From Oscillospiraceae bacterium (lineage in GTDB: Bacteria; Bacillota; Clostridia; Oscillospirales; CAG-272), in contig SVTO01000005.1 of the NCBI GenBank assembly GCA_015063745.1, positions 6,990 through 70,989 of the forward strand: a stretch of 64,000 nt of DNA, read 5' to 3'. The translations under genes were made by a program, and so were the position numbers. Below the pieces are notes generated by a model. That model was given only the letters and a program-made list of their open reading frames with translations, had not been told where the DNA came from and did no database searches. Numbering within the stretch: position 1 is the stretch's first letter; the number at the start of each line of letters is the position of its first letter. This document shows positions 1 to 64,000 of this stretch, one piece after another.

Positions 1-89
1 TTACCAAGGACGGCTCCCTTTCCGCCCATTATGAACATACCGTTGCGCTGACTGCCGACGGTCCGGTTCTGCTGACAAAGGTGGACTGA
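1..89 (+). CDS. map: methionine aminopeptidase, C-terminal fragment (5' end outside window)
   Basis: Frame open from the window edge translates ...TKDGSLSAHYEHTVALTADGPVLLTKVD*, a typical type I MetAP C-terminus; canonical position upstream of infA. Confidence 0.8.
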   Translation, partial: TKDGSLSAHYEHTVALTADGPVLLTKVD

Positions 90-90
90 G

Positions 91-420
91 ATGTCCCGGG
101 AAGAGAATATCCTATTCGGTACAGTGGTTCAGTCCGTCTGCGGAAGAGACAGATTCCGGGTGTTCCTCGTGCTGGAGGAAGGCACGGAGCGGGACTATCC
201 CACCCTAAAAGTGGTGAACGGTGTCCTGCATAAGCTGGAAAAACCGAAGATCAAACACCTGTCCCACGTTCGTGTGATCGGACATCTGACAGAGGAAGAG
301 ATCGCCGATTGGAAAGCTGACTATTCTGACAAAAAAACGGCGGAATTGGCTGCAAAATATGATCACAACGGAGAAAATACTGGTTTGATGCATAAAAAAA
401 TCAAATCCGTATTGACATAA
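91..420 (+). CDS. KOW-domain RNA-binding protein (YbzG-like)
   Basis: 109-aa ORF with AAGGTGG SD; conserved map-KOW-infA position in Firmicutes; G-x-V-V-x-S-x-x-G-R-D KOW-like N-terminus. Confidence 0.6.
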   Translation: MSREENILFGTVVQSVCGRDRFRVFLVLEEGTERDYPTLKVVNGVLHKLEKPKIKHLSHVRVIGHLTEEEIADWKADYSDKKTAELAAKYDHNGENTGLMHKKIKSVLT

Positions 421-511
421 CAGAGGTTTTCACGTATAATATTAAACGGTGTGCTATGGCAATTTACCAAATACTGCATAGCAGAAACTGCACACAATGG
501 AGGAGACGCTT

Positions 512-733
512 TTGCCTAAGGATGACGTAATTGAATTCGAAGGTACGATCGTGGAAGCACTGCCGAACGCAACGTTCAAGGTAAAACTTCCCAATGATAT
601 GATCGTGACGGCTCATATTTCCGGCAAACTCAGAATGAACTATATCAGAATTCTCCCCGGGGACAAAGTAACGGTGGAAGTATCCATCTATGACCCCACA
701 AAGGGAAGAATCACGTGGAGAACAAAGGGTTGA
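512..733 (+). CDS. infA: translation initiation factor IF-1
   Basis: ...[25 protein letters not shown]...[29 protein letters not shown]. The ORF track starts at ATG 497, but GGAGGAG lies 6 nt upstream of TTG 512, which gives the canonical ~73-aa length. Confidence 0.93.
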
Positions 734-1015
734 TTTTGGCACACGTGGCCGCGTGTACGGCTGCACAGCTCTGAATCCGAAAGGGTTTCGAGAAGGCGGA
801 AAACTTGCATTCCGCCGGAAGGTCATCCGGAGCATACCTTATATAATAGGTAGATGACCGGGTAGACAGAGCGAGCGGACAGGTGTGAAAAAAGCGCTCT
901 TTTGTCCCTAAGAACAGGGAGCTGAGCCTTGTTCTGTTTCCGGTGTCGGGATTTCGCATTTCACCGACATGGGGGATGAATACTCAGATGAACAAGAGAA
1001 AGGTGGAAAAATACT

Positions 1016-1129
1016 GTGAAAGTTAAGCCTTCCGTAAAAAAGATCTGCGATAAGTGCAAGGTTATCAAGCGCCATGGCCGCGTTATGGTAATCTGTGAAA
1101 ATCCCAAGCACAAGCAGAGACAGGGTTAA
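1016..1129 (+). CDS. rpmJ: 50S ribosomal protein L36
   Basis: Not in the ORF track (short). GTG-start ORF translates [37 protein letters not shown], with AGAAAGGTGG SD upstream. Confidence 0.93.
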
Positions 1130-1153
1130 TTTCGAGAAAGGTGGAAGAAGCAT

Positions 1154-1522
1154 ATGGCTCGTATATCCGGTGTTGATATTCCGAATTCCAAGCGTGTCGA
1201 GATCGCTCTTACCTATATTTACGGTATCGGTCTGAAGAGCTCCAAGGATATCTTAGCTAAGACTGGCATCAATCCTGACATCAGAGCAAAGGATCTTACC
1301 GAAGACGACATCGCAAAGCTGCGTGACGAAATTGAAAACAACTACACTGTAGAAGGTGAACTTCGTCGTGAAGTTGCCATGAACATCAAGCGTCTCGTAG
1401 AAATCAACTGCTACCGCGGCATTCGTCACAGAAAAGGCCTGCCGGTTCGTGGTCAGAGAACCAAGACCAACGCAAGAACCAGAAAAGGTCCCGCTAAGAC
1501 GATCGCTAACAAGAAGAAGTAA
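1154..1522 (+). CDS. rpsM: 30S ribosomal protein S13
   Basis: [10 protein letters not shown]...[25 protein letters not shown]; conserved order. Confidence 0.97.
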
Positions 1523-1542
1523 TAAAGGAGTGAGAGAACGAA

Positions 1543-1938
1543 ATGGCTAAAGTCGCTAAGAAAGTCATCAAGAAGCGTCGTGACCGGAAGAATATTGAAA
1601 AAGGTCATGCACATATCCGTTCTACCTTCAACAATACCATCGTAACCATCACTGATGTTATGGGTAACACCGTAGCATGGGCATCCTCCGGCGGCATGGG
1701 CTTCAAGGGTTCCAAGAAGAATACTCCCTTCGCTGCTCAGACTGCTGCAGAAGCTGCTGCAAAGGGCGCCGTTGAACATGGTATGAAGACTGTTGAAGTT
1801 TACGTTAAGGGCCCCGGTAACGGACGTGAAGCCGCTATTCGTGCGCTGCAGACCGCTGGTCTGGACATCACCCTGATCAAGGACGTTACCCCCATCCCTC
1901 ACAACGGATGCCGTCCGCCCAAGCGTAGAAGAGTATAA
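1543..1938 (+). CDS. rpsK: 30S ribosomal protein S11
   Basis: ...[18 protein letters not shown]...WASSG..GFKGS.K.TPFAAQ... Confidence 0.97.
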
Positions 1939-1961
1939 GGAAATTTTAGGAGGAAAATAAT

Positions 1962-2588
1962 ATGGCAAGATATACAGGTCCTTCCTGCAAGCTCTGCCGC
2001 AGAGAAGGCAAGAAGCTTTTCCTCAAGGGAGATCGCTGCTTATCTGATAAGTGTGCCGTTGCCCGCCGCACGACCGTTCCCGGTCAGCATGGTGCAGGCC
2101 GCAAGCAGATCAAGGAATATGGCCTCCAGCACAGAGAAAAGATGACTGCACGCCGTTACTATGGTGTACAGGAAAAGCAGTTCAAGTCCTACTATGTAAA
2201 GGCTGATAAGAAGGCCGGCGTTACCGGTGAAAACCTGCTGACCATTCTGGAATGCCGTCTGGACAATCTGGTATATAGAATGGGTCTGGCATCCAGCCGT
2301 AAGGAAGCACGTCAGCTGGTTCGTCACGCACACTTCACTCTCAACGGCAAGAAGGTAGACATTCCGTCCATCATCTGCAAGGTTGGCGATGTAGTGGCAC
2401 TGAAGGAAAAGAGCAAGGGCTCCGAAAAGTTCAAGGCTCTGATCGAAGCTTCCGAAAGCGCTGTAACACCCAAGTGGCTGGAAGTTGACCAGGCAAACGC
2501 ATCTGCAAAGATGATCGCTATGCCCAAGAGAGACGACGTGGACTTCCCGTTCGAAGAACAGCTCATCGTCGAACTTTACTCCAAGTAA
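1962..2588 (+). CDS. rpsD: 30S ribosomal protein S4
   Basis: [25 protein letters not shown]...; S4 domain at the C-terminus. Confidence 0.97.
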
Positions 2589-2760
2589 TAACCTACCCCA
2601 GGATCAGCTCTGCGGGACAGTTATCCCCTACCGAAGGGCAGAAACGGTTTGGAGTGAAGTTCGACTGTACCCGGAGCTTACGTCTGCATTTTGCAAGAAT
2701 CAGTGTATTCCCGAAAATATGTGGATTTGCAAAAATTTGAAACGGAGGGTTATTATATAA

Positions 2761-3732
2761 ATGATTGAGATAGAGAAGCCGAATATTGCGACGATCAATT
2801 TAAGCGAAGACGGTACCAACGGGAAGTTCATTATTGAACCCCTGGAAAGAGGCTACGGCATCACGCTGGGCAACTCTCTCCGCCGTGTACTGCTCAGTTC
2901 CCTTCCCGGCGTAGCGGTAACCAATATCAAGATCGACGGCGTACTTCATGAAATTTCCACCATACCCGGTGTGAAGGAAGACGTTACCGAGATCGTACTG
3001 AATGTTAAAGGCATTACCGCAAAGCTGCACTCCGATGAACCCAAGACTGTGATCATTGACACCACAGGTGCCTGTGACATCACCGCCGGCGACATCAAGC
3101 AGGATGCGGATATCGAGATTCTGAATCCCGATCACCACATCGCAACCGTAGGCGAAAACGTTCGCTTCTACATGGAGCTGACCTTCGATCACGGCCGCGG
3201 CTATGTATCCCAGGAAAAGAACAAGCAGATTTACCAGGCAAACAGCCAGGGTGTATCGGCTCCCATCGGCACCATTTTCACAGACTCGATTTACACTCCG
3301 GTTTATAACGTAAACTACACCGTCGAAAACACCCGCGTCGGCAGCAATACCGACTATGACAGACTGACTCTTGAAGTTCTGACAAACGGCGTGATTTTGG
3401 CGAAGGAAGCGATTTCTCTCGGCGCCAAGATACTCAACGAGCATCTCAATTTGTTCGTCGATCTTTCCGACGAAGCAAAGAATGCGGAAATCATGGTTGA
3501 ACGCGAAGAAACCATCAAGGAAAAGGTTCTTGAGATGACCATTGAGGAGCTTGATATGTCCGTCCGCAGCTTCAACTGCCTGAAGCGCGCCGGCATAGAC
3601 ACCGTAGAAGACCTGATTAACAGAACCGAAGACGACATGATGAAAGTGCGTAACCTCGGTAAGAAGTCGCTGGAAGAAGTTATCCAGAAGCTGCACTCCC
3701 TCGGTCTGGATCTCAAGAAAGAGGAAGAATAA
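2761..3732 (+). CDS. rpoA: DNA-directed RNA polymerase subunit alpha
   Basis: 323 aa; N-terminal ...[20 protein letters not shown]; C-terminal domain ...[22 protein letters not shown]. Confidence 0.97.
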
Positions 3733-3881
3733 TAAAACCTCTTTCGCCGCCTGATCCGAATCAGGCCCACGACAGACTGACAGCAGTGCTGTAAAGAAGA
3801 TTGAGTAAAGCCCTGATTGTTGGGCGATTTTCCGACGGTTAAACCGGACGGATCAAAGTAAGCAAAAGGAGGACATGGAAA

Positions 3882-4226
3882 ATGCCCGGTACCAGAAAAC
3901 TCGGCAGACCCACGGCTCACAGAAACGCTATGCTTCGTGGTATGGTAACCTACCTCATCGAGAACGGTTCCATCGAAACCACCCTGACTCGCGCTAAGGA
4001 AGTTCGTGCCATCGCTGAAAAGATGATTACCCTTGGCAAGAAGAACACCCTTGCCAGCCGCCGCGCAGCTCTTGCATACATCACCAAAGAAGATGTTGTA
4101 AAGAAGCTCTTCGACGAAACTGCTCCCAAATATGCAGATCGCACCGGTGGTTACACCCAGATCTATAAGCTCGGCCCCCGCCGCGGTGATGCAGCCGAAA
4201 TGGCCCTCATCAAGCTCGTAGACTAA
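3882..4226 (+). CDS. rplQ: 50S ribosomal protein L17
   Basis: ...[34 protein letters not shown]...EKMITLGK. Confidence 0.97.
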
Positions 4227-4240
4227 TCTATACAAAATCA

Positions 4241-4272
4241 CACCAGGCTTTTTAGTCTGGTGTTTTTGTTTT
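4241..4272 (+). terminator. intrinsic terminator after rplQ
   Basis: CACCAG-loop-CTGGTG hairpin followed by TTTTTGTTTTT. Confidence 0.6.
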
Positions 4273-4275
4273 TCC

Positions 4276-4371
4276 GGGGGAGGGAGAGAAACTTTTTGCC
4301 AAAAAGCTTCTCTCCCTCCCCCGGGCCCCCTCCTTCTTTTCAAAAAACTTTGGGAAGGGGTTTTGGGGGGG
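4276..4371. repeat. palindromic intergenic element, type 1, copy A
   Basis: GGGGGAGGGAGAGAAACTTTTTGCCAAAAAGCTTCTCTCCCTCCCCC hairpin followed by CCCCCTCCTTCTTTTCAAAAAACTTTGGGAAGGGG module. Related copies at 13404, 44726, 48711 and 49708. Confidence 0.8.
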
Positions 4372-4376
4372 AGAGG

Positions 4377-4405
4377 TTGACAGTGGGGGGATTTGGTTGT
4401 ATAAT
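4377..4405 (+). promoter_or_regulatory. sigma-A type promoter for the GNAT gene
   Basis: TTGACA-17 nt-TATAAT. Confidence 0.6.
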
Positions 4406-4437
4406 GGTGGAAATAGTTTGTTTGGGGAGGGATTGTG

Positions 4438-4914
4438 ATGATTGTTCGGTATTATAGGGCGGATGATGTGCCGGTGATGCGGGTGATTTGGAATCAGGTT
4501 GTGGAGGATGGAATTGCGTTTCCGCAGTTAGACTGTCTGACGGAAGAGGAGGCAGAGGCGTTTTTTGCCGAGCAGACCTGCTGTGCGGTGGCGGAACAGG
4601 ATGGGAAGGTTGTGGGGTTATATATTCTGCATCCCAACAATATCGGCCGCTGCGGGCATATCGGGAACGCCAGTTATGCGGTGGAACGGAGCTGCCGCGG
4701 TATGGGTGCGGGGGAAGCATTGGTGAGCCATTGTCTGACCGCCGCGAAGGAAAAAGGTTTCCGTTTGATCCAGTTCAATGCTGTAGTAAAGACCAACGCT
4801 CCGGCACGACATATTTACGAAAAGCTTGGGTTTGTAACCTTGGGCACGATTCCCGGCGGCTTCCGGATGGATGACCGGTATGAGGATATTGTGCTGTATT
4901 ATTACGAACTGTAA
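4438..4914 (+). CDS. GNAT family N-acetyltransferase
   Basis: ~158 aa; acetyl-CoA motif-like ...RSCRGMGAGEALVSHCL...; GGAGG SD 7 nt upstream of ATG 4438 (the ORF track starts at GTG 4435). Confidence 0.85.
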   Translation: MIVRYYRADDVPVMRVIWNQVVEDGIAFPQLDCLTEEEAEAFFAEQTCCAVAEQDGKVVGLYILHPNNIGRCGHIGNASYAVERSCRGMGAGEALVSHCLTAAKEKGFRLIQFNAVVKTNAPARHIYEKLGFVTLGTIPGGFRMDDRYEDIVLYYYEL

Positions 4915-4921
4915 AAAAGAA

Positions 4922-4951
4922 AATCCGGAGTTAAACAAATAACTCCGGATT
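4922..4951. terminator. bidirectional hairpin between convergent GNAT and DAHP synthase genes
   Basis: AATCCGGAGTTA-AACAAA-TAACTCCGGATT perfect 12-bp stem flanked by A/T runs. Confidence 0.65.
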
Positions 4952-5025
4952 CTTTAATTTCATCAGTTGCTGAAGCCTTTTTTAAAGTTTTGTGAAAAGA
5001 GGCAGGGTGCCGGTACGATATTCCA

Positions 5026-6054
5026 TCAGACAAGTTCAGCAATATCGTAAATCAGCCGTTCGGTCTTTTCCCAGCCGAGGCAGGGGTCGGTGATGGATTT
5101 ACCGTAAACGTCTTCGCCGATCTTCTGTGCACCGTCTTCGATGTAACTTTCGATCATAAAGCCTTTGACCATCTTTTTGATATCCGCATTATGGCGGCAG
5201 CTGTAGAGGACTTCCTTGACGATACGGGGCTGTTCGAGGTGTTTTTTGCCGGAGTTGGCGTGGTTGGTATCGATAATGGCGGCGGGGTTGGCAAGACCGC
5301 TGGCTGCGTAGACTTCGCAGAGATTGAGCAGGTCTTCGAAGTGATAGTTGGGCATGGAATGGCCCTGTTTATTCACGTATCCGCGCATGATGGCATGGCT
5401 CAGGGGGTTGCCCTGGGAGTGCACTTCCCAGCCGCGGTAGATGAAGGTATGGGCGTGCTGGGCGGCTGTGATGGCGTTCATCATAACGGATAGATCGCCG
5501 CCGGTGGGGTTCTTCATACCAACGGGGATGGATAATCCGCTGGCGGTCAGACGGTGCTGCTGGTTTTCCACGGAGCGTGCACCGATGGCCACATAGGCCA
5601 GAATATCGTTCAGATAACGGTAGTTTTCCGGGTACAGCATTTCGTCGGCACAGGTGAAGCCGGTTTCCTTCAGCGCACGGATGTGCAGCTCACGGATGGT
5701 AACGATACCCTTGTACATATCCGGCTTTTCATTCGGGTCGGGCTGGTGCAGCATACCCTTGTAGCCGTCACCGGTGGTTCTGGGCTTGTTTGTGTAGATG
5801 CGGGGGATAATATATACCTTATCCGCAACCTTCTCCTGTACCTTCGCCAGGCGGTTGATATAGTCCAGTACGCTGTCTTCGTTGTCGGCGGAGCAGGGGC
5901 CGATGATCAGCAGAAACTTATCGGACGCACCGGTGAAAATGTCCGCAATCTCCTTCTCTCTGCGGGCAACGATCTGCTGCTGTTCCGTGGTCAGAGGGTA
6001 CATCTTCTTTACATCCATGGGGATGGGCAGTTTTCTTTCAAAAATCATATTCAT
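5026..6054 (-). CDS. aroF: 3-deoxy-7-phosphoheptulonate (DAHP) synthase, class I alpha
   Basis: 342 aa; ...LLIIGPCSADNE...IIPRIYTNKPRTT..GYKG...GARSVENQQHR...IIDTNHANSGK. Confidence 0.9.
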   Translation of the reverse strand: MNMIFERKLPIPMDVKKMYPLTTEQQQIVARREKEIADIFTGASDKFLLIIGPCSADNEDSVLDYINRLAKVQEKVADKVYIIPRIYTNKPRTTGDGYKGMLHQPDPNEKPDMYKGIVTIRELHIRALKETGFTCADEMLYPENYRYLNDILAYVAIGARSVENQQHRLTASGLSIPVGMKNPTGGDLSVMMNAITAAQHAHTFIYRGWEVHSQGNPLSHAIMRGYVNKQGHSMPNYHFEDLLNLCEVYAASGLANPAAIIDTNHANSGKKHLEQPRIVKEVLYSCRHNADIKKMVKGFMIESYIEDGAQKIGEDVYGKSITDPCLGWEKTERLIYDIAELV

Positions 6055-6075
6055 AAGGCAAATTCTCCCTTTCTT

Positions 6076-6933
6076 TTACATTTTATCAAACAGCGCCCGT
6101 CTTGCTGTGGACTGACGCATCATTTCCTGCATATCTTTCACATTTCCCTCGGCGACCATGTCTCTGAGAGAAATAAACTGCTTCAAAAACAAATCCATCT
6201 GCTGCAGAAGCGGCTCTCTGTTCTCCATGAACAGCTCGCTCCACATATATTCGTTGATCCGCGCAATACGGGTCAGATCCCGGAAGGAGTCCCCGGTGAA
6301 CTTTTCCATGTTCTCCTTGTCGTTGCAGGTCATCAGCGCAACCGCAATGCAGTGGGTCAGCTGGGACAGGAAGCCGATCATTTCGTCATGCTCTTTGGGG
6401 GACAATTCCGCCACATTGGTGAACCCCAGCAGGAGTCCCAGCTCCTTGCAGGTGGCGATCGCTTCCGGCGTATTTTTGGCCGTGGGGGTAACAATGTAGT
6501 TCGCCCCGATGAAAATCCGCGATGTGCTGTTCTCCACCCCGGAAACCTCACGACCCGCCATGGGATGGGCCGCAATAAACTCCACATCCTCTCGGAGCAT
6601 ATCCTGGATCGTGTATACAATGCTTCCCTTGACACCGGTTACGTCCGTGATCAGAGCGCCGGGCTTGAAATACTGCTGGTTGTCCCTGATCCATTCCACA
6701 AATACATGGGGATACAGCGCAAAAATCAGCAGATCCGCTTCCCCGATCATCTGTGGGTCAATCTCGGTAGTGCCTTCGTCGATCAGTCCCTTTTCCAGCG
6801 CATAATCAATGGAGCTTTGCTCCTTGGTGATCGCCGAAATGTGAAAACCGAACCGCTTCAGAGCCTCTGCGTAGCTGCCGCCCAGAAGACCCAGGCCCAC
6901 AATCATTACTTTTTTATTTACATCAATAATCAT
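6076..6933 (-). CDS. tyrA: prephenate dehydrogenase
   Basis: 285 aa; Rossmann motif VMIVGLGLLGGS; ...DVTGVK...AAHPMAGRE. Confidence 0.88.
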   Translation of the reverse strand: MIIDVNKKVMIVGLGLLGGSYAEALKRFGFHISAITKEQSSIDYALEKGLIDEGTTEIDPQMIGEADLLIFALYPHVFVEWIRDNQQYFKPGALITDVTGVKGSIVYTIQDMLREDVEFIAAHPMAGREVSGVENSTSRIFIGANYIVTPTAKNTPEAIATCKELGLLLGFTNVAELSPKEHDEMIGFLSQLTHCIAVALMTCNDKENMEKFTGDSFRDLTRIARINEYMWSELFMENREPLLQQMDLFLKQFISLRDMVAEGNVKDMQEMMRQSTARRALFDKM

Positions 6934-8138
6934 AGTATCTCAACCTTTCCGCCAAGGGATTCCATATCCGCGAAAAATCCCGGATAACTTTTGCGTACCG
7001 CTTCCGCACCGACGATTTCACCGCCGGTTTGGGAAAGCACCACCGCCATGGCCATAACGATGCGATGGTCGTTGTGCCCGTCGATCGGCATCTCGGGCGC
7101 GTGCAGAGTACATCCGCCGGGAACGGTGATCCGGTTCTCCTCACAGATCAGGGACACACCAACCCTGGCAAGCTCCTCTGCCATAGCCGCACCACGGTCG
7201 CTTTCCTTGGCCGCCAGCCGTGCCGTGTTCGTAAATACCGCACCGTTTTTCAGTGCCGCCAGCGCCATGAGTACCGGCCCCAGATCGGGACAGTCGGCCA
7301 TGTCGATCTCCGGCGTACCGGCACATAAAGCAGGGTAGTGTTCCTTATAAACCCGGTCTCCCTGCAGACTGTCCTCTGACAGCCCCGTAACCTGCACCTG
7401 ACCGCCGATACAGCCGAAGGCGTCCAGGAATGCGGCGTTGGAGTAATCGCCCTCCACAGGGCCGGAAATCGGCTGAAAACGCTGTCCGCCGGGAATACGG
7501 ATGTGATATTCGTCCGTGAATCCGGCATGAATACCGGCTTTGGCCAGCATGGACAGGGTCAGAAGCACGTAGGACCGGCTCTCAAAGGGCGGAAGGATCG
7601 TAATGGTGCTGCCCCCCTCCCGTGTGGCCAGGGCAAAGATCATGCCGCTGATGAACTGACTGCTGATATCCCCCCGGATCACATATTCCCCGGAGGTCAG
7701 ATGGCCGCATACCGTGATCTTGCCGGGCGTGCGGGTGAACACAAATCCCTTCTCCCGACATAAATCCTCGTAGATATCCATGGGCCTCTCCATCAGCCGC
7801 CCCTTGCCTGCGAAGGTCATTCTCCTGCCGCAGCACAAAGCCAGCGGAATCAGAAACCGTAGCGTGCTTCCGCTTTCTCTGCAGTCCAGAATCTCCCCGT
7901 CGCCGTGAAACATTCCCCTGCCGTCCACAGTGACCGTGCTGCCCTGTACGTCAAATTTCGCCCCGAAGGCGGACATACAGTCCATGGTGGCCAGAATATC
8001 CTCGGAATAATCCACGCCGCGCACAACGCTGATGCCGTCCGCCAGAGCCGCACAGATCAGATGCCGGTGTGCCATACTCTTGGACGGGGGAGCCGTGACG
8101 GTACCGTGCAGCAGGGAGGGTGTAATGCGTACATTCAT
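6930..8138 (-). CDS. aroA: 3-phosphoshikimate 1-carboxyvinyltransferase (EPSP synthase)
   Basis: 402 aa; ...APPSKSMAHRHLICAALA...; ...DHRIVMAMAV; ATGA start/stop overlap with tyrA. Confidence 0.92.
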   Translation of the reverse strand: MNVRITPSLLHGTVTAPPSKSMAHRHLICAALADGISVVRGVDYSEDILATMDCMSAFGAKFDVQGSTVTVDGRGMFHGDGEILDCRESGSTLRFLIPLALCCGRRMTFAGKGRLMERPMDIYEDLCREKGFVFTRTPGKITVCGHLTSGEYVIRGDISSQFISGMIFALATREGGSTITILPPFESRSYVLLTLSMLAKAGIHAGFTDEYHIRIPGGQRFQPISGPVEGDYSNAAFLDAFGCIGGQVQVTGLSEDSLQGDRVYKEHYPALCAGTPEIDMADCPDLGPVLMALAALKNGAVFTNTARLAAKESDRGAAMAEELARVGVSLICEENRITVPGGCTLHAPEMPIDGHNDHRIVMAMAVVLSQTGGEIVGAEAVRKSYPGFFADMESLGGKVEIL

Positions 8139-8575
8139 TTTTCCGCCTCCGGCATATTGGCCAGATAGTCAATGGCTTCCAGATAGCCGTCGGTGCCGTG
8201 ACCGGTGATGGTGTGTACACAGGCATAACGGACATAGCTGATCTGCCGGAAGTCCTCCCGCTCTTCCACCTTGGAAATGTGAACCTCCACGGTGGGAATG
8301 CCCACGGATTTCAGCGCATCCAGCAGAGCAATGCTGGTGTGGGTGTAAGCGCCGGGATTGATGACGATGCCGTCAAATTCCCCGTACGCCTGCTGGATCC
8401 GGTCCACAAGGTCGCCCTCGTGGTTGGACTGGTAGGTGTCCACCTGAATCCCGGCCGACGCGCAGTGATCCTGAATTTTGGCAATCAGGGTGGCGAAGGT
8501 TTCCCTTCCGTATATGGCAGGCTCCCGGATACCCAGCATATTGATGTTGGGACCGTTGATAACCAGAATTTTCAT
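8135..8575 (-). CDS. aroQ: type II 3-dehydroquinate dehydratase
   Basis: MKILVINGPNINMLGIREP.IYG......QSNHEG.LVD.IQ....DGIVINPGAYTHTSIAL.DA. Confidence 0.93.
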   Translation of the reverse strand: MKILVINGPNINMLGIREPAIYGRETFATLIAKIQDHCASAGIQVDTYQSNHEGDLVDRIQQAYGEFDGIVINPGAYTHTSIALLDALKSVGIPTVEVHISKVEEREDFRQISYVRYACVHTITGHGTDGYLEAIDYLANMPEAEK

Positions 8576-8590
8576 AGTCAGTACCTCGTA

Positions 8591-9826
8591 TTATTTGTGC
8601 ATTGCCCGGATCTTTTCCGCATTGATCACGGGATCTTCGTCCATGGGATGAATCACATCCGCCGTAGAACAGTACCGTCCGTACCGTTCCTCATACCGCT
8701 TCCGGATCGCATCGGCGGAATTGGCCGTGGGTCGGTCCGCTGTGGGCAGAAGCCTGTCCAGAGGACGGTCCAGGAAATAGATCTTCCCGTTCTGCCGCAG
8801 GGCATCCACGTTTGCATCCCGCAAAATCGCGCCGCCGCCGGTGGCAATAACCAGAGCGCTGTTTTTACCCACCTCGGCGATCACGTCACTTTCTCTGTCC
8901 CGGAATCCCTCTTCGCCGAACTGCGCAAAGATTTCCGGAATCTCCATACCGTACTTCTTCACGATCTCCGCATCCGTATCCACAAAGGTACGTCCGGTCA
9001 TTTCGGCCAGCAGTCTGCCAACCGTGGTCTTGCCGCTGGCGGGCATGCCGGTCAGAACGATGTTCTGCTTGGAAATGAAGATCTCTCTGTAAATATCATC
9101 AATAATGGTATCCCCATAGGTCTTGCCGGTGAACTTTTCGGCCGCAAATACCGCCTGTGCCACCAGCATATATAATCCGCCCACCGCCGGGATTCCCTTT
9201 GCCGCGGCATCCATCACCAGTCTTGAGGACAGGGGATTGTAAATCGCATCGAATACGCCGGACAGACCGGGGAAACAGCCGATGTCCACCGGTGCCGTGC
9301 CCGGATTCGGATACATCCCCACCGGTGTGGTGTTCAGAATCACACCCGCATCCCGGTGATCCCTGTAAGCCTGTTCATAGGTGATCACCCCGGGCTTCTC
9401 CGTCCGGCTGACCACGATGATCTCTCCGGCACCCATGGCTTCGGCCACCGCTTTGGCCGTACGGGATGTGCCGCCGGTGCCGAGAATGAGCACCTTCTTG
9501 CCGGTGAGGGAAATCCCCGCCCGGGTGATACAGCTTTTCATACCGAAGAAGTCTGTGTTGTAGCCGTAGAGCCTGCTGTCCCGGTTCACGATGGTGTTGA
9601 CAGCACCGATGGCCCGGGCGGTGTCGCTGATTTCGTACAGATAGGGAATCACATCCTGCTTGTAGGGGATGGTCACGTTGATGGCGGTGAATTCCTTCGC
9701 CGTCATGAAAGCATCCAGCTCATCCTTGGGGACTTCGCGGATGGTGTAGTCGTAGGTTTCGATTTTGTTGTGTATTTCTTTGGAAAAACTGTGGGAAAGA
9801 TGTTCCCCGATACAGCCGTATGTCAT
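8591..9826 (-). CDS. bifunctional shikimate dehydrogenase / shikimate kinase (AroE-AroK fusion)
   Basis: 411 aa. The N-terminal ~265 aa are AroE-like (..NVTIPYKQ.., YGYNTD, LGTGG). The C-terminal ~145 aa are AroK-like, with Walker A GMPASGKTTVG and ..IATGGG.. Confidence 0.88.
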   Translation of the reverse strand: MTYGCIGEHLSHSFSKEIHNKIETYDYTIREVPKDELDAFMTAKEFTAINVTIPYKQDVIPYLYEISDTARAIGAVNTIVNRDSRLYGYNTDFFGMKSCITRAGISLTGKKVLILGTGGTSRTAKAVAEAMGAGEIIVVSRTEKPGVITYEQAYRDHRDAGVILNTTPVGMYPNPGTAPVDIGCFPGLSGVFDAIYNPLSSRLVMDAAAKGIPAVGGLYMLVAQAVFAAEKFTGKTYGDTIIDDIYREIFISKQNIVLTGMPASGKTTVGRLLAEMTGRTFVDTDAEIVKKYGMEIPEIFAQFGEEGFRDRESDVIAEVGKNSALVIATGGGAILRDANVDALRQNGKIYFLDRPLDRLLPTADRPTANSADAIRKRYEERYGRYCSTADVIHPMDEDPVINAEKIRAMHK

Positions 9827-9855
9827 ACTGCAGACCTCCTTGTCTGATGCGGGAC

Positions 9856-10944
9856 TTATGCGAGAAAATCCGTGCCGTACCGCTGGGCCAGCAGATCACA
9901 GAGTGCAATGGCCACCGCGCTGTCCACAACCACTCTCGCCCGGTGAATGATGGCGGGGTCATGGCGTCCGGCGATCTGCAGAGGCGCATTTTCTTTTTTC
10001 GCAAAATTGACAGTATCCTGTTCCTTGTAAATGGAAGGCGTGGGCTTGACGGCGCAGGAGAACTGCAGGGGCATACCGTTTGTGATGCCGCCGTTAATGC
10101 CGCCGTTGTTGTTGGTGACGGTGACGATCTTCTCCCCGTCCATGCGGAAATTGTCGTTGGCTTCACTGCCGTACCGGTCGGCCATGGCAAAGCCCATACC
10201 GAACTGCACACCTTTTATGCCGGGAATACTGAAGAGAATATGGGAAAGTACGCTTTCCACGGTGTCGAACCATGGCTCTCCCACACCGGCAGGCATACCG
10301 ACCACAACCGTTTCCAGAATCCCTCCCACGCTGTCACCGGATTCGGCCGCCTGGGTGATCTTCATTTCCATTCCCGCCGCACGTTCGGTGTCCAGTACCG
10401 CAAAAGTCATTTCGTTCAGCGCGGCAATGTCTGCTTCCACATCCCCGAAAGGACGGTCGGAAACACCGGCACAGCGGCTGATGTGGGTACCGATCCGGAT
10501 CCCCTTGTTCTTCAGCGCGGCAATGGCGATGGCACCGGCCGCCACCAGTCCCGCCGTGATCCGTCCGCTGAAATGCCCGCCGCCCCGATAATCCTCGAAG
10601 CCGTGGTACTTGCAGTTGGCGGTGTAATCGGCGTGACCCGGACGGGCCAGAAACCGGGTGGCGCTGTAGTCCTTGCTCTTGGTGTTCTGATTGGGAATGG
10701 TGATCATAATGGGCGTGCCGGTGGTTTTGCCCTCGAATACACCGCTGGCGATCACGAACGGATCTTCTTCCTGCCGGGCGGTGGAGATTCTGCCCTTGGG
10801 CCGGCGCAGGGTCAGCTGATGGGCGATGAAGTCCTCATCCACCGGAATCCCGGGTGCCAGTCCGTCCAGTACCGCACCGATCTGTCCGCCGTGGCTTTCC
10901 CCGAATATCGTCAGAGAAACGCTCTGTCCGAAGGTGTTCTTCAT
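9856..10944 (-). CDS. aroC: chorismate synthase
   Basis: MKNTFGQSVSLTIFGESHGG.IG.VLDG.P.G...; start placed at the internal ATG that forms an ATGA overlap with the aroB stop (the ORF track extends to 11052). Confidence 0.92.
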   Translation of the reverse strand: MKNTFGQSVSLTIFGESHGGQIGAVLDGLAPGIPVDEDFIAHQLTLRRPKGRISTARQEEDPFVIASGVFEGKTTGTPIMITIPNQNTKSKDYSATRFLARPGHADYTANCKYHGFEDYRGGGHFSGRITAGLVAAGAIAIAALKNKGIRIGTHISRCAGVSDRPFGDVEADIAALNEMTFAVLDTERAAGMEMKITQAAESGDSVGGILETVVVGMPAGVGEPWFDTVESVLSHILFSIPGIKGVQFGMGFAMADRYGSEANDNFRMDGEKIVTVTNNNGGINGGITNGMPLQFSCAVKPTPSIYKEQDTVNFAKKENAPLQIAGRHDPAIIHRARVVVDSAVAIALCDLLAQRYGTDFLA

Positions 10945-11963
10945 ACCGTTTCGCCTCCTGCATATACTTTCAAGCGGTTTTCCAGTTCCGCATAGGTGAT
11001 CTTCGTCAGCCGGAACGTGCCGGGTTCCTCCACGGTGGTTACGGTAATACAATCCCCCTCGGATTTCTTATCGTGCACCATGGCTTCTGTAATCTTTTCC
11101 AGAGAGAAGTGATATTCCACCGGCAGACCGAGCTTTTCCAGAACGGGAATCAGCCGTTCTCTCACCCCGGGGGAACACATGGGAATCATCCCCAGGGCAA
11201 TACATTCGCCGTGGTAGTAGCCGTGAAGGCCCTCTTCGCTTTCGATACCGTGGCCGATGGTGTGCCCGAAGTTCAGAATCTTCCGCAGCCCCATCTCCCG
11301 TTCATCCTGCTCCACGACATTCTTTTTGATCATCAGGGAACGGGCGATCACGGTGTCAATATTTGCAATGGGATCTTCCTCTTCAAACAAACGGAACAGC
11401 TCCGCATCGGAGGTCAGGGCCATTTTCACCGCCTCTGCCAGACCCGCCGCAATCAGACGGGGAGAGAGGGTGGAAAGCACTTCCGGATCAATGATGACCT
11501 TTTTCGGCTGATAAAACGCACCGACAATATTCTTGATACCCCCCAGATTCACGGCAACCTTACCGCCGATGGAGGAGTCGATCTGCGCCAGCGTCGTCGT
11601 GGGGATGTTGTAGAAATCCACCCCGCGCATATAGGATGCGGCCACAAATCCGGCCAGATCCCCGACCACACCGCCGCCGACCGCCACAACGCAGTCCTTC
11701 CGGGTAAATCCCTTTTCCATCATCACCGTCAGCAGCTTTTCCCACTGGGCGGCGGACTTGCTGTCTTCGCCCTGCCGAACGGTAACGATCACGGGATTTT
11801 TGCACTGCGCCGCCACCGTTTCGGCATATACCGCAGGCACACCGTCGTCGGTGACGATCAGTACATTCCGCTCCAGAGGGATCATCTCTCCCGCTTTTGC
11901 CAGAGATCCCCTCTCGATCACTATATCATAACTGCGCTCACCCAGAGCAACGGATAAAATCAT
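10941..11963 (-). CDS. aroB: 3-dehydroquinate synthase
   Basis: ...VAVGGGVVGDLAGFVAASYMRG..F..IPTTLLAQ.DSSIGGK..; start at the ATG forming an ATGA overlap with the pheA stop. Confidence 0.92.
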   Translation of the reverse strand: MILSVALGERSYDIVIERGSLAKAGEMIPLERNVLIVTDDGVPAVYAETVAAQCKNPVIVTVRQGEDSKSAAQWEKLLTVMMEKGFTRKDCVVAVGGGVVGDLAGFVAASYMRGVDFYNIPTTTLAQIDSSIGGKVAVNLGGIKNIVGAFYQPKKVIIDPEVLSTLSPRLIAAGLAEAVKMALTSDAELFRLFEEEDPIANIDTVIARSLMIKKNVVEQDEREMGLRKILNFGHTIGHGIESEEGLHGYYHGECIALGMIPMCSPGVRERLIPVLEKLGLPVEYHFSLEKITEAMVHDKKSEGDCITVTTVEEPGTFRLTKITYAELENRLKVYAGGETV

Positions 11964-13081
11964 TCTTCTTCCCCTCTTTTCTTCTGCAGGCTGACCTCCA
12001 TGGTGTATCCGCCCACAACCTTCAGCATATCGCAATATTCATCCAGCGCCGCCAGCATCTTCTTACCGGCTTCGCTGTTCTCATCTCCTTCGGCTTCCAC
12101 ATAGAAGTAATACTGCCACGCCAGCTCCTTCAGCGGACGGCTGCGGAGGGCGCGCATATTGAATCCGTGTTCACCGATGATGCTGATGGCCTTCGCCAGC
12201 GCACCGGCTACGTTGTTTACCGTAAACAGCAGCAGGAATTTCTTGTCCCGGCCGCCGATGGAGTGATTGGGTACTCTGGAGAATACGGCAAAACGGGTGG
12301 TGTTTTCGCTGCTTTCGTTGATGTCGTGATCCAGTACCCGCAGACCGTACAGCTCCGCCGTCTCCGCACTGGCAATGGCCGCGGTGTGAATGTCTCCCTT
12401 TTCCGCAACGGACTGGGCGGCAATGGCGGTGTTTGTGGCCTGAATGACCTCGTATCCTCTGGCCTTGATGTATTCACCGCACTGCTTGAGAGCCTGGGGA
12501 TGGCTGATTACGGCGGTAATGGTGTCGGGGGTGGAACCGGGAACACCCAGCAGATTGTGCGTCACCGGCAGATCGTATACACCGTTGACATACAAAGATC
12601 CGCTGAACATCAGATCCATCACCTGTCCGACTTCCCCCGCATAGCTGTTTTCAATGGGCAGTACCGCACATTCACATTCCCCATCCACAACGGACTGATA
12701 GGCCGCCTGAAAATCCTCATAGGGAACACTCTGCCCGTCGGGGAAAATCCGGCCGGATGCAATGTGGGCAAACGCCCCTTCCACACCGCTGTACGCAATC
12801 TTGACCCCCTCGATCAGCCGTCTCTGGTAGGTCTTGGAAACCTCCATGGTGTGCTTCTGGAAGCTGATGTAGTAGGCTTTCAGTTCATCATCGTCCACAT
12901 ATTCCGCATTTTTGGCAAGAAGCAGCGCCTCTCTGCCGGCATCAAAAATGGGCAAGCCCCGTTCTTTCTTGTATTCCGCCACCATCCGCACCGCATCCAT
13001 GCGTCTGCAGAAAAGACCGGCGATCTCCCTGTCCACAGAATTGATAATCTCTCTCGCCTGTTCCAGCTTATCCATAACCAT
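11960..13081 (-). CDS. pheA: bifunctional chorismate mutase / prephenate dehydratase (P-protein)
   Basis: N-terminal CM helix (..IDREIAGLFCRRMD..), then a PDT domain (..AVLPIENS..G.V.., ..NTTRF..), then an ACT-like C-terminus. Start is ATG 13081 or 13075 (AGGA SD); the ORF track extends to 13141. Confidence 0.88.
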   Translation of the reverse strand: MVMDKLEQAREIINSVDREIAGLFCRRMDAVRMVAEYKKERGLPIFDAGREALLLAKNAEYVDDDELKAYYISFQKHTMEVSKTYQRRLIEGVKIAYSGVEGAFAHIASGRIFPDGQSVPYEDFQAAYQSVVDGECECAVLPIENSYAGEVGQVMDLMFSGSLYVNGVYDLPVTHNLLGVPGSTPDTITAVISHPQALKQCGEYIKARGYEVIQATNTAIAAQSVAEKGDIHTAAIASAETAELYGLRVLDHDINESSENTTRFAVFSRVPNHSIGGRDKKFLLLFTVNNVAGALAKAISIIGEHGFNMRALRSRPLKELAWQYYFYVEAEGDENSEAGKKMLAALDEYCDMLKVVGGYTMEVSLQKKRGEEE

Positions 13082-13102
13082 CCGTCCTTCAATCAAATAG
13101 AA

Positions 13103-13158
13103 TCCAAACAAAAAACCTCCACACGCCCATACATACAGCACGAAAAGCGGTGGAGGTT
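13103..13158 (-). terminator. intrinsic terminator (candidate attenuator) in the pheA leader
   Basis: Minus strand: AACCTCCACCGC-loop-GCG(T)GTGGAGGTT followed by TTTTTTGTTTGG; ends ~22 nt before the pheA ATG. Confidence 0.7.
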
Positions 13159-13176
13159 ACTATACACAAGTCCCTG

Positions 13177-13254
13177 TCAATCGGCCAGGCCCGGTACAAT
13201 GCAACGATCCATCGCGGTCATAAAGTAATAAAAATACGCATACAGCTTAAACAT
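13177..13254 (-). CDS. candidate aromatic-rich leader peptide (25 aa)
   Basis: Minus-strand ORF ATG TTT AAG CTG TAT GCG TAT TTT TAT TAC TTT ATG ... TGA = MFKLYAYFYYFMTAMDRCIVPGLAD. Seven of residues 2-11 are Phe/Tyr. GGAAAGGA lies upstream. The ORF sits between the promoter and the terminator. Confidence 0.5.
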   Translation of the reverse strand: MFKLYAYFYYFMTAMDRCIVPGLAD

Positions 13255-13294
13255 TATACAGCCCGTCCTTTCCCCGGAATTTCAATATGCATAT

Positions 13295-13323
13295 ATTATA
13301 TACCCATCACTCCCGGATGTCAA
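13295..13323 (-). promoter_or_regulatory. consensus sigma-A promoter of the aromatic operon
   Basis: Minus strand TTGACA-17 nt-TATAAT (perfect hexamers). Confidence 0.75.
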
Positions 13324-13403
13324 GAGGAAATTATGTATTTTTATAAACAAAACCGCAAAAAAATTCCAACCCTTCCTCCCCTGTCCACCCACCCAAACAA
13401 AAA

Positions 13404-13503
13404 AATCCCCCTCCCCTTTTTCAAAGTTTTTTGAAAAGAGGAAAGGGGTCCGGGGGAAGGAGAAAGACTTTTTTTCAAAAAAGTTTTTCTCCTTCCCCCG
13501 GGA
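13404..13503. repeat. palindromic intergenic element, type 1, copy B (inverted relative to copy A)
   Basis: Aligns along its length with the reverse complement of 4276-4371. Confidence 0.8.
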
Positions 13504-13525
13504 AAACTCAAAACTGCTACTAAAC

Positions 13526-14329
13526 TCAAAACTGATACTGCTGACCCGCAGTGAGGAAGGATTTGGTTTTTTCGCTTTGGGGGTTTTCGAAGACCTGTTC
13601 GGGGGTACCCATTTCTTCGATGACGCCGTCGGCCATATAGATGACTTTATCGGCGACACCTTTTGCGAAGGCCATTTCGTGGGTAACGACGATCATGGTA
13701 CGGTCATCGGATTTGAGGCCGCGGATGACCCGCAGAACTTCGCCGGTCAACTCCGGGTCGAGGGCGGAGGTAGGTTCATCGAAGCAGAGGATATCCGGGG
13801 AGAGGGCAAGCGCGCGGGCGATGGCCACACGCTGGCACTGACCGCCGGAGAGCTGACAGGGATAACTGTCCGCCTTATCGGTAAGTCCCACCGTAGCCAG
13901 CAACTCCATACCGTGACTGCGGATACCTTCCATCACACGGCTGCGCTGTTCTCTGCCGGCCTTTTCGGCTTTCAGACGTTCATTTTCCAATAACTCCGAA
14001 GCAAGGGTGATGTTCTTCAGAACCGTATACTGCGGGAACAGGTTGAAGGACTGGAACACCAGCCCGAAGTGCAGGCGGCGCATCCGGATTTCCTTATCCG
14101 ACAGCTTCTTGTGCTCCACGGCGTCAAAGAGGGTCTCGCCGTTCACGCGCATTTTCCCGCCGTCGGGGGTTTCCAGGAAATTCAGACAGCGCAGCAGGGT
14201 GGTTTTACCGCTGCCGGAAGAGCCGATGATAACCAGCACTTCGCCTTTCTCCAGGGTGAAATCAATGCCCTTCAGTACATTTACGTTTCCGAAACTTTTT
14301 GTAAAGTTTTCCACTTCCAGAATCGGCAT
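13526..14329 (-). CDS. amino acid ABC transporter ATP-binding protein
   Basis: Walker A GSSGSGKTT, signature LSGGQCQR, Walker B ILCFDEPTSALD; GlnQ-like. Confidence 0.93.
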   Translation of the reverse strand: MPILEVENFTKSFGNVNVLKGIDFTLEKGEVLVIIGSSGSGKTTLLRCLNFLETPDGGKMRVNGETLFDAVEHKKLSDKEIRMRRLHFGLVFQSFNLFPQYTVLKNITLASELLENERLKAEKAGREQRSRVMEGIRSHGMELLATVGLTDKADSYPCQLSGGQCQRVAIARALALSPDILCFDEPTSALDPELTGEVLRVIRGLKSDDRTMIVVTHEMAFAKGVADKVIYMADGVIEEMGTPEQVFENPQSEKTKSFLTAGQQYQF

Positions 14330-14341
14330 ATATATTCCCCC

Positions 14342-15076
14342 TTACACCTTGTAATAGGATAACTTGGCTTCCAGCTTGCCGAAAACCCATGTTACCAGCG
14401 CGTTGAATATCAGATAGAACAGACCCGTGTAGAAAAGCGGCCAGATCAGCTGCTTCAGAGACAGAATCTCATTGGCCATGAACAGAATTTCCATAACGGA
14501 AACGGTTCTGGCAAGCGCCGTATCCTTTACCAGCGTAATCGTTTCGTTGGCGATGGGCGGCAGAATGTTCTTGATTACCTGCATCAGAATGACCTTGAAG
14601 AAAATCTGGGATTTGGTCATGCCGAGCACCTGACCGGCTTCGTACTGACCCTTGGCAATGGATTCAATACCGCCGCGGTAGATCTCGCTGAAATAACAGG
14701 CGTAGTTGATGATAAACGCCACCAGCGCACCGCAGAAATAGGCCGCCGATACATTGCCGCCGAAAATCGCCCAGCGGGTCAGAGGCATCCGGAAGGCAAT
14801 ACCCGGCAGATATACGATGATCATCAGCTGCAGCAGCAGAGGCGTGCCGCGGATGATGTATACAAAACCCTTGACCAGATAACGCAGGGGCTTGATCTTG
14901 CTCATGGTACCGAAGGAAAAAACAAGACCCAGAGGCAGGGAGAAGATCAGCGTCAGGAAAAACAGCCCCAGCGTAAGCTTGAAGCCGTTGAGCAGCTGTA
15001 CCGTAACATACCACGCCTCGGCCCAGTCAATGTCCGTCAGCCAGGCAAAGGAAATTCTAAGCATCAAATTCATCAT
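14342..15076 (-). CDS. amino acid ABC transporter permease
   Basis: 244 aa polytopic; His/Glu/Gln/Arg-type permease signature ..ESIAKGQYEAGQVLGM...F..VI.PQ. Confidence 0.88.
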   Translation of the reverse strand: MMNLMLRISFAWLTDIDWAEAWYVTVQLLNGFKLTLGLFFLTLIFSLPLGLVFSFGTMSKIKPLRYLVKGFVYIIRGTPLLLQLMIIVYLPGIAFRMPLTRWAIFGGNVSAAYFCGALVAFIINYACYFSEIYRGGIESIAKGQYEAGQVLGMTKSQIFFKVILMQVIKNILPPIANETITLVKDTALARTVSVMEILFMANEILSLKQLIWPLFYTGLFYLIFNALVTWVFGKLEAKLSYYKV

Positions 15077-15173
15077 AAATATGTAAAACCAATAAAAATG
15101 AAATCAGTCTGCCGCATCCGCACCATGAAAAGGGGAGGACACGGCAGACAAATGTTTATGTTCGGAGGGAAAC

Positions 15174-15977
15174 TCAGCCGTTTACAGCTGCCTTGTACTG
15201 GTCGAGACGGCCGTACTTTTCGGCAATGGCTTCCAGAGTACCGTCAGCGATGAACTTGTCGATGATCTTGTTGGCTTCTTCGATCAGGTCGGAGCCTACA
15301 CGGAAGCCGATGGCGTACAGTTCGTCGGTCAGGTCGATGCTGTCAACGATAACCATGTCGGCATAGTCACCGGAACCAACGGAAGCGGTAGCCATGGAGT
15401 GGTCAACAACGATTGCATCTACGTTGCCTGCCTTCAGTTCCAGCAGAGCAGCGGCCTGGGTGTCGGCGCCAACGTAGGTAGCCTTGGACAGGTTTTCGTC
15501 AGCGGCAACAGCGGATTCACCCGCGGAACCTGCTTCAGCGGCGATGAGCGCACCGGCCAGGCTTGCGGTATCCACGTAAACGTCAGCCTTGTCAGCCTTG
15601 ATTACGATGCACTGTTCGTTGGTCAGGTAGGGAGTGGTGAAGCCCATGTTTTCCTTGCGTTCTTCGGTAACGGTCAGGCCGTTCCAGATCGCGTCAATGT
15701 TGCCGGACTTCAGTTCGGTTTCCTTCATCTTCCAGTCGATGATCTGGAATTTGGGTTCAACGCCCAGTTCCTTGCAGAGTGCTTCAGCGAATTCGGTATC
15801 GAAACCAACAAGGGTTTCACCGTCTTCTGCGTAGTAGTTCATGGGTTCGTACAGGGTAATACCGATAACCAGTTTGCCGTTTTCCTTAACAGCGGCCAGG
15901 TCGCTGGCAGTTCCGCAGGAAAACAGACAAGCGGACAGCATCAGCATAGCAAGAGCGAGGGCAAGAATCTTCTTCAT
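15174..15977 (-). CDS. amino acid ABC transporter substrate-binding lipoprotein
   Basis: MKKILALALAMLMLSAC lipobox; family 3 SBP signature ..GFD.EFA.ALC..LG....I.W......L.SG.IDAIWNG.T. Start at ATG 15977 with GGAGAAAAAAC SD. Confidence 0.88.
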   Translation of the reverse strand: MKKILALALAMLMLSACLFSCGTASDLAAVKENGKLVIGITLYEPMNYYAEDGETLVGFDTEFAEALCKELGVEPKFQIIDWKMKETELKSGNIDAIWNGLTVTEERKENMGFTTPYLTNEQCIVIKADKADVYVDTASLAGALIAAEAGSAGESAVAADENLSKATYVGADTQAAALLELKAGNVDAIVVDHSMATASVGSGDYADMVIVDSIDLTDELYAIGFRVGSDLIEEANKIIDKFIADGTLEAIAEKYGRLDQYKAAVNG

Positions 15978-16133
15978 TTTGTTTTTTCTCCTTAAAATTT
16001 GGTATTCTGATAAAGATTTATGCTTTATCACACTAAAGCACTAATATAATAGCACATAACATATCATTTGTCAATACGTTTTTTGTTTTTTATCCGGATA
16101 ATTGTATTTTTATACCGTGAACCGGATTTCGGA

Positions 16134-16180
16134 AACAAAAAGGGCGGGCCGCATTTACGTTGAAGAATGTAATATGCGGC
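16134..16180 (-). terminator. intrinsic terminator downstream of the DUF1934/EamA/HisJ unit
   Basis: Minus strand GCCGCATATTAC-loop-GTAAATGCGGC followed by CCGCCCTTTTTGTTT. Confidence 0.55.
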
Positions 16181-16203
16181 TCGTCCTTTGGTTGGTACGG
16201 AGT

Positions 16204-16285
16204 GTTTCGAGGCTTGCGAGCCTCGATTCAGGGCTCTGCCCTGAAAACCCGCGAGCTTTTGAAAAAGCTTGAGCAAAACTTTTTA
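16204..16285. repeat. palindromic intergenic element, type 2, copy F
   Basis: TCGAGGCTTGCGAGCCTCGA, TTCAGGGCTCTGCCCTGAA and GAGCTTTTGAAAAAGCTTGAGCAAAACTTT; aligns with the reverse complement of 44848-44934. Confidence 0.75.
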
Positions 16286-16320
16286 TATTGGTGGGAGTTT
16301 CTTTTGTAAATACGAAATAA

Positions 16321-16965
16321 TCAGATTTTGGTTACATTGATGCGCATTGTTGTTCGCTGGATGTCTGCGCCGCGCAGTTCTACCAGATAATCCAGCAGGA
16401 TCACACCGCCGGCTTCGGTCAGAGTGGATTCGCATTTGCGGGTGTAGATACATACGGAAAAAGGCATGGGCATCATGGGAGAAGTGTAGGTGGACATATG
16501 ACGTTTGCCTTTTTCGCAGCAGAGTGTGCTCATAAGCGTGCCGCTGCGTTCGATCACGATCAGAGGATGCTTTTTGGAAATGTGCAGAATTGTCAGCGCA
16601 TCGCCGAATCCGTTGTCCGGATTTTCGGTGTACTTCAGATGGTATTCCGTGTCATCGGACTCCATAAGAGCTTCCGTGGTCAGTACATAACGGTTGCTGT
16701 TTTCATCGTCCGGCGCAACGGCTTCGAACAGCGTGCGGAACATATCTTCGATCTGCTCCACCATATCATCGTCCAACTCCGCATCGTCGTCCAGCTCCTC
16801 CATCAGGGAACGGATCTGATCCCCTGTAGGACCTTCCTGTATGGGAGCCTTGTCCCCGGCACCGAACATGGAATAGGGACTGCCCATTTGGGGGAGAACG
16901 TGTCTGGAATTGATGGTAATCTTAACCGGGAAGGAATTCACCGGTGTGTTCTGTGCAGTATTCAT
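16321..16965 (-). CDS. DUF1934 (YwiB-like) domain protein with an acidic insertion
   Basis: 214 aa. The spacing VKITI...Y.L.Y.E......T.L.I......IER.G...S.L....G......Y.......F.V...T......T..GG.I.LDY.L resembles YwiB. Confidence 0.55.
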   Translation of the reverse strand: MNTAQNTPVNSFPVKITINSRHVLPQMGSPYSMFGAGDKAPIQEGPTGDQIRSLMEELDDDAELDDDMVEQIEDMFRTLFEAVAPDDENSNRYVLTTEALMESDDTEYHLKYTENPDNGFGDALTILHISKKHPLIVIERSGTLMSTLCCEKGKRHMSTYTSPMMPMPFSVCIYTRKCESTLTEAGGVILLDYLVELRGADIQRTTMRINVTKI

Positions 16966-17852
16966 GTAACTTCCTTATTTGCAGTGGTATTTCGTTTTTC
17001 GGCCCGGCCGGTCAGCAGATTGTAAGCCAGAATCGCCGCAATGACGATACCGGAACCGAGAATGGTCAGTACCCCCATCTTTTCTCCCAGCAGCAATGCA
17101 GTCCACGTTGGATTGAGGATGGGTTCGATGATGCTGATCAGCGAGGCGGTAAAGGCGGGCGTGTGGTCCAGACCTTCTGCCATGAAAATGTAGGAGGAAG
17201 CATACTGTACCGCACCGAGAAGGAACATCATCAGTAAGATCTGGGGTGTACAGTTGCCTGGGGTACTGATTTCGGAAATGAGAGCAGGGAAACCGATGAC
17301 GGCACTGATCACGCAGCCCACGAAAATGGAGGACAGGTTGTCGCTGGCGGGCAGCATCTTCATCATGAAAACAACAGCATAAGTCATACCGGAGCCGATA
17401 CCGAAAATATTGCCAAGCATCGGATTGGGAGCCATTGCGGATCCGGCCATACTGTCAAAGAAGAAACAAACGATACCGCCGATTACAACGGGCATGATGA
17501 AGAGATCCAGCTTCGATGGTTTTTTGCGGAAAAACAACAGGGAAAAGAGAATGATGAAGATGGGTGCCGTGAACTCCAGAATGATCGCCGCGGCAGAGGT
17601 GGTCATCTTGGCGGAGAGGATGTAACAATATCCGGAAGCGGCTATGGAAGCACCGCACAGAAACACGGACTTGTTGAACACCAGCCTGTGTTTCCGGAGT
17701 CTGGTATACAGAAAGATCACGCAGGCGGCAATCAGTGTACGACCGCTGCCGATACCGAAAGAACCCCACGGAATGGCTTTAACGAATAAGCCGCTGCTGG
17801 AGAAGCAGAGGGCGGAGCATAAAATCAGTAAAGGAGAGATTTTTTTCTTCAT
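16962..17852 (-). CDS. EamA/DMT family transporter
   Basis: 296 aa, ~10 predicted TM helices, duplicated EamA-like halves. Confidence 0.8.
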   Translation of the reverse strand: MKKKISPLLILCSALCFSSSGLFVKAIPWGSFGIGSGRTLIAACVIFLYTRLRKHRLVFNKSVFLCGASIAASGYCYILSAKMTTSAAAIILEFTAPIFIILFSLLFFRKKPSKLDLFIMPVVIGGIVCFFFDSMAGSAMAPNPMLGNIFGIGSGMTYAVVFMMKMLPASDNLSSIFVGCVISAVIGFPALISEISTPGNCTPQILLMMFLLGAVQYASSYIFMAEGLDHTPAFTASLISIIEPILNPTWTALLLGEKMGVLTILGSGIVIAAILAYNLLTGRAEKRNTTANKEVT

Positions 17853-17861
17853 ATCGTTACC

Positions 17862-18638
17862 TCAGAATGTTTTGGGCAGAGGACGCAGAACGGGTTCCAC
17901 ATAGGTCAGATGGTAGTCATCGATGATCTTCTGAGCTTCCGTGAAAGCGTACTCGTTGACGAACATATAGGGATCGTGTGCATCCAGACCGACGGTCACG
18001 GGCGCGCCCATTTTGCCCACCAGCTCCCAGAAGGGCCTGTGGGGATAGTTGCGGTGGTCGGCGATACCCAGACAGTTGATTTCCAGAGGCATTTCGGTTT
18101 CCATGGCACATTCAATCAGCTTTTCCATGGCCTTGTAGTATGCCGGTGTGAATTCGTCCACCCAGGGCAGATCGGGATGGCAGAGATAGGTGAAGTATCC
18201 GGTACGCATGGCGGCACATACCTGATCCACATAGGCGAAGATATATTCCGTGGAACCTCTGCGCGGATTTTCGGGATGGTCGAATTCATTGTTCAGGAAA
18301 TGCTGACCGAGGATGAGGTAATCGCAGGGGAAAGCGGCGAGATGCTTCAGCAGATCCGGGAAAATATCGGGATAATATTCCGCTTCAAAGCCGATTTTGA
18401 TGTCGATTCTGTCCTTGAACTCTTCCTTGAGGGCCAGAATGGAGGCAAAATATTCCTCGGTCTGATAGGGATACATCCGGAAATCGGAGTAGTATTTTCC
18501 GGGGAAAATCTGGGGAGAATGGTCGGCAAAACCGAGCACCTTGAAGCCGGCATTCACGGCGAATTCCACATACTGTCTGTCGGGACAGCCTGCATGATGA
18601 CAGCGTTCGGTATGGGTATGGTAATTGACAGTAAACAT
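17862..18638 (-). CDS. histidinol-phosphatase HisJ family (PHP domain)
   Basis: ..NYHTHTERCHHA......GFK.LGF.DH.P...; ...GFE.EY......DYLILG.H....; ..G.DAH. Confidence 0.75.
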   Translation of the reverse strand: MFTVNYHTHTERCHHAGCPDRQYVEFAVNAGFKVLGFADHSPQIFPGKYYSDFRMYPYQTEEYFASILALKEEFKDRIDIKIGFEAEYYPDIFPDLLKHLAAFPCDYLILGQHFLNNEFDHPENPRRGSTEYIFAYVDQVCAAMRTGYFTYLCHPDLPWVDEFTPAYYKAMEKLIECAMETEMPLEINCLGIADHRNYPHRPFWELVGKMGAPVTVGLDAHDPYMFVNEYAFTEAQKIIDDYHLTYVEPVLRPLPKTF

Positions 18639-18802
18639 AATGATTCCTTGCTTTGTATCGTAAAAAATAACTGTATATATAAACGTATGACAGTATTATA
18701 GCACAGTTCGGCGAAAAATGAAAGTATTTCGGGAAATAAAATCAAAAAACAGACCCTCCCCGGAAAGAAGATCTGTTTTGGCGGTGATGGCGTCAGAATC
18801 CC

Positions 18803-19642
18803 TTACGTGAACTGCAGCTGCGTGGGATTGTCCTCTTCGGCGGCGTGGCGGTGGGCTTTGCTGCCGTAACGGAAAACGGGCACGGTATTGCCGCTTTCGT
18901 CGGGGTTGGCGAAGAAGCACAGGGTGCAGAGAGGATTGAACAGGGGCAGATGCTCGGTCAGACGGCCCAGCTCCGTGCTGTCATGGGCAATCGTGATGAC
19001 CACGGGATAGCCGGCAGACAGAAGGGAGAGGGGGGAAATGTCGGAGAAGGGTCCGTAGGGACGGCGGAAGAGATTGATCTCCTTGTCGAAATTCTCCCGG
19101 TTGATGAGCAGGATATGACCGCTGTCCGAGGCAGCGAACCGGCGGATATCCTCTCTGAAATCGCTGTTGTATACCGTGATCGCCGGCGCTTCCACACCGT
19201 AGACATCGGCAAAATAAGCGGACAGGGCGGTCAGCGAATGACGGATGGATTCCCGTTCCGCGGCGTTTTTCACGGTGATGATGTATTTTCTGACATCTCT
19301 TTTCGTAATCAGGGCAAAGATCACCTGCAGAGCCGTTGCCACCAGATCTCCCCTGCCGCAGGCAAAGGAAAAACGACCGGCAGAGAGGGCTTCCTCCGGT
19401 ACATCACGATCGGGACAGGCAGCACGGCAGAGCATTTCCGCAGCCGCAAACAATTCGGGGCGGGGGGCACAGTTGCCGTAGCCAAGCTCCTCACCGTCGA
19501 TCCGCAGCTGTCCGGAATCCGCTGTGGGATAAGGAATCCCGGCAAAAGAAACAGCACTTTCCTGACTGCCGCCGAACAGCGCAAGCGCCGCAGCCACAGC
19601 CCGACCTGCCATTCCGCCGGCTCCGGCCTGTTTCAAATTCAT
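18803..19642 (-). CDS. hypothetical protein
   Basis: 279-aa ORF with codon usage like its neighbours and a hairpin/T-run downstream. No family recognised with confidence. Confidence 0.5.
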   Translation of the reverse strand: MNLKQAGAGGMAGRAVAAALALFGGSQESAVSFAGIPYPTADSGQLRIDGEELGYGNCAPRPELFAAAEMLCRAACPDRDVPEEALSAGRFSFACGRGDLVATALQVIFALITKRDVRKYIITVKNAAERESIRHSLTALSAYFADVYGVEAPAITVYNSDFREDIRRFAASDSGHILLINRENFDKEINLFRRPYGPFSDISPLSLLSAGYPVVITIAHDSTELGRLTEHLPLFNPLCTLCFFANPDESGNTVPVFRYGSKAHRHAAEEDNPTQLQFT

Positions 19643-19815
19643 AATCTCACCCCTGACACCATATTTCCATATTGATTAAATATAGTATACCATATTTTGC
19701 GCCTTTTGTCCATGGGAATTTTGTATTTCGAAGGCCCGGAATACAAAATTCGGGGGCAGGAAACCGGATACGTTCCGATTTTCTTCCCCCGAGGGTTTGT
19801 GTAAAGTATTCCCGT

Positions 19816-20406
19816 TCACTTCCGGCAGAGTCCCGTCAGATAATACTGCATATCCTCCCCCGCTTCGATGAGCACACCCGTGTACTTCTGCCCGTCACGG
19901 AAAACCAGCAGCAGGGCTTCCTTGCGGAATATGGTAACGGTATAGTCGTACAAAGCAAGCTCGGGATATTTTTTGCGTACCTCCTGCAGCGTTTTCCCCG
20001 CCCCGTCTTCCTTTTCCGTGATCCGGACCGCATCCTCCAGGGCTTCCAGACCCATCAGACATTCGAGAACCCCGTTTTTGCTTCCCTGCCCGCGGACGAC
20101 GGCGAAATCCAGCATTTCCTTGGGCAGATGGGTGATGTGCATGGGATATTCCTCCGCAAGGGCTGTGCCGATGCCGGGGACGGTGGTGTCGCTTTTGGTG
20201 CGCACGGAGTAGACGAACCAGGTCATGTGATACCGCATCAGCAGATACAGCATGGCAACGATCCCGCCGATGCAGATCAGCTGAAACAGCCAGCCGAACC
20301 GGTCGATGATATTCCCCGCAATGTATCCGACAGCGGACACAAGTCCCGTCAGGATCATCAGAACGATCAGGGAAGGATAATTCTTCTGTATCGGTCTCCA
20401 CTGCAT
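19816..20406 (-). CDS. hypothetical membrane protein (2 N-terminal TM helices plus a soluble domain)
   Basis: 196 aa; hydrophobic segments at residues 12-32 and 40-58. Confidence 0.5.
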   Translation of the reverse strand: MQWRPIQKNYPSLIVLMILTGLVSAVGYIAGNIIDRFGWLFQLICIGGIVAMLYLLMRYHMTWFVYSVRTKSDTTVPGIGTALAEEYPMHITHLPKEMLDFAVVRGQGSKNGVLECLMGLEALEDAVRITEKEDGAGKTLQEVRKKYPELALYDYTVTIFRKEALLLVFRDGQKYTGVLIEAGEDMQYYLTGLCRK

Positions 20407-20416
20407 AAAGTACCTC

Positions 20417-20989
20417 TTATTCCTCGCCCGTCAGCATACGCACTTCATCTTTTGTGAATTTTCTGTCCACCAGAGGCTGCATGGCGTGATGCACGGGATG
20501 CTCGCTTTCATAGGTGTCGGAAAGCCGCATATAGCAGTACAGGGACGCGTCTTCCGCTACATCCACATTGTCAAATACCAGACGGCGGTAGTGATAGATG
20601 CCCTTTTCATAGGACTGTACGGAAGTGGGAGAGACGCGCTCGCCGTCCTTTGCCGCACCCAGCGTATAGGAAAACTCCGTTCCTTCGGGTACACCGGCAT
20701 AACCGAACAGACTGCGGTTGTAGCGTACGGTGATCTGTACCTGATGCAGCTCGGGGAAATAGACAAAGCCGTATACGGAATAATACCCGTCCAAGGAAAT
20801 TTCCCCTGCGGGATCCTCCGTGGTGACAGCGGAAAGCTCACCTGCGGCATAAGCGGCAATCATGGCATCTCCGGGGACAATATCCGTCATGACACTGCGG
20901 TCGGCGGACATACAGCAGCGCAGAATGATCAGCACGCAAAGCAGCAGTACGATAAGCGTTACGGTGGTGGAAATGATTTTTTTGAACAT
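20417..20989 (-). CDS. hypothetical membrane-anchored protein
   Basis: Start at MFKKIISTTVTLIVLLLCVLIIL (signal anchor). The ORF track extends to 21052 through a low-complexity AT-rich tract. Confidence 0.5.
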   Translation of the reverse strand: MFKKIISTTVTLIVLLLCVLIILRCCMSADRSVMTDIVPGDAMIAAYAAGELSAVTTEDPAGEISLDGYYSVYGFVYFPELHQVQITVRYNRSLFGYAGVPEGTEFSYTLGAAKDGERVSPTSVQSYEKGIYHYRRLVFDNVDVAEDASLYCYMRLSDTYESEHPVHHAMQPLVDRKFTKDEVRMLTGEE

Positions 20990-21159
20990 AATCCGACTCC
21001 AATATATAAGATAGCGATGCAGATATACATAGATGTACATATATTGTAACACGTATTTTTGAACAATTCAACCCTTCCGAAGGAATTGTGTCTGACGGCT
21101 TATATTTGTATCCTGCATGACGGAGTTTGAATTTTGTTTACAAAAACCGATTTCGATTA

Positions 21160-21188
21160 TTGACAAAGAAGCTGCTCTGTGCTATAGT
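21160..21188 (+). promoter_or_regulatory. sigma-A type promoter
   Basis: TTGACA-17 nt-TATAGT upstream of the lipoprotein gene. Confidence 0.55.
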
Positions 21189-21241
21189 ATAACTGACCAT
21201 AAAAATCCGTGCATGAAAATCAATATAAAGGAGAAAAAGAT

Positions 21242-23413
21242 ATGAAGAAATTGCTTGCTCTGCTTCTGGCGCTCTGCATGACTCTGCCCCTTCTGATATC
21301 CTGCGGAACGGGAGAACAGGCGGGAAGTGACAAGACGGATATGACGGAAACCGAAGCAGCCGTACCGAACGGACTGGTACTGGTATCCGAAGGTAAGACC
21401 GACTATGTAATCGTAACCGGCGAAAATGCATCTCCGGCAGACGCCAACGCAGCACTTGAACTGCAGAATTATCTGAAGCAGATCAGCGGTGTGGAAGTGC
21501 CCATCGTGAAGGACACAACGGCGGAAAGCGCAAAGGAAATAATCGTCGGCAAGACCAACCGTGAAGCGGAAGGGGAATTCCCCAGAGAAACCTTCAACGA
21601 AGACGGCTTCATCATCAAGACCGTGGCAGATAAGCTGTACATTGTTGGCACAGAGGAAAGAGGCTCCCTGTACGGTGTGTACGAATTTCTGGAATCCTAT
21701 CTCGGCTGCCGTTTCTACACCCAGGAAATAGAAAAAATCCCGACATTGACCACAATTTCCCTTTCTCCCATCGAAGAGGACAAGCAGATTCCCACTCTTT
21801 CCTGGCGTGTGCTGGGCTGGAAGGATATGGACGACATTGACTTTTCGGTAAAGAGAAAGATCTTTGGTTTGGGTACGGAATACGACAGACCCGACTGGGG
21901 CTGCAGCAAGAGCTGGGACGGCGGTCACAATATGACGGCTGACTGGGGGCTGATCCCCGTAAAGGAATATGAAAACGAGCATCCCGAATACTTCGCACTG
22001 GTGAACGGCGTGAGAGAAAACTCCGCAACATACGAAGGTTCCGAATTTACCCCTCAGCTGTGCCTGTCCAACCCGGAAGTAGTCACTCTTCTGACCGAAA
22101 AGGCTCTGCAGCATCTCCGTACGAATTACAAAGGACAGGGTGTATATCTCATAGGCCAATCGGACGGTGCGGCCATGCCCTGCGAGTGCGATGAATGCAT
22201 GAAGATCTACGAAGAAGAAGGCGGAGCCCTGTCCGGTACGCTGATCCGTGCGGTGAATGCGGTTGCCCGTGCTGCAAAGAAAGAATTCCCAGATGTAAAG
22301 ATCATGACCCTGGCATACAACTATTCCCGCAGTGCGCCGATCACACCGCCGGAGGACAATGTAGTGATCTGGATGACCGTCCAGAAATGCCAGTCCCATC
22401 CCGTATATGCGGACTGTCAGGCCAATATCGGTGCCATGGCATCCTACACGGACGGTACTTCCAAGTCCTTTGCGGAAAATCTGGAGGATTGGGGCAAGCT
22501 TACCGATAGAATTTACATTTACGAATATTATATGCACTATCAGGATTACCCCTGCACGCTGCCCGACTTCTACCATCTGTACGATGAAATGCGTTTTTAT
22601 TATGAAAACGGAATGGGTGGTATGTATGCCCAGGGCTGTGCAGAAGGACGGAGCACGGAATTCGGCGAACTGCGTGCCTACCTGGTCAGCAAGCTGCTGT
22701 GGGATCCCACGATTACCGAAGAAGAATACTGGGCAATGCTTGATGAGTATATGCTGTATGTATACGGCCCCGGCTATACCTATCTGAAGGACTATCTGGC
22801 TCTGGCAGACAGCCTTACGGAAGAACGGTGCATTTTCAACGACTACGTGCAGAATCAGTTCCCCATGCCCGTTGTAGAGGTAAACAAAACCAACACCCTG
22901 CCCGATGGCATAACCTTCGAAGAATTCGTGAACTACAAAGAAACCGACTGGTCGAAGTACTGGAACTGGTATAAGGACATCGAAGAACCCCGTATCATCA
23001 CCGAAGGCGAAATGCTGTTCGACAAGGCCATGGAACTGGCGGAAAACGATGCCCAGAGAACCCAGATCGATAAGAGCTCCATCCAGGTGGACTACATCAG
23101 AGCATACTATCTGTACTTCAAGTACCACTACGATATGATGCACGTTGAGAAGATGTTCAACCGTTTCTGCAAAAAATATCCGGAACTGGTAACCGTTGAG
23201 GGGGACGCTTTCTTTGCCCTGCGCACCGAATTGTATACATACCCCGCAGAGCAGGTGCGTATGATCTACGAAAACTACTGCAAAGAATTGATTGAACATA
23301 TGCTGCAGTATACCACCGCCTCCAACGACTGGTGCTTCCTTGAAGATTACGAAAACTTCAACTACGCCAACCGTCCCCAGTACTGGCATTTGCCCTATCT
23401 GGCTGAGTGGTAA
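21242..23413 (+). CDS. DUF4838-like secreted lipoprotein (glycoside-hydrolase-like)
   Basis: MKKLLALLLALCMTLPLLISC lipobox; ..ERGSLYGVYEFLE.YLGCRFYT.. is typical of DUF4838 proteins; AAGGAG SD. ~723 aa. Confidence 0.6.
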   Translation: MKKLLALLLALCMTLPLLISCGTGEQAGSDKTDMTETEAAVPNGLVLVSEGKTDYVIVTGENASPADANAALELQNYLKQISGVEVPIVKDTTAESAKEIIVGKTNREAEGEFPRETFNEDGFIIKTVADKLYIVGTEERGSLYGVYEFLESYLGCRFYTQEIEKIPTLTTISLSPIEEDKQIPTLSWRVLGWKDMDDIDFSVKRKIFGLGTEYDRPDWGCSKSWDGGHNMTADWGLIPVKEYENEHPEYFALVNGVRENSATYEGSEFTPQLCLSNPEVVTLLTEKALQHLRTNYKGQGVYLIGQSDGAAMPCECDECMKIYEEEGGALSGTLIRAVNAVARAAKKEFPDVKIMTLAYNYSRSAPITPPEDNVVIWMTVQKCQSHPVYADCQANIGAMASYTDGTSKSFAENLEDWGKLTDRIYIYEYYMHYQDYPCTLPDFYHLYDEMRFYYENGMGGMYAQGCAEGRSTEFGELRAYLVSKLLWDPTITEEEYWAMLDEYMLYVYGPGYTYLKDYLALADSLTEERCIFNDYVQNQFPMPVVEVNKTNTLPDGITFEEFVNYKETDWSKYWNWYKDIEEPRIITEGEMLFDKAMELAENDAQRTQIDKSSIQVDYIRAYYLYFKYHYDMMHVEKMFNRFCKKYPELVTVEGDAFFALRTELYTYPAEQVRMIYENYCKELIEHMLQYTTASNDWCFLEDYENFNYANRPQYWHLPYLAEW

Positions 23414-23438
23414 GACAAGTGAATCCATAAAATGAAAA

Positions 23439-23483
23439 GTGGGCTGACGTACTTTGGAATCTTTCCTTAGTACATCAGCCCAC
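23439..23483. terminator. hairpin terminator between convergent genes
   Basis: GTGGGCTGA(C)GTAC...GTAC(A)TCAGCCCAC. A second hairpin, CCCCACCCTTTTC..GAAGGGTCGGGG plus a T-run, lies at ~23510-23550. Confidence 0.55.
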
Positions 23484-23552
23484 CGAAGATTGGTACGATA
23501 ATTCTTCAGCCCCACCCTTTTCAAAGCCGAGAAGGGTCGGGGATTTTATTTT

Positions 23553-24539
23553 TCAGGGAATATAGCTGTCCCCCTGTACCCATTTCCGGGCGTACATTTC
23601 CTTGTCAATATCATTGGCTACCTCAGTCTTCCGCCGGCTCCACAGAGGGGCAAGAAGATCCTCAGCCATACCGTCCCCCGTGATTCTGCCGATGACCGTA
23701 TCCGGCGCGAACATCCGCAGCTGACAGCAGACCAGATGGGTGTAGGCTTCCTTTTCCATGGGTACATACCCGCCCGATTCGTACAGAGATGCAAGGGATG
23801 TATCCCGCAGAACATGGAGCAGATGCAGCTTTACCATATCCGGCCGGAGGGAGGCGGTGATCCGTGCGCTTTCGAGCATATCCTCCTCTGTTTCACCGGG
23901 CAGGCCGTTGATCAGATGGACCGCGACGGAGATTTTTCCATATCCGGGTGTGGCACCGGGGGAAAGCTTTTCCGCCAGTTCCTTCAGCCGGCTGTATCCG
24001 TCCAGAAATTCCCCGAAGGTGTGACCGCGGTTGATCCTTTCCGCCGTCCTGTCGTGCGCGGACTGCAGACCAAGTTCCACCATAACGGGAATCTTCTCCG
24101 CCGTTTCGCCGATCATCTCCAGCACATCCTCCCCGAGACAGTCCGCGCGGGTACCGATCCCCAGCATCACCGCCCCGGGCAGCTCTGCCGCATCGGCAAA
24201 AGCACGGCGGATACGGGAAATGTCCCCGTATGTATTGGTACCGGACTGGAAATAGGGAATAAATCCCGCCACCTTCCATTTCCGCTCGGCCGTGGCGATT
24301 CCGTTGGCGTACTGTGCCCCGATCCCCTCGCCCACCGCACTTCTGCTGCCGTCCTTGCAGTAGATGCAGCCGCCTTTTCCTCTTGTGCCGTCCTTGTTGG
24401 GGCAGGTACAGCCGATGTCCAGAGTAACCTTGGCGCATTTCCCGCCGAAACGGGTACGTGTATAATAATCAAAGGTCTGATACCGTTTGTTTGTATCGGA
24501 ATACAGATACGGATTCTCACTCTGCTGTGACATATTCAT
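23553..24539 (-). CDS. TIGR01212 family radical SAM protein
   Basis: 328 aa; ...DIGCTCPNKDGT.GKGGCIYC... cluster, ..YFQ..TNTY.., ..HLINGLPGET. Confidence 0.85.
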   Translation of the reverse strand: MNMSQQSENPYLYSDTNKRYQTFDYYTRTRFGGKCAKVTLDIGCTCPNKDGTRGKGGCIYCKDGSRSAVGEGIGAQYANGIATAERKWKVAGFIPYFQSGTNTYGDISRIRRAFADAAELPGAVMLGIGTRADCLGEDVLEMIGETAEKIPVMVELGLQSAHDRTAERINRGHTFGEFLDGYSRLKELAEKLSPGATPGYGKISVAVHLINGLPGETEEDMLESARITASLRPDMVKLHLLHVLRDTSLASLYESGGYVPMEKEAYTHLVCCQLRMFAPDTVIGRITGDGMAEDLLAPLWSRRKTEVANDIDKEMYARKWVQGDSYIP

Positions 24540-24606
24540 CCTCCGTTTTTGTGTATAGGGTTATTATACCACAAATTCCCCGTCTTGCATAGCACCCGGC
24601 GCAGAT

Positions 24607-25689
24607 TTACCCGACGATTGCCAGAGGGGAGGCTCTGCGGGAACCGATATACACCGCTCCCACAGGACGAATCCCGTAAACGGTGCCGATGTACATATTG
24701 GATACCGCCGCAGTCAGCATACCGGAGGTGCACCAGGGAGACACGGCACCGTTTGTTCCGTTGGCACGTACTCTGTACCATACCCCGTCCCCGTCCGCCG
24801 GCACAATGTCGGGATACTGCAGGGACGTGCCCGTGTACAGAGCGGTGAAATTCACCCCGTCGGCAGAACGCTCCAGCGTATAATCCTTCACGGGAACCAC
24901 CGGATCCTCCACTGCCGCCCAGGTGACGGTTACAGGACTGCCCGCCAGCAATGCACCCGTGCGGATGTATGCCGGCGCAAGGGGAACGGAGCCGCTGCGG
25001 GAAACCGTCTGTACCGGCGTGGTGATCTGCAGGGTGGTGACATATTTGTAATACGCACTCCCCCACTCCGCCTCGTCGAAGGTGCGGTACACCAGAACCA
25101 TGTACCACTCATACCCCACCGTATCCGCCATGGTGTACGTGCACTGCAGCTTCTTTGTGTAGGAAAGCAGTACCGTTTCCGTGAAATCCGCTTCCCCCGG
25201 CGCACGGGTGTACAGAGCCAGCCGGTATATCCCGCCGAAATGGCCTTCTTCCAGAGGGGATTCGACGACGGATACCGTGTTTTCGCAGTCCGCATACAGC
25301 ACCGGTGCAAAGGAAATCACAGGTGCTGTGTCACAGTCGGCAAAGGACAGGGTGAATCCGGTAATGGATGAGCCGGACAGCGCCAGCTTGTTGACGGGGA
25401 TAATGGGCTTTACCTCCATTCGCCTCGGCCCGTCCGGCAGATAGGGGATACGGCAGACCATGGTATCCCAGTCGTCAAGGGTCTCAAAGGTGTATGCCGT
25501 ATCGTTGTAAATACACTGCAGCAGGGTCCCGGGATCCCCCACGGCAGGATCGTCGTAGGCACCGATAACGCACAGATACTCCTCCGCACGCAGGACTGCC
25601 ACTTCAAAACCGTTGTCGTTCAGCGTGTAATCCAAGGCCGTGGTCATGGTCAGACAATGCCTGTCCGTCCTTGCATGATCCAGAATCAT
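24607..25689 (-). CDS. phage tail fibre / host-recognition protein with FN3-like C-terminal module
   Basis: 360 aa; AGGAGG SD 7 nt upstream; segment PVTVTWAAVEDPVVPVKDYTLERSADGVNFTALYTGTSLQYPD...YRVRANG resembles fibronectin type III. Confidence 0.45.
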   Translation of the reverse strand: MILDHARTDRHCLTMTTALDYTLNDNGFEVAVLRAEEYLCVIGAYDDPAVGDPGTLLQCIYNDTAYTFETLDDWDTMVCRIPYLPDGPRRMEVKPIIPVNKLALSGSSITGFTLSFADCDTAPVISFAPVLYADCENTVSVVESPLEEGHFGGIYRLALYTRAPGEADFTETVLLSYTKKLQCTYTMADTVGYEWYMVLVYRTFDEAEWGSAYYKYVTTLQITTPVQTVSRSGSVPLAPAYIRTGALLAGSPVTVTWAAVEDPVVPVKDYTLERSADGVNFTALYTGTSLQYPDIVPADGDGVWYRVRANGTNGAVSPWCTSGMLTAAVSNMYIGTVYGIRPVGAVYIGSRRASPLAIVG

Positions 25690-25701
25690 CGCATTCCCTC
25701 C

Positions 25702-26418
25702 TTATCTGTCCGCCAGCAGCAGGAAAATTTCCCCTTCCGCCAGAGAATCGGGCAGCGTGTACCCGTAGCGGATGTTGCGTACCGCGGATGCACCGGTGGT
25801 GTCGTTTGCGGCCTGCAGGATGCCGGTCATGACCCCGCCGGATTTCGGCAGAAGGTCATCGGCCGTCAGTCCGCCCACCGCACCGCTGCTTATGGCATAG
25901 GATACATTGTCCAGACTGTCCGCCGCACCCACCACGGGTCCGCAGAGGGTTTTGTCCATGCGGGTATCGGTGATCATGGCTTCCGTTACCGCTCCCGCAT
26001 CGGCGGCAAGAGTAACCTTTGCCAGCACCAGATCCCATGCTTCGCCGTCTCTTCTCGGCAGGGATGTATCATCCTCGACGGATTCCAGAGTGAAATACCC
26101 GGCGGCGGGATGGAGTCTGAGGCAGACGGTGTAGGTGTGGTCGGGAGAGAGGGGCAGAGTGGCCGCTTCCTTCAGCCACGCCATATGCCCGAGAATCCAC
26201 GCACATCCGGGAGATACCTGCAGAGAGGTCCCGTTTCCGGGAGATACGGCAAAGGCACCATCACCGGGTCGGATGATGCCGTCCGCGTAGAAACAGCGCA
26301 TCATCTGTGCGAAAAAGGCCGCATCCACCGCTTTGTTGCCCCGGGGGAATCCGTCCACGGTTTCCACAACGGATGTGGAATCGAACATGCCCCCGTTTAC
26401 TTGAATGGTTGTGTTCAT
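25702..26418 (-). CDS. phage tail/baseplate-associated protein (fibre-like)
   Basis: 238 aa; N-terminus ..GGMFDST......DRGNKAVDAAFFAQMMRCFYADGI resembles the conserved N-termini of Firmicute phage fibre/upper-baseplate proteins. Confidence 0.4.
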   Translation of the reverse strand: MNTTIQVNGGMFDSTSVVETVDGFPRGNKAVDAAFFAQMMRCFYADGIIRPGDGAFAVSPGNGTSLQVSPGCAWILGHMAWLKEAATLPLSPDHTYTVCLRLHPAAGYFTLESVEDDTSLPRRDGEAWDLVLAKVTLAADAGAVTEAMITDTRMDKTLCGPVVGAADSLDNVSYAISSGAVGGLTADDLLPKSGGVMTGILQAANDTTGASAVRNIRYGYTLPDSLAEGEIFLLLADR

Positions 26419-26433
26419 AATAAAACCTCCGTA

Positions 26434-27474
26434 TTATTTGTTCAGTTTGTCGATCAGACGGCGTATATCCCGGATCTCGTCGCCGAAGAGGGGATACAGC
26501 TGTTCCACGCCGTTTTCGTATACAATATCCAGTCCCGTCAGCTGTGTATGGGCACGCACACCCAGTACATCGGAACGGATCTCGCAGATATCTCCCAGAC
26601 CGTATCCCGTACCGTACCGGGGCTGGGCATCCCCCTCCGCTGTACAGTCCAGACGGATAAGGGGCGTGTATTCCCGGAGTATCTGCAGGCCTCTGGCGGA
26701 AAGGGCGGCGAGGTAGGCATCTCTGTCGGCGAAATCCGCTTCCTTCAGATCCGCCGCCTTACGGTATATTTCCCGTATGTCATCCCCGTCCGCGATGTTT
26801 TCCGCCGTCACCACCGTACCGTCCCCGCCTTCTATGTAAATCCGGTTGTATACATTGCCGCATTCCTTCTCAAAGGTGAGCGAGGCAATATTCCCGAATT
26901 CCTCCGAAAAAACCGCCTTCTCCGCTTCTCCGTCCCCGTCAAAGGAACGGTCAATACCCCGGATCAGCCGGAAAACCCCACGCTGAGCAGTCCCGTCATA
27001 CGTCACCGAGAAGGACATACCGTAAGGCCTCAGCATTTCGTACAGCCATTCCCCGAGAGGCTCACGGCTGCCGGAAAAGGCTGCCTCCGTATCCATTATC
27101 GGCTGCTCGGGGTCAATATCCACGGGAAGATCTCCCGCCGTGTCTCTGACCGCTTCCAGTACCGCATCGGTCAGAGAACCCGTGTACGTCACATTTCTCG
27201 GAAGCAGCCGGTCGGAGAGCAGACATTCAAGCATCCGTCCCCGCAGCTCGATCCCGTCCCCCGTAACGGAAACATATTCGATCCGTCCGCAGTGCAGTCT
27301 GTCGCACAGATACACCGCCGCAGAAGCGATCTCCGCCACCGCGCTGTCGCATCCGGGGAAGACCACCGTAAAGGTGCCGCAGGAATAATACCGCAGGGAC
27401 CAGACCACGGAAACCATGGTGTCCAGAGGCGTATTCAGTACGGCAAAATTTCTGTCGAGAAAATAAATTTCCAT
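26434..27474 (-). CDS. Siphovirus Gp37-like tail/baseplate protein
   Basis: MEIYFLDRNFAVLN..D...S..W..RYY.CG.F N-terminus is characteristic of the ReqiPepy6 Gp37-like family. Confidence 0.55.
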   Translation of the reverse strand: MEIYFLDRNFAVLNTPLDTMVSVVWSLRYYSCGTFTVVFPGCDSAVAEIASAAVYLCDRLHCGRIEYVSVTGDGIELRGRMLECLLSDRLLPRNVTYTGSLTDAVLEAVRDTAGDLPVDIDPEQPIMDTEAAFSGSREPLGEWLYEMLRPYGMSFSVTYDGTAQRGVFRLIRGIDRSFDGDGEAEKAVFSEEFGNIASLTFEKECGNVYNRIYIEGGDGTVVTAENIADGDDIREIYRKAADLKEADFADRDAYLAALSARGLQILREYTPLIRLDCTAEGDAQPRYGTGYGLGDICEIRSDVLGVRAHTQLTGLDIVYENGVEQLYPLFGDEIRDIRRLIDKLNK

Positions 27475-27483
27475 ATTTCCTCC

Positions 27484-28359
27484 TTATAAACCGAAGTATA
27501 AGGGCGTGCAGTACAGGCTGACGGAGAGAAATTCCCCGCCGCTGTCCGCCGAAACGGTGATTTTGTTTTCGCCGGGTTCCAGCAGGAAGAAATCGCTGGT
27601 GCGGTCGAATACAAAATGTCTCTCGCCGTTCAGCAGTACATTTTTGCGGCGCGGACGTGTGTCGATCTCCGCCGTGTCTCCATCCTGCAGAACGGTGAGC
27701 AGACGTATGTACCTGTCCCCGCAGGCCAGAACCGGATTTTCCACCATCCCGCCGTCTGCTGTCAGTACCGCCGTCATCCCGCAGGCCGCATCCCCCGGAT
27801 TGTACACCTCGGTCGTGTCCGTACTGCGGAGATACCCCGTGGTCATGCCGGTTTCTTCCATGAAATTCAGCGGGAAGGCCATAAGGGGCACGGTCTGACG
27901 GAAGGAAAAGGACAATTCCTCGGCATCCCGGTAGAAGGGATCGGGGGCGATGAAGGTCAGACTTACCTGCAGGGGAGAGAACAGGGTATCCTTGGCCAGC
28001 TTGGGCGTGTCGTGGGGAATGACGGTGATCAGACGGGACACGCCGTGGATTCTGATCCGCATCTCGATTTCGGAAAGGGGGTTCATAAGCCTTATGATCC
28101 GGCGTCGGATGGCGTGTTCCTCCTCAGGGGATGCGGCGTTTACCTCAGCGTGAATGGCCAGATACCGCTCCCCGAAGCGCCTGCTCACCGGATGCCCGCC
28201 GGGAAGACCCGCATATGCCTTGGTCTCCACCGAAAGCGCCGTGATGCCGAATCCCTCCAACCCCTCCTCCAGAATGTGCAGATCCGCATCCGCCGAGGAA
28301 GAAGCCGTCAGCGTCACATCCTTCCCGGACAGGCGGATCTCATAATGTGTGTTTGTCAA
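27484..28359 (-). CDS. distal tail protein (Dit, Sipho_tail-like)
   Basis: 291 aa immediately after the tape measure gene; TTG start with AGGAGG SD. Confidence 0.5.
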   Translation of the reverse strand: MTNTHYEIRLSGKDVTLTASSSADADLHILEEGLEGFGITALSVETKAYAGLPGGHPVSRRFGERYLAIHAEVNAASPEEEHAIRRRIIRLMNPLSEIEMRIRIHGVSRLITVIPHDTPKLAKDTLFSPLQVSLTFIAPDPFYRDAEELSFSFRQTVPLMAFPLNFMEETGMTTGYLRSTDTTEVYNPGDAACGMTAVLTADGGMVENPVLACGDRYIRLLTVLQDGDTAEIDTRPRRKNVLLNGERHFVFDRTSDFFLLEPGENKITVSADSGGEFLSVSLYCTPLYFGL

Positions 28360-28370
28360 AATATACCTCC

Positions 28371-29156
28371 TTAAATACGCAGCAAGGCTTCGCTTTCCCT
28401 GCGGATGGCACGGGCGGTGGCGTAGGGGGAAGTGTCGTTTTCGCGCAGGTAGATATGCTGTACCACCTGTCCGCCCGTACCTGCCCCGCTTCCTGTATTG
28501 TCCGTCAGTACACTGCGCTGACCCACACCGGCCAGAGCCTCTTCAATATACCGGCTGCCGTCGAGAATACCTTCCGCAATCCCACGGGACAGCATGACCC
28601 CCACCTCATCCTTCATCAGCTTCGAGGGAGAGGAGATTTCGTATACCTTTTTCGTCTCCGCCAGGGTCTGGGCGGAAACCGAACGTACTGCGGCGATGAT
28701 GGCCCCCGCAGAAGCCATGATGCCGGATGCGATCCCTTCGCTGATGGACGCACCCACGGAAACCCATCCGCCGGAAAAGAGATTCCGTACCCTGTCGGCG
28801 GTGGCCTGGGCGATGTGTGTCAGGGAAGCGATCCGCTCGGTGAAGCCGGATGTGATGCCCGATGCTCCGTTTCCGCCCGCACCCTGCCAGTCGGCGGATG
28901 AAAAAGCGAGAACGGCACCATGGGCGGCAGATGCACTCTGCTCATACACTCTCGCGGTCATGGTTTCCATAGCGGAAATGACGGCGGAGATGACCAGCAG
29001 CATGCCCGCATCCACCCCCGCAGAAGCAACCGCGGTCTGTACACCGGCCTGCAGTCGGGAAGACAAAGCGGAAAGCTCTGTTTCCAGCGTGCCGATCTGT
29101 GCCGTAAACTGTTCCGTATCCAGAGCGGCTTCAATGATTACCGATCCGTCTGCCAT
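28371..29156 (-). CDS. tail tape measure protein (unusually short, 261 aa)
   Basis: Position between the chaperone-like genes and Dit; Ala/Gly/Ser-rich helical sequence with ..EISSPSKLMKDEVGVMLSRGIAEGI.., typical of the TMP core. Confidence 0.6.
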   Translation of the reverse strand: MADGSVIIEAALDTEQFTAQIGTLETELSALSSRLQAGVQTAVASAGVDAGMLLVISAVISAMETMTARVYEQSASAAHGAVLAFSSADWQGAGGNGASGITSGFTERIASLTHIAQATADRVRNLFSGGWVSVGASISEGIASGIMASAGAIIAAVRSVSAQTLAETKKVYEISSPSKLMKDEVGVMLSRGIAEGILDGSRYIEEALAGVGQRSVLTDNTGSGAGTGGQVVQHIYLRENDTSPYATARAIRRESEALLRI

Positions 29157-29731
29157 ATAGATTCCTCCGTTTCTTTGTTTGTTTTCTTGGTGTTTCTGAT
29201 GCGTACCGATGCTTTGGCACGCCGTAATTTTCTGCGCGTTTCCTCATCCTTGATCCCGCTTATGTCCATGCAGCGCAGGGCGGCGGTACGCATGAAGGGA
29301 CAGTCCGGGGGCAGGGCGGTCAGCAGGGCTAAGAATTTCCACCAGTGCAGCTCACATTGGGTCAGATCCATACGGTACACCTGCAGAAAAGCCCCGTAGA
29401 TCAGGTCCCCGTCCCATACAAAATCAAACACCCCGCCTTTCGGTGCATTGCCGGAGGACGGGGCATTTTCGACGGTATCCGGGGACATCTCTCCTCTGTA
29501 AAAGGCCAGTAAGGCATCAAAGAGGCGGTGCAGATCCACATCGGGCAGCCTGTCGCCGCAGTACAGCCACAGCCCCAGCTTCATCCGGGAGAGATCGTCC
29601 AGATCCTCATCCTTCGCCAGTTCCCCGAACAGGATTCCCGTTCTGTAATCGGTACGGATGGGTATTCTGACCCCGTCCACAAATACCGCATCCGGCAGGG
29701 GATGGGTCAGAACGGAAGTGCGTCCCTTCAT
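29138..29731 (-). CDS. phage Gp15-family protein (tail assembly-associated)
   Basis: 197 aa; ..VRIPIRTDYRTGILF......D...R..L.L.L.Y resembles the Phage_Gp15 family. Confidence 0.5.
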   Translation of the reverse strand: MKGRTSVLTHPLPDAVFVDGVRIPIRTDYRTGILFGELAKDEDLDDLSRMKLGLWLYCGDRLPDVDLHRLFDALLAFYRGEMSPDTVENAPSSGNAPKGGVFDFVWDGDLIYGAFLQVYRMDLTQCELHWWKFLALLTALPPDCPFMRTAALRCMDISGIKDEETRRKLRRAKASVRIRNTKKTNKETEESIWQTDR

Positions 29732-30117
29732 GCGCCTGCTCCGTCCGCAATGGGAGAACGGCTCAGATGGATCGCCAGCGCACGTTCACGGAAACGCTGT
29801 TCCGCTTCCATACGGATGTCCACCATGGCCTGCATCTGGGCTTCCACAAAGGTGACGAAGGAGACAAAGGCTCTGGTGTGGCTTTCCGCACTTTTCAGAA
29901 GCCCGCAGATCTCCCCGGCGGATTCCTCGTCGAAGAGTACATTGAAGAAACGGCGGATGTCCTCGCACTGAGCGGCGATCTTTCCCGCAGGCGTAAGATT
30001 TTCCTCCGCCGGTTTTCTTTCCATGTGGATCAGCGCCTCCGTCAGGCGGAACATACAGCCTTCCTCGCTGATGTCAAACCAGTAATCCGTGTTGTTGTAA
30101 TGCCAGTTTTTGTTCAT
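29728..30117 (-). CDS. phage protein, tail assembly chaperone position
   Basis: 129-aa ORF between the major tail and TMP genes; ATGA overlap with the next gene. Confidence 0.4.
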   Translation of the reverse strand: MNKNWHYNNTDYWFDISEEGCMFRLTEALIHMERKPAEENLTPAGKIAAQCEDIRRFFNVLFDEESAGEICGLLKSAESHTRAFVSFVTFVEAQMQAMVDIRMEAEQRFRERALAIHLSRSPIADGAGA

Positions 30118-30190
30118 TCCATATCCTTTCCCGGCCGGGGTCTGCGGGAGAAACCCTGAAAAGCTTCTCCCGTATCCCGTACCGTATCGT

Positions 30191-30391
30191 TTAAGAAACC
30201 GTGTTTCGTTTTTCGATATCCGATTCCCACTTTTCCAGCCAGAGAAAGATCTTGGACAGGATGGACTTGAGCAGTCTGCAGAGCTGCAGGGCGAAATCCA
30301 CCCACTTCATGACCTTCCCGGCCGTGGGATTTTTATACTGTACTTCCGTTTCCTCCGCATCGGAGAAAATCATGTTGTTTTCTTCGTTCAT
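30191..30391 (-). CDS. small phage protein (66 aa)
   Basis: ATG 30391 lies 6 nt after GGAGG and 1 nt after the major tail stop: MNEENNMIFSDAEETEVQYKNP... The longer ORF-track version (to 30565) overlaps the major tail gene. Confidence 0.4.
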   Translation of the reverse strand: MNEENNMIFSDAEETEVQYKNPTAGKVMKWVDFALQLCRLLKSILSKIFLWLEKWESDIEKRNTVS

Positions 30392-30392
30392 C

Positions 30393-30881
30393 TTACGCCT
30401 CCGTGAAGGTGGAGGTGGACAGAACAAAGGTACCGGATACGCCGTCGGAAACGGACTTGAGCGTACCGGTGTAGAGCAGAGTATCCGTACCTGCGCCGCA
30501 TTCGTCGGGGATGACGGAATAGGTGCGGCGGCGTGCTCTGCAGATGCCGGATGTACCGGTTTCATCGAACAGATCCACGGTACAGATCTCCACCTGCGCC
30601 TCCTCTCCCGTGCGTTCGTAATCGGTAATGGCGCGGAGCTTCTCGATCACGGGATTGCTGCTGTATACCTCAAATTCGTAGTCGACGGTGGGCGCATAGC
30701 CGGTAACGTCCGTACGCTTGGAAGCCTCGTGGATGTAGCGTCTCTGGTAGCTTACCGCGTTCTTGGATTCGGTAAAATCCGTGAACCCTTCGCCGATGAG
30801 ACTCCATACAGGTGCGCCGGCGGTACCGATATTCATGTAATGCCGTCTGGCGGCACGGTTGACAATGGATGTTTCAGCCAT
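30393..30881 (-). CDS. major tail protein
   Basis: 162 aa; ..RHYMNIGT....W.LIGEGFTD..ES.N......RYI....K.TDVTGY resembles phi13/TP901-type major tail proteins; position fits. Confidence 0.6.
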   Translation of the reverse strand: MAETSIVNRAARRHYMNIGTAGAPVWSLIGEGFTDFTESKNAVSYQRRYIHEASKRTDVTGYAPTVDYEFEVYSSNPVIEKLRAITDYERTGEEAQVEICTVDLFDETGTSGICRARRRTYSVIPDECGAGTDTLLYTGTLKSVSDGVSGTFVLSTSTFTEA

Positions 30882-30896
30882 AATGATTCCTTTCTG

Positions 30897-31313
30897 TTAT
30901 CGTTTGGTGTCGTAAACATTGTATTCCAGTACAAAACCCGCCCGGTATTCCTCCGTTCCGTCCTCCCATACTGCGGATTTTGCCGGCAGCGTGGTCTGGG
31001 TGATCTTTGTGAATACCCTGCCGTTTTCATCCGGCGGCAGATGGTCTGCAAACCATTCGGTCAGGACATCGAACCGGCCCAGAACCGCCAGCTTGCCGAT
31101 GGGAGAGGTGCCGTCCGTGTACATGGATACCGCAAAGGGAAAACGGGCGGTGTAGGAGCCGTCTATGTATTTGCGGATCTGACGGCCGGCGGAAAGGGCG
31201 GTAATCACCCCACCCGGTACATTCCCCTCCGTTTCCGGCAGAAAATCCGACGGACGGTCTTCCCAGGTGTTGAGTAAAGTACACAATGCTTTGAGTATGC
31301 TTTTTTCTTCCAT
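30897..31313 (-). CDS. tail completion/terminator-like protein (minor capsid family)
   Basis: 138-aa ORF immediately upstream of the major tail gene. Confidence 0.45.
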   Translation of the reverse strand: MEEKSILKALCTLLNTWEDRPSDFLPETEGNVPGGVITALSAGRQIRKYIDGSYTARFPFAVSMYTDGTSPIGKLAVLGRFDVLTEWFADHLPPDENGRVFTKITQTTLPAKSAVWEDGTEEYRAGFVLEYNVYDTKR

Positions 31314-31319
31314 AAATGT

Positions 31320-31658
31320 TTATACCTCGTTTTTCGTCACAGCCCGGGCAGCCGTTTCACACCACAGCGCCAGATCCGCCGCCTTTGCCGCCTCGAACCA
31401 TCCGGCCTGCGCCAGAGGATGAACGGAGCGGGAAAAGGGACGCTTGGCGTAGTAGCATTTTCTGGCATGATCCGCCGTCCAGATTACCCCGGTGTCCGTC
31501 ACCGCACCGGAGCGGAAAAGCTCTCCCGTGCGGTAGGGAACATAGGGGGTACAGGACGTCAGAACCGCCTGACGAAGGGCCTGAGCGGCACTTTCCGCCC
31601 GGTTTGTGAGGGATGTCATGGTTCTCCCCGGCGAGAAATGTAGTCGGAAATGTACCAT
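31320..31658 (-). CDS. head-tail joining protein (Minor_capsid_2 / HK97 gp10-like)
   Basis: 112 aa; AAGGAGG SD 5 nt upstream of ATG 31658; ..VPYRTGELFRSG.. motif. Confidence 0.45.
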   Translation of the reverse strand: MVHFRLHFSPGRTMTSLTNRAESAAQALRQAVLTSCTPYVPYRTGELFRSGAVTDTGVIWTADHARKCYYAKRPFSRSVHPLAQAGWFEAAKAADLALWCETAARAVTKNEV

Positions 31659-31668
31659 AAGAACCTCC

Positions 31669-32013
31669 TTATTTCACACATTCCAGCCGATAGTGTTCCA
31701 CTCTGTCACTGCCGGTAAGAAAGGGCGTGATCTTCAGAATCTTCCAGCCATCCCGTTCGTTTTCGTCCGGATACATTCTGTCTCCGGGTACAAATCCGGC
31801 ATCGGAAAAAGCGCAGATACGGCCGGAGGCGTTTGTCAGCTTACTGAACCGCGGGAAGAAATAGACGACGGTACGGCTCTGATGATGCCCCTTTTCCGAC
31901 GCGGCGTATTCGGTGAACAGAACGACCTTATCCGCCGTGAATATGCGGTAAGCCGGGCCGAAGTTTTTGTCGTAGCCGAAAAGATGCTTGAGAATGATCC
32001 GATTCCTTTTCAT
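31669..32013 (-). CDS. head closure protein (Minor_capsid_1-like)
   Basis: 114-aa ORF in the connector module. Confidence 0.4.
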   Translation of the reverse strand: MKRNRIILKHLFGYDKNFGPAYRIFTADKVVLFTEYAASEKGHHQSRTVVYFFPRFSKLTNASGRICAFSDAGFVPGDRMYPDENERDGWKILKITPFLTGSDRVEHYRLECVK

Positions 32014-32022
32014 GATTTCACC

Positions 32023-32373
32023 TCAGATCCATTGGTTCAGCAGTCCCGCGTGGGAGAGAACCATCAGGGCTTCGGGACTGACCTCCATGCCGAGAACGGT
32101 AAGGGCAGGGGTACGGTATTCCGCACGGTAGTCCCCGATGGTTTCGGCAGCCAGTCCCGCACTGTCAGAGCATCCGGCGGTTTTGTCCGTCTGCAGACAA
32201 ACGGCACAGCGGATGGCATCGGCCTTCTGCGGATAATCCGCCGGGTGACGGGGCAGCAGAAGACAATGGATCACCGCCTGTGCTGCCTTGCGGAACTTTG
32301 CAAAATCCTCTTCGGAAAGCGCACCGCCGTATTCGTTTTTGTAATACGTATAATCCGTCACGGCGTCACCCAT
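32023..32373 (-). CDS. head-tail connector (gp6-like DNA packaging) protein
   Basis: 116-aa ORF directly after the coat gene (TAATG overlap). Confidence 0.45.
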   Translation of the reverse strand: MGDAVTDYTYYKNEYGGALSEEDFAKFRKAAQAVIHCLLLPRHPADYPQKADAIRCAVCLQTDKTAGCSDSAGLAAETIGDYRAEYRTPALTVLGMEVSPEALMVLSHAGLLNQWI

Positions 32374-33494
32374 TAACCCAGATAACGTACAGCCAGCTCG
32401 GGATAGATGGGCATAAAGCTGTAGAGCACATCCATGGAGAGAATGTCCTTCTTGCGGTTGATGTCGTAGCCGCGTACCACACGGAGGGAGATGCCGTTAT
32501 GGGTGGTCACGTAGGATTCCACACCGGCGGGAGTAGCCAGAGGACGGGATACGAAGGCAAAGGCATGGGGATGGAATACCAGGTTGGCTTCATGGCTGGG
32601 AATGAGGGTAACCGTACTTTCCAGAATAGCCAGATCCGGGATTTCAAACAGCATCAGGGAGAGGGTGTTGCCGGAGAAGGACACATCGTCCGCCACGACC
32701 ACATTGCGGGTCACGCCGTCCTTGCAGGCGCAGGACAGAATGTCACCGGGATGCACACTCTTGCCGGAAGCGGAATCGCAGGACAGGGTGATCATGTTGT
32801 CCACAATGGAACGGACGGAAATGTCGGCAGTCACTTCGGACAGGGAACCGGATTCGTGGCGGCAGACTGCCTGGCTCATGTAGTTTTCCACGCCGAATAC
32901 CTTGCCGATGGAACCGGTGCGCAGAGCCTTGGAGGAACCGCACTGATCGGCGTGCAGAAGGGCGGGGATCTGCTTCAGCTGACAGGCGGTACGGGGACTC
33001 CATACGGCGCATCTGCCTTCGGTGGGTACGCCCATGCTGTCCAGTACATAGGAAGCTTCGGCGAAATCGCTCAGGTCGGAGGGAGTGGAACCGGGGGTAC
33101 CTGCCACATTGGCAACAGCAGCATACATGGCCAGACCGTCCTTGTTGATCTGCTGTGCCAGAGCCGCGGCGGCAGGTTCCAGAAACAGTCGGGTCATATC
33201 GTCAAAGCTGCAGGCACTTTCCAGAGCGGATACTTCCACATCCACGGTGGCAATGGTGTCCAGCTTGACTTCCACGGTGTCTTCCACAACGGACTGGGGA
33301 GCGATGGATTCGTCGTTGAAGAAATGCTTGGCTTCCAGCTTGACGGGGCGGCGGATGACAACGGTGTCACCCTTCTTTGCGCTGTTGTGGTCGCCCAGAT
33401 CCTTGTAGATCAGGTTGGGGAACACCAGGTTGTCCATCAGTCTGGGCAGGGCTTCTCTGGCGATCTGCTTGGCGGAAAAAATAGAACTATTCAT
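32373..33494 (-). CDS. major capsid protein (P22 coat-like family)
   Basis: 373 aa; N-terminus ..AKQIAREALPRL.DNLVFPNLIYKD......KKGDTV.IRRP and C-terminus ..RGYDINRKKDILSMDVLYSF resemble P22_CoatProtein-family coats. Confidence 0.7.
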   Translation of the reverse strand: MNSSIFSAKQIAREALPRLMDNLVFPNLIYKDLGDHNSAKKGDTVVIRRPVKLEAKHFFNDESIAPQSVVEDTVEVKLDTIATVDVEVSALESACSFDDMTRLFLEPAAAALAQQINKDGLAMYAAVANVAGTPGSTPSDLSDFAEASYVLDSMGVPTEGRCAVWSPRTACQLKQIPALLHADQCGSSKALRTGSIGKVFGVENYMSQAVCRHESGSLSEVTADISVRSIVDNMITLSCDSASGKSVHPGDILSCACKDGVTRNVVVADDVSFSGNTLSLMLFEIPDLAILESTVTLIPSHEANLVFHPHAFAFVSRPLATPAGVESYVTTHNGISLRVVRGYDINRKKDILSMDVLYSFMPIYPELAVRYLG

Positions 33495-33532
33495 AAAAAA
33501 TCTCCTTTTCTTTTAAAAAATTACGTTTGGGA

Positions 33533-33949
33533 TCAGAAACGGCGGACGAAGCGGTAGTATTCCGCATCGGTCATGCTGTCCGGATCGGCGAAGGGTGTGC
33601 CGTGGGAAAGACCGGTGGCGGTTTTCTCTCCCTCGGCGGTGCTGTGGAACAGGTAGGGATCACTGATGCGGAGCTTGTCAAGCTGTTCCTTCAGTCCGCA
33701 GATGCCCTCTTCCCCATAGGTAATGGCGGACATATCCAGCACTTTGGCGGCAAGGGCAGGGTTTTTCGCACCCATGCGGGCCAGCGCATATTTGGTTTCA
33801 TGCTCGATCTGCATTCTGGCAAGGTCGGCGGTGTGTTTTTCTTCCATCTGACGGATCTGCTCGCGCAGGGTATCCGCTTCGGTGGGCACCTTTTCTTCCG
33901 CCGGGGGAAGTTCGGTTTCGGGGGTGTTTGTCATTTTGGTTTCATCCAT
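33533..33949 (-). CDS. capsid scaffolding protein (GP20-like)
   Basis: ~138-aa charged helical protein between portal and coat; AAGGAG SD upstream of ATG 33949 (the ORF track starts at 33976). Confidence 0.5.
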   Translation of the reverse strand: MDETKMTNTPETELPPAEEKVPTEADTLREQIRQMEEKHTADLARMQIEHETKYALARMGAKNPALAAKVLDMSAITYGEEGICGLKEQLDKLRISDPYLFHSTAEGEKTATGLSHGTPFADPDSMTDAEYYRFVRRF

Positions 33950-33985
33950 GTGCAAAATTCTCCTTTTCGTGGGCATCCGTCGGGT

Positions 33986-35356
33986 TTACGCACCGATATG
34001 CCATTTTTGTCTGTATTCTTCCTGCGTCAGAAGGCCCGCTTCCACCTCCCGCAGATCCCGGCTTCTTTCGGATTCGGAATCCACGAAATAGCTGTCGTCA
34101 TACCGTATGTGTACAGCGGACATGCTGTTCATGGGCAGGCCGAGAACGAATTCGCCCAGCCACAGTACCGGACGGATCACGGCACGCAGGAAAGCGGTCA
34201 TGTTCTGCTGATGCTTGCTCAGATTCTGGCGCATATCCTGTCTCTCTCCCATGTACTGGGTGGCGGTCAGCTGCGCCTTGCCCTGTACGCCGGAGAAGAG
34301 ATAATGCCTTGTCCCGAACCCGCAGCGGAAGGACAGGTAGTCAAGCTGTGCCTGTAGCGCATCGCGGTTTTCCTCGGAACGGAGGCTGGGATTGTGTTCG
34401 GTGATCATGGGCGTATCCGCAATATCCCCGTCGCCGATGGTCACGAACAGCTGCTGCGCCACATCGTCCGGGGTGTACAGATTGCCGTTGTCGTCCCGGT
34501 TCACGAGGGACTGGTTGATGAACACCTTTTTGCCGCCCAGCTTCAGGTCACGGCAGAAATTGTTGAACGCCAGATCCACACCCTTGAGACAGTCGATGGC
34601 ATCGGCAAAAATCGACTGACCCAGTCCGCATCCCTCGTCCACGGCGTTGTGGATATTGGGCGTCAGGATGCTGAAGAAGGGGAAGGGACAGCCGGTGCGG
34701 ATCTCCTCGGGCGGCATCCCCGGACGGCGGATTTCGGTGAGGGAACCGTCCACCTCGCCGAAGTATCGGTTGCGGATCACATAACCGTCCTCTTCCTTGG
34801 TGTGGATCTCCGCATAGAGGATCGTCTCGCCCCTGTTCCGGATTTCGGAAATAAAGGCCGCCTCCGTGATCCTGCCTTCTTCTGCGGAGATGGGGAGAAT
34901 GTGTCCCGCATCCACAAAATCGAAGGAGAGTGTCAGGGGTATTCCGGCGGCTTCGGTCAGATTCGTGCATCCCTTGGGCAGATCCCTGACACGGAGCAGA
35001 CAGGCACCGCTGCCCAGCGCAAAGGCCTTTTCCACCAGATGGTTGCATCTGCGCCAGAAATCCGTGTTGTCCAGTAAGATACCGACCCACTTTTCGGCGG
35101 CGGGATCATCGAGCTGCAGGTAGGTTTTGTCGTTGAACAGCAGGGATGCCCAGTCCTCGCACACTTTTTTGGCCATGTGCAGACGGTACATTTCCCGTTT
35201 TACCGGACGGCCGAATGCGGCGTTTTCCCAGTATTCGTGGAAGCGGTGCTCCTTCCCCTGCCACCAGCTCTGCCAGAGATCGATCATGCGGTAGATTCCC
35301 GTACCCGCCGTGCATCCGTACTGCTGACCGATCAGGTCTAAAATTTCGTTTTGCAT
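33986..35356 (-). CDS. portal protein (SPP1 Gp6-like)
   Basis: 456 aa after the large terminase; ..W..WW.G...FH.Y........R....L.MAKKVCEDWASLL.N. is typical of SPP1-type portals. Confidence 0.8.
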   Translation of the reverse strand: MQNEILDLIGQQYGCTAGTGIYRMIDLWQSWWQGKEHRFHEYWENAAFGRPVKREMYRLHMAKKVCEDWASLLFNDKTYLQLDDPAAEKWVGILLDNTDFWRRCNHLVEKAFALGSGACLLRVRDLPKGCTNLTEAAGIPLTLSFDFVDAGHILPISAEEGRITEAAFISEIRNRGETILYAEIHTKEEDGYVIRNRYFGEVDGSLTEIRRPGMPPEEIRTGCPFPFFSILTPNIHNAVDEGCGLGQSIFADAIDCLKGVDLAFNNFCRDLKLGGKKVFINQSLVNRDDNGNLYTPDDVAQQLFVTIGDGDIADTPMITEHNPSLRSEENRDALQAQLDYLSFRCGFGTRHYLFSGVQGKAQLTATQYMGERQDMRQNLSKHQQNMTAFLRAVIRPVLWLGEFVLGLPMNSMSAVHIRYDDSYFVDSESERSRDLREVEAGLLTQEEYRQKWHIGA

Positions 35357-35383
35357 AAATGTTTCCTTTCCAAAGAATTGTAA

Positions 35384-36694
35384 TCAGACTTTGCCCATAT
35401 ACCGCTCCACGGCATATTCCATAGCATCCAGAATGTCTATGTCCGAGGTAAAGTCATCCTTGCGCCGGTCCGCACCTTCCGTGTCATCCCATACCGCTTC
35501 GGCCAGACCGGCAGCCAGACGGGGACAGTCCTCCGTGAGATGGAACCGTCCCGCCGTCATCAGGCCGTTGATAAAGGCGATACGGTCGGCAATGGGACGC
35601 TTGGCGCAGTCGGTGATGATCACACCCTCCCCGTGGGGAACAGCCCGGCGGAGTCCGTTGATCAGATACTGGGCTTCGCTGTCGCAAAAAACGTAGCGGA
35701 TGGGCAGGCGGGGGAATTTGCTGCGCAGTCCGGCCAGAAAGGAGAGAAACTCCCTGTTGATGCGTCCGGGATCAATATCCCCCTTGTCCCCCTGCACCGT
35801 ATGCTCTCCGATGGCAATGACACCGCCGGACAGCGGAAAACCCATGGCGGCGAATACGGTTTTGGAGCGGTTTCCGCCGAAGTCCACGCCGATGTTGCAG
35901 AATTTCATGGGCGGCAGACCGGAGAGGGGCAGAATGAATTTCTCCGGTGCATCGGCGAAGGTGCGGTAGATCAGTCCTTCCGCGGCACAGCGCAGACCGA
36001 GTATGTCCCGGCGGTACCAGACGGAGGACTTGTCGTACTGCGCCTCGATTTCGGCAAGCCTGTCCGGCGTGATCACGGGGTTGTCCCGGATGGTAAAATG
36101 GGCGTAATTGCAGAAACCGGGATTCCCGTCGGCGGTATAGGGGTCGATATACTGCCGGTAGATGGAAGCGGAAGGGGATGTGGGATTCAAGTCCCAGAAG
36201 ATTTTCCGGCGGCGGGCGGCGAGGGTACGGTTGAAGGCCTCTTTGATGAAGCTGTCGTGATGGTGGTTGATCTCGGTGGCGATCCACATTCCGTAGGAAT
36301 TGCCGCGGATCCGTTTGCAGGCATCCGCATTTTTGCCGCCGGCGAAGATCACCGCCTTTTCACCGCTTTTCGTCTGAATACGCAGACATTCGTTATCCTT
36401 ATACCGTCCCCATGCGCACCGTCCGCGGAAGATCCGCTCAAGACCCAGACCGTTGCAGTCTCCCAGATTGAGTTTCGCATTGCCGATGGTGGCACCGGTT
36501 GCCAGATGCAGCCTGTCGGGGGCATCCTCCAGCAGAGCGGCGAAGACAAACACATTGTCCACTGTCTTCCCGGCACGCACCGCACCTTCGGCAATGTTCA
36601 CGGTACATTCCATGGCACGCCGCATATAGTCCCGGTGCTTATCCCCGAAACAGAACGGCGGCATATCCGTGTACCCTGCGCACACATCCTCCAT
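35384..36694 (-). CDS. terminase large subunit (PBSX family)
   Basis: 436 aa; Walker A-like EGAVRAGKT; ..IATEINHH.. ; C-terminal nuclease ..GVDFGGNRS......DILDAMEYA. Confidence 0.85.
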   Translation of the reverse strand: MEDVCAGYTDMPPFCFGDKHRDYMRRAMECTVNIAEGAVRAGKTVDNVFVFAALLEDAPDRLHLATGATIGNAKLNLGDCNGLGLERIFRGRCAWGRYKDNECLRIQTKSGEKAVIFAGGKNADACKRIRGNSYGMWIATEINHHHDSFIKEAFNRTLAARRRKIFWDLNPTSPSASIYRQYIDPYTADGNPGFCNYAHFTIRDNPVITPDRLAEIEAQYDKSSVWYRRDILGLRCAAEGLIYRTFADAPEKFILPLSGLPPMKFCNIGVDFGGNRSKTVFAAMGFPLSGGVIAIGEHTVQGDKGDIDPGRINREFLSFLAGLRSKFPRLPIRYVFCDSEAQYLINGLRRAVPHGEGVIITDCAKRPIADRIAFINGLMTAGRFHLTEDCPRLAAGLAEAVWDDTEGADRRKDDFTSDIDILDAMEYAVERYMGKV

Positions 36695-36722
36695 TTTTTC
36701 ACATCCTTTCCCATGATTTCAG

Positions 36723-37109
36723 TTACCCATCCTGCTCCTGACGGAATATATTTGCCCGCAGAGCCATCATTTCCGGACTGGCTTCGGCGGCGGCAAAGCC
36801 CAGCGCGGGATTGGCACGGACATCCTTCCACAGTTCAAAATAGAGCTTGATGGCCTGAATATTCCCGTCCCGCGCCAGGGTCAGCAGCTGCTGCCATATC
36901 TCCGCGGCATATATTCCCGCATATTCCCTGGCCAGCTGCACGACCGCGGATCCGAACGCCGCATCCCGCAGCCACGCAAGCATATCCGTTTCGGATACAT
37001 CGGTCTGTGAGAGGGCGCCCGCGATCTGTTCCCCTGCCGTCAGTCCGCCGAAGCTGTTTTTGACGACGGCATTGGCGGTGTCGATTTGTTTTTCCGTCGT
37101 ATCGCTCAC
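36723..37109 (-). CDS. putative terminase small subunit / HTH DNA-packaging protein (start uncertain)
   Basis: C-terminus ..LARDGNIQAIKLYFELW.. is typical of small terminase/phBC6A51-type HTH proteins. GTG 37109 abuts the GGAGG with no spacer. The upstream ATG 37262 would run through a terminator and a promoter. Confidence 0.45.
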   Translation of the reverse strand: MSDTTEKQIDTANAVVKNSFGGLTAGEQIAGALSQTDVSETDMLAWLRDAAFGSAVVQLAREYAGIYAAEIWQQLLTLARDGNIQAIKLYFELWKDVRANPALGFAAAEASPEMMALRANIFRQEQDG

Positions 37110-37125
37110 CTCCTTTCGTGAAACC

Positions 37126-37155
37126 AGTATACCACAGCGAACATTTGTTTGTCGT
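37126..37155 (-). promoter_or_regulatory. candidate late promoter (extended -10, weak -35)
   Basis: Minus strand acGACA-18 nt-TGgTATACT, ~15 nt upstream of the GAAAGGAGG SD of the small-terminase-like gene. Confidence 0.4.
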
Positions 37156-37235
37156 CCCGTGATTATGGCGGAGGAATGGGGAGAAAGTTGCAGAAAAGTG
37201 GCAGAAAAGGGATGGAAAAATCCACATAATCCCGT

Positions 37236-37282
37236 AAAAACAAAAAACAGCAGGGGATGCATGGTAAAACATCCGCTGCTGT
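37236..37282 (-). terminator. intrinsic terminator between the regulator and the structural operon
   Basis: Minus strand ACAGCAG(C)GGAT-loop-ATCC(C)CTGCTGT followed by TTTTTTGTTTTT. Confidence 0.65.
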
Positions 37283-37307
37283 GGGGGAAAGGGGAGGATG
37301 GGAGGGA

Positions 37308-37696
37308 TCAGGTATTTCTGCCGAAGAGTGCGAGGGTAAAGCGTTCATAGGCTCTGCGTCGGATGCGGTAGAAGGAGCTGCGTTCGACGTGGAGTTCTTC
37401 GCAGAGGTCATCGATACTGACGCGGGAAGATTTAGCGGCGTAAGCGGTAAGGATGGCTTTTTCATCGGGGTCGAGGGTAGCGAGGGCAAACTCAAGGGCA
37501 CGCACTTTTTTGGCAAGTTTCGCACGATTCTCCGCGGCGGTTTCGTTTTCTTCTTCCCAGTCATTCCGCAGAGCGTTTCTGAGGTAGGGTAATTCCTTCA
37601 GCAGAGAGACCGCCTGTTTCTGGAGGGAGCTATTCTGATCTGTTTTTCGGGTTTTCAGGTTTTTTTTGTTACGTTTGTTCTAATGGTGGGACTCAT
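37308..37696 (-). CDS. ArpU/RinA-like (sigma region-4-like) phage late transcriptional activator, interrupted at an A8 tract
   Basis: ATG 37696 (AAAGGA SD at 9 nt) opens a 13-codon frame that ends at TGA just after A8 (37660-37667). The -1 frame is open from there to 37308. It encodes ..LQKQAVSLLKELPYLRNALRN...LDPDEKAILTAYAAKSSRVSIDDLCEELHVERSSFYRIRRRAYERF. Its only canonical in-frame start is GTG 37505 (65 aa). Confidence 0.55.
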
Positions 37697-37740
37697 CTGC
37701 CATTATCCTTTCTTTTGTATTCTTTTCTTTTTTATACTAC

Positions 37741-37754
37741 AGAACATATGTTCT
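37741..37754. promoter_or_regulatory. LexA (Cheo/SOS) box 2, overlapping the predicted transcription start
   Basis: AGAACATATGTTCT, a perfect palindrome with the Firmicute core GAAC-N4-GTTC. Confidence 0.6.
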
Positions 37755-37762
37755 TGTTCTAT

Positions 37763-37791
37763 AGTATAGCACATGGGGATTCTTTTGTCAA
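37763..37791 (-). promoter_or_regulatory. sigma-A promoter of the phage-cluster regulator gene
   Basis: Minus strand TTGACA-17 nt-TATACT. Confidence 0.65.
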
Positions 37792-37797
37792 TACAAA

Positions 37798-37811
37798 AGA
37801 ACAAATGTTCC
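37798..37811. promoter_or_regulatory. LexA (Cheo/SOS) box 1, 6 nt upstream of the -35
   Basis: Minus strand GGAACATTTGTTCT (GAAC-N4-GTTC). Confidence 0.55.
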
Positions 37812-37827
37812 TTTTGGTTTTTCTACG

Positions 37828-37985
37828 GATGGGAGGACTAAATCGCTATTTTCTTTTTTGTCCTTGGCGGACGGATATTCTTTTACTACTCGATGAGTCG
37901 TGCTATCGTACGTTTTTGGTGTCCTGTGCGGACGGCACTTAGAGAGGCCTGCCAAAGCGAGGCCCCTCTAAGAACTCCCCCGCTT
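37828..37985. repeat. left arm of a ~158-bp inverted repeat
   Basis: By hand alignment ~93% identical to the reverse complement of 38549-38706. Contains an internal hairpin TTAGAGAGGCC..GGCCCCTCTAA and the direct repeat GTCCnnnGCGGACGG x2. Confidence 0.85.
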
Positions 37986-38548
37986 TATTAAGAGCTACGT
38001 TGGTACTGTATTGGTTGTTGGATTGGTCAAAGTAGTGGAGGATGCAAATCAGCGCTGACCGCGGTAGGGGTGCATTAGTGGAGGCATACTGTTGGGATAA
38101 GGTATGTATTAGCCGTGTACAGTGATGTGGACTGGGTGCGGTCTCATCCGTGCTAACCGCGCGAAGACTGAATGGCAGTCCTAAGACATGGCGGTCAGCC
38201 GGAATTTTTAATGCACCCAACCTTGTACTGTAGGCGAACCCACTCTTAGTTTGCACAACCTGTCAGCGGTCAAACTCCCCTATTCATCCCGCGGTCAGCA
38301 CAGATAATCCTTTACTCCACTAATTAACCCAACAAACCCACACCCAACAACCTCTCCCTTTACACCAAGCGGTAGCGTAATCCTTCCTGCACGGCACTTC
38401 GTTCTGTGCACAGACCCACTATCAAACCCAACCAACCGTCAACGGTATACCAAAACCCCTGCACCCTTCGGCGGTTAGCCATAATTGAAAAACGAGATTC
38501 CCAAACCCAAAGAAACAGCAAACCCGAACCAAGAAAACCCTTGCACCT

Positions 38549-38706
38549 AAGCGGGGGAGTTCTTAGAGGGGCCTCGCGTCTGCAGGCCTCTCTAAGTGCC
38601 GTCCGCACAGGACACCAAAAACAAACGACAGCACGACACAAAGAGTAGTAAAAAAATATCCGTCCGCCAAGGACAAAAAAGAAAATAGCGGTTTAGTCCA
38701 CCCCAA
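38549..38706. repeat. right arm of a ~158-bp inverted repeat
   Basis: Reverse complement matches 37828-37985. The 563-bp spacer holds nested imperfect palindromes and 6 copies of GCTGACCGC/GCGGTCAGC. Confidence 0.85.
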
Positions 38707-38744
38707 CTGTGGAGAGAAAAATAAAACGAACCCCCGTAACCCCC

Positions 38745-38773
38745 TTGCAAACCCAATAAAAAAATGGTATACT
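38745..38773 (+). promoter_or_regulatory. sigma-A promoter of the kdgK-like/hydrolase unit
   Basis: TTGCAA-17 nt-(TGg)TATACT. Confidence 0.55.
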
Positions 38774-38826
38774 AAAACCAACCTGAATAAAGACCAACCC
38801 CAAGAAAACAACAGGAGAAAAAATAT

Positions 38827-39858
38827 ATGGTAGTATGTTTCGGAGAATTATTGCTTAGACTTTCCCCCGCAGGCCGTGAACGGCTCGTACAGGCGGAAAC
38901 CTTCGAGGTCCGCTACGGAGGCGCAGAAGCCAATGTCGCCGCTGCTGTAACCATGTTCGGCGGAAAAAGCAGTTACATCACAAAAGTCCCGGATTCCGTC
39001 ATCGGTGAAGCCGCCGTGCAGAGTATCAGACGGTACGGCGTCCATACAGACGGTATTGTCCGCGGCGGAGAACGGCTGGGTGCTTATTACCTGGAAAAGG
39101 GCGCATCCTACCGCCCCTCCAAGGTCCAGTATGACAGAAAACATTCGGCTATTGCGGAAGCAAAACGGGAAGAATTCGACTGGAATACCCTCCTCGACGG
39201 CGCGGATTCCTTCTTCTTTACCGGTATCACCCCCGCCGTGTCCGATCCGGAAATTCTCATGGATGCCCTCCGTGTCTGCAAAGAGCGGGGAATCCGGGTG
39301 TACTGCGATTTAAACTACCGCGCCGCCCTGTGGTCCGCAGAAGATGCCGGACGGGTACTGTCCCGGATGATGCCCTACGTCAATACCTGCGTGGCCAATG
39401 AAGAACACGTGCGCCTGCTGTTCGGTATTACGCCCGACGAAGGACTGGCCGAAGAAGAAGAAAGACTCGGCGATATCGGTAAAAAAATGACGGAAAAATT
39501 CGGCTTTGCCAAGGTTGTCCTGACCCTGCGGGAAAGCATCTCTTCCGACGATAACGAAGTCGCCGCTGTGCTGTATGATAACGGCAGACTGTATAAATCC
39601 TCCCGCTATAAGGTACATATCGTTGACCGTGTGGGCGGCGGGGATGCCCTGTCTGCGGCACTGATCTACAGCGAATCTCCCGATGTGGAGAATAAAGTCA
39701 TCGATCCCGCCGACAGGGAAATGCAGATCGACTTTGCCTGTGCCGCCAATGCCCTGAAGCATTCCATCGAAGGGGATATCTGCGTGGCCGATGCCGGAGA
39801 AGTGAAGAAAACCATGGAAATTGCCAGAAGCGGCGGACGGGTCCGTCTGGTGCGCTGA
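38827..39858 (+). CDS. PfkB-family sugar kinase (2-dehydro-3-deoxygluconokinase-like)
   Basis: 343 aa; ..CFGELLLRLSP......Q...F...YGGAEANVA.....G; C-terminal ..DRVGGGDA.. Confidence 0.8.
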   Translation: MVVCFGELLLRLSPAGRERLVQAETFEVRYGGAEANVAAAVTMFGGKSSYITKVPDSVIGEAAVQSIRRYGVHTDGIVRGGERLGAYYLEKGASYRPSKVQYDRKHSAIAEAKREEFDWNTLLDGADSFFFTGITPAVSDPEILMDALRVCKERGIRVYCDLNYRAALWSAEDAGRVLSRMMPYVNTCVANEEHVRLLFGITPDEGLAEEEERLGDIGKKMTEKFGFAKVVLTLRESISSDDNEVAAVLYDNGRLYKSSRYKVHIVDRVGGGDALSAALIYSESPDVENKVIDPADREMQIDFACAANALKHSIEGDICVADAGEVKKTMEIARSGGRVRLVR

Positions 39859-39880
39859 ACGGCAGAAAACGGAGGAAAAT

Positions 39881-42811
39881 ATGGATTTCATCAAAACCAT
39901 CAAAGACAATGCCTATGCTTATGCCAGCATGCCCTTCTGGAGCTGGAACGATAAGCTGGAGGAAGAAGAACTGCGCCGTCAGATCCGCGATATGAAGCGC
40001 CTGGGCATGAGCGGCTTCTTTATGCACGCAAGAGGCGGTCTGGAAACGGAATATATGTCCGATGAATGGTTCGACTGCATCAAGGTGTGCATCGACGAAG
40101 CCAAGAAGCAGGGCATGGAAGCATGGGCGTACGACGAAAACGGCTGGCCCAGCGGATTCGCCGGCGGTAAGCTTCTGAAAGAAAAACGCAAGCAGGCAGT
40201 GGGTCTGCAGTGCGAAGTGGTAAAGACCTTTCCCTGCGAAGAGGATACCCTCGCCGTATATACCCGCGGTGCGGACGGCAGCTTCACACAGGTAAAAGAA
40301 GACTGCGGCGCGGCGGAGTATTACCATATCTACCGTGAATATTCCAACAGCTACGTGGATACCCTCGACGGCGATATCACCAGAGAATTCCTGCAGCTGA
40401 CCCATGAGGAATACAAAAAGCGCATCCCCGCAGAGGATTTCGGCAAGGCCATGCCCGGCTTTTTCACCGACGAACCCCACCGCTGCCGTGACGGCGTTAC
40501 CTATTCCAATACCCTGCCGGAGATCTTCAAGAATACCTACGGCTACGATCTCTTCCCCCACCTGCCTGCTCTGTTCTATGATTGCGAGGGTGCGGAGAAG
40601 TTCCTGTTCGATTACAATATGCTGACGCATAATCTGTTCATCAACAACTGGATCCGTCCCGTATATGAATGGTGCGATGCCAACGGCGTACAGCTCACCG
40701 GACACGGCTGGGAGGAATCCAACCTGAGAGAGCAGATGGTCACTGTCGGCGGTATTATGGAATTCTACGAATACCAGCATATTCCCGGTATGGACTATCT
40801 GTGCCGCAGACTGACCAACGACATCGGCCCCAAGCAGATCGGCTCCGCCTGTGCACAGCTTGGCAAAAAGATGGTGCTGTCGGAAATGTTCGCCTGCTGC
40901 GGCTGGGACGTTTCTCCCCATGAACTGAAACGTATTGCGGACCTGCAGTATGCCGGTGGGGTCAACCGTACCTGCCAGCATCTGTATCCCTACAGCGAAC
41001 GTGGCCAGCGCAAGCGTGACTATCCCCTCCATTTCTCCGAACATAGTCCGTGGCAGGACGGCATGGTGGATTTCGACCGGCACTATAACCACCTCGGCGC
41101 CGCATTGGCCCAGGGTGAAGAATTTGCCCCTGTACTGGTGATCCATCCCATCCACGGCGCCTTCATGAAGTACCGTCGGGATATGGAAGCTATTATGGAC
41201 CTCGACAGAGAAATGGACAATCTGTCCGACCTGCTGGGTGAACATCAGATCCCCTACCACTACGGTGACGAAAACCTGATGAAGCGCTACGCTTCCGTGG
41301 AAGACGGCAGAATCCGTGTGGGCAAGTGCGTGTATGATTATGTCGTAATTCCCTACACCCATTCTCTGGATAAGGAAACCTGCGACCTGCTGAAGAAATA
41401 CATGGCAGAAGGCGGTAAGGTATGGCTGTTTGCCGATACACCCGCACACATGGACGGTGCCAAGGCGGACATGAGCTGGCTGAAGGCGAACATTACCTTT
41501 GAAGAACTGCTGACATCCAGAGATGTGCCCATCGCATCCCCGGACGGCAAGAACGTACCCGCCCTGCGTAAGATGACCCGTGTTCTGGAAGAAGGCAGAC
41601 TGGTGTTTGTAACCAACCTGACCGCTGTCGAACAGGATGGCGTATCCCTCACCTTCCCGGGCACGGAAACGGTATGCGAGATCGATATCGACACTCTGGA
41701 TATCCTTCCCGTATACGGTGAAAAGACCGCAGAGGGCATTACGGTATATGCCAACTTCGACGATACCGAAAGCCACCTGTACCTGATCGACTCCACCGCC
41801 GCCGATATCCTGCCCGGCAAACCCGCCCGTCCGGCTGCATACATCCCGATTCCCGCCAAGGCTGTCTTTGCCGAAAAACCGGAAAACATGATGATTCTGG
41901 ATATGGTATCCCTTGCCAGGGGGGACGGTGCTTACGATGAACCGCTGTCCCTGTACGGCGTGAAGGATAACCTGCTCAGAGAACAGTACGAAGGGGATAT
42001 CCGCCTGAAGTATACCTTTACGGTAGCGGACGGATTTGTACCGGAAAAACTGAATCTGGTGCTGGAAAACATGGGCCAGAAGCGTGTTCTGGTCAACGGC
42101 AAGGAAGTCAATGTTCTGCCCGACACATGGTGGTTCGACCGCAGCTTCCTCGTGTATCCCATCGCGGAACAGGTGAAGGCCGGCGTGAACGAAGTGGAAG
42201 TTTTCATGCGCCACTATCAGAGACCCCATGTATACTATGTTCTGTACAACGCATCCGCCGGTGCACTGCGCAACAGCCTGACCTTCGATACGGAAATCGA
42301 ATGTGCATACCTGACCGGGGATTTCTCCATCCGCACCGATGCACCCTTCACACCGGACATCCGCAACAGCTTTGTCTACGAAGGCAGCTTTGCTCTGGAT
42401 ACACCGAAGACGGAAGTACGCACGGACAATGTGGTGGAAGACGGATTTACCTTCTTCGGCGGCAAGATGCAGCTTGAGATGCCGTACACATGGAAAGCGG
42501 GAGATCCGACGGTACTGCGTCTGAACGGCCGTTTTGCCACCTGCGGCGTAAAGGTCAACGGCGTATATGCGGGAGAAATGATGTTCAAGCGCACCATGGA
42601 TCTGGCGGCATACCTGAAGGAAGGGGAAAACACCATTACCTTTACCATGTGCAACGCATGGCGTAACCTGATGGGTCCCCACCACCATGCAGATGCCGAA
42701 TGTATCGTTCTCGGACCGAGAGAGTTTACCTACGAAAACGAATGGAACGGCAGAGAATGTGAACGATATAAAGAACGCTATTCCTTTGTACGGTACGGCC
42801 TGGTGATGTAA
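39881..42811 (+). CDS. large glycoside hydrolase-like protein (jelly-roll type; family not assignable by eye)
   Basis: ~976 aa; MDFIK....YAS.PFWSWNDKLEEEELRRQI.DMK..GMSGFFMHARGGL.TEYMSDEWF. Start at ATG 39881 with GGAGGAAAAT SD (the ORF track starts at 39821, inside the kinase gene). Confidence 0.6.
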   Translation: MDFIKTIKDNAYAYASMPFWSWNDKLEEEELRRQIRDMKRLGMSGFFMHARGGLETEYMSDEWFDCIKVCIDEAKKQGMEAWAYDENGWPSGFAGGKLLKEKRKQAVGLQCEVVKTFPCEEDTLAVYTRGADGSFTQVKEDCGAAEYYHIYREYSNSYVDTLDGDITREFLQLTHEEYKKRIPAEDFGKAMPGFFTDEPHRCRDGVTYSNTLPEIFKNTYGYDLFPHLPALFYDCEGAEKFLFDYNMLTHNLFINNWIRPVYEWCDANGVQLTGHGWEESNLREQMVTVGGIMEFYEYQHIPGMDYLCRRLTNDIGPKQIGSACAQLGKKMVLSEMFACCGWDVSPHELKRIADLQYAGGVNRTCQHLYPYSERGQRKRDYPLHFSEHSPWQDGMVDFDRHYNHLGAALAQGEEFAPVLVIHPIHGAFMKYRRDMEAIMDLDREMDNLSDLLGEHQIPYHYGDENLMKRYASVEDGRIRVGKCVYDYVVIPYTHSLDKETCDLLKKYMAEGGKVWLFADTPAHMDGAKADMSWLKANITFEELLTSRDVPIASPDGKNVPALRKMTRVLEEGRLVFVTNLTAVEQDGVSLTFPGTETVCEIDIDTLDILPVYGEKTAEGITVYANFDDTESHLYLIDSTAADILPGKPARPAAYIPIPAKAVFAEKPENMMILDMVSLARGDGAYDEPLSLYGVKDNLLREQYEGDIRLKYTFTVADGFVPEKLNLVLENMGQKRVLVNGKEVNVLPDTWWFDRSFLVYPIAEQVKAGVNEVEVFMRHYQRPHVYYVLYNASAGALRNSLTFDTEIECAYLTGDFSIRTDAPFTPDIRNSFVYEGSFALDTPKTEVRTDNVVEDGFTFFGGKMQLEMPYTWKAGDPTVLRLNGRFATCGVKVNGVYAGEMMFKRTMDLAAYLKEGENTITFTMCNAWRNLMGPHHHADAECIVLGPREFTYENEWNGRECERYKERYSFVRYGLVM

Positions 42812-42964
42812 AAAACAGCCCGCTGCCGGCCATTTCAGCCGGCAGTGAACACAAAGTATATTTATAAAAACCATCGGTATCCCGTTTCACGGAGACAGGA
42901 TGCCGATGGTTTTCATATTTCCCAAAAAATTCCGCAATTTTCCGGAATATTCAAAAAATCCGCA

Positions 42965-42993
42965 TTGATTTTTGCACCGGATGGGTGTATACT
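42965..42993 (+). promoter_or_regulatory. sigma-A promoter upstream of the mgtE leader
   Basis: TTGATT-17 nt-TATACT. Confidence 0.5.
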
Positions 42994-43171
42994 ATATAGG
43001 TATAATTCCATAACAACAGTGAGGTGAGAGAAAGTGAGTCATTGTGATGGCTGTAGTCGAAGTAGACGAGCAAACAGAACCTGTTCCGGCAATGGATCGT
43101 CGGAGAGCCGTCACAGGCGTGCTTTCTGAACCCGCGGACTTTTTCTGTGATGCCGGCATCGGCATTTTTTG
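42994..43171 (+). promoter_or_regulatory. mgtE 5' leader with terminator; possible M-box (Mg2+) riboswitch
   Basis: GAGGTGAGAG, GTCGAAGTAGACGAG and CACAGGCGTGCT segments partly resemble M-box conserved blocks. ATGCCG-GCAT-CGGCAT hairpin plus TTTTTT at 43150-43171. Lies upstream of mgtE. Confidence 0.4.
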
Positions 43172-43246
43172 CTTTTCTGCCTGCCCTAAGCTGTCGTGCG
43201 GAATACAAATCCGCAGCGCCAATTCGATTGAAGGAGGTAAGGAATA

Positions 43247-44719
43247 TTGAAAACAGAAAAAGATATGGAAGAATTGGATGTCCTGGGCGAATCTGCTGAG
43301 TCTGAAGAAGAAACCGAAGAAACCGAACAGCTGCAGATGCCCGATTATGAAGAAGAAATACTGAAAGTGATCCGCAGCAACGCCTCCCCCCGTATGATGG
43401 AGCGGAATCTTTCGGACTACCACCCGAAGGATATTGCAGAAGTATTGCCGGAGCTTACCGATAAGGAACGAAAGAAGCTGTACCGCATACTCAGTGTTCC
43501 CGTACTGACGGAGATTCTGGAATACGGCTCGGAGGACGTGACCGGCGGTTATCTGGACGAAATGGACCTGCCCAAAGCGGCGGCGATCCTTTCGGAAATG
43601 GAAACGGACATTGCGGTAAACGTCCTGCGTGAGATCGAAAGAGGCAAGCGCCTTCTGCTGATCGACGCCATGGATGGGGAAGCGAGACGGGAAGTGGCCC
43701 TGATTGCATCCTATGACGAAGACGAAATCGGCAGCCGCATGACCACCAACTGCATCATCATCCGTGAAAACCTGAGCGTCAAGGGCGCCATGACGGAGCT
43801 TCTGGATCAGGCGGCACGGAACGACAATATTTCCACATTGTTTGTTGTGGACGAATACGGTGCGTTCTACGGCGCGCTGGATCTGAAAAAGCTGATCATC
43901 GCCAGAGAAAACGAAGATCTGGAGCCTTTGATCGTTACATCCTTCCCCTACGTATACGGCCATGAAAGCATTGAAGACTGTATCGAAAAGCTGAAGGATT
44001 ACTCCGAGGACTCGATCCCGGTACTGGACAACAACAACCGCATCCAGGGTGTCATCACCTCCCAGAGCATTATCGAAGTGGCCGATGACGAAATGCGGGA
44101 AGACTACGCGATGCTTGCAGGTCTGACCGCCCGTGAAGACCTGGAAGAACCCCTGAAAGTCAGCATGGGCAAGCGTCTGCCCTGGCTGCTCATCCTGCTG
44201 GGACTCAGCTTGGTGGTATCCGCCGTTGTGGGCGTGTTTGAAAGGGTAGTGGACCAGCTGCCCCTGATTATGGCATTCCAGTCCATGATCCTGGGCATGG
44301 CAGGTAACGTAGGTACCCAGTCCCTGGCCGTTACCATCCGCGTGCTCATGGACGAAAGCCTGACCGCACGTCAGAAGCTGACTCTGGTTTCCAAGGAAAT
44401 CCGCGTAGGTCTGGCCAACGGCTTTATCCTCGGCGTGATCTCCTTCGTTCTGGTCGGCCTGTTCATCTGGCTGGTCAAGAGTAAGGAACTGCTCTTTTCC
44501 TTTGCCGTCTCCGGCTGCATCGGCGTGTCCCTCCTGCTGGCCATGCTCATTTCCAGCGCAGTCGGTACCCTGATCCCCCTGTTCTTCAAAAAAATCAATA
44601 TCGACCCCGCCGTAGCCTCCGGTCCCCTCATCACTACCGTAAACGACCTTGTGGCAGTGCTGACCTACTACGGCATCAGCTGGGCTCTCCTTCTGAATGT
44701 TCTGCAGTTTGTGGCATAA
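43247..44719 (+). CDS. mgtE: magnesium transporter MgtE
   Basis: 490 aa; N-domain, tandem CBS, C-terminal TM domain ..MILGMAGNVGTQS..; ..PLFFKKINIDPAVASGPLITT.ND. TTG start 9 nt after AGGAGG. Confidence 0.92.
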   Translation: MKTEKDMEELDVLGESAESEEETEETEQLQMPDYEEEILKVIRSNASPRMMERNLSDYHPKDIAEVLPELTDKERKKLYRILSVPVLTEILEYGSEDVTGGYLDEMDLPKAAAILSEMETDIAVNVLREIERGKRLLLIDAMDGEARREVALIASYDEDEIGSRMTTNCIIIRENLSVKGAMTELLDQAARNDNISTLFVVDEYGAFYGALDLKKLIIARENEDLEPLIVTSFPYVYGHESIEDCIEKLKDYSEDSIPVLDNNNRIQGVITSQSIIEVADDEMREDYAMLAGLTAREDLEEPLKVSMGKRLPWLLILLGLSLVVSAVVGVFERVVDQLPLIMAFQSMILGMAGNVGTQSLAVTIRVLMDESLTARQKLTLVSKEIRVGLANGFILGVISFVLVGLFIWLVKSKELLFSFAVSGCIGVSLLLAMLISSAVGTLIPLFFKKINIDPAVASGPLITTVNDLVAVLTYYGISWALLLNVLQFVA

Positions 44720-44725
44720 GAATAA

Positions 44726-44820
44726 AGGGGGAGGGAGAAAAACTTTTTGCGAAAAAGCTTTTCTCCCTCCCCCTTTGACCCCCTCCCTTTTTTCAAAAAA
44801 CTTCAGAAAAGGGGATTTTG
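44726..44820. repeat. palindromic intergenic element, type 1, copy C
   Basis: GGGGGAGGGAGAAAAACTTTTTGCGAAAAAGCTTTTCTCCCTCCCCC plus the CCCCCTCCCTTTTTTCAAAAAACTTCAGAAAAGGGG module. Confidence 0.8.
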
Positions 44821-44847
44821 TGGAAATATTAAGGTTCTGCCGCAAGT

Positions 44848-44934
44848 CCAAAAGTTTTGATCCAACTTTTTCAAAAGTTGGCAGGGATCGAAGGGACAGA
44901 GTCCCTCGTCGAGCTCCGCAGAGCTCGAAATACC
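44848..44934. repeat. palindromic intergenic element, type 2, copy G (inverted relative to F)
   Basis: Reverse complement aligns with 16204-16285 (TCGAGCTCTGCGGAGCTCGA, GAGGGACTCTGTCCCTTC, CAACTTTTGAAAAAGTTGGATCAAAACTTTT). Confidence 0.75.
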
Positions 44935-45017
44935 CAGGACACAAAAAAGTTCTTTTTTGGCTTCTTTTTTCCTCGTTAAAGGAAAAAGAAGCACTATATC
45001 TCAGATCAAAACAATAA

Positions 45018-45072
45018 GGGCGTGTCGCAAATTACATTTTCCAACGTAAATGCGACACGCCCTTTTGTTTTG
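45018..45072. terminator. bidirectional terminator between mgtE and asd
   Basis: GGGCGTGTCGCA-loop-TGCGACACGCCC with T-runs on both strands. Confidence 0.7.
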
Positions 45073-45075
45073 TTA

Positions 45076-46155
45076 TCAGTCGAGGTAGCCCTGACGGTAG
45101 AGCAGTTCGGCGATGAGAACGGCGCCGCCTGCAGCACCTCTGAGGGTGTTGTGGGACAGACCTACGAATTTGTAGTCGAACATGGTGTCGGGACGGAGTC
45201 TGCCGACGGATACGCCCATGCCGCCGTAGAGGTCACGGTCCAGCTTGCACTGAGGACGGTTGTCTTCTTCGAAGTAGGTGATGAACTGCTCGGGTGCGTG
45301 GGGGAGTTCGAGCATCTGGGGAAGACCGCGGAAAGCCTTCCATTCGGCGAGGATGGTTTCCTTGGGCGGGGTGTTTTCGAAGCTTACGAACACGGCTGCG
45401 GTATGACCGTCGGAAACGGGAACGCGGATGCACTGGCTGGTGATGGCAACGTCATCTGCTGCCACGATGGTACCGCCGCGTACTTCACCCCAGATCTTCA
45501 GGGGTTCCTTTTCGCTCTTTTCTTCTTCGCCGCCGATATAGGGGATCACATTGTCCACCATTTCCGGCCAGGTTTCGAAGTTCTTGCCGGCGCCGGAAAT
45601 TGCCTGGTAGGTGGTAACGAGGATCTGCTTGATGCCGTACTTGCGCAGGGGAGTCAGCGCGGGAACATAGCTCTGGATGGAGCAGTTGGGCTTAACGGCA
45701 ATAAAGCCGCGGTGTGTGCCCAGACGTTCTCTCTGGCTGGCGATAACGGCCAGATGGCTGTCGTTGATTTCCGGGATCACCATGGGCACGTCGCTGGTCC
45801 AGCGGTTGGCGGAGTTGTTGGAGATTACGGGAATCTCAGCCTTCGCGTACGCTTCCTCCAGGGCCTTGGTTTCTTCTTTCTTCAGGTCAACTGCGCAGAA
45901 AACAAAATCGCACAGTGCCTTCATTTCGTCGATATGGGAAGCGTCGTGGATAACCATGTCACCGATTCCTTCGGGAATGGGGCAGGCCATCTTCCATCTG
46001 CCGTCCACAGCTTCCTTATAGGGCAGACCGGCTGTTCTGGGGCTGGCGGCCAGTGCAGTGATCTTGAAATAGGGGTGATCTGCCAGCAGGGTGATGAATC
46101 TCTGACCAACCATACCTGTCGCGCCGATGATACCACATCTCATTTTTTCTTTCAT
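45076..46155 (-). CDS. asd: aspartate-semialdehyde dehydrogenase
   Basis: MKEKMRCGIIGATGMVGQRF...; ..KPNCS.. active-site Cys; start at ATG 46155 with GGAG SD. Confidence 0.92.
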   Translation of the reverse strand: MKEKMRCGIIGATGMVGQRFITLLADHPYFKITALAASPRTAGLPYKEAVDGRWKMACPIPEGIGDMVIHDASHIDEMKALCDFVFCAVDLKKEETKALEEAYAKAEIPVISNNSANRWTSDVPMVIPEINDSHLAVIASQRERLGTHRGFIAVKPNCSIQSYVPALTPLRKYGIKQILVTTYQAISGAGKNFETWPEMVDNVIPYIGGEEEKSEKEPLKIWGEVRGGTIVAADDVAITSQCIRVPVSDGHTAAVFVSFENTPPKETILAEWKAFRGLPQMLELPHAPEQFITYFEEDNRPQCKLDRDLYGGMGVSVGRLRPDTMFDYKFVGLSHNTLRGAAGGAVLIAELLYRQGYLD

Positions 46156-46374
46156 AGCAATCTCCATTCCACCGCAGAATCTGCGGTATTTTCACATAAC
46201 TTTACTTTTTGCCACGTATATTTTCCCCGCCTGCTCACAGGATATGCACCGGCGGAAAATCGGTACATTCCATCCTGCCGGTATCGCCGCGGCTGCGGAT
46301 AAATATGCGGGATCGGCGGAAAATTTGCGCAAACCCGAAAAAATTCACGCATAATAATTCTCCGATAATATATA

Positions 46375-46403
46375 ATTATACCACATCCTGCGTATACTGT
46401 CAA
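46375..46403 (-). promoter_or_regulatory. consensus sigma-A promoter for asd, giving a ~210-nt leader
   Basis: Minus strand TTGACA-17 nt-TATAAT. Confidence 0.65.
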
Positions 46404-46590
46404 TTTATAGCCATACAAAATGCGAGCATTCCTCCCTGCGGGATTTTATGCAATTTGACACAAAACGACCCTGTCTTCGGGCAGAATCCATTGTGTCCCG
46501 GGAGCACACAGTCCGGCTGTGGTACTTTGGCACTCCGGGAAAGCGGGCAGGAAATAAATGTTAATTAAGTGTAAACTATTGAAAAAAGGC

Positions 46591-46619
46591 TTGATTTTTA
46601 TAGGGCATGGGGGTAAAAT
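46591..46619 (+). promoter_or_regulatory. groESL promoter
   Basis: TTGATT-17 nt-TAAAAT, 13 nt upstream of CIRCE. Confidence 0.65.
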
Positions 46620-46632
46620 ATAGGCGTGAAGT

Positions 46633-46659
46633 TTAGCACTCTGTAATTTCGAGTGCTAA
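46633..46659 (+). promoter_or_regulatory. CIRCE operator (HrcA binding site)
   Basis: TTAGCACTC-N9-GAGTGCTAA, a perfect match to the consensus. Confidence 0.95.
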
Positions 46660-46734
46660 AATATGCGAAAAAACGAAGATAGCATATCCTTCATTCATAC
46701 GAAAAAATATAAAAAAGCATACAGGAGGCATATT

Positions 46735-48688
<1,954 letters not shown>

Positions 48689-48710
48689 TTTAAAGTAAAT
48701 AGTGTTTTCG

Positions 48711-48797
48711 CAGGGGAGAGAAGCTTTTTTCAAAAGTTTCTCTCCCCCTGCTATTTTCCCCCCTTCTTCAAAAGCTTTGGATGAAGGGGGATTTTTG
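48711..48797. repeat. palindromic intergenic element, type 1, copy D
   Basis: GCAGGGGAGAGAAGCTTTTTTCAAAAGTTTCTCTCCCCCTGC plus the CCCCCCTTCTTCAAAAGCTTTGGATGAAGGGGG module. Confidence 0.75.
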
Positions 48798-48868
48798 TGT
48801 TGTGGGAAATAGAAATGGGCTGCCGCTTTTGTACTTGCGACAGCCCTTATGGTTATTTTTGATCTATG

Positions 48869-49036
48869 TCAGTCCTCGTCGGGATCCTTTTCAAAATCTT
48901 CTTTGCTCATGCCGCAGTCCGGGCAGGTAAAGTCATCGGGGAGATCTTCAAAGAGCGTACCCGGTTCAATACCGTTGTCGGGATCGCCGGCTTTTTCATC
49001 GTAAACCCATCCGCAGATCATGCAAACATACTTCAT
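48869..49036 (-). CDS. rubredoxin
   Basis: [33 protein letters not shown]; two CxxC pairs; AAAGGAA SD. Confidence 0.93.
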
Positions 49037-49387
49037 AGTGATAATTCCTTTCTTGATTTGAAAAGTGTTACTGTTTTTACACATACTTGTGTGTTCAATA
49101 GTATATCAAAAGCATCGCGGAATTGCAAGAAGAATTATACCGAAATTTTCAGGATTATCTTGTATGTATTGCACAATTTTCATAAGACGGATGTCGTATC
49201 GGGGAGGAATTATGCGCATTATGATGGAATTGGAGGGTGGAAATACTGTTTTACAGCAGTCCGAGGCTGATGATTTTTCGGTTTTTCGCATATGTCTCTG
49301 TCCTGAAGTATTTGCACAATACTTCCGTAACAGAATTATGTCAAGCGTTCCCGGTTATATAATTTCCATAACGGAATTATAAACGGA

Positions 49388-49651
49388 ATGGGTGATACAA
49401 TGAAGACGAGAAAAAAGGAATACGGAAACGTCAATATGGTAGGGCAGACCATCGAAAAACTCCGCAAAGCCCAAAAAATATCACAGAAGGATTTCATATC
49501 CCGTATGCAGACACTGGGCTGCGATATAAACCCCACCAGCTATTCCAAACTGGAGGGACAGATCCGTATCGCCACCGATAAAGAACTGTACACAATCGCC
49601 AGAATTCTGAACGTCCCCGTAGACAGCCTGTTCCCCTCCCCCGCCGAATAA
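49388..49651 (+). CDS. XRE-family helix-turn-helix transcriptional regulator
   Basis: ..VGQTIEKLRKAQKISQKDFISRMQ.LG..I....YSKLE.G.R.....EL..IARILNV..D.LF. The true start may be ATG 49436. Confidence 0.8.
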   Translation: MGDTMKTRKKEYGNVNMVGQTIEKLRKAQKISQKDFISRMQTLGCDINPTSYSKLEGQIRIATDKELYTIARILNVPVDSLFPSPAE

Positions 49652-49707
49652 ACCAAAAAGGACTTGGCCCGGACCACACCAAACGTGTCCCGCCAAGTCC
49701 TTTTATA

Positions 49708-49783
49708 TTTTTCAAAAGTTTTTAGAGGATGGGAGGTGTCGGAGGGAAGGGGTACTTTTTCCAAAAAGTATCCCTTCCCTCTG
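49708..49783. repeat. palindromic intergenic element, type 1, copy E (inverted orientation)
   Basis: TTTTTCAAAAGTTTTTAGAGGATGGGAGG...GGAGGGAAGGGGTACTTTTTCCAAAAAGTATCCCTTCCCTC. Confidence 0.7.
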
Positions 49784-49796
49784 ACAAAAAACTCAT

Positions 49797-51203
49797 TCAA
49801 CCCCTCCGCAAAACCTTCTTCGCCGCTCGGAGCAGGTTTTCGAAATTCAGCACAGTAACCGCACCCGTCAGCACCACGGAAACGGGGATCCAGTAAGGGA
49901 TTTCCAGAATCATCACGCCGCAGAGGGCCGTAACCAGCACCACGCTGATGATGAACCGGGGAATATCCCAGCGGATCGCCACGGAGGTACGGCTGTGGAA
50001 GAAGCGGATGACGAACATGATCACATAACTCAGACAGGTGGAAACGGCCGCACCCATGGAACCCATAACGGGAATCAGCAGAATATTGCCGACGATGTTG
50101 CATACGGCACCGATGAGGATCGTCACGAAGGTTGCCATACTCCGCTTGTCCACCAGATAGGCGGAGGTCAGGAAATTGGCCAGACAGCAGAAGGTCGTTG
50201 CCAGAACCAGCATGGGAACAAACCGCCACGCTTCATAATATTCCGGTGCCGCCAGAACCATTGTGGAAAGCTTGGCCGTCACGATCAGCCAGGCCGCACC
50301 GCCGAAAGCCACAGCCTGATATACCCGCGCCACATTGGAGAACAGCCGCTCTCTTTCCTCTTTCGGCTGATCCGCAAAGGCGGAAAGCTGCCAGGCATAG
50401 GTGAATATGTTGGAAATAATAATCAGAATCGTGGGGATCTTGTTGGCGATGGCGTAGATCCCGTTGGCGGATTCGCCCAGAACGGATGTAATGATAAAAC
50501 GGTCGGAGATGTTGATGATCCAGCTGCAGACGGTGGTGGGAATCAGGGGCAGACTGTATTTCAGCATATCGAAATCCGTCTTCTTCTCCAGACTGCCGCC
50601 GAAAACCGAACGCAGATCAAAGGCCCGCCACTGCTTGTCCTTCAGAATACAGAACGCCGCACAGGTGCAGTCCGCCAGAATACTGGACAGCACATATCCC
50701 GTCACACCCATGTCCAGTACGGCCAGAAACAGGATGTTCAGCGCGATCGCCACAGCGGTGCAGAGAATCCCGTCTTCCGCATACAGCCGTACATTGCCGC
50801 CGGACCGGGCAAACTGACTGCAGGCCGCATGGAAGTTGGCCGCGATGACGTAGAAGCATACCAGAATCGTGTAGCCGCCCGTGTAGGGGATCAGATCCAG
50901 CAGGGGATAGGCCAGCAGCAGTACCGCAGACCCGATGGCCGTGGTGAGAATCCCGAAGGTGTACACCGTTTTGCGGTCCGTCGTCTCGTCCATGCCGAAA
51001 CGGATTACCGCATTGGCGATCCCGGCGGAGGCAATGGGAATCAGCAGATTGGACAGCTGTACCACATTGTCCATGATACCGTATTCCGTTGTATTGAGCA
51101 TGGCCGTGTAAAAGGGTGTCAGGAAAAATACCAGCAGCTTGGACCCGAAGGTGCTCAGCGCAATGAGCAGGGTATTGGATAACAGCTTTTTATAGACATT
51201 CAT
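49797..51203 (-). CDS. oligosaccharide/polysaccharide flippase (MOP/Wzx family)
   Basis: ~468 aa polytopic; MNVYKKLLSNTLLIALSTFGSKLLVFFL.PFYT..L...EYG; GAGGA SD. Confidence 0.8.
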   Translation of the reverse strand: MNVYKKLLSNTLLIALSTFGSKLLVFFLTPFYTAMLNTTEYGIMDNVVQLSNLLIPIASAGIANAVIRFGMDETTDRKTVYTFGILTTAIGSAVLLLAYPLLDLIPYTGGYTILVCFYVIAANFHAACSQFARSGGNVRLYAEDGILCTAVAIALNILFLAVLDMGVTGYVLSSILADCTCAAFCILKDKQWRAFDLRSVFGGSLEKKTDFDMLKYSLPLIPTTVCSWIINISDRFIITSVLGESANGIYAIANKIPTILIIISNIFTYAWQLSAFADQPKEERERLFSNVARVYQAVAFGGAAWLIVTAKLSTMVLAAPEYYEAWRFVPMLVLATTFCCLANFLTSAYLVDKRSMATFVTILIGAVCNIVGNILLIPVMGSMGAAVSTCLSYVIMFVIRFFHSRTSVAIRWDIPRFIISVVLVTALCGVMILEIPYWIPVSVVLTGAVTVLNFENLLRAAKKVLRRG

Positions 51204-51503
51204 GGGAAACAATCCTCACAGTGTTCAAAAAATCTCAGCCTATATAGTATACCACAGTTTTTCCCGACAGGAAAGGGAATTGTATGAATTTTTGCAAAAG
51301 AAAATGGAATGTACCGCATAACCGGGGAAAACGGGGGAGGGAGGGGGAAAAGAATATAAATTTATTGTAAATAATCCGTTTTCTCTTTACCAAACGAAAA
51401 AACTATGGTATAATATATGTATTATACGCAAAATTGCGGTTTTGTTGTCATTTTGCCGACTGCATGGATGAGCCGGCGCAGGAAAGGGCTGAAGGGAAAG
51501 CGG

Positions 51504-52772
51504 ATGTTTGATAAATATTACCTGAAACGGACCCTGATCACCTTTCTGACCGTGCTTCTGACCGTGGGCATCATCATCTACATCGCCTACCACATCGCCG
51601 GCAGCTTCGGGGCAACCCTGCAGCTTTCCGATGCGGTATACGAGTCCGTGACCCGGGTGCTGGACACCGACGGATACGTCATGCGCCATGAAAAAGTGCT
51701 GTACGCCTCCCACGCCCAGTCCGGCAGCGTCACACCTTCCGTACAGGACGGTACAAGACTCGGCATCTACGACAAAGCGGCGGATATCTATGACAATACT
51801 CTGCCCGACGTACAGGCGAGAATCCGCGAGATCGACGAACAGATCGCCCTGCTGGAGGACAGCCGTACGGAAAAGGTCTCCGTGGTCAATACCTCGGGAC
51901 TGGAAGCCGCGATTTTCAATAATGTGCAGGACATCCGCCTGATGGTGGAAAACCGCAGCTACGGAGATGCCACCACCATGCGCTCCACTCTCCTTGTCAA
52001 TATCCTGAAACGGGATATTCTCAAGGGCACCATGACCGACTACAACGACCAGCTGGCCGCCCTGCAGGCAGAGAAACGGAATCTGACGCTGCAGCTCGGT
52101 GCCTGCCTGGAAACCGTATATGCCCCCGTCAGCGGCTATTATTACGCCGATACGGACGGCTATGAGAGCATCTTCAGCGCGGACGGCATTGATTCCATGT
52201 CCTACGAAAGCTTCATGGCCATGATCGGTACCGACCCGGCGGAAGCAAACCGCAGTACCGTCACGGTGGGCAAAATGGTAACGGATTACCGCTGGTATCT
52301 GGCCTGCCCCGTATCCAAGAAGGAAGCGGCGGAGCTGGAGGACGGCAGAACCTATGCGATCACCTTCCCCTATAACGGCAATAAGGTCATCCACATGAAG
52401 CTGTACAGCGTCATTCCCGCATTGCCGGGCGAAGATGCGGTACTGGTATTCGTATCCGGTACGATTCCGGAGAATTTCGACTACACCAGAATGCAGCCGG
52501 TACAGATCGGCACCGTGGAATATACCGGTTTCCGAGTGCCCGTATCCGCTGTGCGCGTCATTGACGACTGTGAAGGCGTGTATGTTCTGGACCAGGTAAC
52601 GGTACGGTTCAGACGGGTCAATATCGTATACGAAGGTGACGGTTACTATATCTGCACAGGCGGGGAGCCGGATGAGAATGCGGTATATCCCTGGATACAG
52701 ATGAACGACGTCATCATTACGGAAGGGGTCAATCTTTACGAGGGTAAGGTCATTACCGGTAAAGATATGTGA
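51504..52772 (+). CDS. HlyD-family membrane-fusion-like protein (start uncertain)
   Basis: N-terminal TM anchor (LITFLTVLLTVGIIIYIAY), then a coiled-coil (..QARIREIDEQIALLE.., ..LAALQAEKRNLTLQL..), then a beta-barrel-like C-terminus. Confidence 0.6.
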   Translation: MFDKYYLKRTLITFLTVLLTVGIIIYIAYHIAGSFGATLQLSDAVYESVTRVLDTDGYVMRHEKVLYASHAQSGSVTPSVQDGTRLGIYDKAADIYDNTLPDVQARIREIDEQIALLEDSRTEKVSVVNTSGLEAAIFNNVQDIRLMVENRSYGDATTMRSTLLVNILKRDILKGTMTDYNDQLAALQAEKRNLTLQLGACLETVYAPVSGYYYADTDGYESIFSADGIDSMSYESFMAMIGTDPAEANRSTVTVGKMVTDYRWYLACPVSKKEAAELEDGRTYAITFPYNGNKVIHMKLYSVIPALPGEDAVLVFVSGTIPENFDYTRMQPVQIGTVEYTGFRVPVSAVRVIDDCEGVYVLDQVTVRFRRVNIVYEGDGYYICTGGEPDENAVYPWIQMNDVIITEGVNLYEGKVITGKDM

Positions 52773-52794
52773 TCCGTCCGGAAAGAGGCACAGT

Positions 52795-53520
52795 ATGACA
52801 GAAGCAAGACAACAATTTTTGAAGGCATCCTACGAACGGGTGATGGAGGATATCGAATCCGCTGTGATCCGTCGGGGTGAACATAAAGCGGTACAGCTGC
52901 TGGCCGCATCCAAGACCATGCCGGCGGAGGATATTGTATATCTGTCCGACGTGGGACTGCGGTATGCGGGTGAAAACCGACAGCAGGAATTCACGGAAAA
53001 ATACGAAGCCGTCAAATCCGCGGCAAACCCGGCCGAGTATCATTTCATCGGCCACCTGCAGACCAACAAGGTCAAGTATCTTGTGGGCAAGGCGGATCTG
53101 ATCCATTCGGTGGACTCCGTGCATCTGGCTGAGGAGATCGCAAAGCAGGCATGCCGTATGGGCGTCACCGTTCCGATTCTGGGACAGGTGAACATCGGCG
53201 AAGAGGAAGCAAAGAGCGGCGTCTCGCCCGACGAAGCCCCGGAATTTTTCGCCGCACTGCACGAGATGCAGGGGATTTCTCTCCGCGGAATGATGGTTGT
53301 GGCCCCGATTTGTGACGAAAAAGAAAAAATTCGAAAATATTTTCGAGATTCTTACCGAATTTTTATTGACTTTTTCGAAAAAAAACCGCATAATATAAGA
53401 GAGGCCATTTTATCTATGGGAATGAGCGATACATATGAGCTTGCCATAGAGGAAGGCGCGACCATGGTAAGAGTGGGCAGCGCGCTGTTCGGACACCGAG
53501 ACTATGGGGCGGGAAGATAA
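52795..53520 (+). CDS. YggS/YlmE family pyridoxal-phosphate homeostasis protein
   Basis: ..LLAASKT......Y......GENR.QE........HFIGHLQTNKVKY......IHSVDS...; ..SMGMS.D...AI..GATMVR.G.A.FG. Confidence 0.92.
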   Translation: MTEARQQFLKASYERVMEDIESAVIRRGEHKAVQLLAASKTMPAEDIVYLSDVGLRYAGENRQQEFTEKYEAVKSAANPAEYHFIGHLQTNKVKYLVGKADLIHSVDSVHLAEEIAKQACRMGVTVPILGQVNIGEEEAKSGVSPDEAPEFFAALHEMQGISLRGMMVVAPICDEKEKIRKYFRDSYRIFIDFFEKKPHNIREAILSMGMSDTYELAIEEGATMVRVGSALFGHRDYGAGR

Positions 53521-53578
53521 AAATTTTCGTCCGTAGCTATATAAAAAATTCAGAATATTTTCGCCGCGAGGCGGCAGA

Positions 53579-54112
53579 ATGGAGATAAGAATGGGACTTA
53601 TGGATCGAATCAAAAAAGTAACCGGCACCAATGATGCTTACGATGAAGCATACGACGAAGATTATTACAAGGGCTTCGACGGCTACGAAGACGAAGAAGA
53701 CGATAGTGATATGCAGATCGCCGGCGGTGCTATGGGCGGTATGGGCGCTCCCATGCAGAATCCTATGGGCGGCGGACTGAGCCTTTCCGGCAATAACATC
53801 CAGATGCAGGTTGTATGCCCCCAGACTTTTGACAGCGCTCCCCAGATTGCTGACCGTCTGCTGAACAAGTGCACTGTAGTACTGAACCTGGAAAACACCA
53901 ACAAGGAAACCTCCCGTCGTCTGATCGACTTCCTGACCGGTGTTGCTTACTCCATCGACGGTTCTATCAAGAAGGTTGCCACCAACGCTTACGTTATCAC
54001 TCCTTCCAATGTAAATGTTGACGACGCACACCTGAAGAGCACCGCAGCTCCCCGCAAGAAGGAAGAAAAGCCCGCTGAAGAAGCAGAAGCTGAATTCGAC
54101 GATTTCAACTGA
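53579..54112 (+). CDS. sepF: cell division protein SepF
   Basis: 177 aa; C-terminal core ..VVCPQTFDSAPQIADRLLNKCTVVLNLENTNKETSRRLIDFLTGVAYSIDGSIKKVATNAYVITPSNV. Confidence 0.9.
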   Translation: MEIRMGLMDRIKKVTGTNDAYDEAYDEDYYKGFDGYEDEEDDSDMQIAGGAMGGMGAPMQNPMGGGLSLSGNNIQMQVVCPQTFDSAPQIADRLLNKCTVVLNLENTNKETSRRLIDFLTGVAYSIDGSIKKVATNAYVITPSNVNVDDAHLKSTAAPRKKEEKPAEEAEAEFDDFN

Positions 54113-54376
54113 TCCGGCTTTTTCCATAACACAGACAATACTTCAATGATGCCGCAGAGTTCATGGTAAAAATTACCTGATTTGAGGTTTTGTTTGTGTA
54201 CCCATTTTATAAATTACCAAACAATTCCATAGACAACCCCCGCGCTATGCCGCCTATGGTATAGCGCTTTGTTGTTCAGAGGGATGAGCGGGAGAGGTGC
54301 ATAACGAACTCCCGTACAGCAAATACTAAGGTATTCAAAAGCTTTCCGCGAAATATTACCCAACGGAGATACGAAT

Positions 54377-54643
54377 TTGCATAGCTTGATTTATTTGATA
54401 ACAGCCACCTTGTCCTTTCTGCTTTCCGCCCTGCAGTTTCTGATGCTGGCCCGGGCGATCATGAGCTGGTTTCCGATCGGCGAGGACAATGTGATAGCCG
54501 GCTTCCTCTATGCTGTCACGGAACCTGTGATCATGCCGGTACGTGCCCTGCTTGAGCGGTTCGGATGGTTTGAAGGACTGCCGATCGATATGTCCTTTTT
54601 CTTCACCTTCATCATACTGTCCATCCTGCAGACATTCCTGTAA
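54377..54643 (+). CDS. YggT family membrane protein
   Basis: 88 aa; ..ARAIMSWFP.......L...TEP...P.R......G.D.S; TTG start. Confidence 0.85.
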   Translation: MHSLIYLITATLSFLLSALQFLMLARAIMSWFPIGEDNVIAGFLYAVTEPVIMPVRALLERFGWFEGLPIDMSFFFTFIILSILQTFL

Positions 54644-54654
54644 GGGAGAGCCAT

Positions 54655-55521
54655 ATGGAACTGACGAAGGAAGAAGAACTGCTCTGCGCAAGAGCGGCGG
54701 AACTGGCGGAAAACGGCAGCTTTATGGTGGCCGTGACTCCCTTTTTTACCCCCCGTGAAAGAATGGCCGTCCACGATTATCTGTGCCGCAGCGGACAGAT
54801 GGGCAGCTGCTTCTGGTGGGGCGGATATCCCGGGGCGGAGAGAGCCTGCGGGGTGTTTGTGCCGGACTGGTATCTGCCGGAGGAAGTTCCCTCTGTGACC
54901 GGCGGATATGCGGGGGCATTTGATGAAACGAGAAGCACATTTTTTGCCGGACTGCTGCAGGAAAATCCGTCTCTGGCAGAGGAGATTCCCCTGTGTGCCC
55001 TGTCGGTGAAGGGGAGCGGCTTTGCCTCCCTGACCCACCGGGACTACATGGGCGGCATACTCTCCCTGGGCATCGAACGTGACGTGATCGGCGACATTGT
55101 GGTACGCGGCGGAACGGAAGAGAACCCGGCAGCGGAAGCGGTGGTGTTTGCGGCGGAGAAGATCTGTGCCTATCTGGAAGAGTCCCTGACCCAGATCGGC
55201 CGGGATGCCGTAACGACAAAGCGCATCCTCCATCCTGCGGGAGAAGCCCTGCCCAGACGGTACGAAGCTGTTTCCGTAACCGTATCCTCCCCCAGACTGG
55301 ACGGTATCGTAAAAGCCATCACGGGTATGTCCAGAGAAGATGCGGCAGAGTTCGTGCGCCGCGGACTGGCAGAACTGAACTATCACCCCGCACAGGTGGA
55401 CAAAACGGTCTGCCCCGGTGATACCCTGTCCCTGCGGGGCTACGGAAAATACCGGATCGACACCACCGATACGGAAACCCGCCGCGGCAGAATCCGTGTA
55501 ACGGGACGAAAATATATCTGA
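54655..55521 (+). CDS. YlmH-like RNA-binding S4-domain protein
   Basis: 288 aa; ..HRDYMGGILSLGIERDVIGDI..; C-terminal S4 ..PRLDGIVKAITGMSREDAAEFVRRG...N. Confidence 0.85.
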   Translation: MELTKEEELLCARAAELAENGSFMVAVTPFFTPRERMAVHDYLCRSGQMGSCFWWGGYPGAERACGVFVPDWYLPEEVPSVTGGYAGAFDETRSTFFAGLLQENPSLAEEIPLCALSVKGSGFASLTHRDYMGGILSLGIERDVIGDIVVRGGTEENPAAEAVVFAAEKICAYLEESLTQIGRDAVTTKRILHPAGEALPRRYEAVSVTVSSPRLDGIVKAITGMSREDAAEFVRRGLAELNYHPAQVDKTVCPGDTLSLRGYGKYRIDTTDTETRRGRIRVTGRKYI

Positions 55522-55584
55522 AAAACAGTATTCCCAAGAAAATCCGAAAAACATTCCTATACATTTATACAAGGGAGGACTACC

Positions 55585-57528
55585 ATGCCCCAAGAAGATC
55601 GCCTTGCCCTGAAAAAAATGACATTCAGCAAAAGCCTGAGAGGCTACTCCTGCGATGAGGTGGATGCCTACATAGAATATGTAACGGATAAATATGCCCA
55701 GGTCTGCAGAGAGTATACGGAGGTGCGCAGAAGACTGGCCACCGCCGCCGCCAGAGAAAGCGAGCTCCGTGCGGAAGATGAACAGGCTCAGAAGACCCGG
55801 ATTGAAAAATACCAGAAGAACTGCGACGCCATGGTGGACGAAGCCAAACGCCAGGCCGCGCGGATTCTCGCCGATGCGGAGCACGAAGCGAAGCTGATCA
55901 TCCGCCAGGCCGAGGACGAAGCCCAGAATATCGCGGCCAATGCAGCCAAGGAAGGCATCCGCGTACAGCACGAAGCCAGCCGCTCCATCGCTGCCAAGAG
56001 CAACCTTGCCGACAGAATAGTGCAGGAAATCGATACCTTCCGTAAAGAAGTATTCGCCATTTACGCAGAACATATCGATGCCCTGGAACGTCTGGGCAAA
56101 CTGACGGACGAATTCTACCGGCAGAAGAACGAACTGGCCGATGCCGGAAACGCCGACCCCGCCGCAATCGCATCCCTGATCCGTACAGATGCCGGAGAAG
56201 CGGAACCGGAAGAAATGACCGGGGCGGTTATGGAAGCGGAGGCAGCCGAAGCAGAGGAAACGGCGGAAGAAGAAACCGAAGTGAAAGCCGAAGGTTTGTT
56301 CAAAGCAGCCGAAGTGACTGTAACGGAAGAAGAACCGGACGAAGATGCCTTCAAGGAAGCATTCGACGAAGCCAAAAAAGCGGTATTTGAAGAAAAAACC
56401 AAAAAAGCGGACGACACTCTGCAGCTGCATATAGAAGAACCGGCAGAAGAACCGGAAGAAACCCCCGCGGAAGAAGCTGCCGAAGCAGAGGAGTTTGTTG
56501 ATGCTGCGGAAGAGTTTATCGAAGCAGAGGAGTTCGTTGACGCTGAAGATGAATTTATCGAAGCGGAAGAATTCGTTGATGCTGAAGATGAATTCACCGA
56601 AGCGGAAGCGTTCGTTGACGCCGAAGAACTCACCGAAGCGGAAGAAGAATTTGAAGTCTGGTCCGGTCAGGAATACACAGAAGACGAAGATAACGACGAT
56701 GCGCTGAACCTGTTCGATACGCTGACCGAAGAATTCATCGAAGCTGAAACGGAAGATGCGGAAACGGAACTGACCGAAACCGAAATGGTATTCGAAGAAC
56801 CCGAAGCGGCTATTGAACCGGAAGAATCCTGGGAAGAAGAAGCGGTATTTACCGAGGGTGAGCTGACGGATATCCTGTCCGAAGGCGAGCGTTGGGAAGA
56901 CGCGGAAGAAGTACCGGAGGAAGTACCGGAAGAATGGGAAGAGTCCGCAGAAGAATGGGCGGAAGAATGGACGGAAGACGCAGGTGAAGAGGAAGGGACT
57001 GCCGGAATCATCACCGAAACGGCGGACGAAGACCGGTCCTTTACCGATACGACGGAACTGCTGAGAACCCTGTTCGGCGACAGCAGCTGGCAGAGCGTTC
57101 CGGATGCCGACAATGGGCTTGACGACGGGAATATCCTTGTGGAAAACTCCGTCGAACCCGTGAAGGAATACGGGGAAGATGAAAACGACCTGCTGCTGGC
57201 CGACCTGAAATCCATCTACGGTGCAACGGATGAAGACGACGAAGAGGAAGAAGAAAGCGATTTCGACGAAGAAAGTGATTTTGAAGAAGAAAGCGCCGCG
57301 GTTTCCTTTGTACCCGTCAAGCGTAAGGCTGTGCGCAATCCCAAGGATCTGGACGATCTGTTCCTGTCGGGAGATGCGACCAATTCTACCAAGGACATCA
57401 GCCTGACCGGGGAATTTGATATTATCTTCTCCAAGGAAAAGAGTATGCGCAACGTGGAAGAAATCGGCAGACAGCCCTTAGCCACACCCGAAGCACCCAC
57501 CAAGCCCAAGAAACACAGTAAGTTCTGA
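55585..57528 (+). CDS. DivIVA-domain protein with a ~450-aa hyper-acidic C-terminal extension
   Basis: N-terminus ..KKMTFSKSLRGYSCDEVDAYIEYV (DivIVA motif), then a coiled-coil, then a long E/D-rich tail with tandem EEFVDAEDEFIEA units. Confidence 0.85.
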   Translation: MPQEDRLALKKMTFSKSLRGYSCDEVDAYIEYVTDKYAQVCREYTEVRRRLATAAARESELRAEDEQAQKTRIEKYQKNCDAMVDEAKRQAARILADAEHEAKLIIRQAEDEAQNIAANAAKEGIRVQHEASRSIAAKSNLADRIVQEIDTFRKEVFAIYAEHIDALERLGKLTDEFYRQKNELADAGNADPAAIASLIRTDAGEAEPEEMTGAVMEAEAAEAEETAEEETEVKAEGLFKAAEVTVTEEEPDEDAFKEAFDEAKKAVFEEKTKKADDTLQLHIEEPAEEPEETPAEEAAEAEEFVDAAEEFIEAEEFVDAEDEFIEAEEFVDAEDEFTEAEAFVDAEELTEAEEEFEVWSGQEYTEDEDNDDALNLFDTLTEEFIEAETEDAETELTETEMVFEEPEAAIEPEESWEEEAVFTEGELTDILSEGERWEDAEEVPEEVPEEWEESAEEWAEEWTEDAGEEEGTAGIITETADEDRSFTDTTELLRTLFGDSSWQSVPDADNGLDDGNILVENSVEPVKEYGEDENDLLLADLKSIYGATDEDDEEEEESDFDEESDFEEESAAVSFVPVKRKAVRNPKDLDDLFLSGDATNSTKDISLTGEFDIIFSKEKSMRNVEEIGRQPLATPEAPTKPKKHSKF

Positions 57529-57538
57529 AGGAGCGTAT

Positions 57539-58048
57539 ATGATACTGATCATCATCCTGATTCTGGCCGCCGTAGGTCTGGATCAGTGGACGAAATATCT
57601 GGCTGTGGAGCACCTGATGGGGGAAGCCAGCTATCCCTTCTGGCAGGATGTACTGCACTTCACCTATGTGGAAAACCGCGGCGCCGCGTTCGGTATGCTG
57701 GCGGATCACCGCTGGGTGTTCATGATCTTTTCCGTAGCGGCCATCGGCATCCTGCTGTTCTGGCTGTGGAAGGAAAAGCCGCAGAGCATCTGGGTCCGTA
57801 TGGCGGCGGCCTTCATCGTGGGCGGCGGAATCGGCAATATGATCGACCGCGTACGGCTCGGCTATGTCGTGGACTTTATTGACGTACGGCTGATTGATTT
57901 TTACGTGTTCAATGTAGCGGACTCCTTTGTCTGCGTGGGATGTGCGCTGTTTCTGCTCTGGGCGGTGTTCTCGGAGATCGGTGCAAAGAAGAAACCCGCA
58001 GAAGCTGCCGCGGAAGCACCGGAAACGGCGGATGAGGAACAGCAATGA
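57539..58048 (+). CDS. lspA: lipoprotein signal peptidase II
   Basis: ..LDQWTK.L......F.YVEN.GAAFG.......GG.GN.IDR...G.VVDF.......FNVADS. Confidence 0.93.
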   Translation: MILIIILILAAVGLDQWTKYLAVEHLMGEASYPFWQDVLHFTYVENRGAAFGMLADHRWVFMIFSVAAIGILLFWLWKEKPQSIWVRMAAAFIVGGGIGNMIDRVRLGYVVDFIDVRLIDFYVFNVADSFVCVGCALFLLWAVFSEIGAKKKPAEAAAEAPETADEEQQ

Positions 58049-59061
58049 AGGATGTATTCGATTTGTCCGATGTGCTGACGGAAGAGGATCTGCCCGAAGA
58101 GGAAAACGCGGGCGAGACCCGGATCGACATTCTCCCCGAAGAAGCGGGAAACCGTGCCGATGCCGTTCTTGCCGCACGTACCGGCCTGTCCCGTTCCGCA
58201 ATCCAGCGGCATATGGAAGAAGGACAGCTTGTCCGACTGGTGCAGGGAAACCCGCATCCGGTTACAAAGAAGGATAAAACCGCCGCAGGTGAGGTCTACG
58301 TTCTGACCCTGCCCCCGCCGGCCGCATACGACGTGGCACCGGAGCCGGTTCCGCTGGATATCGTATACGAAGATGACCAGATCATCGTCCTGAACAAACC
58401 CCAGGGCATGGTCGTCCACCCCGCACCGGGACATACCGGCGGTACTCTGGTCAACGGACTGCTCTACCATTGCGGCGACAGCCTGTCCGGGATCGGCGGC
58501 GTACAGCGACCGGGGATCGTCCACCGGATCGACAGGGACACAAGCGGCTTACTGTGCGTGGCCAAAACCGATATGGCCCATACCCACCTGTCCGCCCAGC
58601 TCTCCGACCACAGTATGCACCGGGAATACCGGACCATCGTGATCGGCGGACTGCCGGAAGAAACGGGAACTGTGGACGCACCCATCGGCAGACACCCCAC
58701 CGACCGGAAGAAAATGGCGGTATTTGCGAAAAACCAGCCGGGCACATCCAGACACGCCGTATCCCACTACCGTGTACTGGAGCACCTGACGGGACACACC
58801 TACACGGAAGTGATTCTGGAAACGGGACGCACCCACCAGATCCGCGTACACATGGCGCACATCGGCCATCCGGTACTGGGAGATCCGGTATATGGCGGCG
58901 GAAACACACCGTTTGTACGGCGCAATCCGGCTCTGTTCCACGGACAGATGCTCCATGCGGCCGCATTGGTCCTGACCCACCCGGCTACGGGAGAAAAAAT
59001 GCGGTTCACCTGCCCTCTGCCGGATTATTTCGAAGCGGCGCTGGCGAAACTGCGGGAATGA
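58045..59061 (+). CDS. rluD: RluA-family 23S rRNA pseudouridine synthase (RluD-like)
   Basis: S4-like N-terminus; ..IVLNKP.GMVVHP.......VHRIDRDTSGLL..AK......YR......TGRTHQIRVHM..IGHP..GD..YG. Confidence 0.92.
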   Translation: MKDVFDLSDVLTEEDLPEEENAGETRIDILPEEAGNRADAVLAARTGLSRSAIQRHMEEGQLVRLVQGNPHPVTKKDKTAAGEVYVLTLPPPAAYDVAPEPVPLDIVYEDDQIIVLNKPQGMVVHPAPGHTGGTLVNGLLYHCGDSLSGIGGVQRPGIVHRIDRDTSGLLCVAKTDMAHTHLSAQLSDHSMHREYRTIVIGGLPEETGTVDAPIGRHPTDRKKMAVFAKNQPGTSRHAVSHYRVLEHLTGHTYTEVILETGRTHQIRVHMAHIGHPVLGDPVYGGGNTPFVRRNPALFHGQMLHAAALVLTHPATGEKMRFTCPLPDYFEAALAKLRE

Positions 59062-59250
59062 AAAGTAAATAAGCATACGGACGGTCGTACTGTCCCGAAG
59101 CAGGCTTGCGGAATACGGATTCCCCAGACCGGCGGCGGTGGATGGTGCGGCTGTCCTTTGTTCTGCGGAGAAATCCGGATTTTTCCAAGTCATATACCGC
59201 CGTCCATCGGCATAAAATGTGCTGTACTGAAATATTCACGGAGGTATACC

Positions 59251-60753
59251 ATGATACCTGAACATTATTTGTCAACGGAACGGTTTTACGAAGAGGAAAC
59301 AGCGGAGACAGCAGAGGATTTCATTCTCCCGGATTATATGGCGGAGGTACAGCGGGTTCTCGGCGTAACGGCGGCGGTTACACTGGACGATGCATTTCTG
59401 GAAGGGGATTTTCTGGAAGCGGAAGGGGATGTGATCTATACCGTCCTGTACCAGAGCAGCGACAAAGGTCTGGCGTCGGCTCCCCTGACCTCCCGCTATT
59501 CCTGCCGCGTACCCATTCGCCGCGGGGAGGGGGACGGATTCGGCGTGGAAGATGTGACCTTTCTCAAAAGTGCGGAAAACGTGGTCTGCCGGGTACTGTC
59601 GCCGCGGAAGCTCAGCCTGTCCGCGAAGGTGCATCTGCAGTGTTTCTCCCTCGGCTGTACGGACGGCGGTCACCGGATCGAAGCGGAGGAGGAAGATGTG
59701 TCCACCGTGATCTGCCGCAGCCGGGAAGTACCGGTGACGGAGGTGAAAAACGTCCGCAAGACCGCCTCGGCATCGGGGAATGTGCGGGAGAGGGAAGGCA
59801 CCCGGGTGATCAGCTGTACGGGACACGTGTGCGTGCAGGATGTAAAAATCCTTCCGGCCAACGGAGAGATCCGGGTCACGGGGGAAGCATCCGTGCAGTT
59901 TCTGCTGGCATCCCCCGACGGCAGTTATATCCGTCTCCGTGACCGCTGTCCCACGGAAGATACCCTGCGGCTGGAAGCACTGCGGTCCCTTGGCAGTGTC
60001 CGAGGGGAAAAGGACCGTCCGCCGGAAGGATTTGCCTCTGCCGTATGTGCCGCGCTGGAAGTGACCTGCGGGGACAACGGGGAGATCGGCTGGCAGATGG
60101 AATACGATCTGGACTGTTCCGCCGCCATGCCCGGGATGCGCCTGATCACCGATGATGCCTACAGTACGGCATACAGGGAAAACTGTACGTTCCGCACAAC
60201 GGAAGCCGTATCCCTGGGCCGATGCAGCACCGGCAGACTGACCGTCACCGGCGAAAAACAGCTCCGCGGCGGCGATATGCGGTACATCTGCGGCTTCGGC
60301 AGGGCGGTCTTCCAGAACGGTGAGATCCGTGACGGACGGCTGATCCTGACGGGCAGTGCGGTACTCACGGGCGTGTTGGCGGACAACGGGGAAGTGGTTA
60401 CGGAAGAATGTACTGTACCTCTGCGGTACGAATGTGAAGCGGGGCACACGGACGGTGCGGTATCCTGCCGGTGCGGGATCACGCTGTTCGACATCGGCGG
60501 ACGGGTGGACGGGGATATGCTGTACATGACCGCAGAATCCGCCTTCCACGGCATATGCCTGCTGAAGCATCCGGAAACCACTCTGGAATCCGTTTCTCTG
60601 AAGGATGCCGAACGCCTGCCGGAAAAACGACCTGCCGTTACCATATATACCCCGGATGTGGAGGACACGGACTGGACGGTGCAGAAGCGCTACCGGGTCC
60701 GGGAAGAAGCCATCCGGAAAACCGGACAGCGGTATCTGATACAGATGGAGTGA
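59251..60753 (+). CDS. DUF3794-like domain protein
   Basis: ~500 aa; N-terminus ..EDFILPDYMAEVQRVLGVTAAVTLDDAFLEGDFLEAEGDVIYTVLYQS resembles DUF3794 repeats; GGAGG SD upstream of ATG 59251. Confidence 0.55.
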   Translation: MIPEHYLSTERFYEEETAETAEDFILPDYMAEVQRVLGVTAAVTLDDAFLEGDFLEAEGDVIYTVLYQSSDKGLASAPLTSRYSCRVPIRRGEGDGFGVEDVTFLKSAENVVCRVLSPRKLSLSAKVHLQCFSLGCTDGGHRIEAEEEDVSTVICRSREVPVTEVKNVRKTASASGNVREREGTRVISCTGHVCVQDVKILPANGEIRVTGEASVQFLLASPDGSYIRLRDRCPTEDTLRLEALRSLGSVRGEKDRPPEGFASAVCAALEVTCGDNGEIGWQMEYDLDCSAAMPGMRLITDDAYSTAYRENCTFRTTEAVSLGRCSTGRLTVTGEKQLRGGDMRYICGFGRAVFQNGEIRDGRLILTGSAVLTGVLADNGEVVTEECTVPLRYECEAGHTDGAVSCRCGITLFDIGGRVDGDMLYMTAESAFHGICLLKHPETTLESVSLKDAERLPEKRPAVTIYTPDVEDTDWTVQKRYRVREEAIRKTGQRYLIQME

Positions 60754-60810
60754 AAACCTGCGGGATGGGGAAGCATATGCTTCAGGCATTTGCTTCCCCG
60801 TCCTCTGTTT

Positions 60811-60861
60811 GGTATCAGCCAATAAACCACCAGCATAGCTGGTGGTTTATTGGCTGATACC
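60811..60861. terminator. perfect 24-bp palindrome (bidirectional terminator-like hairpin)
   Basis: GGTATCAGCCAATAAACCACCAGC-ATA-GCTGGTGGTTTATTGGCTGATACC; no clear T-run. Confidence 0.5.
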
Positions 60862-60949
60862 AATTCTCCGTAGCGTAGAATTACAAACGGTACATTTATC
60901 GCATAATTGACTTTTCCTGCTACAAAATTGATACTTTCACGAAAAAGTG

Positions 60950-60979
60950 TTGACGCTTCCCGGAGAATTGCGATATAAT
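60950..60979 (+). promoter_or_regulatory. sigma-A promoter of the first repeat-protein gene
   Basis: TTGACG-18 nt-TATAAT. Confidence 0.55.
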
Positions 60980-60982
60980 CAT

Positions 60983-61028
60983 ATCGGAAAAAGTCTTTTA
61001 CACTATACTGCAAAAGACTTTTTCCGAT
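60983..61028 (+). promoter_or_regulatory. perfect 17-bp hairpin at the 5' end of the predicted transcript
   Basis: ATCGGAAAAAGTCTTTT-ACACTATACTGC-AAAAGACTTTTTCCGAT, followed by GTATTTTC. Confidence 0.5.
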
Positions 61029-61071
61029 GTATTTTCAAAATTAATTAAACAATATGAAAGGATTCCCCGAC

Positions 61072-62469
61072 ATGAAAAAGCTTCTTGCAATCCTTATGTG
61101 TACTGTACTGACAGTATCTTTCATGGTTATTGGTGTTTCTGCAAAAATCTTTGTTAATGAAAAAGCAATGGTTCTGGATGTGGAAAATATCATTGGTGAA
61201 GACGATACCGGCTGGCTGTATCTGACCGGCGACGAAGCCGACGATGCCAACATCGTACTGCGTTCCTACGGTTATGGCTGGTTTACAATGTATGACGGCT
61301 ATCCGGCATTTATCACCACACCTATCGGCAACAATATTCTCAACTATGCATGCAATACCGAGAGTGAAGAACTTGAAAAAGAGACTATTCCTCTGTGGAG
61401 CGTATTTCCCGAGAGAAGACCCATTATGAAATGGCGCTATAAATTTGCTTTTGACCTGGGTACAACGGTTACAATGGATATGCCTTTCTGTGATGGTCAG
61501 GGATTTAATTTTGAAGTAATCGCCGATGGTGAATGGCATGACCTGATCATTGACCTGTATGCTTACGACTCTCTGGACTGGATTGCATATGAAAAGTATT
61601 GGGCAGAACAGGTTCCCGGATTTGACGAACCCGAACAGGGCGGCTTTCAGTTTGAATTCTCTTTCCCGGATGAAACACCGATTCTGATTGATTATATCGG
61701 ATTCTTTGCTACCAAGGAACTGGCAGAATCCTTTACCGGTGACACCTCCATTTTCGGAGAAGGTATTACCGACTGGAGAACTGTGGACAAGAACTCCGAT
61801 CTGTACAAGAGAGTAACTGACCCTGAATATGCATCTACAGTAACCGCTCCCGAAACCGAAGCCGCAACTGAAGCAGCTACCGAAGCTGCAACTGAAGCTG
61901 TAACTGAAGCAGCAACCGAAGCAGCAACCGAAGCCGCAACCGAAGCTGCAACCGAAGCTGCAACTGAAGCTGCAACCGAAGAAGCTACTGAAGCCGCAAC
62001 CGAAGCTGCAACTGAAGCAGCAACTGAAGCTGCAACCGAAGCTGCAACTGAAGCAGCAACTGAAGCTGCTACCGAAGCCGCCACCGAAGCTGCAACCGAA
62101 GAAGCTACTGAAGCAGCCACCGAAGCTGCAACCGAAGAAGCTACTGAAGCAGCCACCGAAGCTGCAACCGAAGAAGCTACTGAAGCAGCCACCGAAGCTG
62201 CAACCGAAGAAGCTACCGAGGCTGCAACCGAAGCTGCTACCGAAGCCGCAACTGAAGCCGCAACTGAAGCAGCAACCGAAGCAGCAACCGAAGCTGCTAC
62301 CGAAGAAGCAACCGAAGCTGCTACCGAAGAAGCAACCGAAGAAACTCCCGTTGTTGATGAAGAACCCGCATCCAGCAAGACTCCCATCATCGTAGGCTGT
62401 GTCGCCGCTGTTGTTGTGATCGCTGCTGTTGTTGGCATCATCGTCAAGACTAAGAAGAGCAAGAAGTAA
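61072..62469 (+). CDS. secreted, C-terminally membrane-anchored protein with a (A-T-E-A)n acidic repeat stalk
   Basis: Signal peptide MKKLLAILMCTVLTVSFMVIGVSA; ~235-aa N-terminal domain ending ..PILIDYIGFFATKELAESF; ~41 tetrapeptide repeats; TM IIVGCVAAVVVIAAVVGIIV followed by KTKKSKK. Confidence 0.8.
   Translation: MKKLLAILMCTVLTVSFMVIGVSAKIFVNEKAMVLDVENIIGEDDTGWLYLTGDEADDANIVLRSYGYGWFTMYDGYPAFITTPIGNNILNYACNTESEELEKETIPLWSVFPERRPIMKWRYKFAFDLGTTVTMDMPFCDGQGFNFEVIADGEWHDLIIDLYAYDSLDWIAYEKYWAEQVPGFDEPEQGGFQFEFSFPDETPILIDYIGFFATKELAESFTGDTSIFGEGITDWRTVDKNSDLYKRVTDPEYASTVTAPETEAATEAATEAATEAVTEAATEAATEAATEAATEAATEAATEEATEAATEAATEAATEAATEAATEAATEAATEAATEAATEEATEAATEAATEEATEAATEAATEEATEAATEAATEEATEAATEAATEAATEAATEAATEAATEAATEEATEAATEEATEETPVVDEEPASSKTPIIVGCVAAVVVIAAVVGIIVKTKKSKK
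61852..62346 (+). repeat. in-frame 12-bp tandem repeat (~41 units) encoding (E-A-A-T)n
   Basis: GAA GCN GCN ACY units with synonymous variation; perfect 36-bp higher-order copies around 62086-62230. Confidence 0.95.
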
Positions 62470-62517
62470 TCCGGATACATAAGCTGCGTATGTAAACGCC
62501 GCCCAAAAGAAATAACG

Positions 62518-62550
62518 AAAACCCATCGATGAATCCAATCGATGGGTTTT
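62518..62550 (+). terminator. intrinsic terminator after the first repeat-protein gene
   Basis: AAAACCCATCGAT-GAATCCA-ATCGATGGGTTTT. Confidence 0.7.
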
Positions 62551-62614
62551 ATTATGAAAAATACAATTAATTTGTTGTCTTATGTGACTTTTTTGTCATA
62601 TTTTTGCAAACACA

Positions 62615-62644
62615 TTGACAAATAGTTATATATTTTGTTATAAT
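62615..62644 (+). promoter_or_regulatory. sigma-A promoter of the second repeat-protein gene
   Basis: TTGACA-18 nt-TATAAT. Confidence 0.6.
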
Positions 62645-62721
62645 AAAATTGTACTATATGTACTGATAATGATGGTATCTTTTGATGCCGGTATCAAAAA
62701 AATTGAAAGGAAAACTTTATT

Positions 62722-64000
62722 ATGAAGAGGCTTTTGACAATTCTTCTCTGCGCGGTAATGCTTGTTTCCGTTATGGGTATTGCCGTTTCCGCCGCAAATT
62801 ATAGAACCGACACAGCACGTGCCTATAAAGTTGACGGCTTTGTAAGCGAAGACGAACCCTATGTACAGGATACCGAAGAAGACAAGTATATCCAGTGGTA
62901 CAATTACTACCAGGGTTGGACCATTCAGATGGAGGGTTATACCGCTATTATGACACACCCTTATCTGGCAACCACTTGGGAAGCTTGTTTCTGGGATCCG
63001 GAATGGTGTATTCCCGTTACCCACCGATACATGAAACTGCGTATTAAAACATATTTTGATATCGGCGAAGATGTTGTAACCAAATACGAACTTTCCGGAC
63101 GTACACAGTTCTTCTGGTTTACATGGCCCGGCAATGGCGAATGGCAGGAAATCATCATCGACATGGCTGACCCCGAACTGGCGAAGGAAAACGGATTTGA
63201 CTGGCTGGGATACACTGACCAAGGGGTAGACGGCGATACCAGACCTTTCCCGGATATAATCGGTCAGCCCCTGCTGCGTTCTTGCGCTCTTTTGTTCAAT
63301 ATGCAGGGTAAAGATGAACAGCCTATTCTGTTCGATTACATCGGTTTCTTTACCACCAGAGAAGAAGCTGAAGCATTCGACGCAAGCTGGTTTACCAATC
63401 CTCCTGCAACCGGAGTAGAAGCTGATACTGAAGCAGCAACCGAAGCAGCAACCGAAGCCGCAACTGAAGCAGCAACCGAAGCCGCAACTGAAGCCGCAAC
63501 TGAAGCCGCAACTGAAGCCGCAACCGAAGCAGCAACTGAAGCAGCAACTGAAGCCGCAACCGAAGCCGCAACTGAAGCCGCAACTGAAGCAGCAACCGAA
63601 GCCGCAACTGAAGCCGCAACTGAAGCCGCAACTGAAGCCGCAACCGAAGCAGCAACTGAAGCAGCAACTGAAGCCGCAACTGAAGCCGCAACTGAAGCCG
63701 CAACTGAAGCCGCAACCGAAGCAGCAACTGAAGCTGCAACTGAAGCCGCAACCGAAGCCGCAACTGAAGCCGCAACTGAAGCCGCAACTGAAGCAACAAC
63801 TGAAGCTGCAACCGAAGTTGCTACCGAAGCAGCAACTGAAGCTGCTACCGAAGCAGCTACTGAAGCCGCCACCGAAGCCGCCACCGAAGCTGCAACCGAA
63901 GCAGCTACTGAAGCCGCAACCGAAGCAGCTACTGAAGCCGCCACCGAAGCTGCAACCGAAGAAGCTACCGAGGCAGCAACTGAAGCTGCAACCGAAGAAA
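62722..64000 (+). CDS. paralogous secreted (A-T-E-A)n repeat protein, 3' end outside window
   Basis: Not in the ORF track (no stop in window). ATG 62722 after AAAGGAAAA; MKRLLTILLCAVMLVSVMGIAVSA signal peptide; ~205-aa domain ending ..PILFDYIGFFTTREEAEAF; then the repeat runs to the window edge. Confidence 0.8.
   Translation, partial: MKRLLTILLCAVMLVSVMGIAVSAANYRTDTARAYKVDGFVSEDEPYVQDTEEDKYIQWYNYYQGWTIQMEGYTAIMTHPYLATTWEACFWDPEWCIPVTHRYMKLRIKTYFDIGEDVVTKYELSGRTQFFWFTWPGNGEWQEIIIDMADPELAKENGFDWLGYTDQGVDGDTRPFPDIIGQPLLRSCALLFNMQGKDEQPILFDYIGFFTTREEAEAFDASWFTNPPATGVEADTEAATEAATEAATEAATEAATEAATEAATEAATEAATEAATEAATEAATEAATEAATEAATEAATEAATEAATEAATEAATEAATEAATEAATEAATEAATEAATEAATEAATEAATEAATEATTEAATEVATEAATEAATEAATEAATEAATEAATEAATEAATEAATEAATEAATEEATEAATEAATEE
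63415..64000 (+). repeat. in-frame 12-bp tandem repeat (at least 48 units, truncated by the window)
   Basis: GAA GCN GCA ACY units; a ~120-bp higher-order duplication (63481-63600 vs 63601-63720). Confidence 0.95.

Follow-up and report, generated by a model that had tools for sequence, protein, structure and literature searches.

Does the short ORF rich in Phe and Tyr codons that precedes an aromatic amino-acid operon in a Clostridia lineage act, together with the terminator found behind it, as a ribosome-mediated transcription attenuator? Leader peptides that sense amino acids are textbook regulators in Proteobacteria and are documented in Actinobacteria. For the Firmicutes, the mechanisms described are T-boxes, TRAP, and repressors (PMC1262725, PMC9413887), and the Bacillota are classed among the bacteria whose RNA polymerase runs ahead of the ribosome, a state called runaway transcription (PMC13323073, PMC7858274). 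Attenuators of this type are accordingly thought to be rare in the Bacillota, which is why the leader matters. The locus lies in the window, i.e., the whole stretch of 64,000 nucleotides that was analysed, and was first pointed out by an initial annotation made from the sequence, whose claims are taken up below together with the results that bear on them.

Architecture of the leader and of the operon

The initial annotation described a perfect TTGACA-17-TATAAT promoter on the minus strand and, downstream of it, a 25-codon ORF with seven Phe or Tyr residues in codons 2-11, and both descriptions hold (Table 1). The promoter matches the consensus at 12/12 positions, is the sole such match within positions 12000-14500, and is directly preceded by a tract of 83% A+T (13352-13324), while transcription is predicted to start near 13288. 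As regards the ORF, its density of Phe and Tyr (7/10) ranks first among the 473 ATG-started ORFs of 10-60 codons present in the window, the runners-up reaching 6 and 5. When the window was scanned for leader peptides with codon runs, a tandem-Trp ORF (58862-58800, minus strand) came out as the only suggestive match; being located inside a 338-aa ORF of the opposite strand, it was rejected as a chance occurrence.

The leader ORF is separated from pheA, the first structural gene, by an intrinsic terminator. Its hairpin (AACCTCCACCGC...GCGTGTGGAGGTT, -23.5 kcal/mol) is followed by the U-tract TTTTTTGTTT. The hairpin of the initial annotation is therefore present, although its 12-bp stem is not uninterrupted but contains a one-base bulge. 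Besides, two distances had to be corrected: the stem begins 18 nt rather than 17 nt after the stop codon, and 30 nt rather than about 22 nt separate the end of the U-tract from the pheA ATG. The fold of the whole leader has an unremarkable Z-score of -0.83, so that the stability of this single sequence does not constitute evidence here.

The pheA gene starts with an ATG at 13075 and has its own Shine-Dalgarno (SD) sequence (GAAGGA, 13090-13085) outside the terminator, its ribosome-binding site lying outside all the leader helices. The ORFs of the operon are contiguous or overlapping on one strand, and their products cover the common aromatic pathway as well as the synthesis of Phe (pheA) and Tyr (tyrA).

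Table 1. Features of the leader and of the downstream operon, with their positions in the window.
Feature	Coordinates	Strand	Details
Sigma-70-type promoter	13295..13323	-	-35 TTGACA 13323-13318; 17-nt spacer; -10 TATAAT 13300-13295
SD sequence of the leader ORF, AAGGA	13266..13270	-	11 nt upstream of ATG
P1, 5' strand, CGGGCUGUAUAAUGU	13251..13265	-	SD-AUG spacer, AUG, and first base of codon 2
Leader ORF, 25 codons and stop, MFKLYAYFYYFMTAMDRCIVPGLAD	13177..13254	-	ATG 13254, TGA 13177
Phe2 codon of the leader ORF	13251-13249	-	
Predicted sensor codons Tyr5, Tyr7, Phe8, Tyr9, Tyr10, Phe11	13222..13242	-	TAT GCG TAT TTT TAT TAC TTT
R2, 5' strand of the antiterminator, GCGAUGGAU	13207..13215	-	Codons Ala14-Met15-Asp16; near-invariance, pairing with R3
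P1, 3' strand, GCAUUGUACCGGGCCUG	13186..13202	-	Within the distal leader ORF
R3, UCCACCGC	13147..13154	-	Pairs with R2 in the antiterminator and with the 3' arm in the terminator
Intrinsic terminator (predicted attenuator)	13106..13158	-	Hairpin 13158-13114; 5' arm 13158-13147; 3' arm 13126-13114; U-tract 13115-13106
pheA, first regulated gene (predicted), chorismate mutase, prephenate dehydratase, and ACT domain	11960..13075	-	Pfam CM_2, PDT, ACT
Remaining operon: aroB, aroC, aroE-aroK fusion, aroQ, aroA, tyrA (prephenate dehydrogenase), DAHP synthase	5026..12035	-	Pfam matches

Distribution and conservation of the leaders

The survey of orthologues covered 80 loci, the 80 best out of at least 568 relatives of PheA, from metagenome-assembled genomes (MAGs) of rumen and gut Clostridia, with PheA identities of 56-92%. 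The design of the window, hereafter class A, was found in 23 of the 80 orthologous loci, a second and unrelated F/Y leader, class B, in 18, and other F/Y-rich small ORFs in three. With an F/Y leader of any design in 44/80 loci, against a T-box in 2/80, such leaders are what most often precedes the aro/pheA operon in the sampled rumen and gut Clostridia. Among the remaining loci of the survey, about 18 are operon-internal and three are truncated. In addition, within the roughly 600 kb sampled, F/Y leaders were detected solely upstream of the aro/pheA operon.

Class A leaders share a near-consensus promoter, an SD sequence with an ATG, a codon run of the form T-[A/T]-[T/C], a spacer of exactly two codons between the last Phe codon and GCGAUGGAU, and a conserved (A)UCCACCGCU in the 5' arm of the terminator. 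More precisely, three features recur in 24/24 class A leaders: a promoter scoring 10-12/12 at 18-43 nt before the leader ATG; this ATG itself, in frame and preceded by an SD-like motif, 12-16 codons before R2; and a hairpin with a U-tract behind it. Over the eight positions before the spacer, 136 of the 184 codons are TTT, TAT, TAC, or TTC, and the run obeys a strict T-[A/T]-[T/C] triplet periodicity within which Phe and Tyr positions interchange, TTT being over-used relative to the genes of the operon. The C-terminal part of the peptide and its length are variable, the stop codon occurring 0-15 codons after GCGAUGGAU. The small ORF, its reading frame, the F/Y run, and the terminator, whose conservation the initial annotation had proposed to check, are thus all kept in the orthologues.

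Class B leaders encode a peptide of the type ..F[TA]RFYAGF.., and their RNA words are unlike those of class A, the F/Y codon run being the only trait common to both. Folding of class B in the same ribosome states as class A (see below) did not lead to a clean model.

Related sequences were also searched for in metagenomes and metatranscriptomes. The metagenome scan relied on the two RNA words alone (GCGATGGAYN{31,60}TCCACCGCT), a pattern that proved too permissive for the collection: at least 120 contigs matched, and in none of those listed did a terminator hairpin and a T-run come after an F/Y run. The listed matches belong to coding sequences on GC-rich contigs from soil and water and were discarded as due to chance. 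Three gut RNA runs hold related sequence as shallow and fragmentary contigs (2-8x), in which transcript ends are unreadable and DNA carry-over is possible. One of these contigs covers the leader (13194-13363), and one spans the terminator into pheA (12933-13171) at a depth at which terminated and read-through RNA are inseparable.

Alternative pairings within the leader RNA

The word GCGAUGGAU is nearly invariant at the nucleotide level across the 24 class A leaders. Wherever an Ala is encoded at this position (22 leaders), its codon is GCG, compared to a GCG share of 27% in the pheA genes from these loci. The conservation of the encoded 'AMD' acts at the RNA level rather than at the peptide level. 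R2 pairs with R3, so that the antiterminator makes use of one strand of the terminator. This is the alternative structure that the initial annotation had written as GCGATGGA pairing with TCCACCGC: seven of the eight positions are indeed paired, a central A.C mismatch interrupts the helix, and compensatory changes support the pairing.

Several computations bear on this pairing. In class A, the cells of R2:R3 are paired in 83.6% of cases, against 26-54% in slid registers. Three pairs are changed on both sides, the compensatory changes including GCGAUUGAU with UCAACCGC in three loci (L057/64/78) and GAGAUGGAU with UCCGUCUC in two (L007/66). The covariation score amounts to 0.112, compared to 0.052 in shuffles, and 0/500 shuffles reach 0.112. 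Furthermore, RNAalifold, applied to 18 full leaders aligned with plain MAFFT, returned R2:R3 as its only consensus helix, unbroken in 18/18. In several loci, the terminator stem starts only at ...ACCGC, and the conserved AUCCA is therefore explained only by its pairing with R2. The A.C mismatch is unpaired in 19 of 21 distinct sequences, and it is, like both conserved 9-mers, nearly invariant among lineages that have only about 60% identity in PheA. Such invariance exceeds the needs of a simple attenuator and is not fully explained.

A second helix, P1, is formed by the leader's own ribosome-binding site and a segment located 3' of GCGAUGGAU. Its two strands have co-evolved: own partners pair at -14.0 kcal/mol, compared to -9.95±0.69 kcal/mol for swapped ones, none of 20000 permutations being as good. 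In nested folds P1 excludes the antiterminator, and the segment of its 3' strand constitutes the inner hairpin of the antiterminator when the latter state is adopted. The possibility that the first leader codons mask R2 directly was also considered and dropped, as masking was no better than in shuffled controls (P unpaired 0.35 vs 0.40, p=0.15).

Ribosome positions and folding states

In simulations of the window's leader, the free RNA folds into P1 and the terminator, the nascent RNA adopts the antiterminator when a ribosome footprint is placed at Tyr5, Tyr7, Tyr9, or Phe11, and the antiterminator is not formed with the footprint at the stop codon. Across class A, a footprint three codons before the last Phe gives the antiterminator in 21/24 leaders. 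For truncated transcripts, the nested minimum free energy (MFE) structure is the antiterminator even without any ribosome in 17/24 class A leaders, and with the ribosome at the stop codon in 13/24; compared to the P1 state, the antiterminator is favoured by 1-10 kcal/mol in 20/24. Thermodynamics alone fail to separate the states in most orthologues, which means that the OFF state must rest on kinetics or sterics.

A model of regulation and its alternatives

The element is very probably a ribosome-mediated leader-peptide transcription attenuator, through which the charging of tRNA-Phe and tRNA-Tyr would gate the output of a strong constitutive promoter. The computations show which parts the leader has, that these are conserved, that R2 pairs with R3, and that the strands of P1 co-evolve; to this, the attenuator reading would add the stalling of the ribosome, the timing of RNA polymerase, a role of P1 as anti-antiterminator, and a response to Phe and Tyr. 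After initiation of transcription, a ribosome would load onto the leader ORF. When both Phe-tRNA and Tyr-tRNA are plentiful, it would pass the F/Y codons, cover R2 and the segment that follows, and head to the stop codon. R2, once covered, could not hold the emerging R3, which would then pair with the 3' arm to form the terminator, and transcription would end at the U-tract, giving a leader RNA of about 180 nt. When either charged tRNA is scarce, the ribosome would be expected to stall when a Tyr or Phe codon occupies its A site and, being on or just behind the start region of the leader, to prevent P1 from forming. Since R2 starts at a distance of 10 nt from the last Phe codon, it would stay just outside the stalled ribosome and, together with the following segment, pair with the emerging R3 as the antiterminator. 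The terminator could then not nucleate, and RNA polymerase would read into pheA-aroB-aroC-aroEK-aroQ-aroA-tyrA-DAHP synthase. In the absence of a ribosome, P1 would form and enclose R2 in its loop, late initiation would be blocked, and termination would be favoured. A point against the model is the runaway transcription assigned to the Bacillota (PMC13323073), which is unfavourable for synchrony of ribosome and RNA polymerase unless a pause exists.

A more elaborate version of this model was proposed because GCGAUGGAU and AUCCACCGCU are near-invariant with a conserved A.C mismatch. In this hybrid attenuator, which we regard as rather unlikely, a second input (protein, tRNA, or ligand) would read the antiterminator helix and the Clostridia concerned would keep ribosome and RNA polymerase synchronised at the leader, for instance through a P1-dependent pause. 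If this were real, such synchrony would represent an exception to the runaway transcription assigned to the phylum.

The same invariance, which among lineages with PheA about 60% identical goes beyond the maintenance of a helix, could also be read as the mark of a site for a trans-acting factor (RNA-binding protein, uncharged tRNA, or small ligand) made of GCGAUGGAU and AUCCACCGCU, which would choose between terminator and antiterminator while translation would be incidental or auxiliary, and the lack of a clean OFF state in thermodynamic models alone fits with this view. Nevertheless, such a site explains neither the conserved SD and ATG, the two-codon spacing, and the T-[A/T]-[T/C] periodicity with its Phe/Tyr interchange, nor the existence of the unrelated class B, which shares the F/Y codon run alone. 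Where the words do vary, the variation is compensatory, as predicted for a helix, and the leader has neither a match to an Rfam riboswitch or T-box nor TRAP-type repeats; more precisely, an array of about 9-11 (G/U)AG triplets spaced by 2-3 nt is absent, with two GAG/UAG triplets in the 213-nt leader. This explanation is consequently held to be quite improbable. Even less credit is given to a constitutive, leaky terminator combined with an upstream ORF that would affect mRNA stability or downstream translation, P1 controlling the translation or decay of the leader without any sensing of amino acids. P1 does sequester the ribosome-binding site of the leader, a design that translational or stability control uses as well. 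However, the codon enrichment is specific to the two products of the operon and recurs in two independent leader designs, F/Y leaders occur only upstream of the aro/pheA operon in the sequence sampled, the covarying antiterminator has one strand in common with the terminator, and the pheA ribosome-binding site is positioned outside all the leader helices.

A divergent, tRNA-sensing T-box would be the usual Firmicute solution: the amino-acid genes of Firmicutes are often preceded by T-boxes, and in each of two related loci one lies at most 3 kb upstream of pheA. The word R3 also has ACCGC in common with the T-box consensus. Yet the leader RNA comprises only about 180 nt up to the terminator, half of which corresponds to translated ORF, and a Stem I or specifier-like structure is absent from every fold. 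The T-box family (RF00230) gave no match at the gathering score, nor at E<=10 over positions 12950-13560, although the same search retrieved T-boxes at 99 and 112 bits in two loci used as positive control (L017 and L023). Similarly, none of the 4227 families of Rfam 15, including Phe_leader (RF01859) and leu/phe-leader (RF01743), matches inside 13076-13323 at E<=10. The T-box, which the initial annotation had wished to see excluded, thus retains hardly any probability. The same negligible weight is left for the idea that an AT-rich small ORF and a terminator came to stand together by chance: apart from small ORFs being generally abundant, nothing speaks in its favour, the leader ORF ranks first of 473 in F/Y density, and the idea is refuted by the recurrence of the whole anatomy, covariation included, in 23 orthologous loci. 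The ribosome-mediated attenuator therefore stays the preferred reading. If it holds true, the leader would account for the throttling of aromatic amino-acid synthesis in abundant gut commensals.

Comparison with known attenuation systems

The type of attenuation is known from E. coli, and the conserved family of gut and rumen Clostridia is absent from Rfam 15 and from the literature searched; this search, which covered subscription journals thinly and whose silence is no proof, returned no description of the Clostridia F/Y leader. The leader would supply an as yet unannotated family of cis-regulatory RNAs with which many gut and rumen MAGs could be annotated, and may offer a compact natural reporter for transcription-translation coupling in the anaerobes of these habitats. 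Regarding the attenuation of the pheL/trpL type, which the initial annotation had contrasted with the T-boxes or TRAP usually reported for aromatic operons of Firmicutes, the architecture is supported, but leader-peptide attenuation does have precedents in this phylum, among them the predicted His attenuators (PMC9413887).

One close counterpart is the regulation of pheA by pheL in E. coli, reviewed in PMC11802643. As in pheL-pheA (RF01859) and, more generally, the trpL/hisL class, the Clostridia leader displays a short ORF in which codons for the end product are clustered, an intrinsic terminator ahead of the first gene for biosynthesis, and an antiterminator built with one of the terminator strands, and the first regulated gene would again be pheA, encoding chorismate mutase/prephenate dehydratase. 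However, the two leaders have no similarity in sequence or structure (no Rfam match at E<=10) and belong to distinct hosts, that of the present leader being a Clostridia (Bacillota) lineage. Whereas pheL contains Phe codons only and controls pheA alone, the Clostridia leader mixes Phe and Tyr codons and would control the whole common pathway together with tyrA. Finally, the 'region 1' of the pheL/trpL/hisL class consists of the regulatory codons themselves, while that of the Clostridia leader would be its own SD/AUG region, engaged in P1.

In terms of codon content, the leader resembles aroR, found upstream of aroF in Corynebacterium glutamicum and experimentally supported according to the summary of Neshat et al. 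2014 given in PMC11802643. As far as this summary goes, both combine Phe and Tyr codons (Phe-Tyr-Phe in aroR), both belong to shikimate-pathway operons, and both involve ribosome stalling, which is predicted in the present case. By description, on which this comparison is based, aroR differs in its actinobacterial host, in its three aromatic codons instead of the 5-9 of the Bacillota leader, and in its response, reported in the same summary to be to Phe and not to Tyr.

Ribosome-mediated attenuators that sense antibiotics are described for Bacillus subtilis bmrB-bmrCD (PMC4191407) and vmlR (PMC9226507). The common principle is that a ribosome stalled on a leader ORF, as predicted here, turns a terminator off in a Firmicute. 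The stall there results from the antibiotic acting on the ribosome and concerns resistance genes, while in the Clostridia leader it would result from a scarce charged tRNA and concern biosynthetic genes.

The leu/phe-leader of Lactococcus (Rfam RF01743) is another leader-peptide attenuator from the Firmicutes. In addition, His leader-peptide attenuators have been predicted in the B. cereus group, the Peptostreptococcaceae, and the Erysipelotrichales (Ashniev et al. 2022, PMC9413887), where they occur in lineages devoid of the usual T-box or repressor. The Clostridia leaders share with these His attenuators a leader with codons for the amino acid concerned, terminator and antiterminator hairpins, and a basis in comparative genomics. 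They differ from them, and from the leu/phe-leader, whose model the leader of the window does not match, by the amino acids, the operons, and the lineages concerned. They also form a larger family in the sample studied, with two structural classes, and would thereby indicate that the leader-peptide mechanism was adopted repeatedly in the Bacillota, in two or more independent designs.

Leader anatomy and operon context

The initial annotation had proposed that a perfect TTGACA-17-TATAAT promoter on the minus strand precedes a Phe/Tyr-rich small ORF, and both elements were recovered: the promoter matches at 12/12 positions, being the sole such match within 12000-14500, and the ORF starting at ATG 13254 has, with 7/10, the highest Phe+Tyr density among the window's 473 ORFs that begin with ATG and span 10-60 codons, the runners-up reaching 6 and 5. 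The terminator is likewise present between this ORF and pheA, but its proposed dimensions had to be corrected, as the stem starts 18 nt rather than 17 nt after the stop codon, the U-tract ends 30 nt rather than ~22 nt before pheA, and the stem carries a one-base bulge. The proposed alternative pairing of GCGATGGA with TCCACCGC holds at 7/8 positions and fails at the centre, where an A.C mismatch is found.

Features of the leader and its surroundings in the window, and of leaders in related PheA loci (L-numbers)
Feature	Position	Strand	Remark
aroE-aroK fusion	8591-9826	-	shikimate dehydrogenase (N- and C-terminal domains) and shikimate kinase in one ORF
pheA ATG	13075	-	
GAAGGA ahead of pheA	13090-13085	-	
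U-tract TTTTTTGTTT	13115-13106	-	directly after hairpin
Terminator hairpin	13158-13114	-	-23.5 kcal/mol
Leader ORF MFKLYAYFYYFMTAMDRCIVPGLAD	ATG 13254 to TGA 13179-13177	-	read from sequence
AAGGA (SD of leader ORF)	13270-13266	-	read from sequence
Promoter	-35 TTGACA 13323-13318; -10 TATAAT 13300-13295	-	17-nt spacer; sequence match
Hairpin 2, then U-run	13448-13407	both	-23.9 kcal/mol
Hairpin 1, near-perfect 24-bp palindromic stem	13501-13450	both	-38.4 kcal/mol
ABC-transporter ATPase gene	13526-14329	-	
Class B leaders (L027, L031, L035-L039, L041, L044, L049, L053-L055, L061, L067-L069, L071)	~50-270 nt upstream of pheA		
F/Y ORFs of other design	L017, ~1.2 kb; L059, ~100 nt; L060, ~1.2 kb upstream of pheA		
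T-box leaders	L017, 530-784; L023, 1634-1879		well upstream of pheA

According to Pfam, the genes following the leader on the same strand are pheA (chorismate mutase, prephenate dehydratase and ACT domains), aroB, aroC, the fused aroE-aroK, aroQ, aroA, tyrA (prephenate dehydrogenase) and a DAHP synthase gene, that is, the entire common pathway with the Phe and Tyr branches and without trp genes. Since this operon makes Phe and Tyr, mixed Phe/Tyr sensor codons match its products. Upstream, an ABC-transporter operon ends (Pfam), and the tandem hairpins lying between it and the leader are probably terminators insulating the aro promoter, whose -35 box adjoins an 83% A+T tract upstream. The promoter thus appears to be insulated and is probably strong.

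Conservation in related loci

PheA relatives were collected by a protein scan with one genome per species, and the best 80 of at least 568 (56-92% PheA identity) were studied; all come from MAGs of rumen or gut Clostridia, with labels such as Clostridia, Oscillospiraceae, Acutalibacteraceae and Ruminococcus. The expected conservation of the small ORF, its F/Y run, frame and terminator was confirmed, 23/80 loci sharing the design of the window (class A). Across the ~600 kb sampled, the word pair of class A, described below, is confined to the front of pheA and always accompanied by an F/Y run, the sole exception being a codon-less chance match on the opposite strand of L068.

A second design (class B), found in 18/80 loci, encodes a different F/Y-rich peptide (..F[T/A]RFYAGF..) and has the invariant RNA words GCGGGCUUU and GUAACAGGUGCU (also given as GCGGGCTTT and GTAACAGGTGCT). 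Its terminator, AGCGGUUCUG...CAGAGCCGCU (also given as AGCGGTTCTG...CAGAGCCGCT), is conserved too. Region 1 of this design apparently shares sequence with the F/Y codons, an arrangement known from classical trpL. Several class B MAGs carry the Ruminococcus label. Three further loci have other F/Y-rich small ORFs, exemplified by MEVMMGFNRFFYYFYFTCDCPSSVIPG and ..CCFANFFCYYYYYWFKSEKEYTA; in L017 and L060 the ORF precedes the gene ahead of pheA, suggesting that the attenuator travels with the first gene of the operon. Among the remaining 36/80 loci, pheA directly follows another gene in ~18, and 3 are without upstream sequence.

Putative sensor codons and translation signature

All 24/24 class A leaders have a TTGACA-16/17-TATAAT promoter scoring 10-12/12 located 18-43 nt before the leader ATG, an SD-like motif, and an in-frame ATG 12-16 codons ahead of the conserved word GCGAUGGAU. 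Within the eight codons before the spacer, 136/184 are TTT, TAT, TAC or TTC; the first position is T in 145/184, the second A or T and the third T or C, while the order of Phe and Tyr varies from locus to locus, both features being attributed to selection acting on codons and not on an RNA word. In the leaders, Phe is encoded by TTT in 52/56 cases and by TTC in 4/56; for comparison, TTT makes up 62% of Phe codons across the corresponding pheA genes and 39% across the operon of the window, which itself favours TTC (61%). The leader bias may reflect a wobble-read codon sharpening the sensing, or avoidance of C in an unstructured run.

The part of the peptide following the 'AMD' codons varies in sequence and the stop lies 0-15 codons past the word, so that the peptide itself is unlikely to be the functional product. 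The 'AMD' codons themselves are conserved as RNA: their word (R2, 13215-13207) is nearly invariant in class A, and wherever Ala is present its codon is GCG, which accounts for only 27% of the pheA Ala codons of the same loci.

Predicted antiterminator and helix P1

Located 41-70 nt downstream of R2, the word (A)UCCACCGCU of the terminator 5' arm (R3, 13154-13147 in the window) is equally conserved, and the two words are complementary save for the central A.C. In a register-fixed alignment, R2:R3 cells are paired in 83.6%, versus 26-54% after displacing the partner by 1-3 columns, and three pairs are changed on both sides; the covariation score of 0.112, compared with 0.052+-0.014 for shuffles, was reached by 0/500 of these. 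Natural variants (changed bases in lower case) combine GCGAUuGAU with UCaACCGC in L057/64/78, and GaGAUGGAU with UCCGuCuC in L007/66. Besides, RNAalifold, run on 18 full-length leaders in a plain MAFFT alignment, returned R2:R3 as the sole helix, intact in 18/18 sequences and with compensatory changes at two pairs. Covariation and RNAalifold thereby corroborate the pairing of a leader-ORF segment with the terminator 5' arm. In L011, L013, L030/32, L057 and L074, the terminator stem starts only at ...ACCGC, and the conserved AUCCA is therefore needed solely for pairing with R2.

A proposed anti-antiterminator, P1, pairs the SD-to-AUG region (13265-13251) with a stretch immediately 3' of R2 (13202-13186). 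Its mean duplex energy in 24 leaders is -14.6 kcal/mol versus -8.2 after shuffling; when each lineage is represented once, own partners give a mean of -14.0 versus -9.95+-0.69 for partners swapped between loci, 0/20000 permutations doing as well, and the 23-mers are merely 40% identical between lineages. As P1 closes a loop containing R2, and its 3' strand also contributes to the inner antiterminator helices, P1 and the antiterminator are mutually exclusive in nested folds. Masking of R2 by the first leader codons was not above chance.

Simulated folding states

In the window, the free full RNA folds into P1 plus terminator (-56.5 kcal/mol), and the ribosome-free nascent RNA stopping before the 3' arm into P1 (-34.0 kcal/mol). 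A 27-nt footprint with the A site at Tyr5, Tyr7, Tyr9 or Phe11 yields an antiterminator extended beyond R2:R3 by inner helices (~-28 kcal/mol), which is absent with the footprint at the stop codon. Three codons before the last Phe, the footprint gives the antiterminator in 21/24 class A leaders; at the very last Phe it covers the first R2 bases and weakens it. These simulations are consistent with the invariant two-codon spacer placing R2 just beyond the reach of a ribosome that stalls at any earlier codon of the run. In the short ORFs of L057/64/78 the stop directly follows R2, so that the terminating ribosome occupies R2; in L013 and L030/32 it lies 9 nt ahead of R3, so that this ribosome would cover the antiterminator-only part of R3.

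Since the terminator of the full-length RNA is the thermodynamic winner in nearly every simulated state, control must be kinetic, as is usual among attenuators. When the transcript is truncated, 17/24 leaders have the antiterminator as their nested MFE even without a ribosome, and 13/24 with one at the stop; its stability exceeds that of the P1 state in 20/24. The OFF state would therefore rest on early formation of P1 and on a moving ribosome. We suspect that the invariance of the two words and of the A.C mismatch stems partly from a triple constraint (reading frame, R2:R3, and R3 with the terminator 3' arm) and partly from keeping the antiterminator weaker than the terminator. Metatranscriptome contigs were too shallow in coverage for reading transcript ends.

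Known RNA families

The leader might instead belong to a known RNA family, and exclusion of a T-box by Infernal had been advised. Rfam 15 at gathering score gave no match in the whole 64-kb window, be it tRNA, rRNA, riboswitch or T-box, and in a permissive scan (E<=10, 12950-13560) every match sits on the upstream hairpins and none on the leader. As a positive control, the search recovered T-boxes in two related loci (99 and 112 bits); within 3 kb upstream, only 2/80 loci have a T-box. The Lactococcus leu/phe-leader (RF01743), a known Firmicute example, does not match the leader either at E<=10, and the leader contains no TRAP-type (G/U)AG array.

In the permissive scan, the 24-bp palindromic stem attracted many spurious miRNA-family matches, and L019 has a Gut-1 sRNA match at threshold (6669-6753, minus strand, 50.4 bits). 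Elsewhere in the window, a tandem-Trp small ORF, MCAMCTRIWWVRPVSRITSV (58800-58862, minus strand), with a hairpin and T-run downstream, resembled a trp leader and was rejected as chance, as it lies inside a 338-aa plus-strand ORF (58045-59061).

Comparison with known systems

Taken together, all computational tests named in the initial annotation support its interpretation, and the Clostridia F/Y element is very probably a leader-peptide transcription attenuator. Together with its sister class, it would form a new family of considerable size within the known attenuators of this type. No description of a Clostridia Phe/Tyr leader was found in the literature, the searchable coverage of which is incomplete. 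In Firmicutes, aminoacyl-tRNA synthetase genes were said to be without classical attenuation (PMC1262725), a 2022 study predicted His leader-peptide attenuators for three lineages (PMC9413887), and ribosome-mediated attenuation is established in antibiotic sensing in B. subtilis (PMC4191407, PMC9226507). The family occurs in a phylum where leader-peptide attenuators are thought uncommon and runaway transcription is assumed (PMC13323073, PMC7858274). The mechanism proposed here is the same as that of pheL-pheA, trpL and hisL, and outside Proteobacteria the nearest precedent for an aromatic pathway is the Phe-Tyr-Phe leader aroR, which precedes aroF in Corynebacterium glutamicum (PMC11802643).

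Follow-up and report, generated by a model that had tools for sequence, protein, structure and literature searches.

Within the core chromosome of an uncultured Clostridia bacterium from gut or rumen lies a block of phage head and tail genes, 13 kb in size. We think it probable that this block is a domesticated, siphovirus-derived particle locus belonging to a large family that Oscillospirales-type Clostridia inherit vertically, most likely with the function of a gene transfer agent (GTA); there are no particle, packaging or transfer data. Inheritance with the host, integrity kept by selection and an apparent LexA switch together make the locus a strong GTA candidate. The first-pass annotation had proposed a GTA-like particle locus or domesticated prophage, and our computational tests favour domestication without covering GTA function itself. 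The new element is the presence of family-conserved Firmicute LexA boxes on the promoters of the regulator and terS. What switches the locus on is apparently LexA, the DNA-damage repressor of the host; the positions of the boxes are observed, and LexA binding is inferred.

The locus occupies positions 24607-37810 on the minus strand of the window, i.e. the whole 64-kb stretch of DNA analysed, and forms a co-oriented operon. It runs from an ArpU-like regulator through TerS, TerL, portal, scaffold, P22-type coat and four connector proteins to the tail tube, chaperones, a 261-aa tape measure, Dit, a Gp37-like protein and two fibre proteins (Table 1). Annotation with PHROGs, Pfam and NCBIfam profiles bore out, with corrections, the ORFs and functions assigned in the first pass, and the strong Shine-Dalgarno sequences reported there are present as GGAGG or AAGGA ahead of nearly all starts.

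Table 1. Features of the particle locus, in operon order (positions in the window)
Feature	Position	Strand	Basis or remark
LexA (Cheo/SOS) box 1, GAACAAATGTTC	37799..37810		exact motif; 8 bp upstream of regulator-promoter -35
P_reg, TTGACA-17-TG-n-TATACT	37763..37791	-	sigma-70-type match, extended -10
LexA box 2, GAACATATGTTC	37742..37753		exact motif; ~10 bp downstream of P_reg -10
ArpU/RinA-like late activator, interrupted	37308..37696	-	phrog_36/248, TIGR01637, DUF1492
Direct repeats, CTTTTCTGC x2 + degenerate third, 11-nt spacing	37180..37210	-	upstream of P_terS
P_terS: weak -35 ACGACA, 18-nt spacer, TG-n-TATACT	37126..37155	-	promoter match
Small terminase-like protein with HTH domain	36723..37109	-	PF13022 31.8 bits, phrog_24579
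Large terminase	35384..36694	-	phrog_2 1.8e-28, Terminase_6N, TIGR01547
Portal, SPP1 / A118 type	33986..35356	-	phrog_533 4e-79, PF05133
Scaffolding protein, 138-147 aa	33533..33976	-	PF06810 9e-17
Major capsid protein, P22-coat type	32373..33494	-	PF11651 6e-38, phrog_283 4e-70
Head-tail adaptor	32023..32373	-	phrog_541 7e-15
Connector-position protein, no family match	31669..32013	-	position
Minor_capsid_2 / head-closure-type protein	31320..31658	-	PF11114 3e-12, phrog_556
Tail completion protein	30897..31313	-	phrog_913 and phrog_3266, weak
Major tail (tube) protein	30393..30881	-	phrog_3099 3e-48
66-aa lineage-specific ORF, function unknown	30191..30391	-	called in L001 and L178
Tail assembly chaperone-position protein, DUF6673-like	29728..30117	-	phrog_4450, PF20378 weak
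Phage_Gp15 protein, second chaperone position	29138..29731	-	PF06854 4e-33
Short tape measure protein, 261 aa	28371..29156	-	TMP PHROGs
Distal tail protein (Dit)	27484..28359	-	phrog_33, PF22768
Sipho_Gp37-like tail-tip protein	26434..27474	-	PF14594 8e-26, phrog_538
Fibre/RBP-like protein A, family marker	25702..26418	-	homologue clusters, AF2 core
Fibre-like protein B, C-terminal Ig/FN3 (Hoc-like) domain	24607..25689	-	phrog_10993 7e-14, residues 234-327

The start of the small terminase is uncertain, GTG 37109 being its sole canonical in-frame start, and the large terminase scores below threshold against the PBSX family TIGR01547 (72.6 bits). Structural matches of the major capsid protein include gp8 (PDB 8zdh) and P22 gp5. 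The N4-gp56 model TIGR04387 reaches no more than 19.5 bits, where its cutoff is 60. The connector-position protein is a conserved ORF in the sister-species loci L004/L178 (56% identity, dN/dS 0.28). Among the tail proteins, the tube protein matches the solved structure 11ok_A ('Phage tail tube protein', E=5e-14), the 66-aa ORF is absent in L084, L175 and L176, and the PF20378 match of the DUF6673-like protein is clear in L175 and L176. The tape measure aligns solely to the C-terminal ~200 aa of TMP PHROGs that are 1100-1680 aa long, and it measures 259-263 aa in L084, L175, L176 and L178. Fibre protein A has only 85 homologue clusters, nearly all of 217-257 aa; its AF2 core (residues 45-160) resembles, with weak E-values, the RBP shoulder domains of the lactococcal phages p2 and 1358 and of SPP1 gp22.

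The surrounding ORFs that we scanned in the window are core genes (rpoA, the aro operon, GroEL, Asd, MgtE, DivIVA, RluD and an ABC transporter); about ten window ORFs lack a Pfam match, and several of these are probably wrong-strand calls. Both flanks described in the first pass were recovered: a radical SAM gene (23553-24539) lies 67 bp from the fibre stop, and a PfkB sugar kinase (38827-39858) lies on the other side beyond a non-coding inverted-repeat element. This element is real, comprises 873 bp (37831-38703) with 155-nt terminal inverted repeats that are 92% complementary, and is inserted adjoining the regulator promoter. There were no tRNA genes and no Rfam matches. Flanking direct repeats had been reported missing, and the longest shared k-mer (9, versus 9.06 in shuffles) is not above chance. 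Likewise, the scanned ORFs of the 64-kb window included no recognisable gene for an integrase, replication or lysis; lysis genes were found neither there nor in any flank examined across loci, and they must be located elsewhere. The GC content is 0.568 in the cluster and 0.523 in the rest (GC3, 0.685 and 0.648), and codon usage of the cluster matches the host (RSCU correlation with host genes, 0.97).

It had been suggested to ask whether relatives carry the cluster at the same locus under purifying selection. Indeed, the sister species has it at the identical site with all cluster genes intact (flank identities, 91% for pfkB and 86% for radSAM). All 17 genes with estimable dS have dN/dS values of 0.06-0.30 (regulator dS was saturated), e.g. 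0.06 for the tail tube, 0.12 for TerL, 0.14 for TerS and 0.16 for the portal; the fastest-evolving gene encodes fibre protein B (55% identity to L004, dN/dS 0.25). Cluster genes have dS values of 0.57-2.35 (median ~0.85), comparable to those of the flanking genes (0.95-1.19), and none of the structural genes carries the inactivating mutations that would have spoken for decay. The locus is present in at least four independent assemblies; all hosts are MAGs, which leaves some room for artefacts of binning or assembly. Distant relatives (radSAM 67-70%) have an empty, uninterrupted pfkB-radSAM site, hence the position of the cluster is lineage-specific. An empty site had been named as a refutation if seen in close relatives; the site exists, but not in the close relatives that were meant.

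The ArpU/RinA-like identity assigned to the regulator held (the TIGR01637 ArpU match is below cutoff at 33 bits), but its ORF is not intact. ORF1 extends from ATG 37696 to TGA 37655 (MSPTIRTNVTKKT*), and the remainder, as far as 37308, is read in the -1 frame. Compared with two sister lineages, one nucleotide is missing from an A8 run (37660-37667), which breaks the ORF; the gene is unbroken in L004 and L091, the A8 run is the same in three other assemblies, and the deletion is fixed in all assemblies of the species. Such a frameshift could mark the onset of decay in an inert, grounded prophage fragment, and the repeat element inserted beside the regulator promoter would fit this as well. We find this highly improbable, because the 18 other ORFs are full-length relative to the sister species, from which they stand at a dS of about 0.6-1.4, and have the low dN/dS values given above, and because the gene set, gene lengths and promoters persist in more than 50 non-redundant loci with proteins only 50-60% identical. 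Moreover, past the shift the N-terminal part of the regulator has kept its conservation at the protein level.

These family loci, from Oscillospiraceae/Ruminococcaceae-type MAGs, share the compact, head-and-tail-only layout, and every examined flank is housekeeping, often a PHP-EamA-MatE-DUF1934 block. The layout is embedded in contigs of 53-159 kb, with PHP/EamA/MatE/DUF1934, UvrA, helicase, DctM, ValRS and thioredoxin reductase genes in the flanks. Among the 61 families counted in the 8 kb upstream of 15 family loci, the 25 most frequent are solely housekeeping; the same distance upstream in 11 phage-like relatives (portal identity 41-47%) contains SSB, RecT, Sak, RusA, primase, helicases and methylases. 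In these relatives the TMP ORFs measure 500-836 aa, and the portal is followed by a gp7-like minor head protein. IMG/VR portal homologues with at least 51% identity are all on UViGs of at most 14.2 kb, and relatives below 50% are mostly phages of 25-45 kb with replication genes and tape measures longer than 500 aa. Across 12 loci, structural-protein identity tracks that of the neighbouring PHP protein (Pearson r 0.81, Spearman 0.50; the pairs are not independent). The family does not occupy one constant site, and from the empty site it follows that the cluster was relocated or acquired late at least once in this lineage.

Alternatively, the cluster could be the morphogenesis module of a split or helper-dependent prophage or satellite that has its integration, replication and lysis modules elsewhere and preferentially packages its own genome. 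The lysis genes are necessarily elsewhere, the HTH domain of TerS could recognise a pac site, the position varies between lineages with an empty site in distant relatives, and compact clusters of this kind may look like capsid-forming satellites, as noted in a 2026 preprint. However, the family loci examined, long contigs included, yielded no integrase, excisionase, primase/replicase or att repeats, and divergence tracks the neighbouring housekeeping genes, which leaves a selfish element of this type very unlikely. The capsid-forming satellites known so far have int and rep genes and are devoid of tail genes.

The motif GAAC-N4-GTTC is the LexA operator consensus of B. subtilis and clostridia (PMC4234289). 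It occurs exactly only twice in the 64 kb, both times flanking the region's best promoter, P_reg, the top sigma-70-type match in 24-39 kb (11/12, extended -10). P_reg and the two-box arrangement around it are kept in L004 and L091: box 1 has a counterpart in L004, and the position of box 2 is filled in both L004 (GAACGGATGTTC) and L091 (GAACATATGTTC). Other sub-lineages have one box exactly between the -35 and -10 of P_reg and a second ~12 bp downstream. The P_terS spacer carries a LexA-like box, AAACAAATGTTC (37139-37150), and the direct repeats upstream, inferred to be a candidate activator site, are kept in L004; other family members have paired (T)GGAAAA repeats at the same place. The combination of GGGA(C/T)GACA, box and TATAMT at the terS promoter is kept across the family. 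An exact box is present in the terS-promoter zone of 13 of the 38 non-redundant family loci versus 1 of the 55 loci with portal identity below 50%, and box density in family loci is 0.65 per kb in this zone versus 0.042 per kb elsewhere.

LexA/SOS control is typical of bacteriocins and PBSX, and the locus might likewise encode an SOS-induced, PBSX-type 'killer particle' that adsorbs to and kills related competitors, any DNA in its head being an undelivered by-product. The PBSX family is the nearest model for TerL, if only with a sub-threshold score, the fast evolution of fibre protein B is expected of a specificity determinant, and the same alternative was considered for FpGTA of Faecalibacterium prausnitzii by its authors (PMC12946183). 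We regard killing as an unlikely function, because the very short, non-contractile tail lacks a sheath and, in the profile annotation, any identifiable domain that would damage membrane or wall, and because a full packaging machine (TerS, TerL, portal, adaptor and stopper) under purifying selection is unnecessary for killing alone. F-type tailocins are headless, dispensing with this part altogether.

For the favoured GTA-like function, we propose that in undamaged cells host LexA sits on the two operators bracketing the strong regulator promoter and, at the weak terS promoter, on the operator within its spacer, binding at both promoters being an inference from the motifs. DNA damage would lead to RecA-stimulated self-cleavage of LexA and synthesis of the ArpU/RinA-like activator, which, by analogy with RinA/ArpU late control, may act on the direct repeats and GGGAYGACA upstream of terS to turn on the 12-kb structural operon. 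Read-through of the activator here would need a -1 shift at A_AAA_AAA_A, so that the locus would be expressed in a small cell fraction by slippage or is currently off. TerS and TerL would fill small heads of P22-coat type by a headful mechanism, and since the locus is unable to excise or replicate, the packaged substrate is inferred to be chromosomal DNA; the property that defines a GTA, random host DNA in heads with a capacity below the size of the locus, is thereby assumed. A short tail, predicted at ~40 nm for the 261-aa tape measure at ~0.15 nm per residue, would be added together with Dit, the Gp37-like tip and the two fibre/RBP proteins, and release would rely on lysis genes elsewhere in the genome, none of which were seen. 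The HTH domain kept by TerS, the unfound lysis genes, the frameshifted regulator and the unfixed site count against the GTA reading.

The first pass knew of no characterised equivalent in Clostridia, a view since overtaken by FpGTA and by GTA-type packaging of 4.6-8.9 kb host DNA fragments in gut Ruminococcaceae, Oscillospiraceae and Christensenellaceae, for which a GTA gene cluster was identified in Faecalibacterium only (PMC12946183, 2026). Like the present locus, FpGTA has a Clostridia (Oscillospirales) host and a compact chromosomal operon (~10 kb, head/packaging, with TerS, TerL, portal, scaffold and MCP) without integrase or replication genes, is near-ubiquitous in its host clade and has its lysis genes outside the main operon (PMC12946183). 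It differs in its MCP, annotated as N4-gp56 family instead of P22-type, in its particles, which look podovirus-like or tail-less whereas the present operon includes a full siphovirus tail set, and in a second locus for baseplate, fibre, holin and endolysin genes (PMC12946183). The TerS proteins of FpGTA and RcGTA are described without a DNA-binding domain, unlike the HTH-containing TerS here, and 'LexA' does not occur in the text of the FpGTA paper (PMC12946183). FpGTA is a conceptual precedent from a different structural and capsid lineage; no direct sequence comparison was made.

RcGTA-type GTAs of Alphaproteobacteria resemble the present locus in their size (~13-15 kb), in head, connector and short-tail genes in phage order, in a cluster without integration, replication and lysis genes, in a short tape measure, and in vertical inheritance under purifying selection with host regulators in charge. 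RcGTA has an HK97-type MCP with prohead protease and no separate scaffold, and is controlled by CckA-ChpT-CtrA, GafA and quorum sensing, LexA acting only indirectly. Unlike RcGTA, the present locus pairs a P22-type coat with a scaffold, has LexA operators placed directly on its promoters and uses an ArpU-like activator; it was domesticated independently, in another phylum. PBSX, a defective prophage of Bacillus subtilis, shares the Firmicute host, SOS-inducible phage-like particles, a related terminase family and heads that package host DNA fragments smaller than the element. With ~28 kb, PBSX encodes a myovirus-like killer particle whose tail is contractile, and it brings its own repressor (Xre) and lysis genes; the present locus, half as large and siphovirus-like, contains neither a repressor nor lysis genes. 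Temperate Clostridia siphophages with related portals (among them Acutalibacter phage Fontainebleau, the Mogibacterium pumilum prophage region L077 and 30-45 kb UViGs of IMG/VR) have homologous TerL, portal, scaffold, MCP and Gp15 proteins at 23-57% identity. They differ in having replication/recombination modules, a Terminase_2-type TerS and the minor head and longer TMP ORFs described above for phage-like relatives, and their terminase promoter is essentially free of LexA boxes.

Profile searches assigned nearly every ORF of the cluster, a single co-oriented array encoded entirely on the minus strand, to head and tail functions (see table). This confirmed the first-pass annotation, which had described 19 ORFs with head and tail functions only, including a short tape measure, between a radical SAM gene and a sugar kinase gene; the kinase belongs to the PfkB family. 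The coat protein scored 131 bits on Pfam P22_CoatProtein. The AF2 model of the 238-aa first fibre-like protein (fibre A) had a confident beta core and was only partly confident overall (pLDDT 69.5), and Foldseek matched the core weakly but consistently to the shoulder domains of lactococcal phage receptor-binding proteins (best E = 3e-3). The model thus lends support, and no more than that, to a role as tail fibre or receptor-binding protein. Apart from about 10 ORFs without a Pfam match, the ORFs scanned in the rest of the window belong to the core genome, with rpoA, the aro operon, GroEL, Asd, MgtE, DivIVA, RluD and an amino-acid ABC transporter.

Features of the cluster, its surroundings and related loci (window positions unless a contig is named)
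Feature	Position	Strand	Basis or remark
Phage-like cluster	24607-37810	-	
ArpU/RinA-like regulator	cluster; ATG at 37696	-	phrog_36/248; TIGR01637 33 bits, under its cutoff
Small-terminase-like protein	cluster	-	HTH, PF13022
TerL, portal (SPP1/A118-type), scaffold, coat (P22-type)	cluster	-	profile searches
Adaptor, two more connector proteins, tail-completion protein	cluster	-	profile searches
Tail tube protein, 162 aa	cluster	-	profile; also matches a solved tail tube, E=5e-14
Two chaperone-position proteins (DUF6673-like, Phage_Gp15)	cluster	-	profile searches
Tape measure, 261 aa	cluster	-	aligns solely to last ~200 residues of 1100-1680-residue tape-measure profiles
Dit, Sipho_Gp37 tip protein, two fibre-like proteins	cluster	-	profile searches
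66-aa ORF	30191-30391		
Regulator promoter (P_reg)	37791-37763		TTGACA-17-TGnTATACT
Exact GAAC-N4-GTTC boxes	37742-37753; 37799-37810		
A8 run in regulator	37660-37667		
Inverted-repeat element, 873 bp	37831-38703		
GH67N/DUF4838 glycoside hydrolase gene	21209-23413	+	
Tape measure, ~130 aa	L177 7391-7801; L005 15880-16240		
48-aa ORF in tape-measure slot	L086 14862-15008		
Zinc-ribbon ORF	L084 2688-2912; L086 5791-5973	-	also L031, L033-L037 upstream of regulator
pfkB-radical SAM segment without cluster	L180 972-3312; L185 1419-3534		
Barstar (barnase-inhibitor) genes, one or two	L086 18804-19472		also L005, L009, L011 past last fibre gene

The reported absence of integrase, replication, holin and endolysin genes and of flanking direct repeats held as well. 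None of these genes was found among the window ORFs scanned, no excision, integration or replication gene was found in the flanks of the family loci examined either (portal at least 51% identical and the same compact layout), and comparison of the two cluster borders for att-like direct repeats gave chance-level matches only. A tRNA scan and Rfam searches (gathering thresholds over the whole window, E-value mode over 37000-38900) gave no matches, which leaves neither a tRNA-type integration site nor a known RNA within the inverted-repeat element on the kinase side. The 66-aa ORF was considered as a holin and dropped for lack of evidence; it is missing from most family members. The locus cannot excise or replicate. 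Capsid-forming PICIs and other phage satellites also carry head genes, but these come with an integrase and a pri-rep module, att sites and no tail genes, which argues against a satellite here, as the cluster has a complete tail module and neither int or rep genes nor att repeats. F-type tailocins consist of tail genes without capsid or packaging genes; a tailocin is argued against because TerS, TerL, portal, scaffold and MCP are all present in the cluster and under selection. A PBSX-like defective prophage has a contractile tail with a sheath, its own Xre-type repressor and its own lysis cassette. Profile searches of the cluster ORFs detected none of these features, with no sheath, repressor, holin or endolysin family among them, and a killer particle of the PBSX type is the reading that remains beside that of a gene transfer agent (GTA).

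The portal has more than 1000 homologues, and a scan of one genome per species yielded 80 loci with a portal homologue. One of these is L004 (see below). About 40 further loci have a portal 51-61% identical to that of the window; they retain every gene from terS through the second fibre gene in the same order and are equally compact. On family contigs of 53-159 kb, housekeeping genes adjoin the cluster on both sides, with PHP, EamA, MatE and DUF1934 upstream and a conserved membrane protein, UvrA, a helicase, DctM, ValRS or thioredoxin reductase downstream. Barstar genes come immediately after the cluster in several lineages. In the 8 kb preceding terS at 15 family loci, the 25 commonest of 61 Pfam families were all cellular; the same scan of 11 phage-like loci (portal 41-47% identical) returned SSB, RecT, Sak, RusA, primases, helicases, methylases and Terminase_2. 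A gp7-like minor head protein is also encoded by these phage-like relatives, and their tape-measure ORFs are 500-836 aa long. In IMG/VR, every portal match of at least 51% identity lies on a 'viral genome' of 14.2 kb or less, and genomes of 25-45 kb appear among the matches at or below 47%. The nearest portal of a deposited phage is 38.6% identical.

Among other checks, the first-pass annotation had proposed a comparison of synteny and dN/dS in related genomes, and it had named close relatives with an intact att site and no cluster as a refutation. For synteny, L004, a roe-deer rectum MAG of a sister species, is a true orthologue with the same 19 genes between pfkB (91%) and radical SAM (86%); a longer contig of that species (L178) shows that the genes further downstream are those of the window, too. 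In the comparison with L004, dN/dS was 0.06-0.30 in all 17 genes with estimable dS (the regulator was left out, its dS being saturated), and dS of the cluster genes (0.57-2.35, median ~0.85) was like that of the flanking kinase (1.19) and radical SAM (0.95) genes. Hence, the cluster diverged together with its neighbours and under purifying selection. Gene lengths are conserved within a few residues, and the cluster uses codons as its host does (RSCU r = 0.97; GC3 0.685 versus 0.648). A PHP-EamA-(MatE)-DUF1934 block adjoins the cluster or its regulator in at least 10 lineages, and in the window the same block lies only 6 kb past the last fibre gene. Across 12 loci, the identity of the structural proteins followed that of the PHP neighbours (Pearson r 0.81, Spearman 0.50; the pairs are not independent). 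This pattern indicates that the cluster has long resided in one neighbourhood of the chromosome and undergone local rearrangements. A metagenome scan with the radical SAM protein for close relatives with an empty site gave only 8 short, distant contigs. Two human-gut contigs among them (L180, L185) do show pfkB and the radical SAM gene next to each other, along with a small tautomerase-like gene and without the cluster, but their identities of 67-70% (radical SAM) and 60% (kinase) mark them as distant relatives, so they were not counted as close ones. They are empty sites relative to the window; the cluster is not at one immovable site, and at least one relocation or late acquisition took place, a caveat on vertical inheritance. 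Separately, the opposite strand carries a GH67N/DUF4838 glycoside hydrolase gene between the radical SAM gene and the conserved genes that come next; L178 lacks it at this position, indicating a lineage-specific insertion beside the cluster.

The regulator promoter P_reg is the best sigma-70-type promoter of the region, and it is bracketed by the only two exact copies of GAAC-N4-GTTC in the 64-kb window. In Bacillus and clostridia, this motif serves as the LexA operator (PMC4234289). The box-promoter-box arrangement recurs in L004 and in a further orthologue, L091. In another sub-lineage, the first box sits exactly between -35 and -10 of P_reg and the second ~12 bp downstream, and a small zinc-ribbon ORF separates this promoter from the regulator. 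Such a zinc-ribbon protein (60-74 aa, CxxC...CPxC) is encoded between the LexA-box promoter and the regulator in many family members; the ORF is missing in the window, L004 and L091. The promoter of terS (P_terS) is kept family-wide: paired short direct repeats are joined by a weak -35 of the form GGGA(C/T)GACA and by TATACT or TATAAT, and the spacer contains a LexA box; in the window the spacer box, AAACAAATGTTC, has one mismatch. Exact boxes are ~15-fold enriched in the terS-promoter zone; 13 of 38 non-redundant family loci have one there, versus 1 of 55 loci with a portal below 50% identity. The criterion for a Firmicute SOS operator, GAAC-N4-GTT(C/T) overlapping or adjoining a promoter, is met at P_reg and with one mismatch at P_terS, and the boxes at both promoters are conserved in orthologues and across the family. 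We infer from this motif conservation alone, without data on binding or regulation, that host LexA may control both promoters. As no CI/Cro-type repressor is present, the host repressor would take the place of a phage one, and LexA cleavage would free the ArpU-like activator from repression together with the structural operon under its control, a feed-forward switch. A positive control, the LexA box expected upstream of the neighbouring uvrA in the homologous locus L175, was not found; this is uninformative, as uvrA may be transcribed from further upstream.

In this genome the regulator itself carries a lesion. Compared with L004 and L091, one base has been lost in what is now an A8 run; the frame ends after 13 codons and the conserved remainder continues in the -1 frame. 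Three other metagenome assemblies have the same A8 run, which rules out a sequencing error. The more economical interpretation is that the gene was recently inactivated and is a fresh pseudogene. The run A_AAA_AAA_A followed by an in-frame TGA could plausibly be a site of -1 ribosomal or transcriptional slippage, which would make the frameshift a programmed or tolerated one; this is inference only. The inverted-repeat element, correctly described at first sight as non-coding, consists of a 563-nt centre framed by 155-nt terminal inverted repeats (92% complementary). The insertion separates the kinase gene from the first LexA box and is missing from the corresponding intergenic region of L004. 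Only one copy is present in the window, without an Rfam match, and contig L001 breaks off within the element, a hint at further copies in the genome. By its appearance it is a MITE or IS remnant, although an element that inverts or that encodes an RNA is still possible.

Across the family, the tail is being reduced, not elaborated. The tape measure has 259-263 aa in most lineages, and that of the L005/L177 lineage is about half as long, with the same C-terminal PY.TAR....SE.LLR motif. In the L086/L020 lineage, the slot holds only a 48-aa ORF, there is no Gp15 gene either, and the tube gene, at 283 aa, is fused or enlarged. As predicted from these ORFs, tape measures of ~260, ~130 and ~48 aa form a natural series of tail reduction. 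Since the whole packaging machine is conserved while the tail is reduced, we favour, with some reserve, the reading of the locus as a GTA-type particle that packages chromosomal DNA; particle production, DNA content and transfer are inferred. The locus is 12.7-13.2 kb long, and GTA particles, by their functional definition, would package largely random host DNA in fragments shorter than that. It has no excision, integration or replication genes of its own and is inherited vertically under purifying selection, as expected of a GTA, and its morphogenesis genes are intact and under selection, without any particle data. A decaying remnant would be a very improbable explanation: a locus that cannot excise or replicate, is set in core genes, co-inherited with them, kept intact by selection and furnished with host SOS operators excludes it in our reading.

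To our knowledge, GTAs are well understood in Alphaproteobacteria only. In gut Clostridia, GTA-type packaging was recently reported as the commonest route of bacterial DNA into capsids, and one cluster, the Faecalibacterium GTA (FpGTA), was pinned down. Nanopore sequencing of faecal VLP DNA revealed such packaging, with fragments of 4.6-8.9 kb, in Ruminococcaceae, Oscillospiraceae and Christensenellaceae; FpGTA comprises a 10.5-kb head operon and a 5.5-kb baseplate/fibre/lysis operon, its capsid protein is annotated in the supplement as N4-gp56 family, and no gene cluster was found in the other MAGs of that study (PMC12946183). Our comparison relied on this published annotation and NCBIfam scoring, with no sequence alignment. 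Whereas the FpGTA MCP is N4-gp56, the coat of the cluster scored 19.5 bits on TIGR04387 (cutoff 60), and in contrast to the separate head and baseplate/fibre/holin/endolysin operons of FpGTA, the cluster has tail tube, tape measure, Dit, tip and fibres together with the head genes. It thus does not meet the criteria of the FpGTA family (N4-gp56 MCP, two-locus layout). A 2026 preprint describes comparable compact candidates in Coprocola and Butyricicoccaceae. We found no paper on the present family or on LexA operators at a clostridial GTA-like locus. We therefore read the cluster as an independent domestication with its own regulatory wiring.

More speculatively, and with rather less than even confidence, we propose that an ancient, independent siphovirus domestication in Oscillospirales gave rise to a LexA-operated GTA family coupling DNA damage to donation of chromosomal DNA, that this family provides the missing clusters behind GTA-type packaging in gut and rumen Oscillospiraceae, Ruminococcaceae and Christensenellaceae outside Faecalibacterium, and that the A8 tract would be a slippage throttle limiting production to rare cells. 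If true, this would be a second, unrelated and much more widespread-looking cluster family, offering defined loci at which gene flow in gut and rumen Firmicutes can be tested, along with a natural tail-shortening series, and tying the SOS response directly to DNA donation. Family members can be recognised by a marker gene (fibre A), a tape measure fixed at ~260 aa and a simple predicted switch of LexA and an ArpU-like protein. Members in IMG/VR (L092-L109) are listed as stand-alone viral genomes of 4-14 kb, and the family is at present entered there as 'viral genomes' of ~12-14 kb; because of the chromosomal context of the family, these entries are probably not autonomous viruses and probably wrongly filed. 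Three loci with a portal of 42-43% identity (L080, L082, L083) still share Dit, Gp37, fibre A and a ~300-aa tape-measure slot, have non-phage upstream flanks with a conserved beta-lactamase-domain protein, and may represent a second, more divergent compact subfamily.

Follow-up and report, generated by a model that had tools for sequence, protein, structure and literature searches.

A GTA-like structural gene cluster in a core chromosomal region of an uncultured gut Clostridia bacterium, with LexA-type boxes at its predicted activator and late-operon promoters

The structural cluster and its chromosomal setting

The stretch of DNA analysed here, 64 kb long and referred to as the window, carries on its minus strand a phage-like gene cluster that extends over ~13 kb (~24.6-37.8 kb) when the regulator gene and the predicted promoters are included. 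Its genes, and an element inserted next to it, are the following.

24607..37262, minus strand: structural operon, from terS to the tail genes (Pfam and PHROGs)
37308..37696, minus strand: putative late activator gene of the Ltr type, 129 codons once repaired (14.9 kDa, pI 9.7), frameshifted here
37831..38703, no strand assigned: high-copy inverted-repeat element with 155-nt terminal inverted repeats, abutting the distal box and outside the switch

The head genes of the operon comprise terS, terL, an SPP1-type portal, a scaffold, a P22-type coat protein and adaptor/head-completion genes, and its tail genes encode a probable tail tube protein, chaperones, a tape measure, Dit, a Tal-like protein and two more virion proteins. 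The tape measure, with 261 aa, matches only the C-terminal ~200 residues of the 1100-1500-aa tape measures of phages. No recognisable lysis genes were found in the cluster, and neither the cluster nor any other part of the 64-kb window contains repressor, integrase or replication genes, which confirms, for the cluster and for the full window, an earlier note on this DNA according to which no phage repressor gene is present. A tRNA scan for an attachment-site signature returned none, and no SOS genes were found in the 64-kb window.

The cluster is flanked by host genes, a radical-SAM gene (23553-24539) and pfkB (38827-39858), and elsewhere the window consists of core chromosome: infA-rpsM-rpsK-rpsD-rpoA-rplQ, genes of the shikimate pathway, an amino-acid ABC transporter, groES/EL, mgtE, asd, sepF-divIVA, lspA and rluD. 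One open reading frame, 39698-42874 on the minus strand, was rejected as a host gene, with a dN/dS of 1.7 and a position that makes it the shadow of a GH106-like gene on the plus strand. In a different species with 81-85% DNA identity (L007), the cluster is found at the corresponding chromosomal position, and further loci (L010-L013) share its position with the window on the pfkB side. All 14 genes compared with L007, from terS to Dit, have dN/dS values between 0.06 and 0.30, the short tape measure standing at 0.18. The dS values of the cluster are mostly 0.6-1.2, with one outlier at 2.3, and resemble the value for the neighbouring host gene, pfkB (1.19).

GTA particles package and transfer random fragments of host DNA that are too small to hold the whole cluster encoding them. 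All the genomic hallmarks of such elements are found here: a phage-like structural cluster in the chromosome, devoid of modules for replication, integration and lysogeny, which is inherited vertically and kept under purifying selection. As far as its genes can tell, the cluster is a maintained, vertically inherited and structural-only cluster of the siphovirus type, and it is GTA-like because it occupies a core-chromosome locus, keeps its synteny across species, is under purifying selection and lacks repressor, integrase and replication genes.

The inserted inverted-repeat element lies 20 bp from the distal LexA-type box described below. It has a read depth 10-80x that of its flanks, and is absent from the orthologous site in relatives; searches of plasmids, viral contigs and other loci gave no match for it. 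Its 155-nt inverted repeats account for the extreme predicted fold of the long non-coding region located 5' of the first promoter, P1. This region was rejected as a known RNA, as Rfam returned nothing for the whole window at the gathering threshold or for positions 37200-39000 at a permissive threshold.

The P1 promoter and its two LexA-type boxes

Upstream of the regulator gene, the predicted promoter P1 is bracketed by two palindromic boxes.

37798..37811, minus strand: distal LexA-type box, GGAACATTTGTTCT, 6 nt 5' of the P1 -35
37763..37791, minus strand: predicted promoter P1, with -35 TTGACA at 37791-37786, a 17-nt spacer and -10 TATACT at 37768-37763
37741..37754, minus strand: proximal LexA-type box, AGAACATATGTTCT, 8 nt 3' of the P1 -10

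P1 is the top sigma-70-type match of its region, with 11/12 consensus positions in addition to the TG dinucleotide that ends the 17-nt spacer and makes TATACT an extended -10. The minus-strand order read by the earlier note between 37811 and 37741, GGAACATTTGTTCT-6-TTGACA-17-TATACT-8-AGAACATATGTTCT, is exact, and two further observations made there also hold: both boxes contain the core GAAC-N4-GTTC, of which they are the only two copies in the 64-kb window, and the downstream box is a perfect 14-bp palindrome placed over the predicted transcription start, from about +2 to +15. The core of the distal box, GAACATTTGTTC, is identical to the validated LexA site of B. subtilis ybaK. Flanking a promoter that is itself predicted from sequence, the two boxes are placed where a repressor would be expected to block RNA polymerase.

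The whole 64-kb window was scanned with a symmetrised log-odds matrix (PWM) trained on 32 B. subtilis LexA sites with experimental validation (Cornish et al. 2014, PMC3998124, Table S1); the median score of these sites is 17.2 bits. The use of a B. subtilis-derived matrix, which may not match the host's own SOS motif, is justified by the phylum-level conservation reported in the literature: the LexA motif is well defined throughout the Firmicutes, and LexA of B. subtilis has been shown to bind predicted gut-metagenome sites (PMC3998124). On this B. subtilis matrix, the proximal box ranks first in the window with 22.3 bits and exceeds all 32 training sites, the distal box ranks second with 20.4 bits (94th percentile among validated sites), and a third box, located at the promoter of the structural operon, ranks third with 18.1 bits (66th percentile); the best position outside the cluster promoters, at rank 4, scores 11.6 bits. 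None of 300 simulated composition-matched windows held a site of at least 20.4 bits, and 4% held one of at least 18.1 bits, which makes the third box, considered alone, modestly significant. Two exact GAAC-N4-GTTC matches per window arise in 31/100 shuffles and are hence common; it is their clustering that is unusual. Pairs of sites scoring 16.5 bits or more and lying no further than 100 bp apart were found in 0/1000 simulated windows, and the same count was obtained for three such sites within 700 bp.

Conservation was assessed by aligning the 230 nt 5' of the regulator start codon from seven distinct lineages, the relatives being drawn from gut and rumen metagenome assemblies and from one GTDB genome ('MAG: Clostridia bacterium RGIG4573', from roe-deer rectum). 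Across the seven lineages, the background columns have a mean pairwise identity of 0.29, the DNA being mostly scrambled, against which the P1 -35 reaches 1.00, the extended -10 reaches 0.88, and the ribosome-binding site with the start codon reaches 0.96. In the proximal box, the arms are invariant in 7/7 lineages (pairwise identity 1.00), around a 4-nt centre with an identity of 0.50 that reads ATAT, AGAT, GGAT, AACC or ATTT depending on the lineage. The distal box, again with variable centres, is kept in 6/7 lineages and is missing in the most diverged one (L008). The distance between the two boxes ranges from 56 to 60 bp among lineages, and helical phasing is therefore unconstrained; a model of phasing or looping between the two boxes was rejected, given that such spacing follows no strict phase.

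The regulator gene and its frameshift

37660..37667, minus strand: A8 homopolymer, the frameshift site, followed by a premature TGA at 37657-37655

The regulator frame at 37308-37696, which the earlier note had taken to be open, is interrupted: translation from the ATG at 37696 meets a TGA after 13 codons, just past the A8 run, and the remainder of the gene lies in the -1 frame, with its stop at 37310-37308. The full protein is regained by a run of nine A, or by a slip into -1 on A_AAA_AAA, an in-phase heptamer that the stop follows one codon later. The regulators of relatives, which are 67-85% identical and 129-131 aa long with a pI of 8.95-9.5, are all intact; aligning the regulator to one metagenome contig collection yielded no relatives. 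The relatives read M-S-T-T-I-R-T-N-x-T-K-D-T-M-K-T-R-K-T, where the window reads M-S-P-T-I-R-T-N-V-T-K-K and, after the shift of frame, N-L-K-T-R-K-T.

The A8 run recurs in L001 and L002, which are independent JGI assemblies, and in contigs from four other faecal metagenomes (X1-X3 and X5), and since it is identical in independent assemblies and samples, it is not an assembly error. In a strain from another study that is 95-99% identical (X10), one extra base and an A-to-G change give AAAAGAAAA, which is in frame. The window strain thus has a 1-nt deletion, of recent origin and in a homopolymer prone to mutation. The result is most simply a null or phase-off allele, and some low-level expression of the regulator could still arise from slippage or -1 frameshifting at ACAAAAAAAACCTGA. 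The structural genes remain intact despite the frameshift.

The Ltr superfamily of late activators comprises RinA, ArpU, LtrA (sigma70_r4), LtrB (DUF1492) and LtrC (PMC3753634, PMC3152322). The regulator resembles its members in being a small basic protein of ~15 kDa (14.9 kDa and pI 9.7 here), encoded directly 5' of terS and separated from the terS promoter of a single late operon by a terminator and direct repeats. None of its matches to family models passes a curated cutoff: the match to the ArpU family TIGR01637 (E 7e-8, 32.8 bits) falls below the threshold of 43.1, and those to RinA (16.8 bits, cutoff 31.9), DUF1492 (E 8e-4, 20.0 bits, cutoff 21.5), sigma70-ECF and PHROG 36/248 (transcriptional regulator/activator) are also sub-threshold. 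E-values down to 7e-8 indicate relatedness, and the regulator does not appear to be a member of any one named Ltr family. Its AlphaFold model (AF2, pLDDT 80.5) is all-helical, and the PDB neighbours of this model are mostly sigma-factor region 4 domains, with TM-scores of 0.66-0.78 and rmsd values of 2.2-3.1 Å at weak E-values, of which the best is 0.18. The resemblance resides in the C-terminal half of the model; sigma-factor region 4 is the -35-binding domain.

The P2 promoter, the third box and the direct repeats

The interval between the regulator gene and terS contains a terminator, a set of direct repeats and a second predicted promoter, P2 (PterS).

37236..37281, minus strand: intrinsic terminator, CAGCAGCGGATG ... 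CATCCCCTGCTG and T-run, 3' of the regulator gene
37180..37209, minus strand: direct repeats with an 11-nt period, CTTTTCTGCc ACTTTTCTGCa ACTTTCTCC, candidate activator-binding site
37126..37155, minus strand: predicted promoter P2 (PterS), with -35 ACGACA at 37155-37150, an 18-nt spacer and a TG-extended -10 TATACT at 37131-37126
37137..37152, minus strand: third LexA-type box, GCGAACATTTGTTTGT, spanning the P2 -35 and spacer

A hairpin with a T-run occurs at the matching place in the window and in L004, L015 and L018, and a different hairpin occupies it in L007. The direct repeats, kept in relatives, occur once in the window, where chance predicts 0 occurrences, and their position and form are those described for the binding repeats of Ltr proteins (PMC3753634). 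Upstream repeats of this kind are characteristic of PterS promoters that depend on an activator. A second locus with the repeat pair, such as lysis genes, was sought and not found elsewhere in the window, and the 77 matches obtained in metagenomes are all unrelated. The P2 -35, ACGACA, is weak, and the block GGGAYGACAAACAAATGTTCnnnnTGnTATACT is present in 6/6 aligned lineages.

The third box went unmentioned in the earlier note. Its core, CAAACAAATGTTCG, reads GAACATTTGTTT on the plus strand, which is identical to the validated LexA site of B. subtilis dnaE and has the GAAC-N4-GTTT form of the C. difficile lexA, recA and ruvC operators (PMC4234289). It is conserved in 6/6 lineages, the sole internal change being located in the centre, in L008. 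Significance on the basis of a pattern match alone was rejected, as matches to GAAC-N4-GTTC with one mismatch occur in the window at chance level (34 seen versus 26 expected). The third box was retained because of its PWM rank, its position in the promoter and its conservation, including in distant relatives; promoter function or activator binding could partly account for this position and conservation.

All three boxes have the form of Firmicute LexA operators (GAAC-N4-GTTC or CGAACRNRYGTTYC) with scores like those of validated sites, they lie where promoter or start occlusion is expected at the predicted P1 and P2, and their arms are more conserved than their centres. Sequence statistics and the comparison of relatives lend good support to their identity as LexA operators, and the earlier description of the two P1 boxes as LexA boxes of the Firmicute type is backed by their PWM ranks 1 and 2, their placement and their conserved arms.

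Recurrence of the boxes in a wider family

A TerL scan of viral contigs returned a group of 59-72%-identical relatives on contigs of ~5-14 kb and a group of at most 56% identity located mostly on phage-sized contigs of 20-80 kb. In the closer group, nearly all loci with enough upstream sequence have LexA-type sites of 16-22 bits 5' of terL, the exception being L033, in which no site of at least 15 bits was found. The arrangement of these sites varies: a perfect GAAC-N4-GTTC lies in the spacer of the terS promoter in L032 and L035, the terS-promoter site reads AAAC...GTTC in L029 and L030, and in L024 a perfect box is relocated 3' of the -10. L023 has GAAC...GTTT together with two boxes at its own regulator (ltr) promoter, one in the spacer and one at +1, an arrangement unlike that at P1. 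In ~45 phage-sized relatives, the 2.5 kb 5' of terL contain no such sites save two weak ones (16.0 and 16.3 bits). The palindrome persists among family members despite drift, which fits the prediction for an operator under selection.

Alternative explanations

Three other explanations of the boxes were weighed. The palindromes could be chance products of an AT-rich promoter region, and two exact matches per 64 kb are found in 31/100 shuffles; the clustering of the sites was reproduced in 0/1000 simulations, they hold ranks 1-3 of the window, their arms are conserved around variable centres, and they recur in the distant family and not in the phage relatives. Chance has next to no probability left and is effectively refuted. 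It is very unlikely that the boxes serve as operators of a repressor other than LexA, whether an unlinked Xre/CI-like protein or the cluster's own regulator. Such an assignment draws on the B. subtilis origin of the matrix, which may not be the host's SOS motif, and on the precedent of PBSX, the best-known Firmicute GTA-like element, which uses a dedicated repressor. However, the sites score at or above validated LexA sites, two of them share 12-mer cores with such sites, and GAAC-N4-GTTC is the LexA motif of the whole phylum; neither the cluster nor the surrounding 64 kb contains a repressor gene, and Ltr/sigma-region-4-like proteins bind direct repeats, not palindromes.

The cluster could also be a decaying prophage remnant, in which the boxes would be functionless relics and the frameshift the first visible step of decay. 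The fixation of the frameshift in at least six samples or assemblies, the short tape measure, the lack of lysis genes and the mobile element 20 bp from the distal box all speak in its favour, yet we hold it to be unlikely. Since the split from a different species, 14/14 compared structural genes have stayed intact with dN/dS values of 0.06-0.30, at the same chromosomal position and with dS values like that of the host gene alongside; the tape measure, short as it is, is also conserved (dN/dS 0.18). An intact regulator is found in every relative and in a strain that is nearly identical, and the operator arms are kept against a scrambled background. With the structural genes and the relatives' regulators intact and the arms conserved, decay, if any, is therefore recent and limited to the window strain.

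A proposed two-tier circuit gated by LexA

We favour, with a probability of roughly 0.68, the reading that the core chromosome of this uncultured gut Clostridia bacterium hosts a domesticated GTA-like cluster whose expression is gated by LexA in two tiers. This two-tier reading builds on the features and their statistics, on conservation, gene content, synteny and selection, and from these it predicts LexA binding, a function for the activator, SOS inducibility and particle production. In undamaged cells, LexA would shut both P1 and P2; at P1, LexA bound to the proximal box would cover the start site, and LexA bound to the distal box would sit just 5' of the -35. DNA damage would lead to RecA-stimulated self-cleavage of LexA and to the derepression of P1, which would drive a monocistronic activator gene with its own terminator. 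As the activator accumulates, it would bind the direct repeats and recruit RNA polymerase to P2 with its weak -35, and P2, now free of LexA and bound by the activator, would fire the operon from terS to the tail genes. As LexA would repress the activator gene and also the operon that the activator switches on, the circuit would constitute a coherent feed-forward AND gate. Such a gate should respond only to sustained SOS and filter out brief pulses, which would be sensible for a programme that is likely lethal to the producer.

The earlier note had proposed host LexA as the direct and only switch of the cluster. Directness agrees with the LexA-type operators, as predicted from sequence; since such sites are found on both promoters, particle production is probably tied directly to DNA damage. 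Exclusiveness finds no support, in view of the third box at P2 and the activator step: the third box, the weak -35 and the direct repeats mean that control would involve at least LexA at two promoters and the activator, and there may be inputs beyond these two. In the window strain, the output of the circuit is probably off or strongly attenuated because the regulator is frameshifted by a 1-nt deletion in its A-run.

Relation to known systems and significance

SOS control of prophages usually runs through the phage repressor. To our knowledge, direct repression by host LexA is documented for a few elements only, namely GIL01, SigN of pBS32 and CTXphi, and Firmicute GTA-like elements beyond PBSX are almost unstudied. 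In GIL01, a tectivirus of Bacillus thuringiensis and the nearest precedent, host LexA replaces the phage repressor and binds boxes at the early and the late (virion/lysis) promoters, the second of which is also dependent on an activator encoded by the phage; this results in delayed SOS-dependent late expression (PMC4551915, PMC6182141). The cluster shares with GIL01 the lack of a dedicated repressor, LexA-type boxes at both promoters, where the role of LexA is read from sequence, and an element-encoded activator. GIL01 differs in that it replicates as a linear plasmid, completes a full life cycle, needs a small co-repressor (gp7) and has an activator (gp6) that is a LexA homologue, whereas the cluster is chromosomal, non-replicating and of the siphovirus type, with an Ltr/sigma-region-4-like activator. 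Its logic appears to be GIL01-like, yet the cluster is not a member of the GIL01 type, that of autonomously replicating temperate phages, as it has no replication genes and is chromosomal. In phages, ltr expression depends on a cI-controlled early cascade (PMC3753634), unlike here, where the ltr gene has its own strong predicted promoter with LexA-type boxes and PterS has a box too. SigN (ZpdN) of the B. subtilis plasmid pBS32, a further precedent, is a sigma-like regulator of a cryptic-prophage-bearing element under LexA control: chromosomal LexA directly represses its promoter, and DNA damage derepresses it. SigN differs in being a full sigma factor with positive autoregulation, encoded on a plasmid element, whose regulon is largely devoid of prophage structural genes (PMC6751061).

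PBSX of B. subtilis differs from the cluster in its size (~28 kb), its myovirus-like type and the lysis genes that it encodes. It retains a repressor of its own, Xre, along with Xpf, a late factor that is sigma-like. The likeness, which for the cluster is partly predicted, lies in its being a chromosomal, phage-derived and SOS-inducible particle producer, a GTA-like defective prophage (PMC7667829), and its control region has a LexA site at xkdA (Table S1, PMC3998124). The alphaproteobacterial RcGTA is, like the cluster, structural-only, of ~13-15 kb, short-tailed, vertically inherited and under purifying selection, and, as predicted for the cluster, it is subject to host regulators. It belongs to a different phylum and a different lineage of structural genes, and no direct LexA operators have been described on its GTA promoters. 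LexA reportedly influences RcGTA production, as Kuchinski et al. found in 2016. This effect of LexA is indirect and passes through cckA. GafA acts as the direct activator (PMC9638019).

Each ingredient of the cluster has precedents: phage-derived elements under direct LexA control, late activators of the Ltr type, and elements that are GTA-like. In the literature searched, we found no description of chromosomal, structural-only clusters in gut Clostridia with LexA operators on Ltr and terS promoters. A further and quite improbable possibility is that such clusters form an undescribed, vertically inherited and siphovirus-derived GTA-like family of gut and rumen Clostridia in which the lysogeny switch has been replaced by LexA at the Ltr and terS promoters, as an AND gate, and in which the A-tract at codons 11-13 adds an on/off or low-level gate in the window strain. 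If this were true, the A-tract gate would confine a lethal and altruistic particle programme to a tiny fraction of SOS-induced cells.

The frameshift at the strain level provides a natural on/off pair for experiments. If confirmed, the two-tier control would make this family an example, from gut Clostridia that are abundant and uncultured, of host control over a domesticated phage cluster through LexA operators placed on both the activator gene and the late operon. The combination of LexA boxes, ltr and terS would then constitute a predictor, readable from sequence, of DNA-damage-inducible particle producers in gut metagenomes, with relevance to horizontal gene transfer and cell lysis triggered by antibiotics or diet in the gut.

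A mobile-like element beside the distal LexA box

An inserted element lies in the spacer between the regulator gene and the host gene pfkB:

37831-38703, 873 bp, inserted element with terminal inverted repeats (155 nt, 92% complementary)

Inner inverted repeats are nested within it (38048-38083 / 38289-38330), each arm carries terminator-like hairpins facing inward, and the GCTGACCGC motif is present as three repeats and one inverted copy. In four faecal metagenomes, reads cover it 10-80x as deeply as its flanks, and its edges are contig breakpoints. The element was not found in the relatives' orthologous pfkB-promoter spacer, and nothing in Rfam, Pfam, plasmids or viral contigs matches it. 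Altogether, it appears to be a high-copy MITE-like mobile element. The insertion point is 20 bp from the distal LexA box (the LexA-type site upstream of the regulator promoter), on the side away from that promoter, and both divergent promoters are left undisturbed.

Gene calls and the start of terS

The annotated terS start (ATG 37262) falls within the regulator's terminator (window 37106-37262), and alignment with terS homologues begins only at about residue 48. A strong RBS is found in the conserved leader CACGAAAGGAGGTGAGCGATACGACGGAAAAACAAA ahead of terS, and the GTG abutting this leader (37109-37107) is the only conserved in-frame canonical start. The putative activator repeat occurs once in the window, and a scan of metagenomes with it gave no related hits.

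The genome has a GC content of 53%, and long shadow ORFs opposite real genes are common, as revealed by dN/dS >1 and codon-usage scoring. The minus-strand 1058-aa ORF at 39698-42874 was rejected as such a shadow over a real plus-strand GH106-like gene (39821-42811).

Tail and lysis functions

The tail genes include the following:

28371-29156, tape-measure protein, 261 aa

Its similarity to normal tape measures, which are 1100-1500 aa long, is confined to their C-terminal part, and the protein is kept under purifying selection (dN/dS 0.18) in L007, a different species with a related cluster at the same chromosomal position. Its size and conservation imply that the cluster's tail is very short, as is likewise the case in known GTAs. 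The cluster (24607-37262) and the DNA adjoining it contain no recognisable holin or endolysin. Any release of particles would depend on lysis functions whose genes lie elsewhere or have diverged beyond detection.

Wiring and context in other family members

In the related cluster of contigs L024/L025, TerL is 71% identical, and the ltr regulator gene is absent from the 1 kb upstream of terS. In its place are four LexA-type sites (15.6-20.4 bits, positions 270-580), one of which falls within a divergent promoter (TTGACAAACAAATGTTCTTATGGTATAAT); the ORF driven by that promoter is small, cysteine-rich and Zn-ribbon-like. The same LexA-type operator is thus wired differently here.

In a further contig, L023 (positions 1510-2460), the gene directly next to the regulator promoter is not pfkB but one for a PHP-domain protein. 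In the window, the PHP-domain gene lies about 6 kb past the cluster's other end:

17862-18638, PHP-domain gene

The chromosomal contexts of the cluster family therefore differ or are rearranged between lineages.
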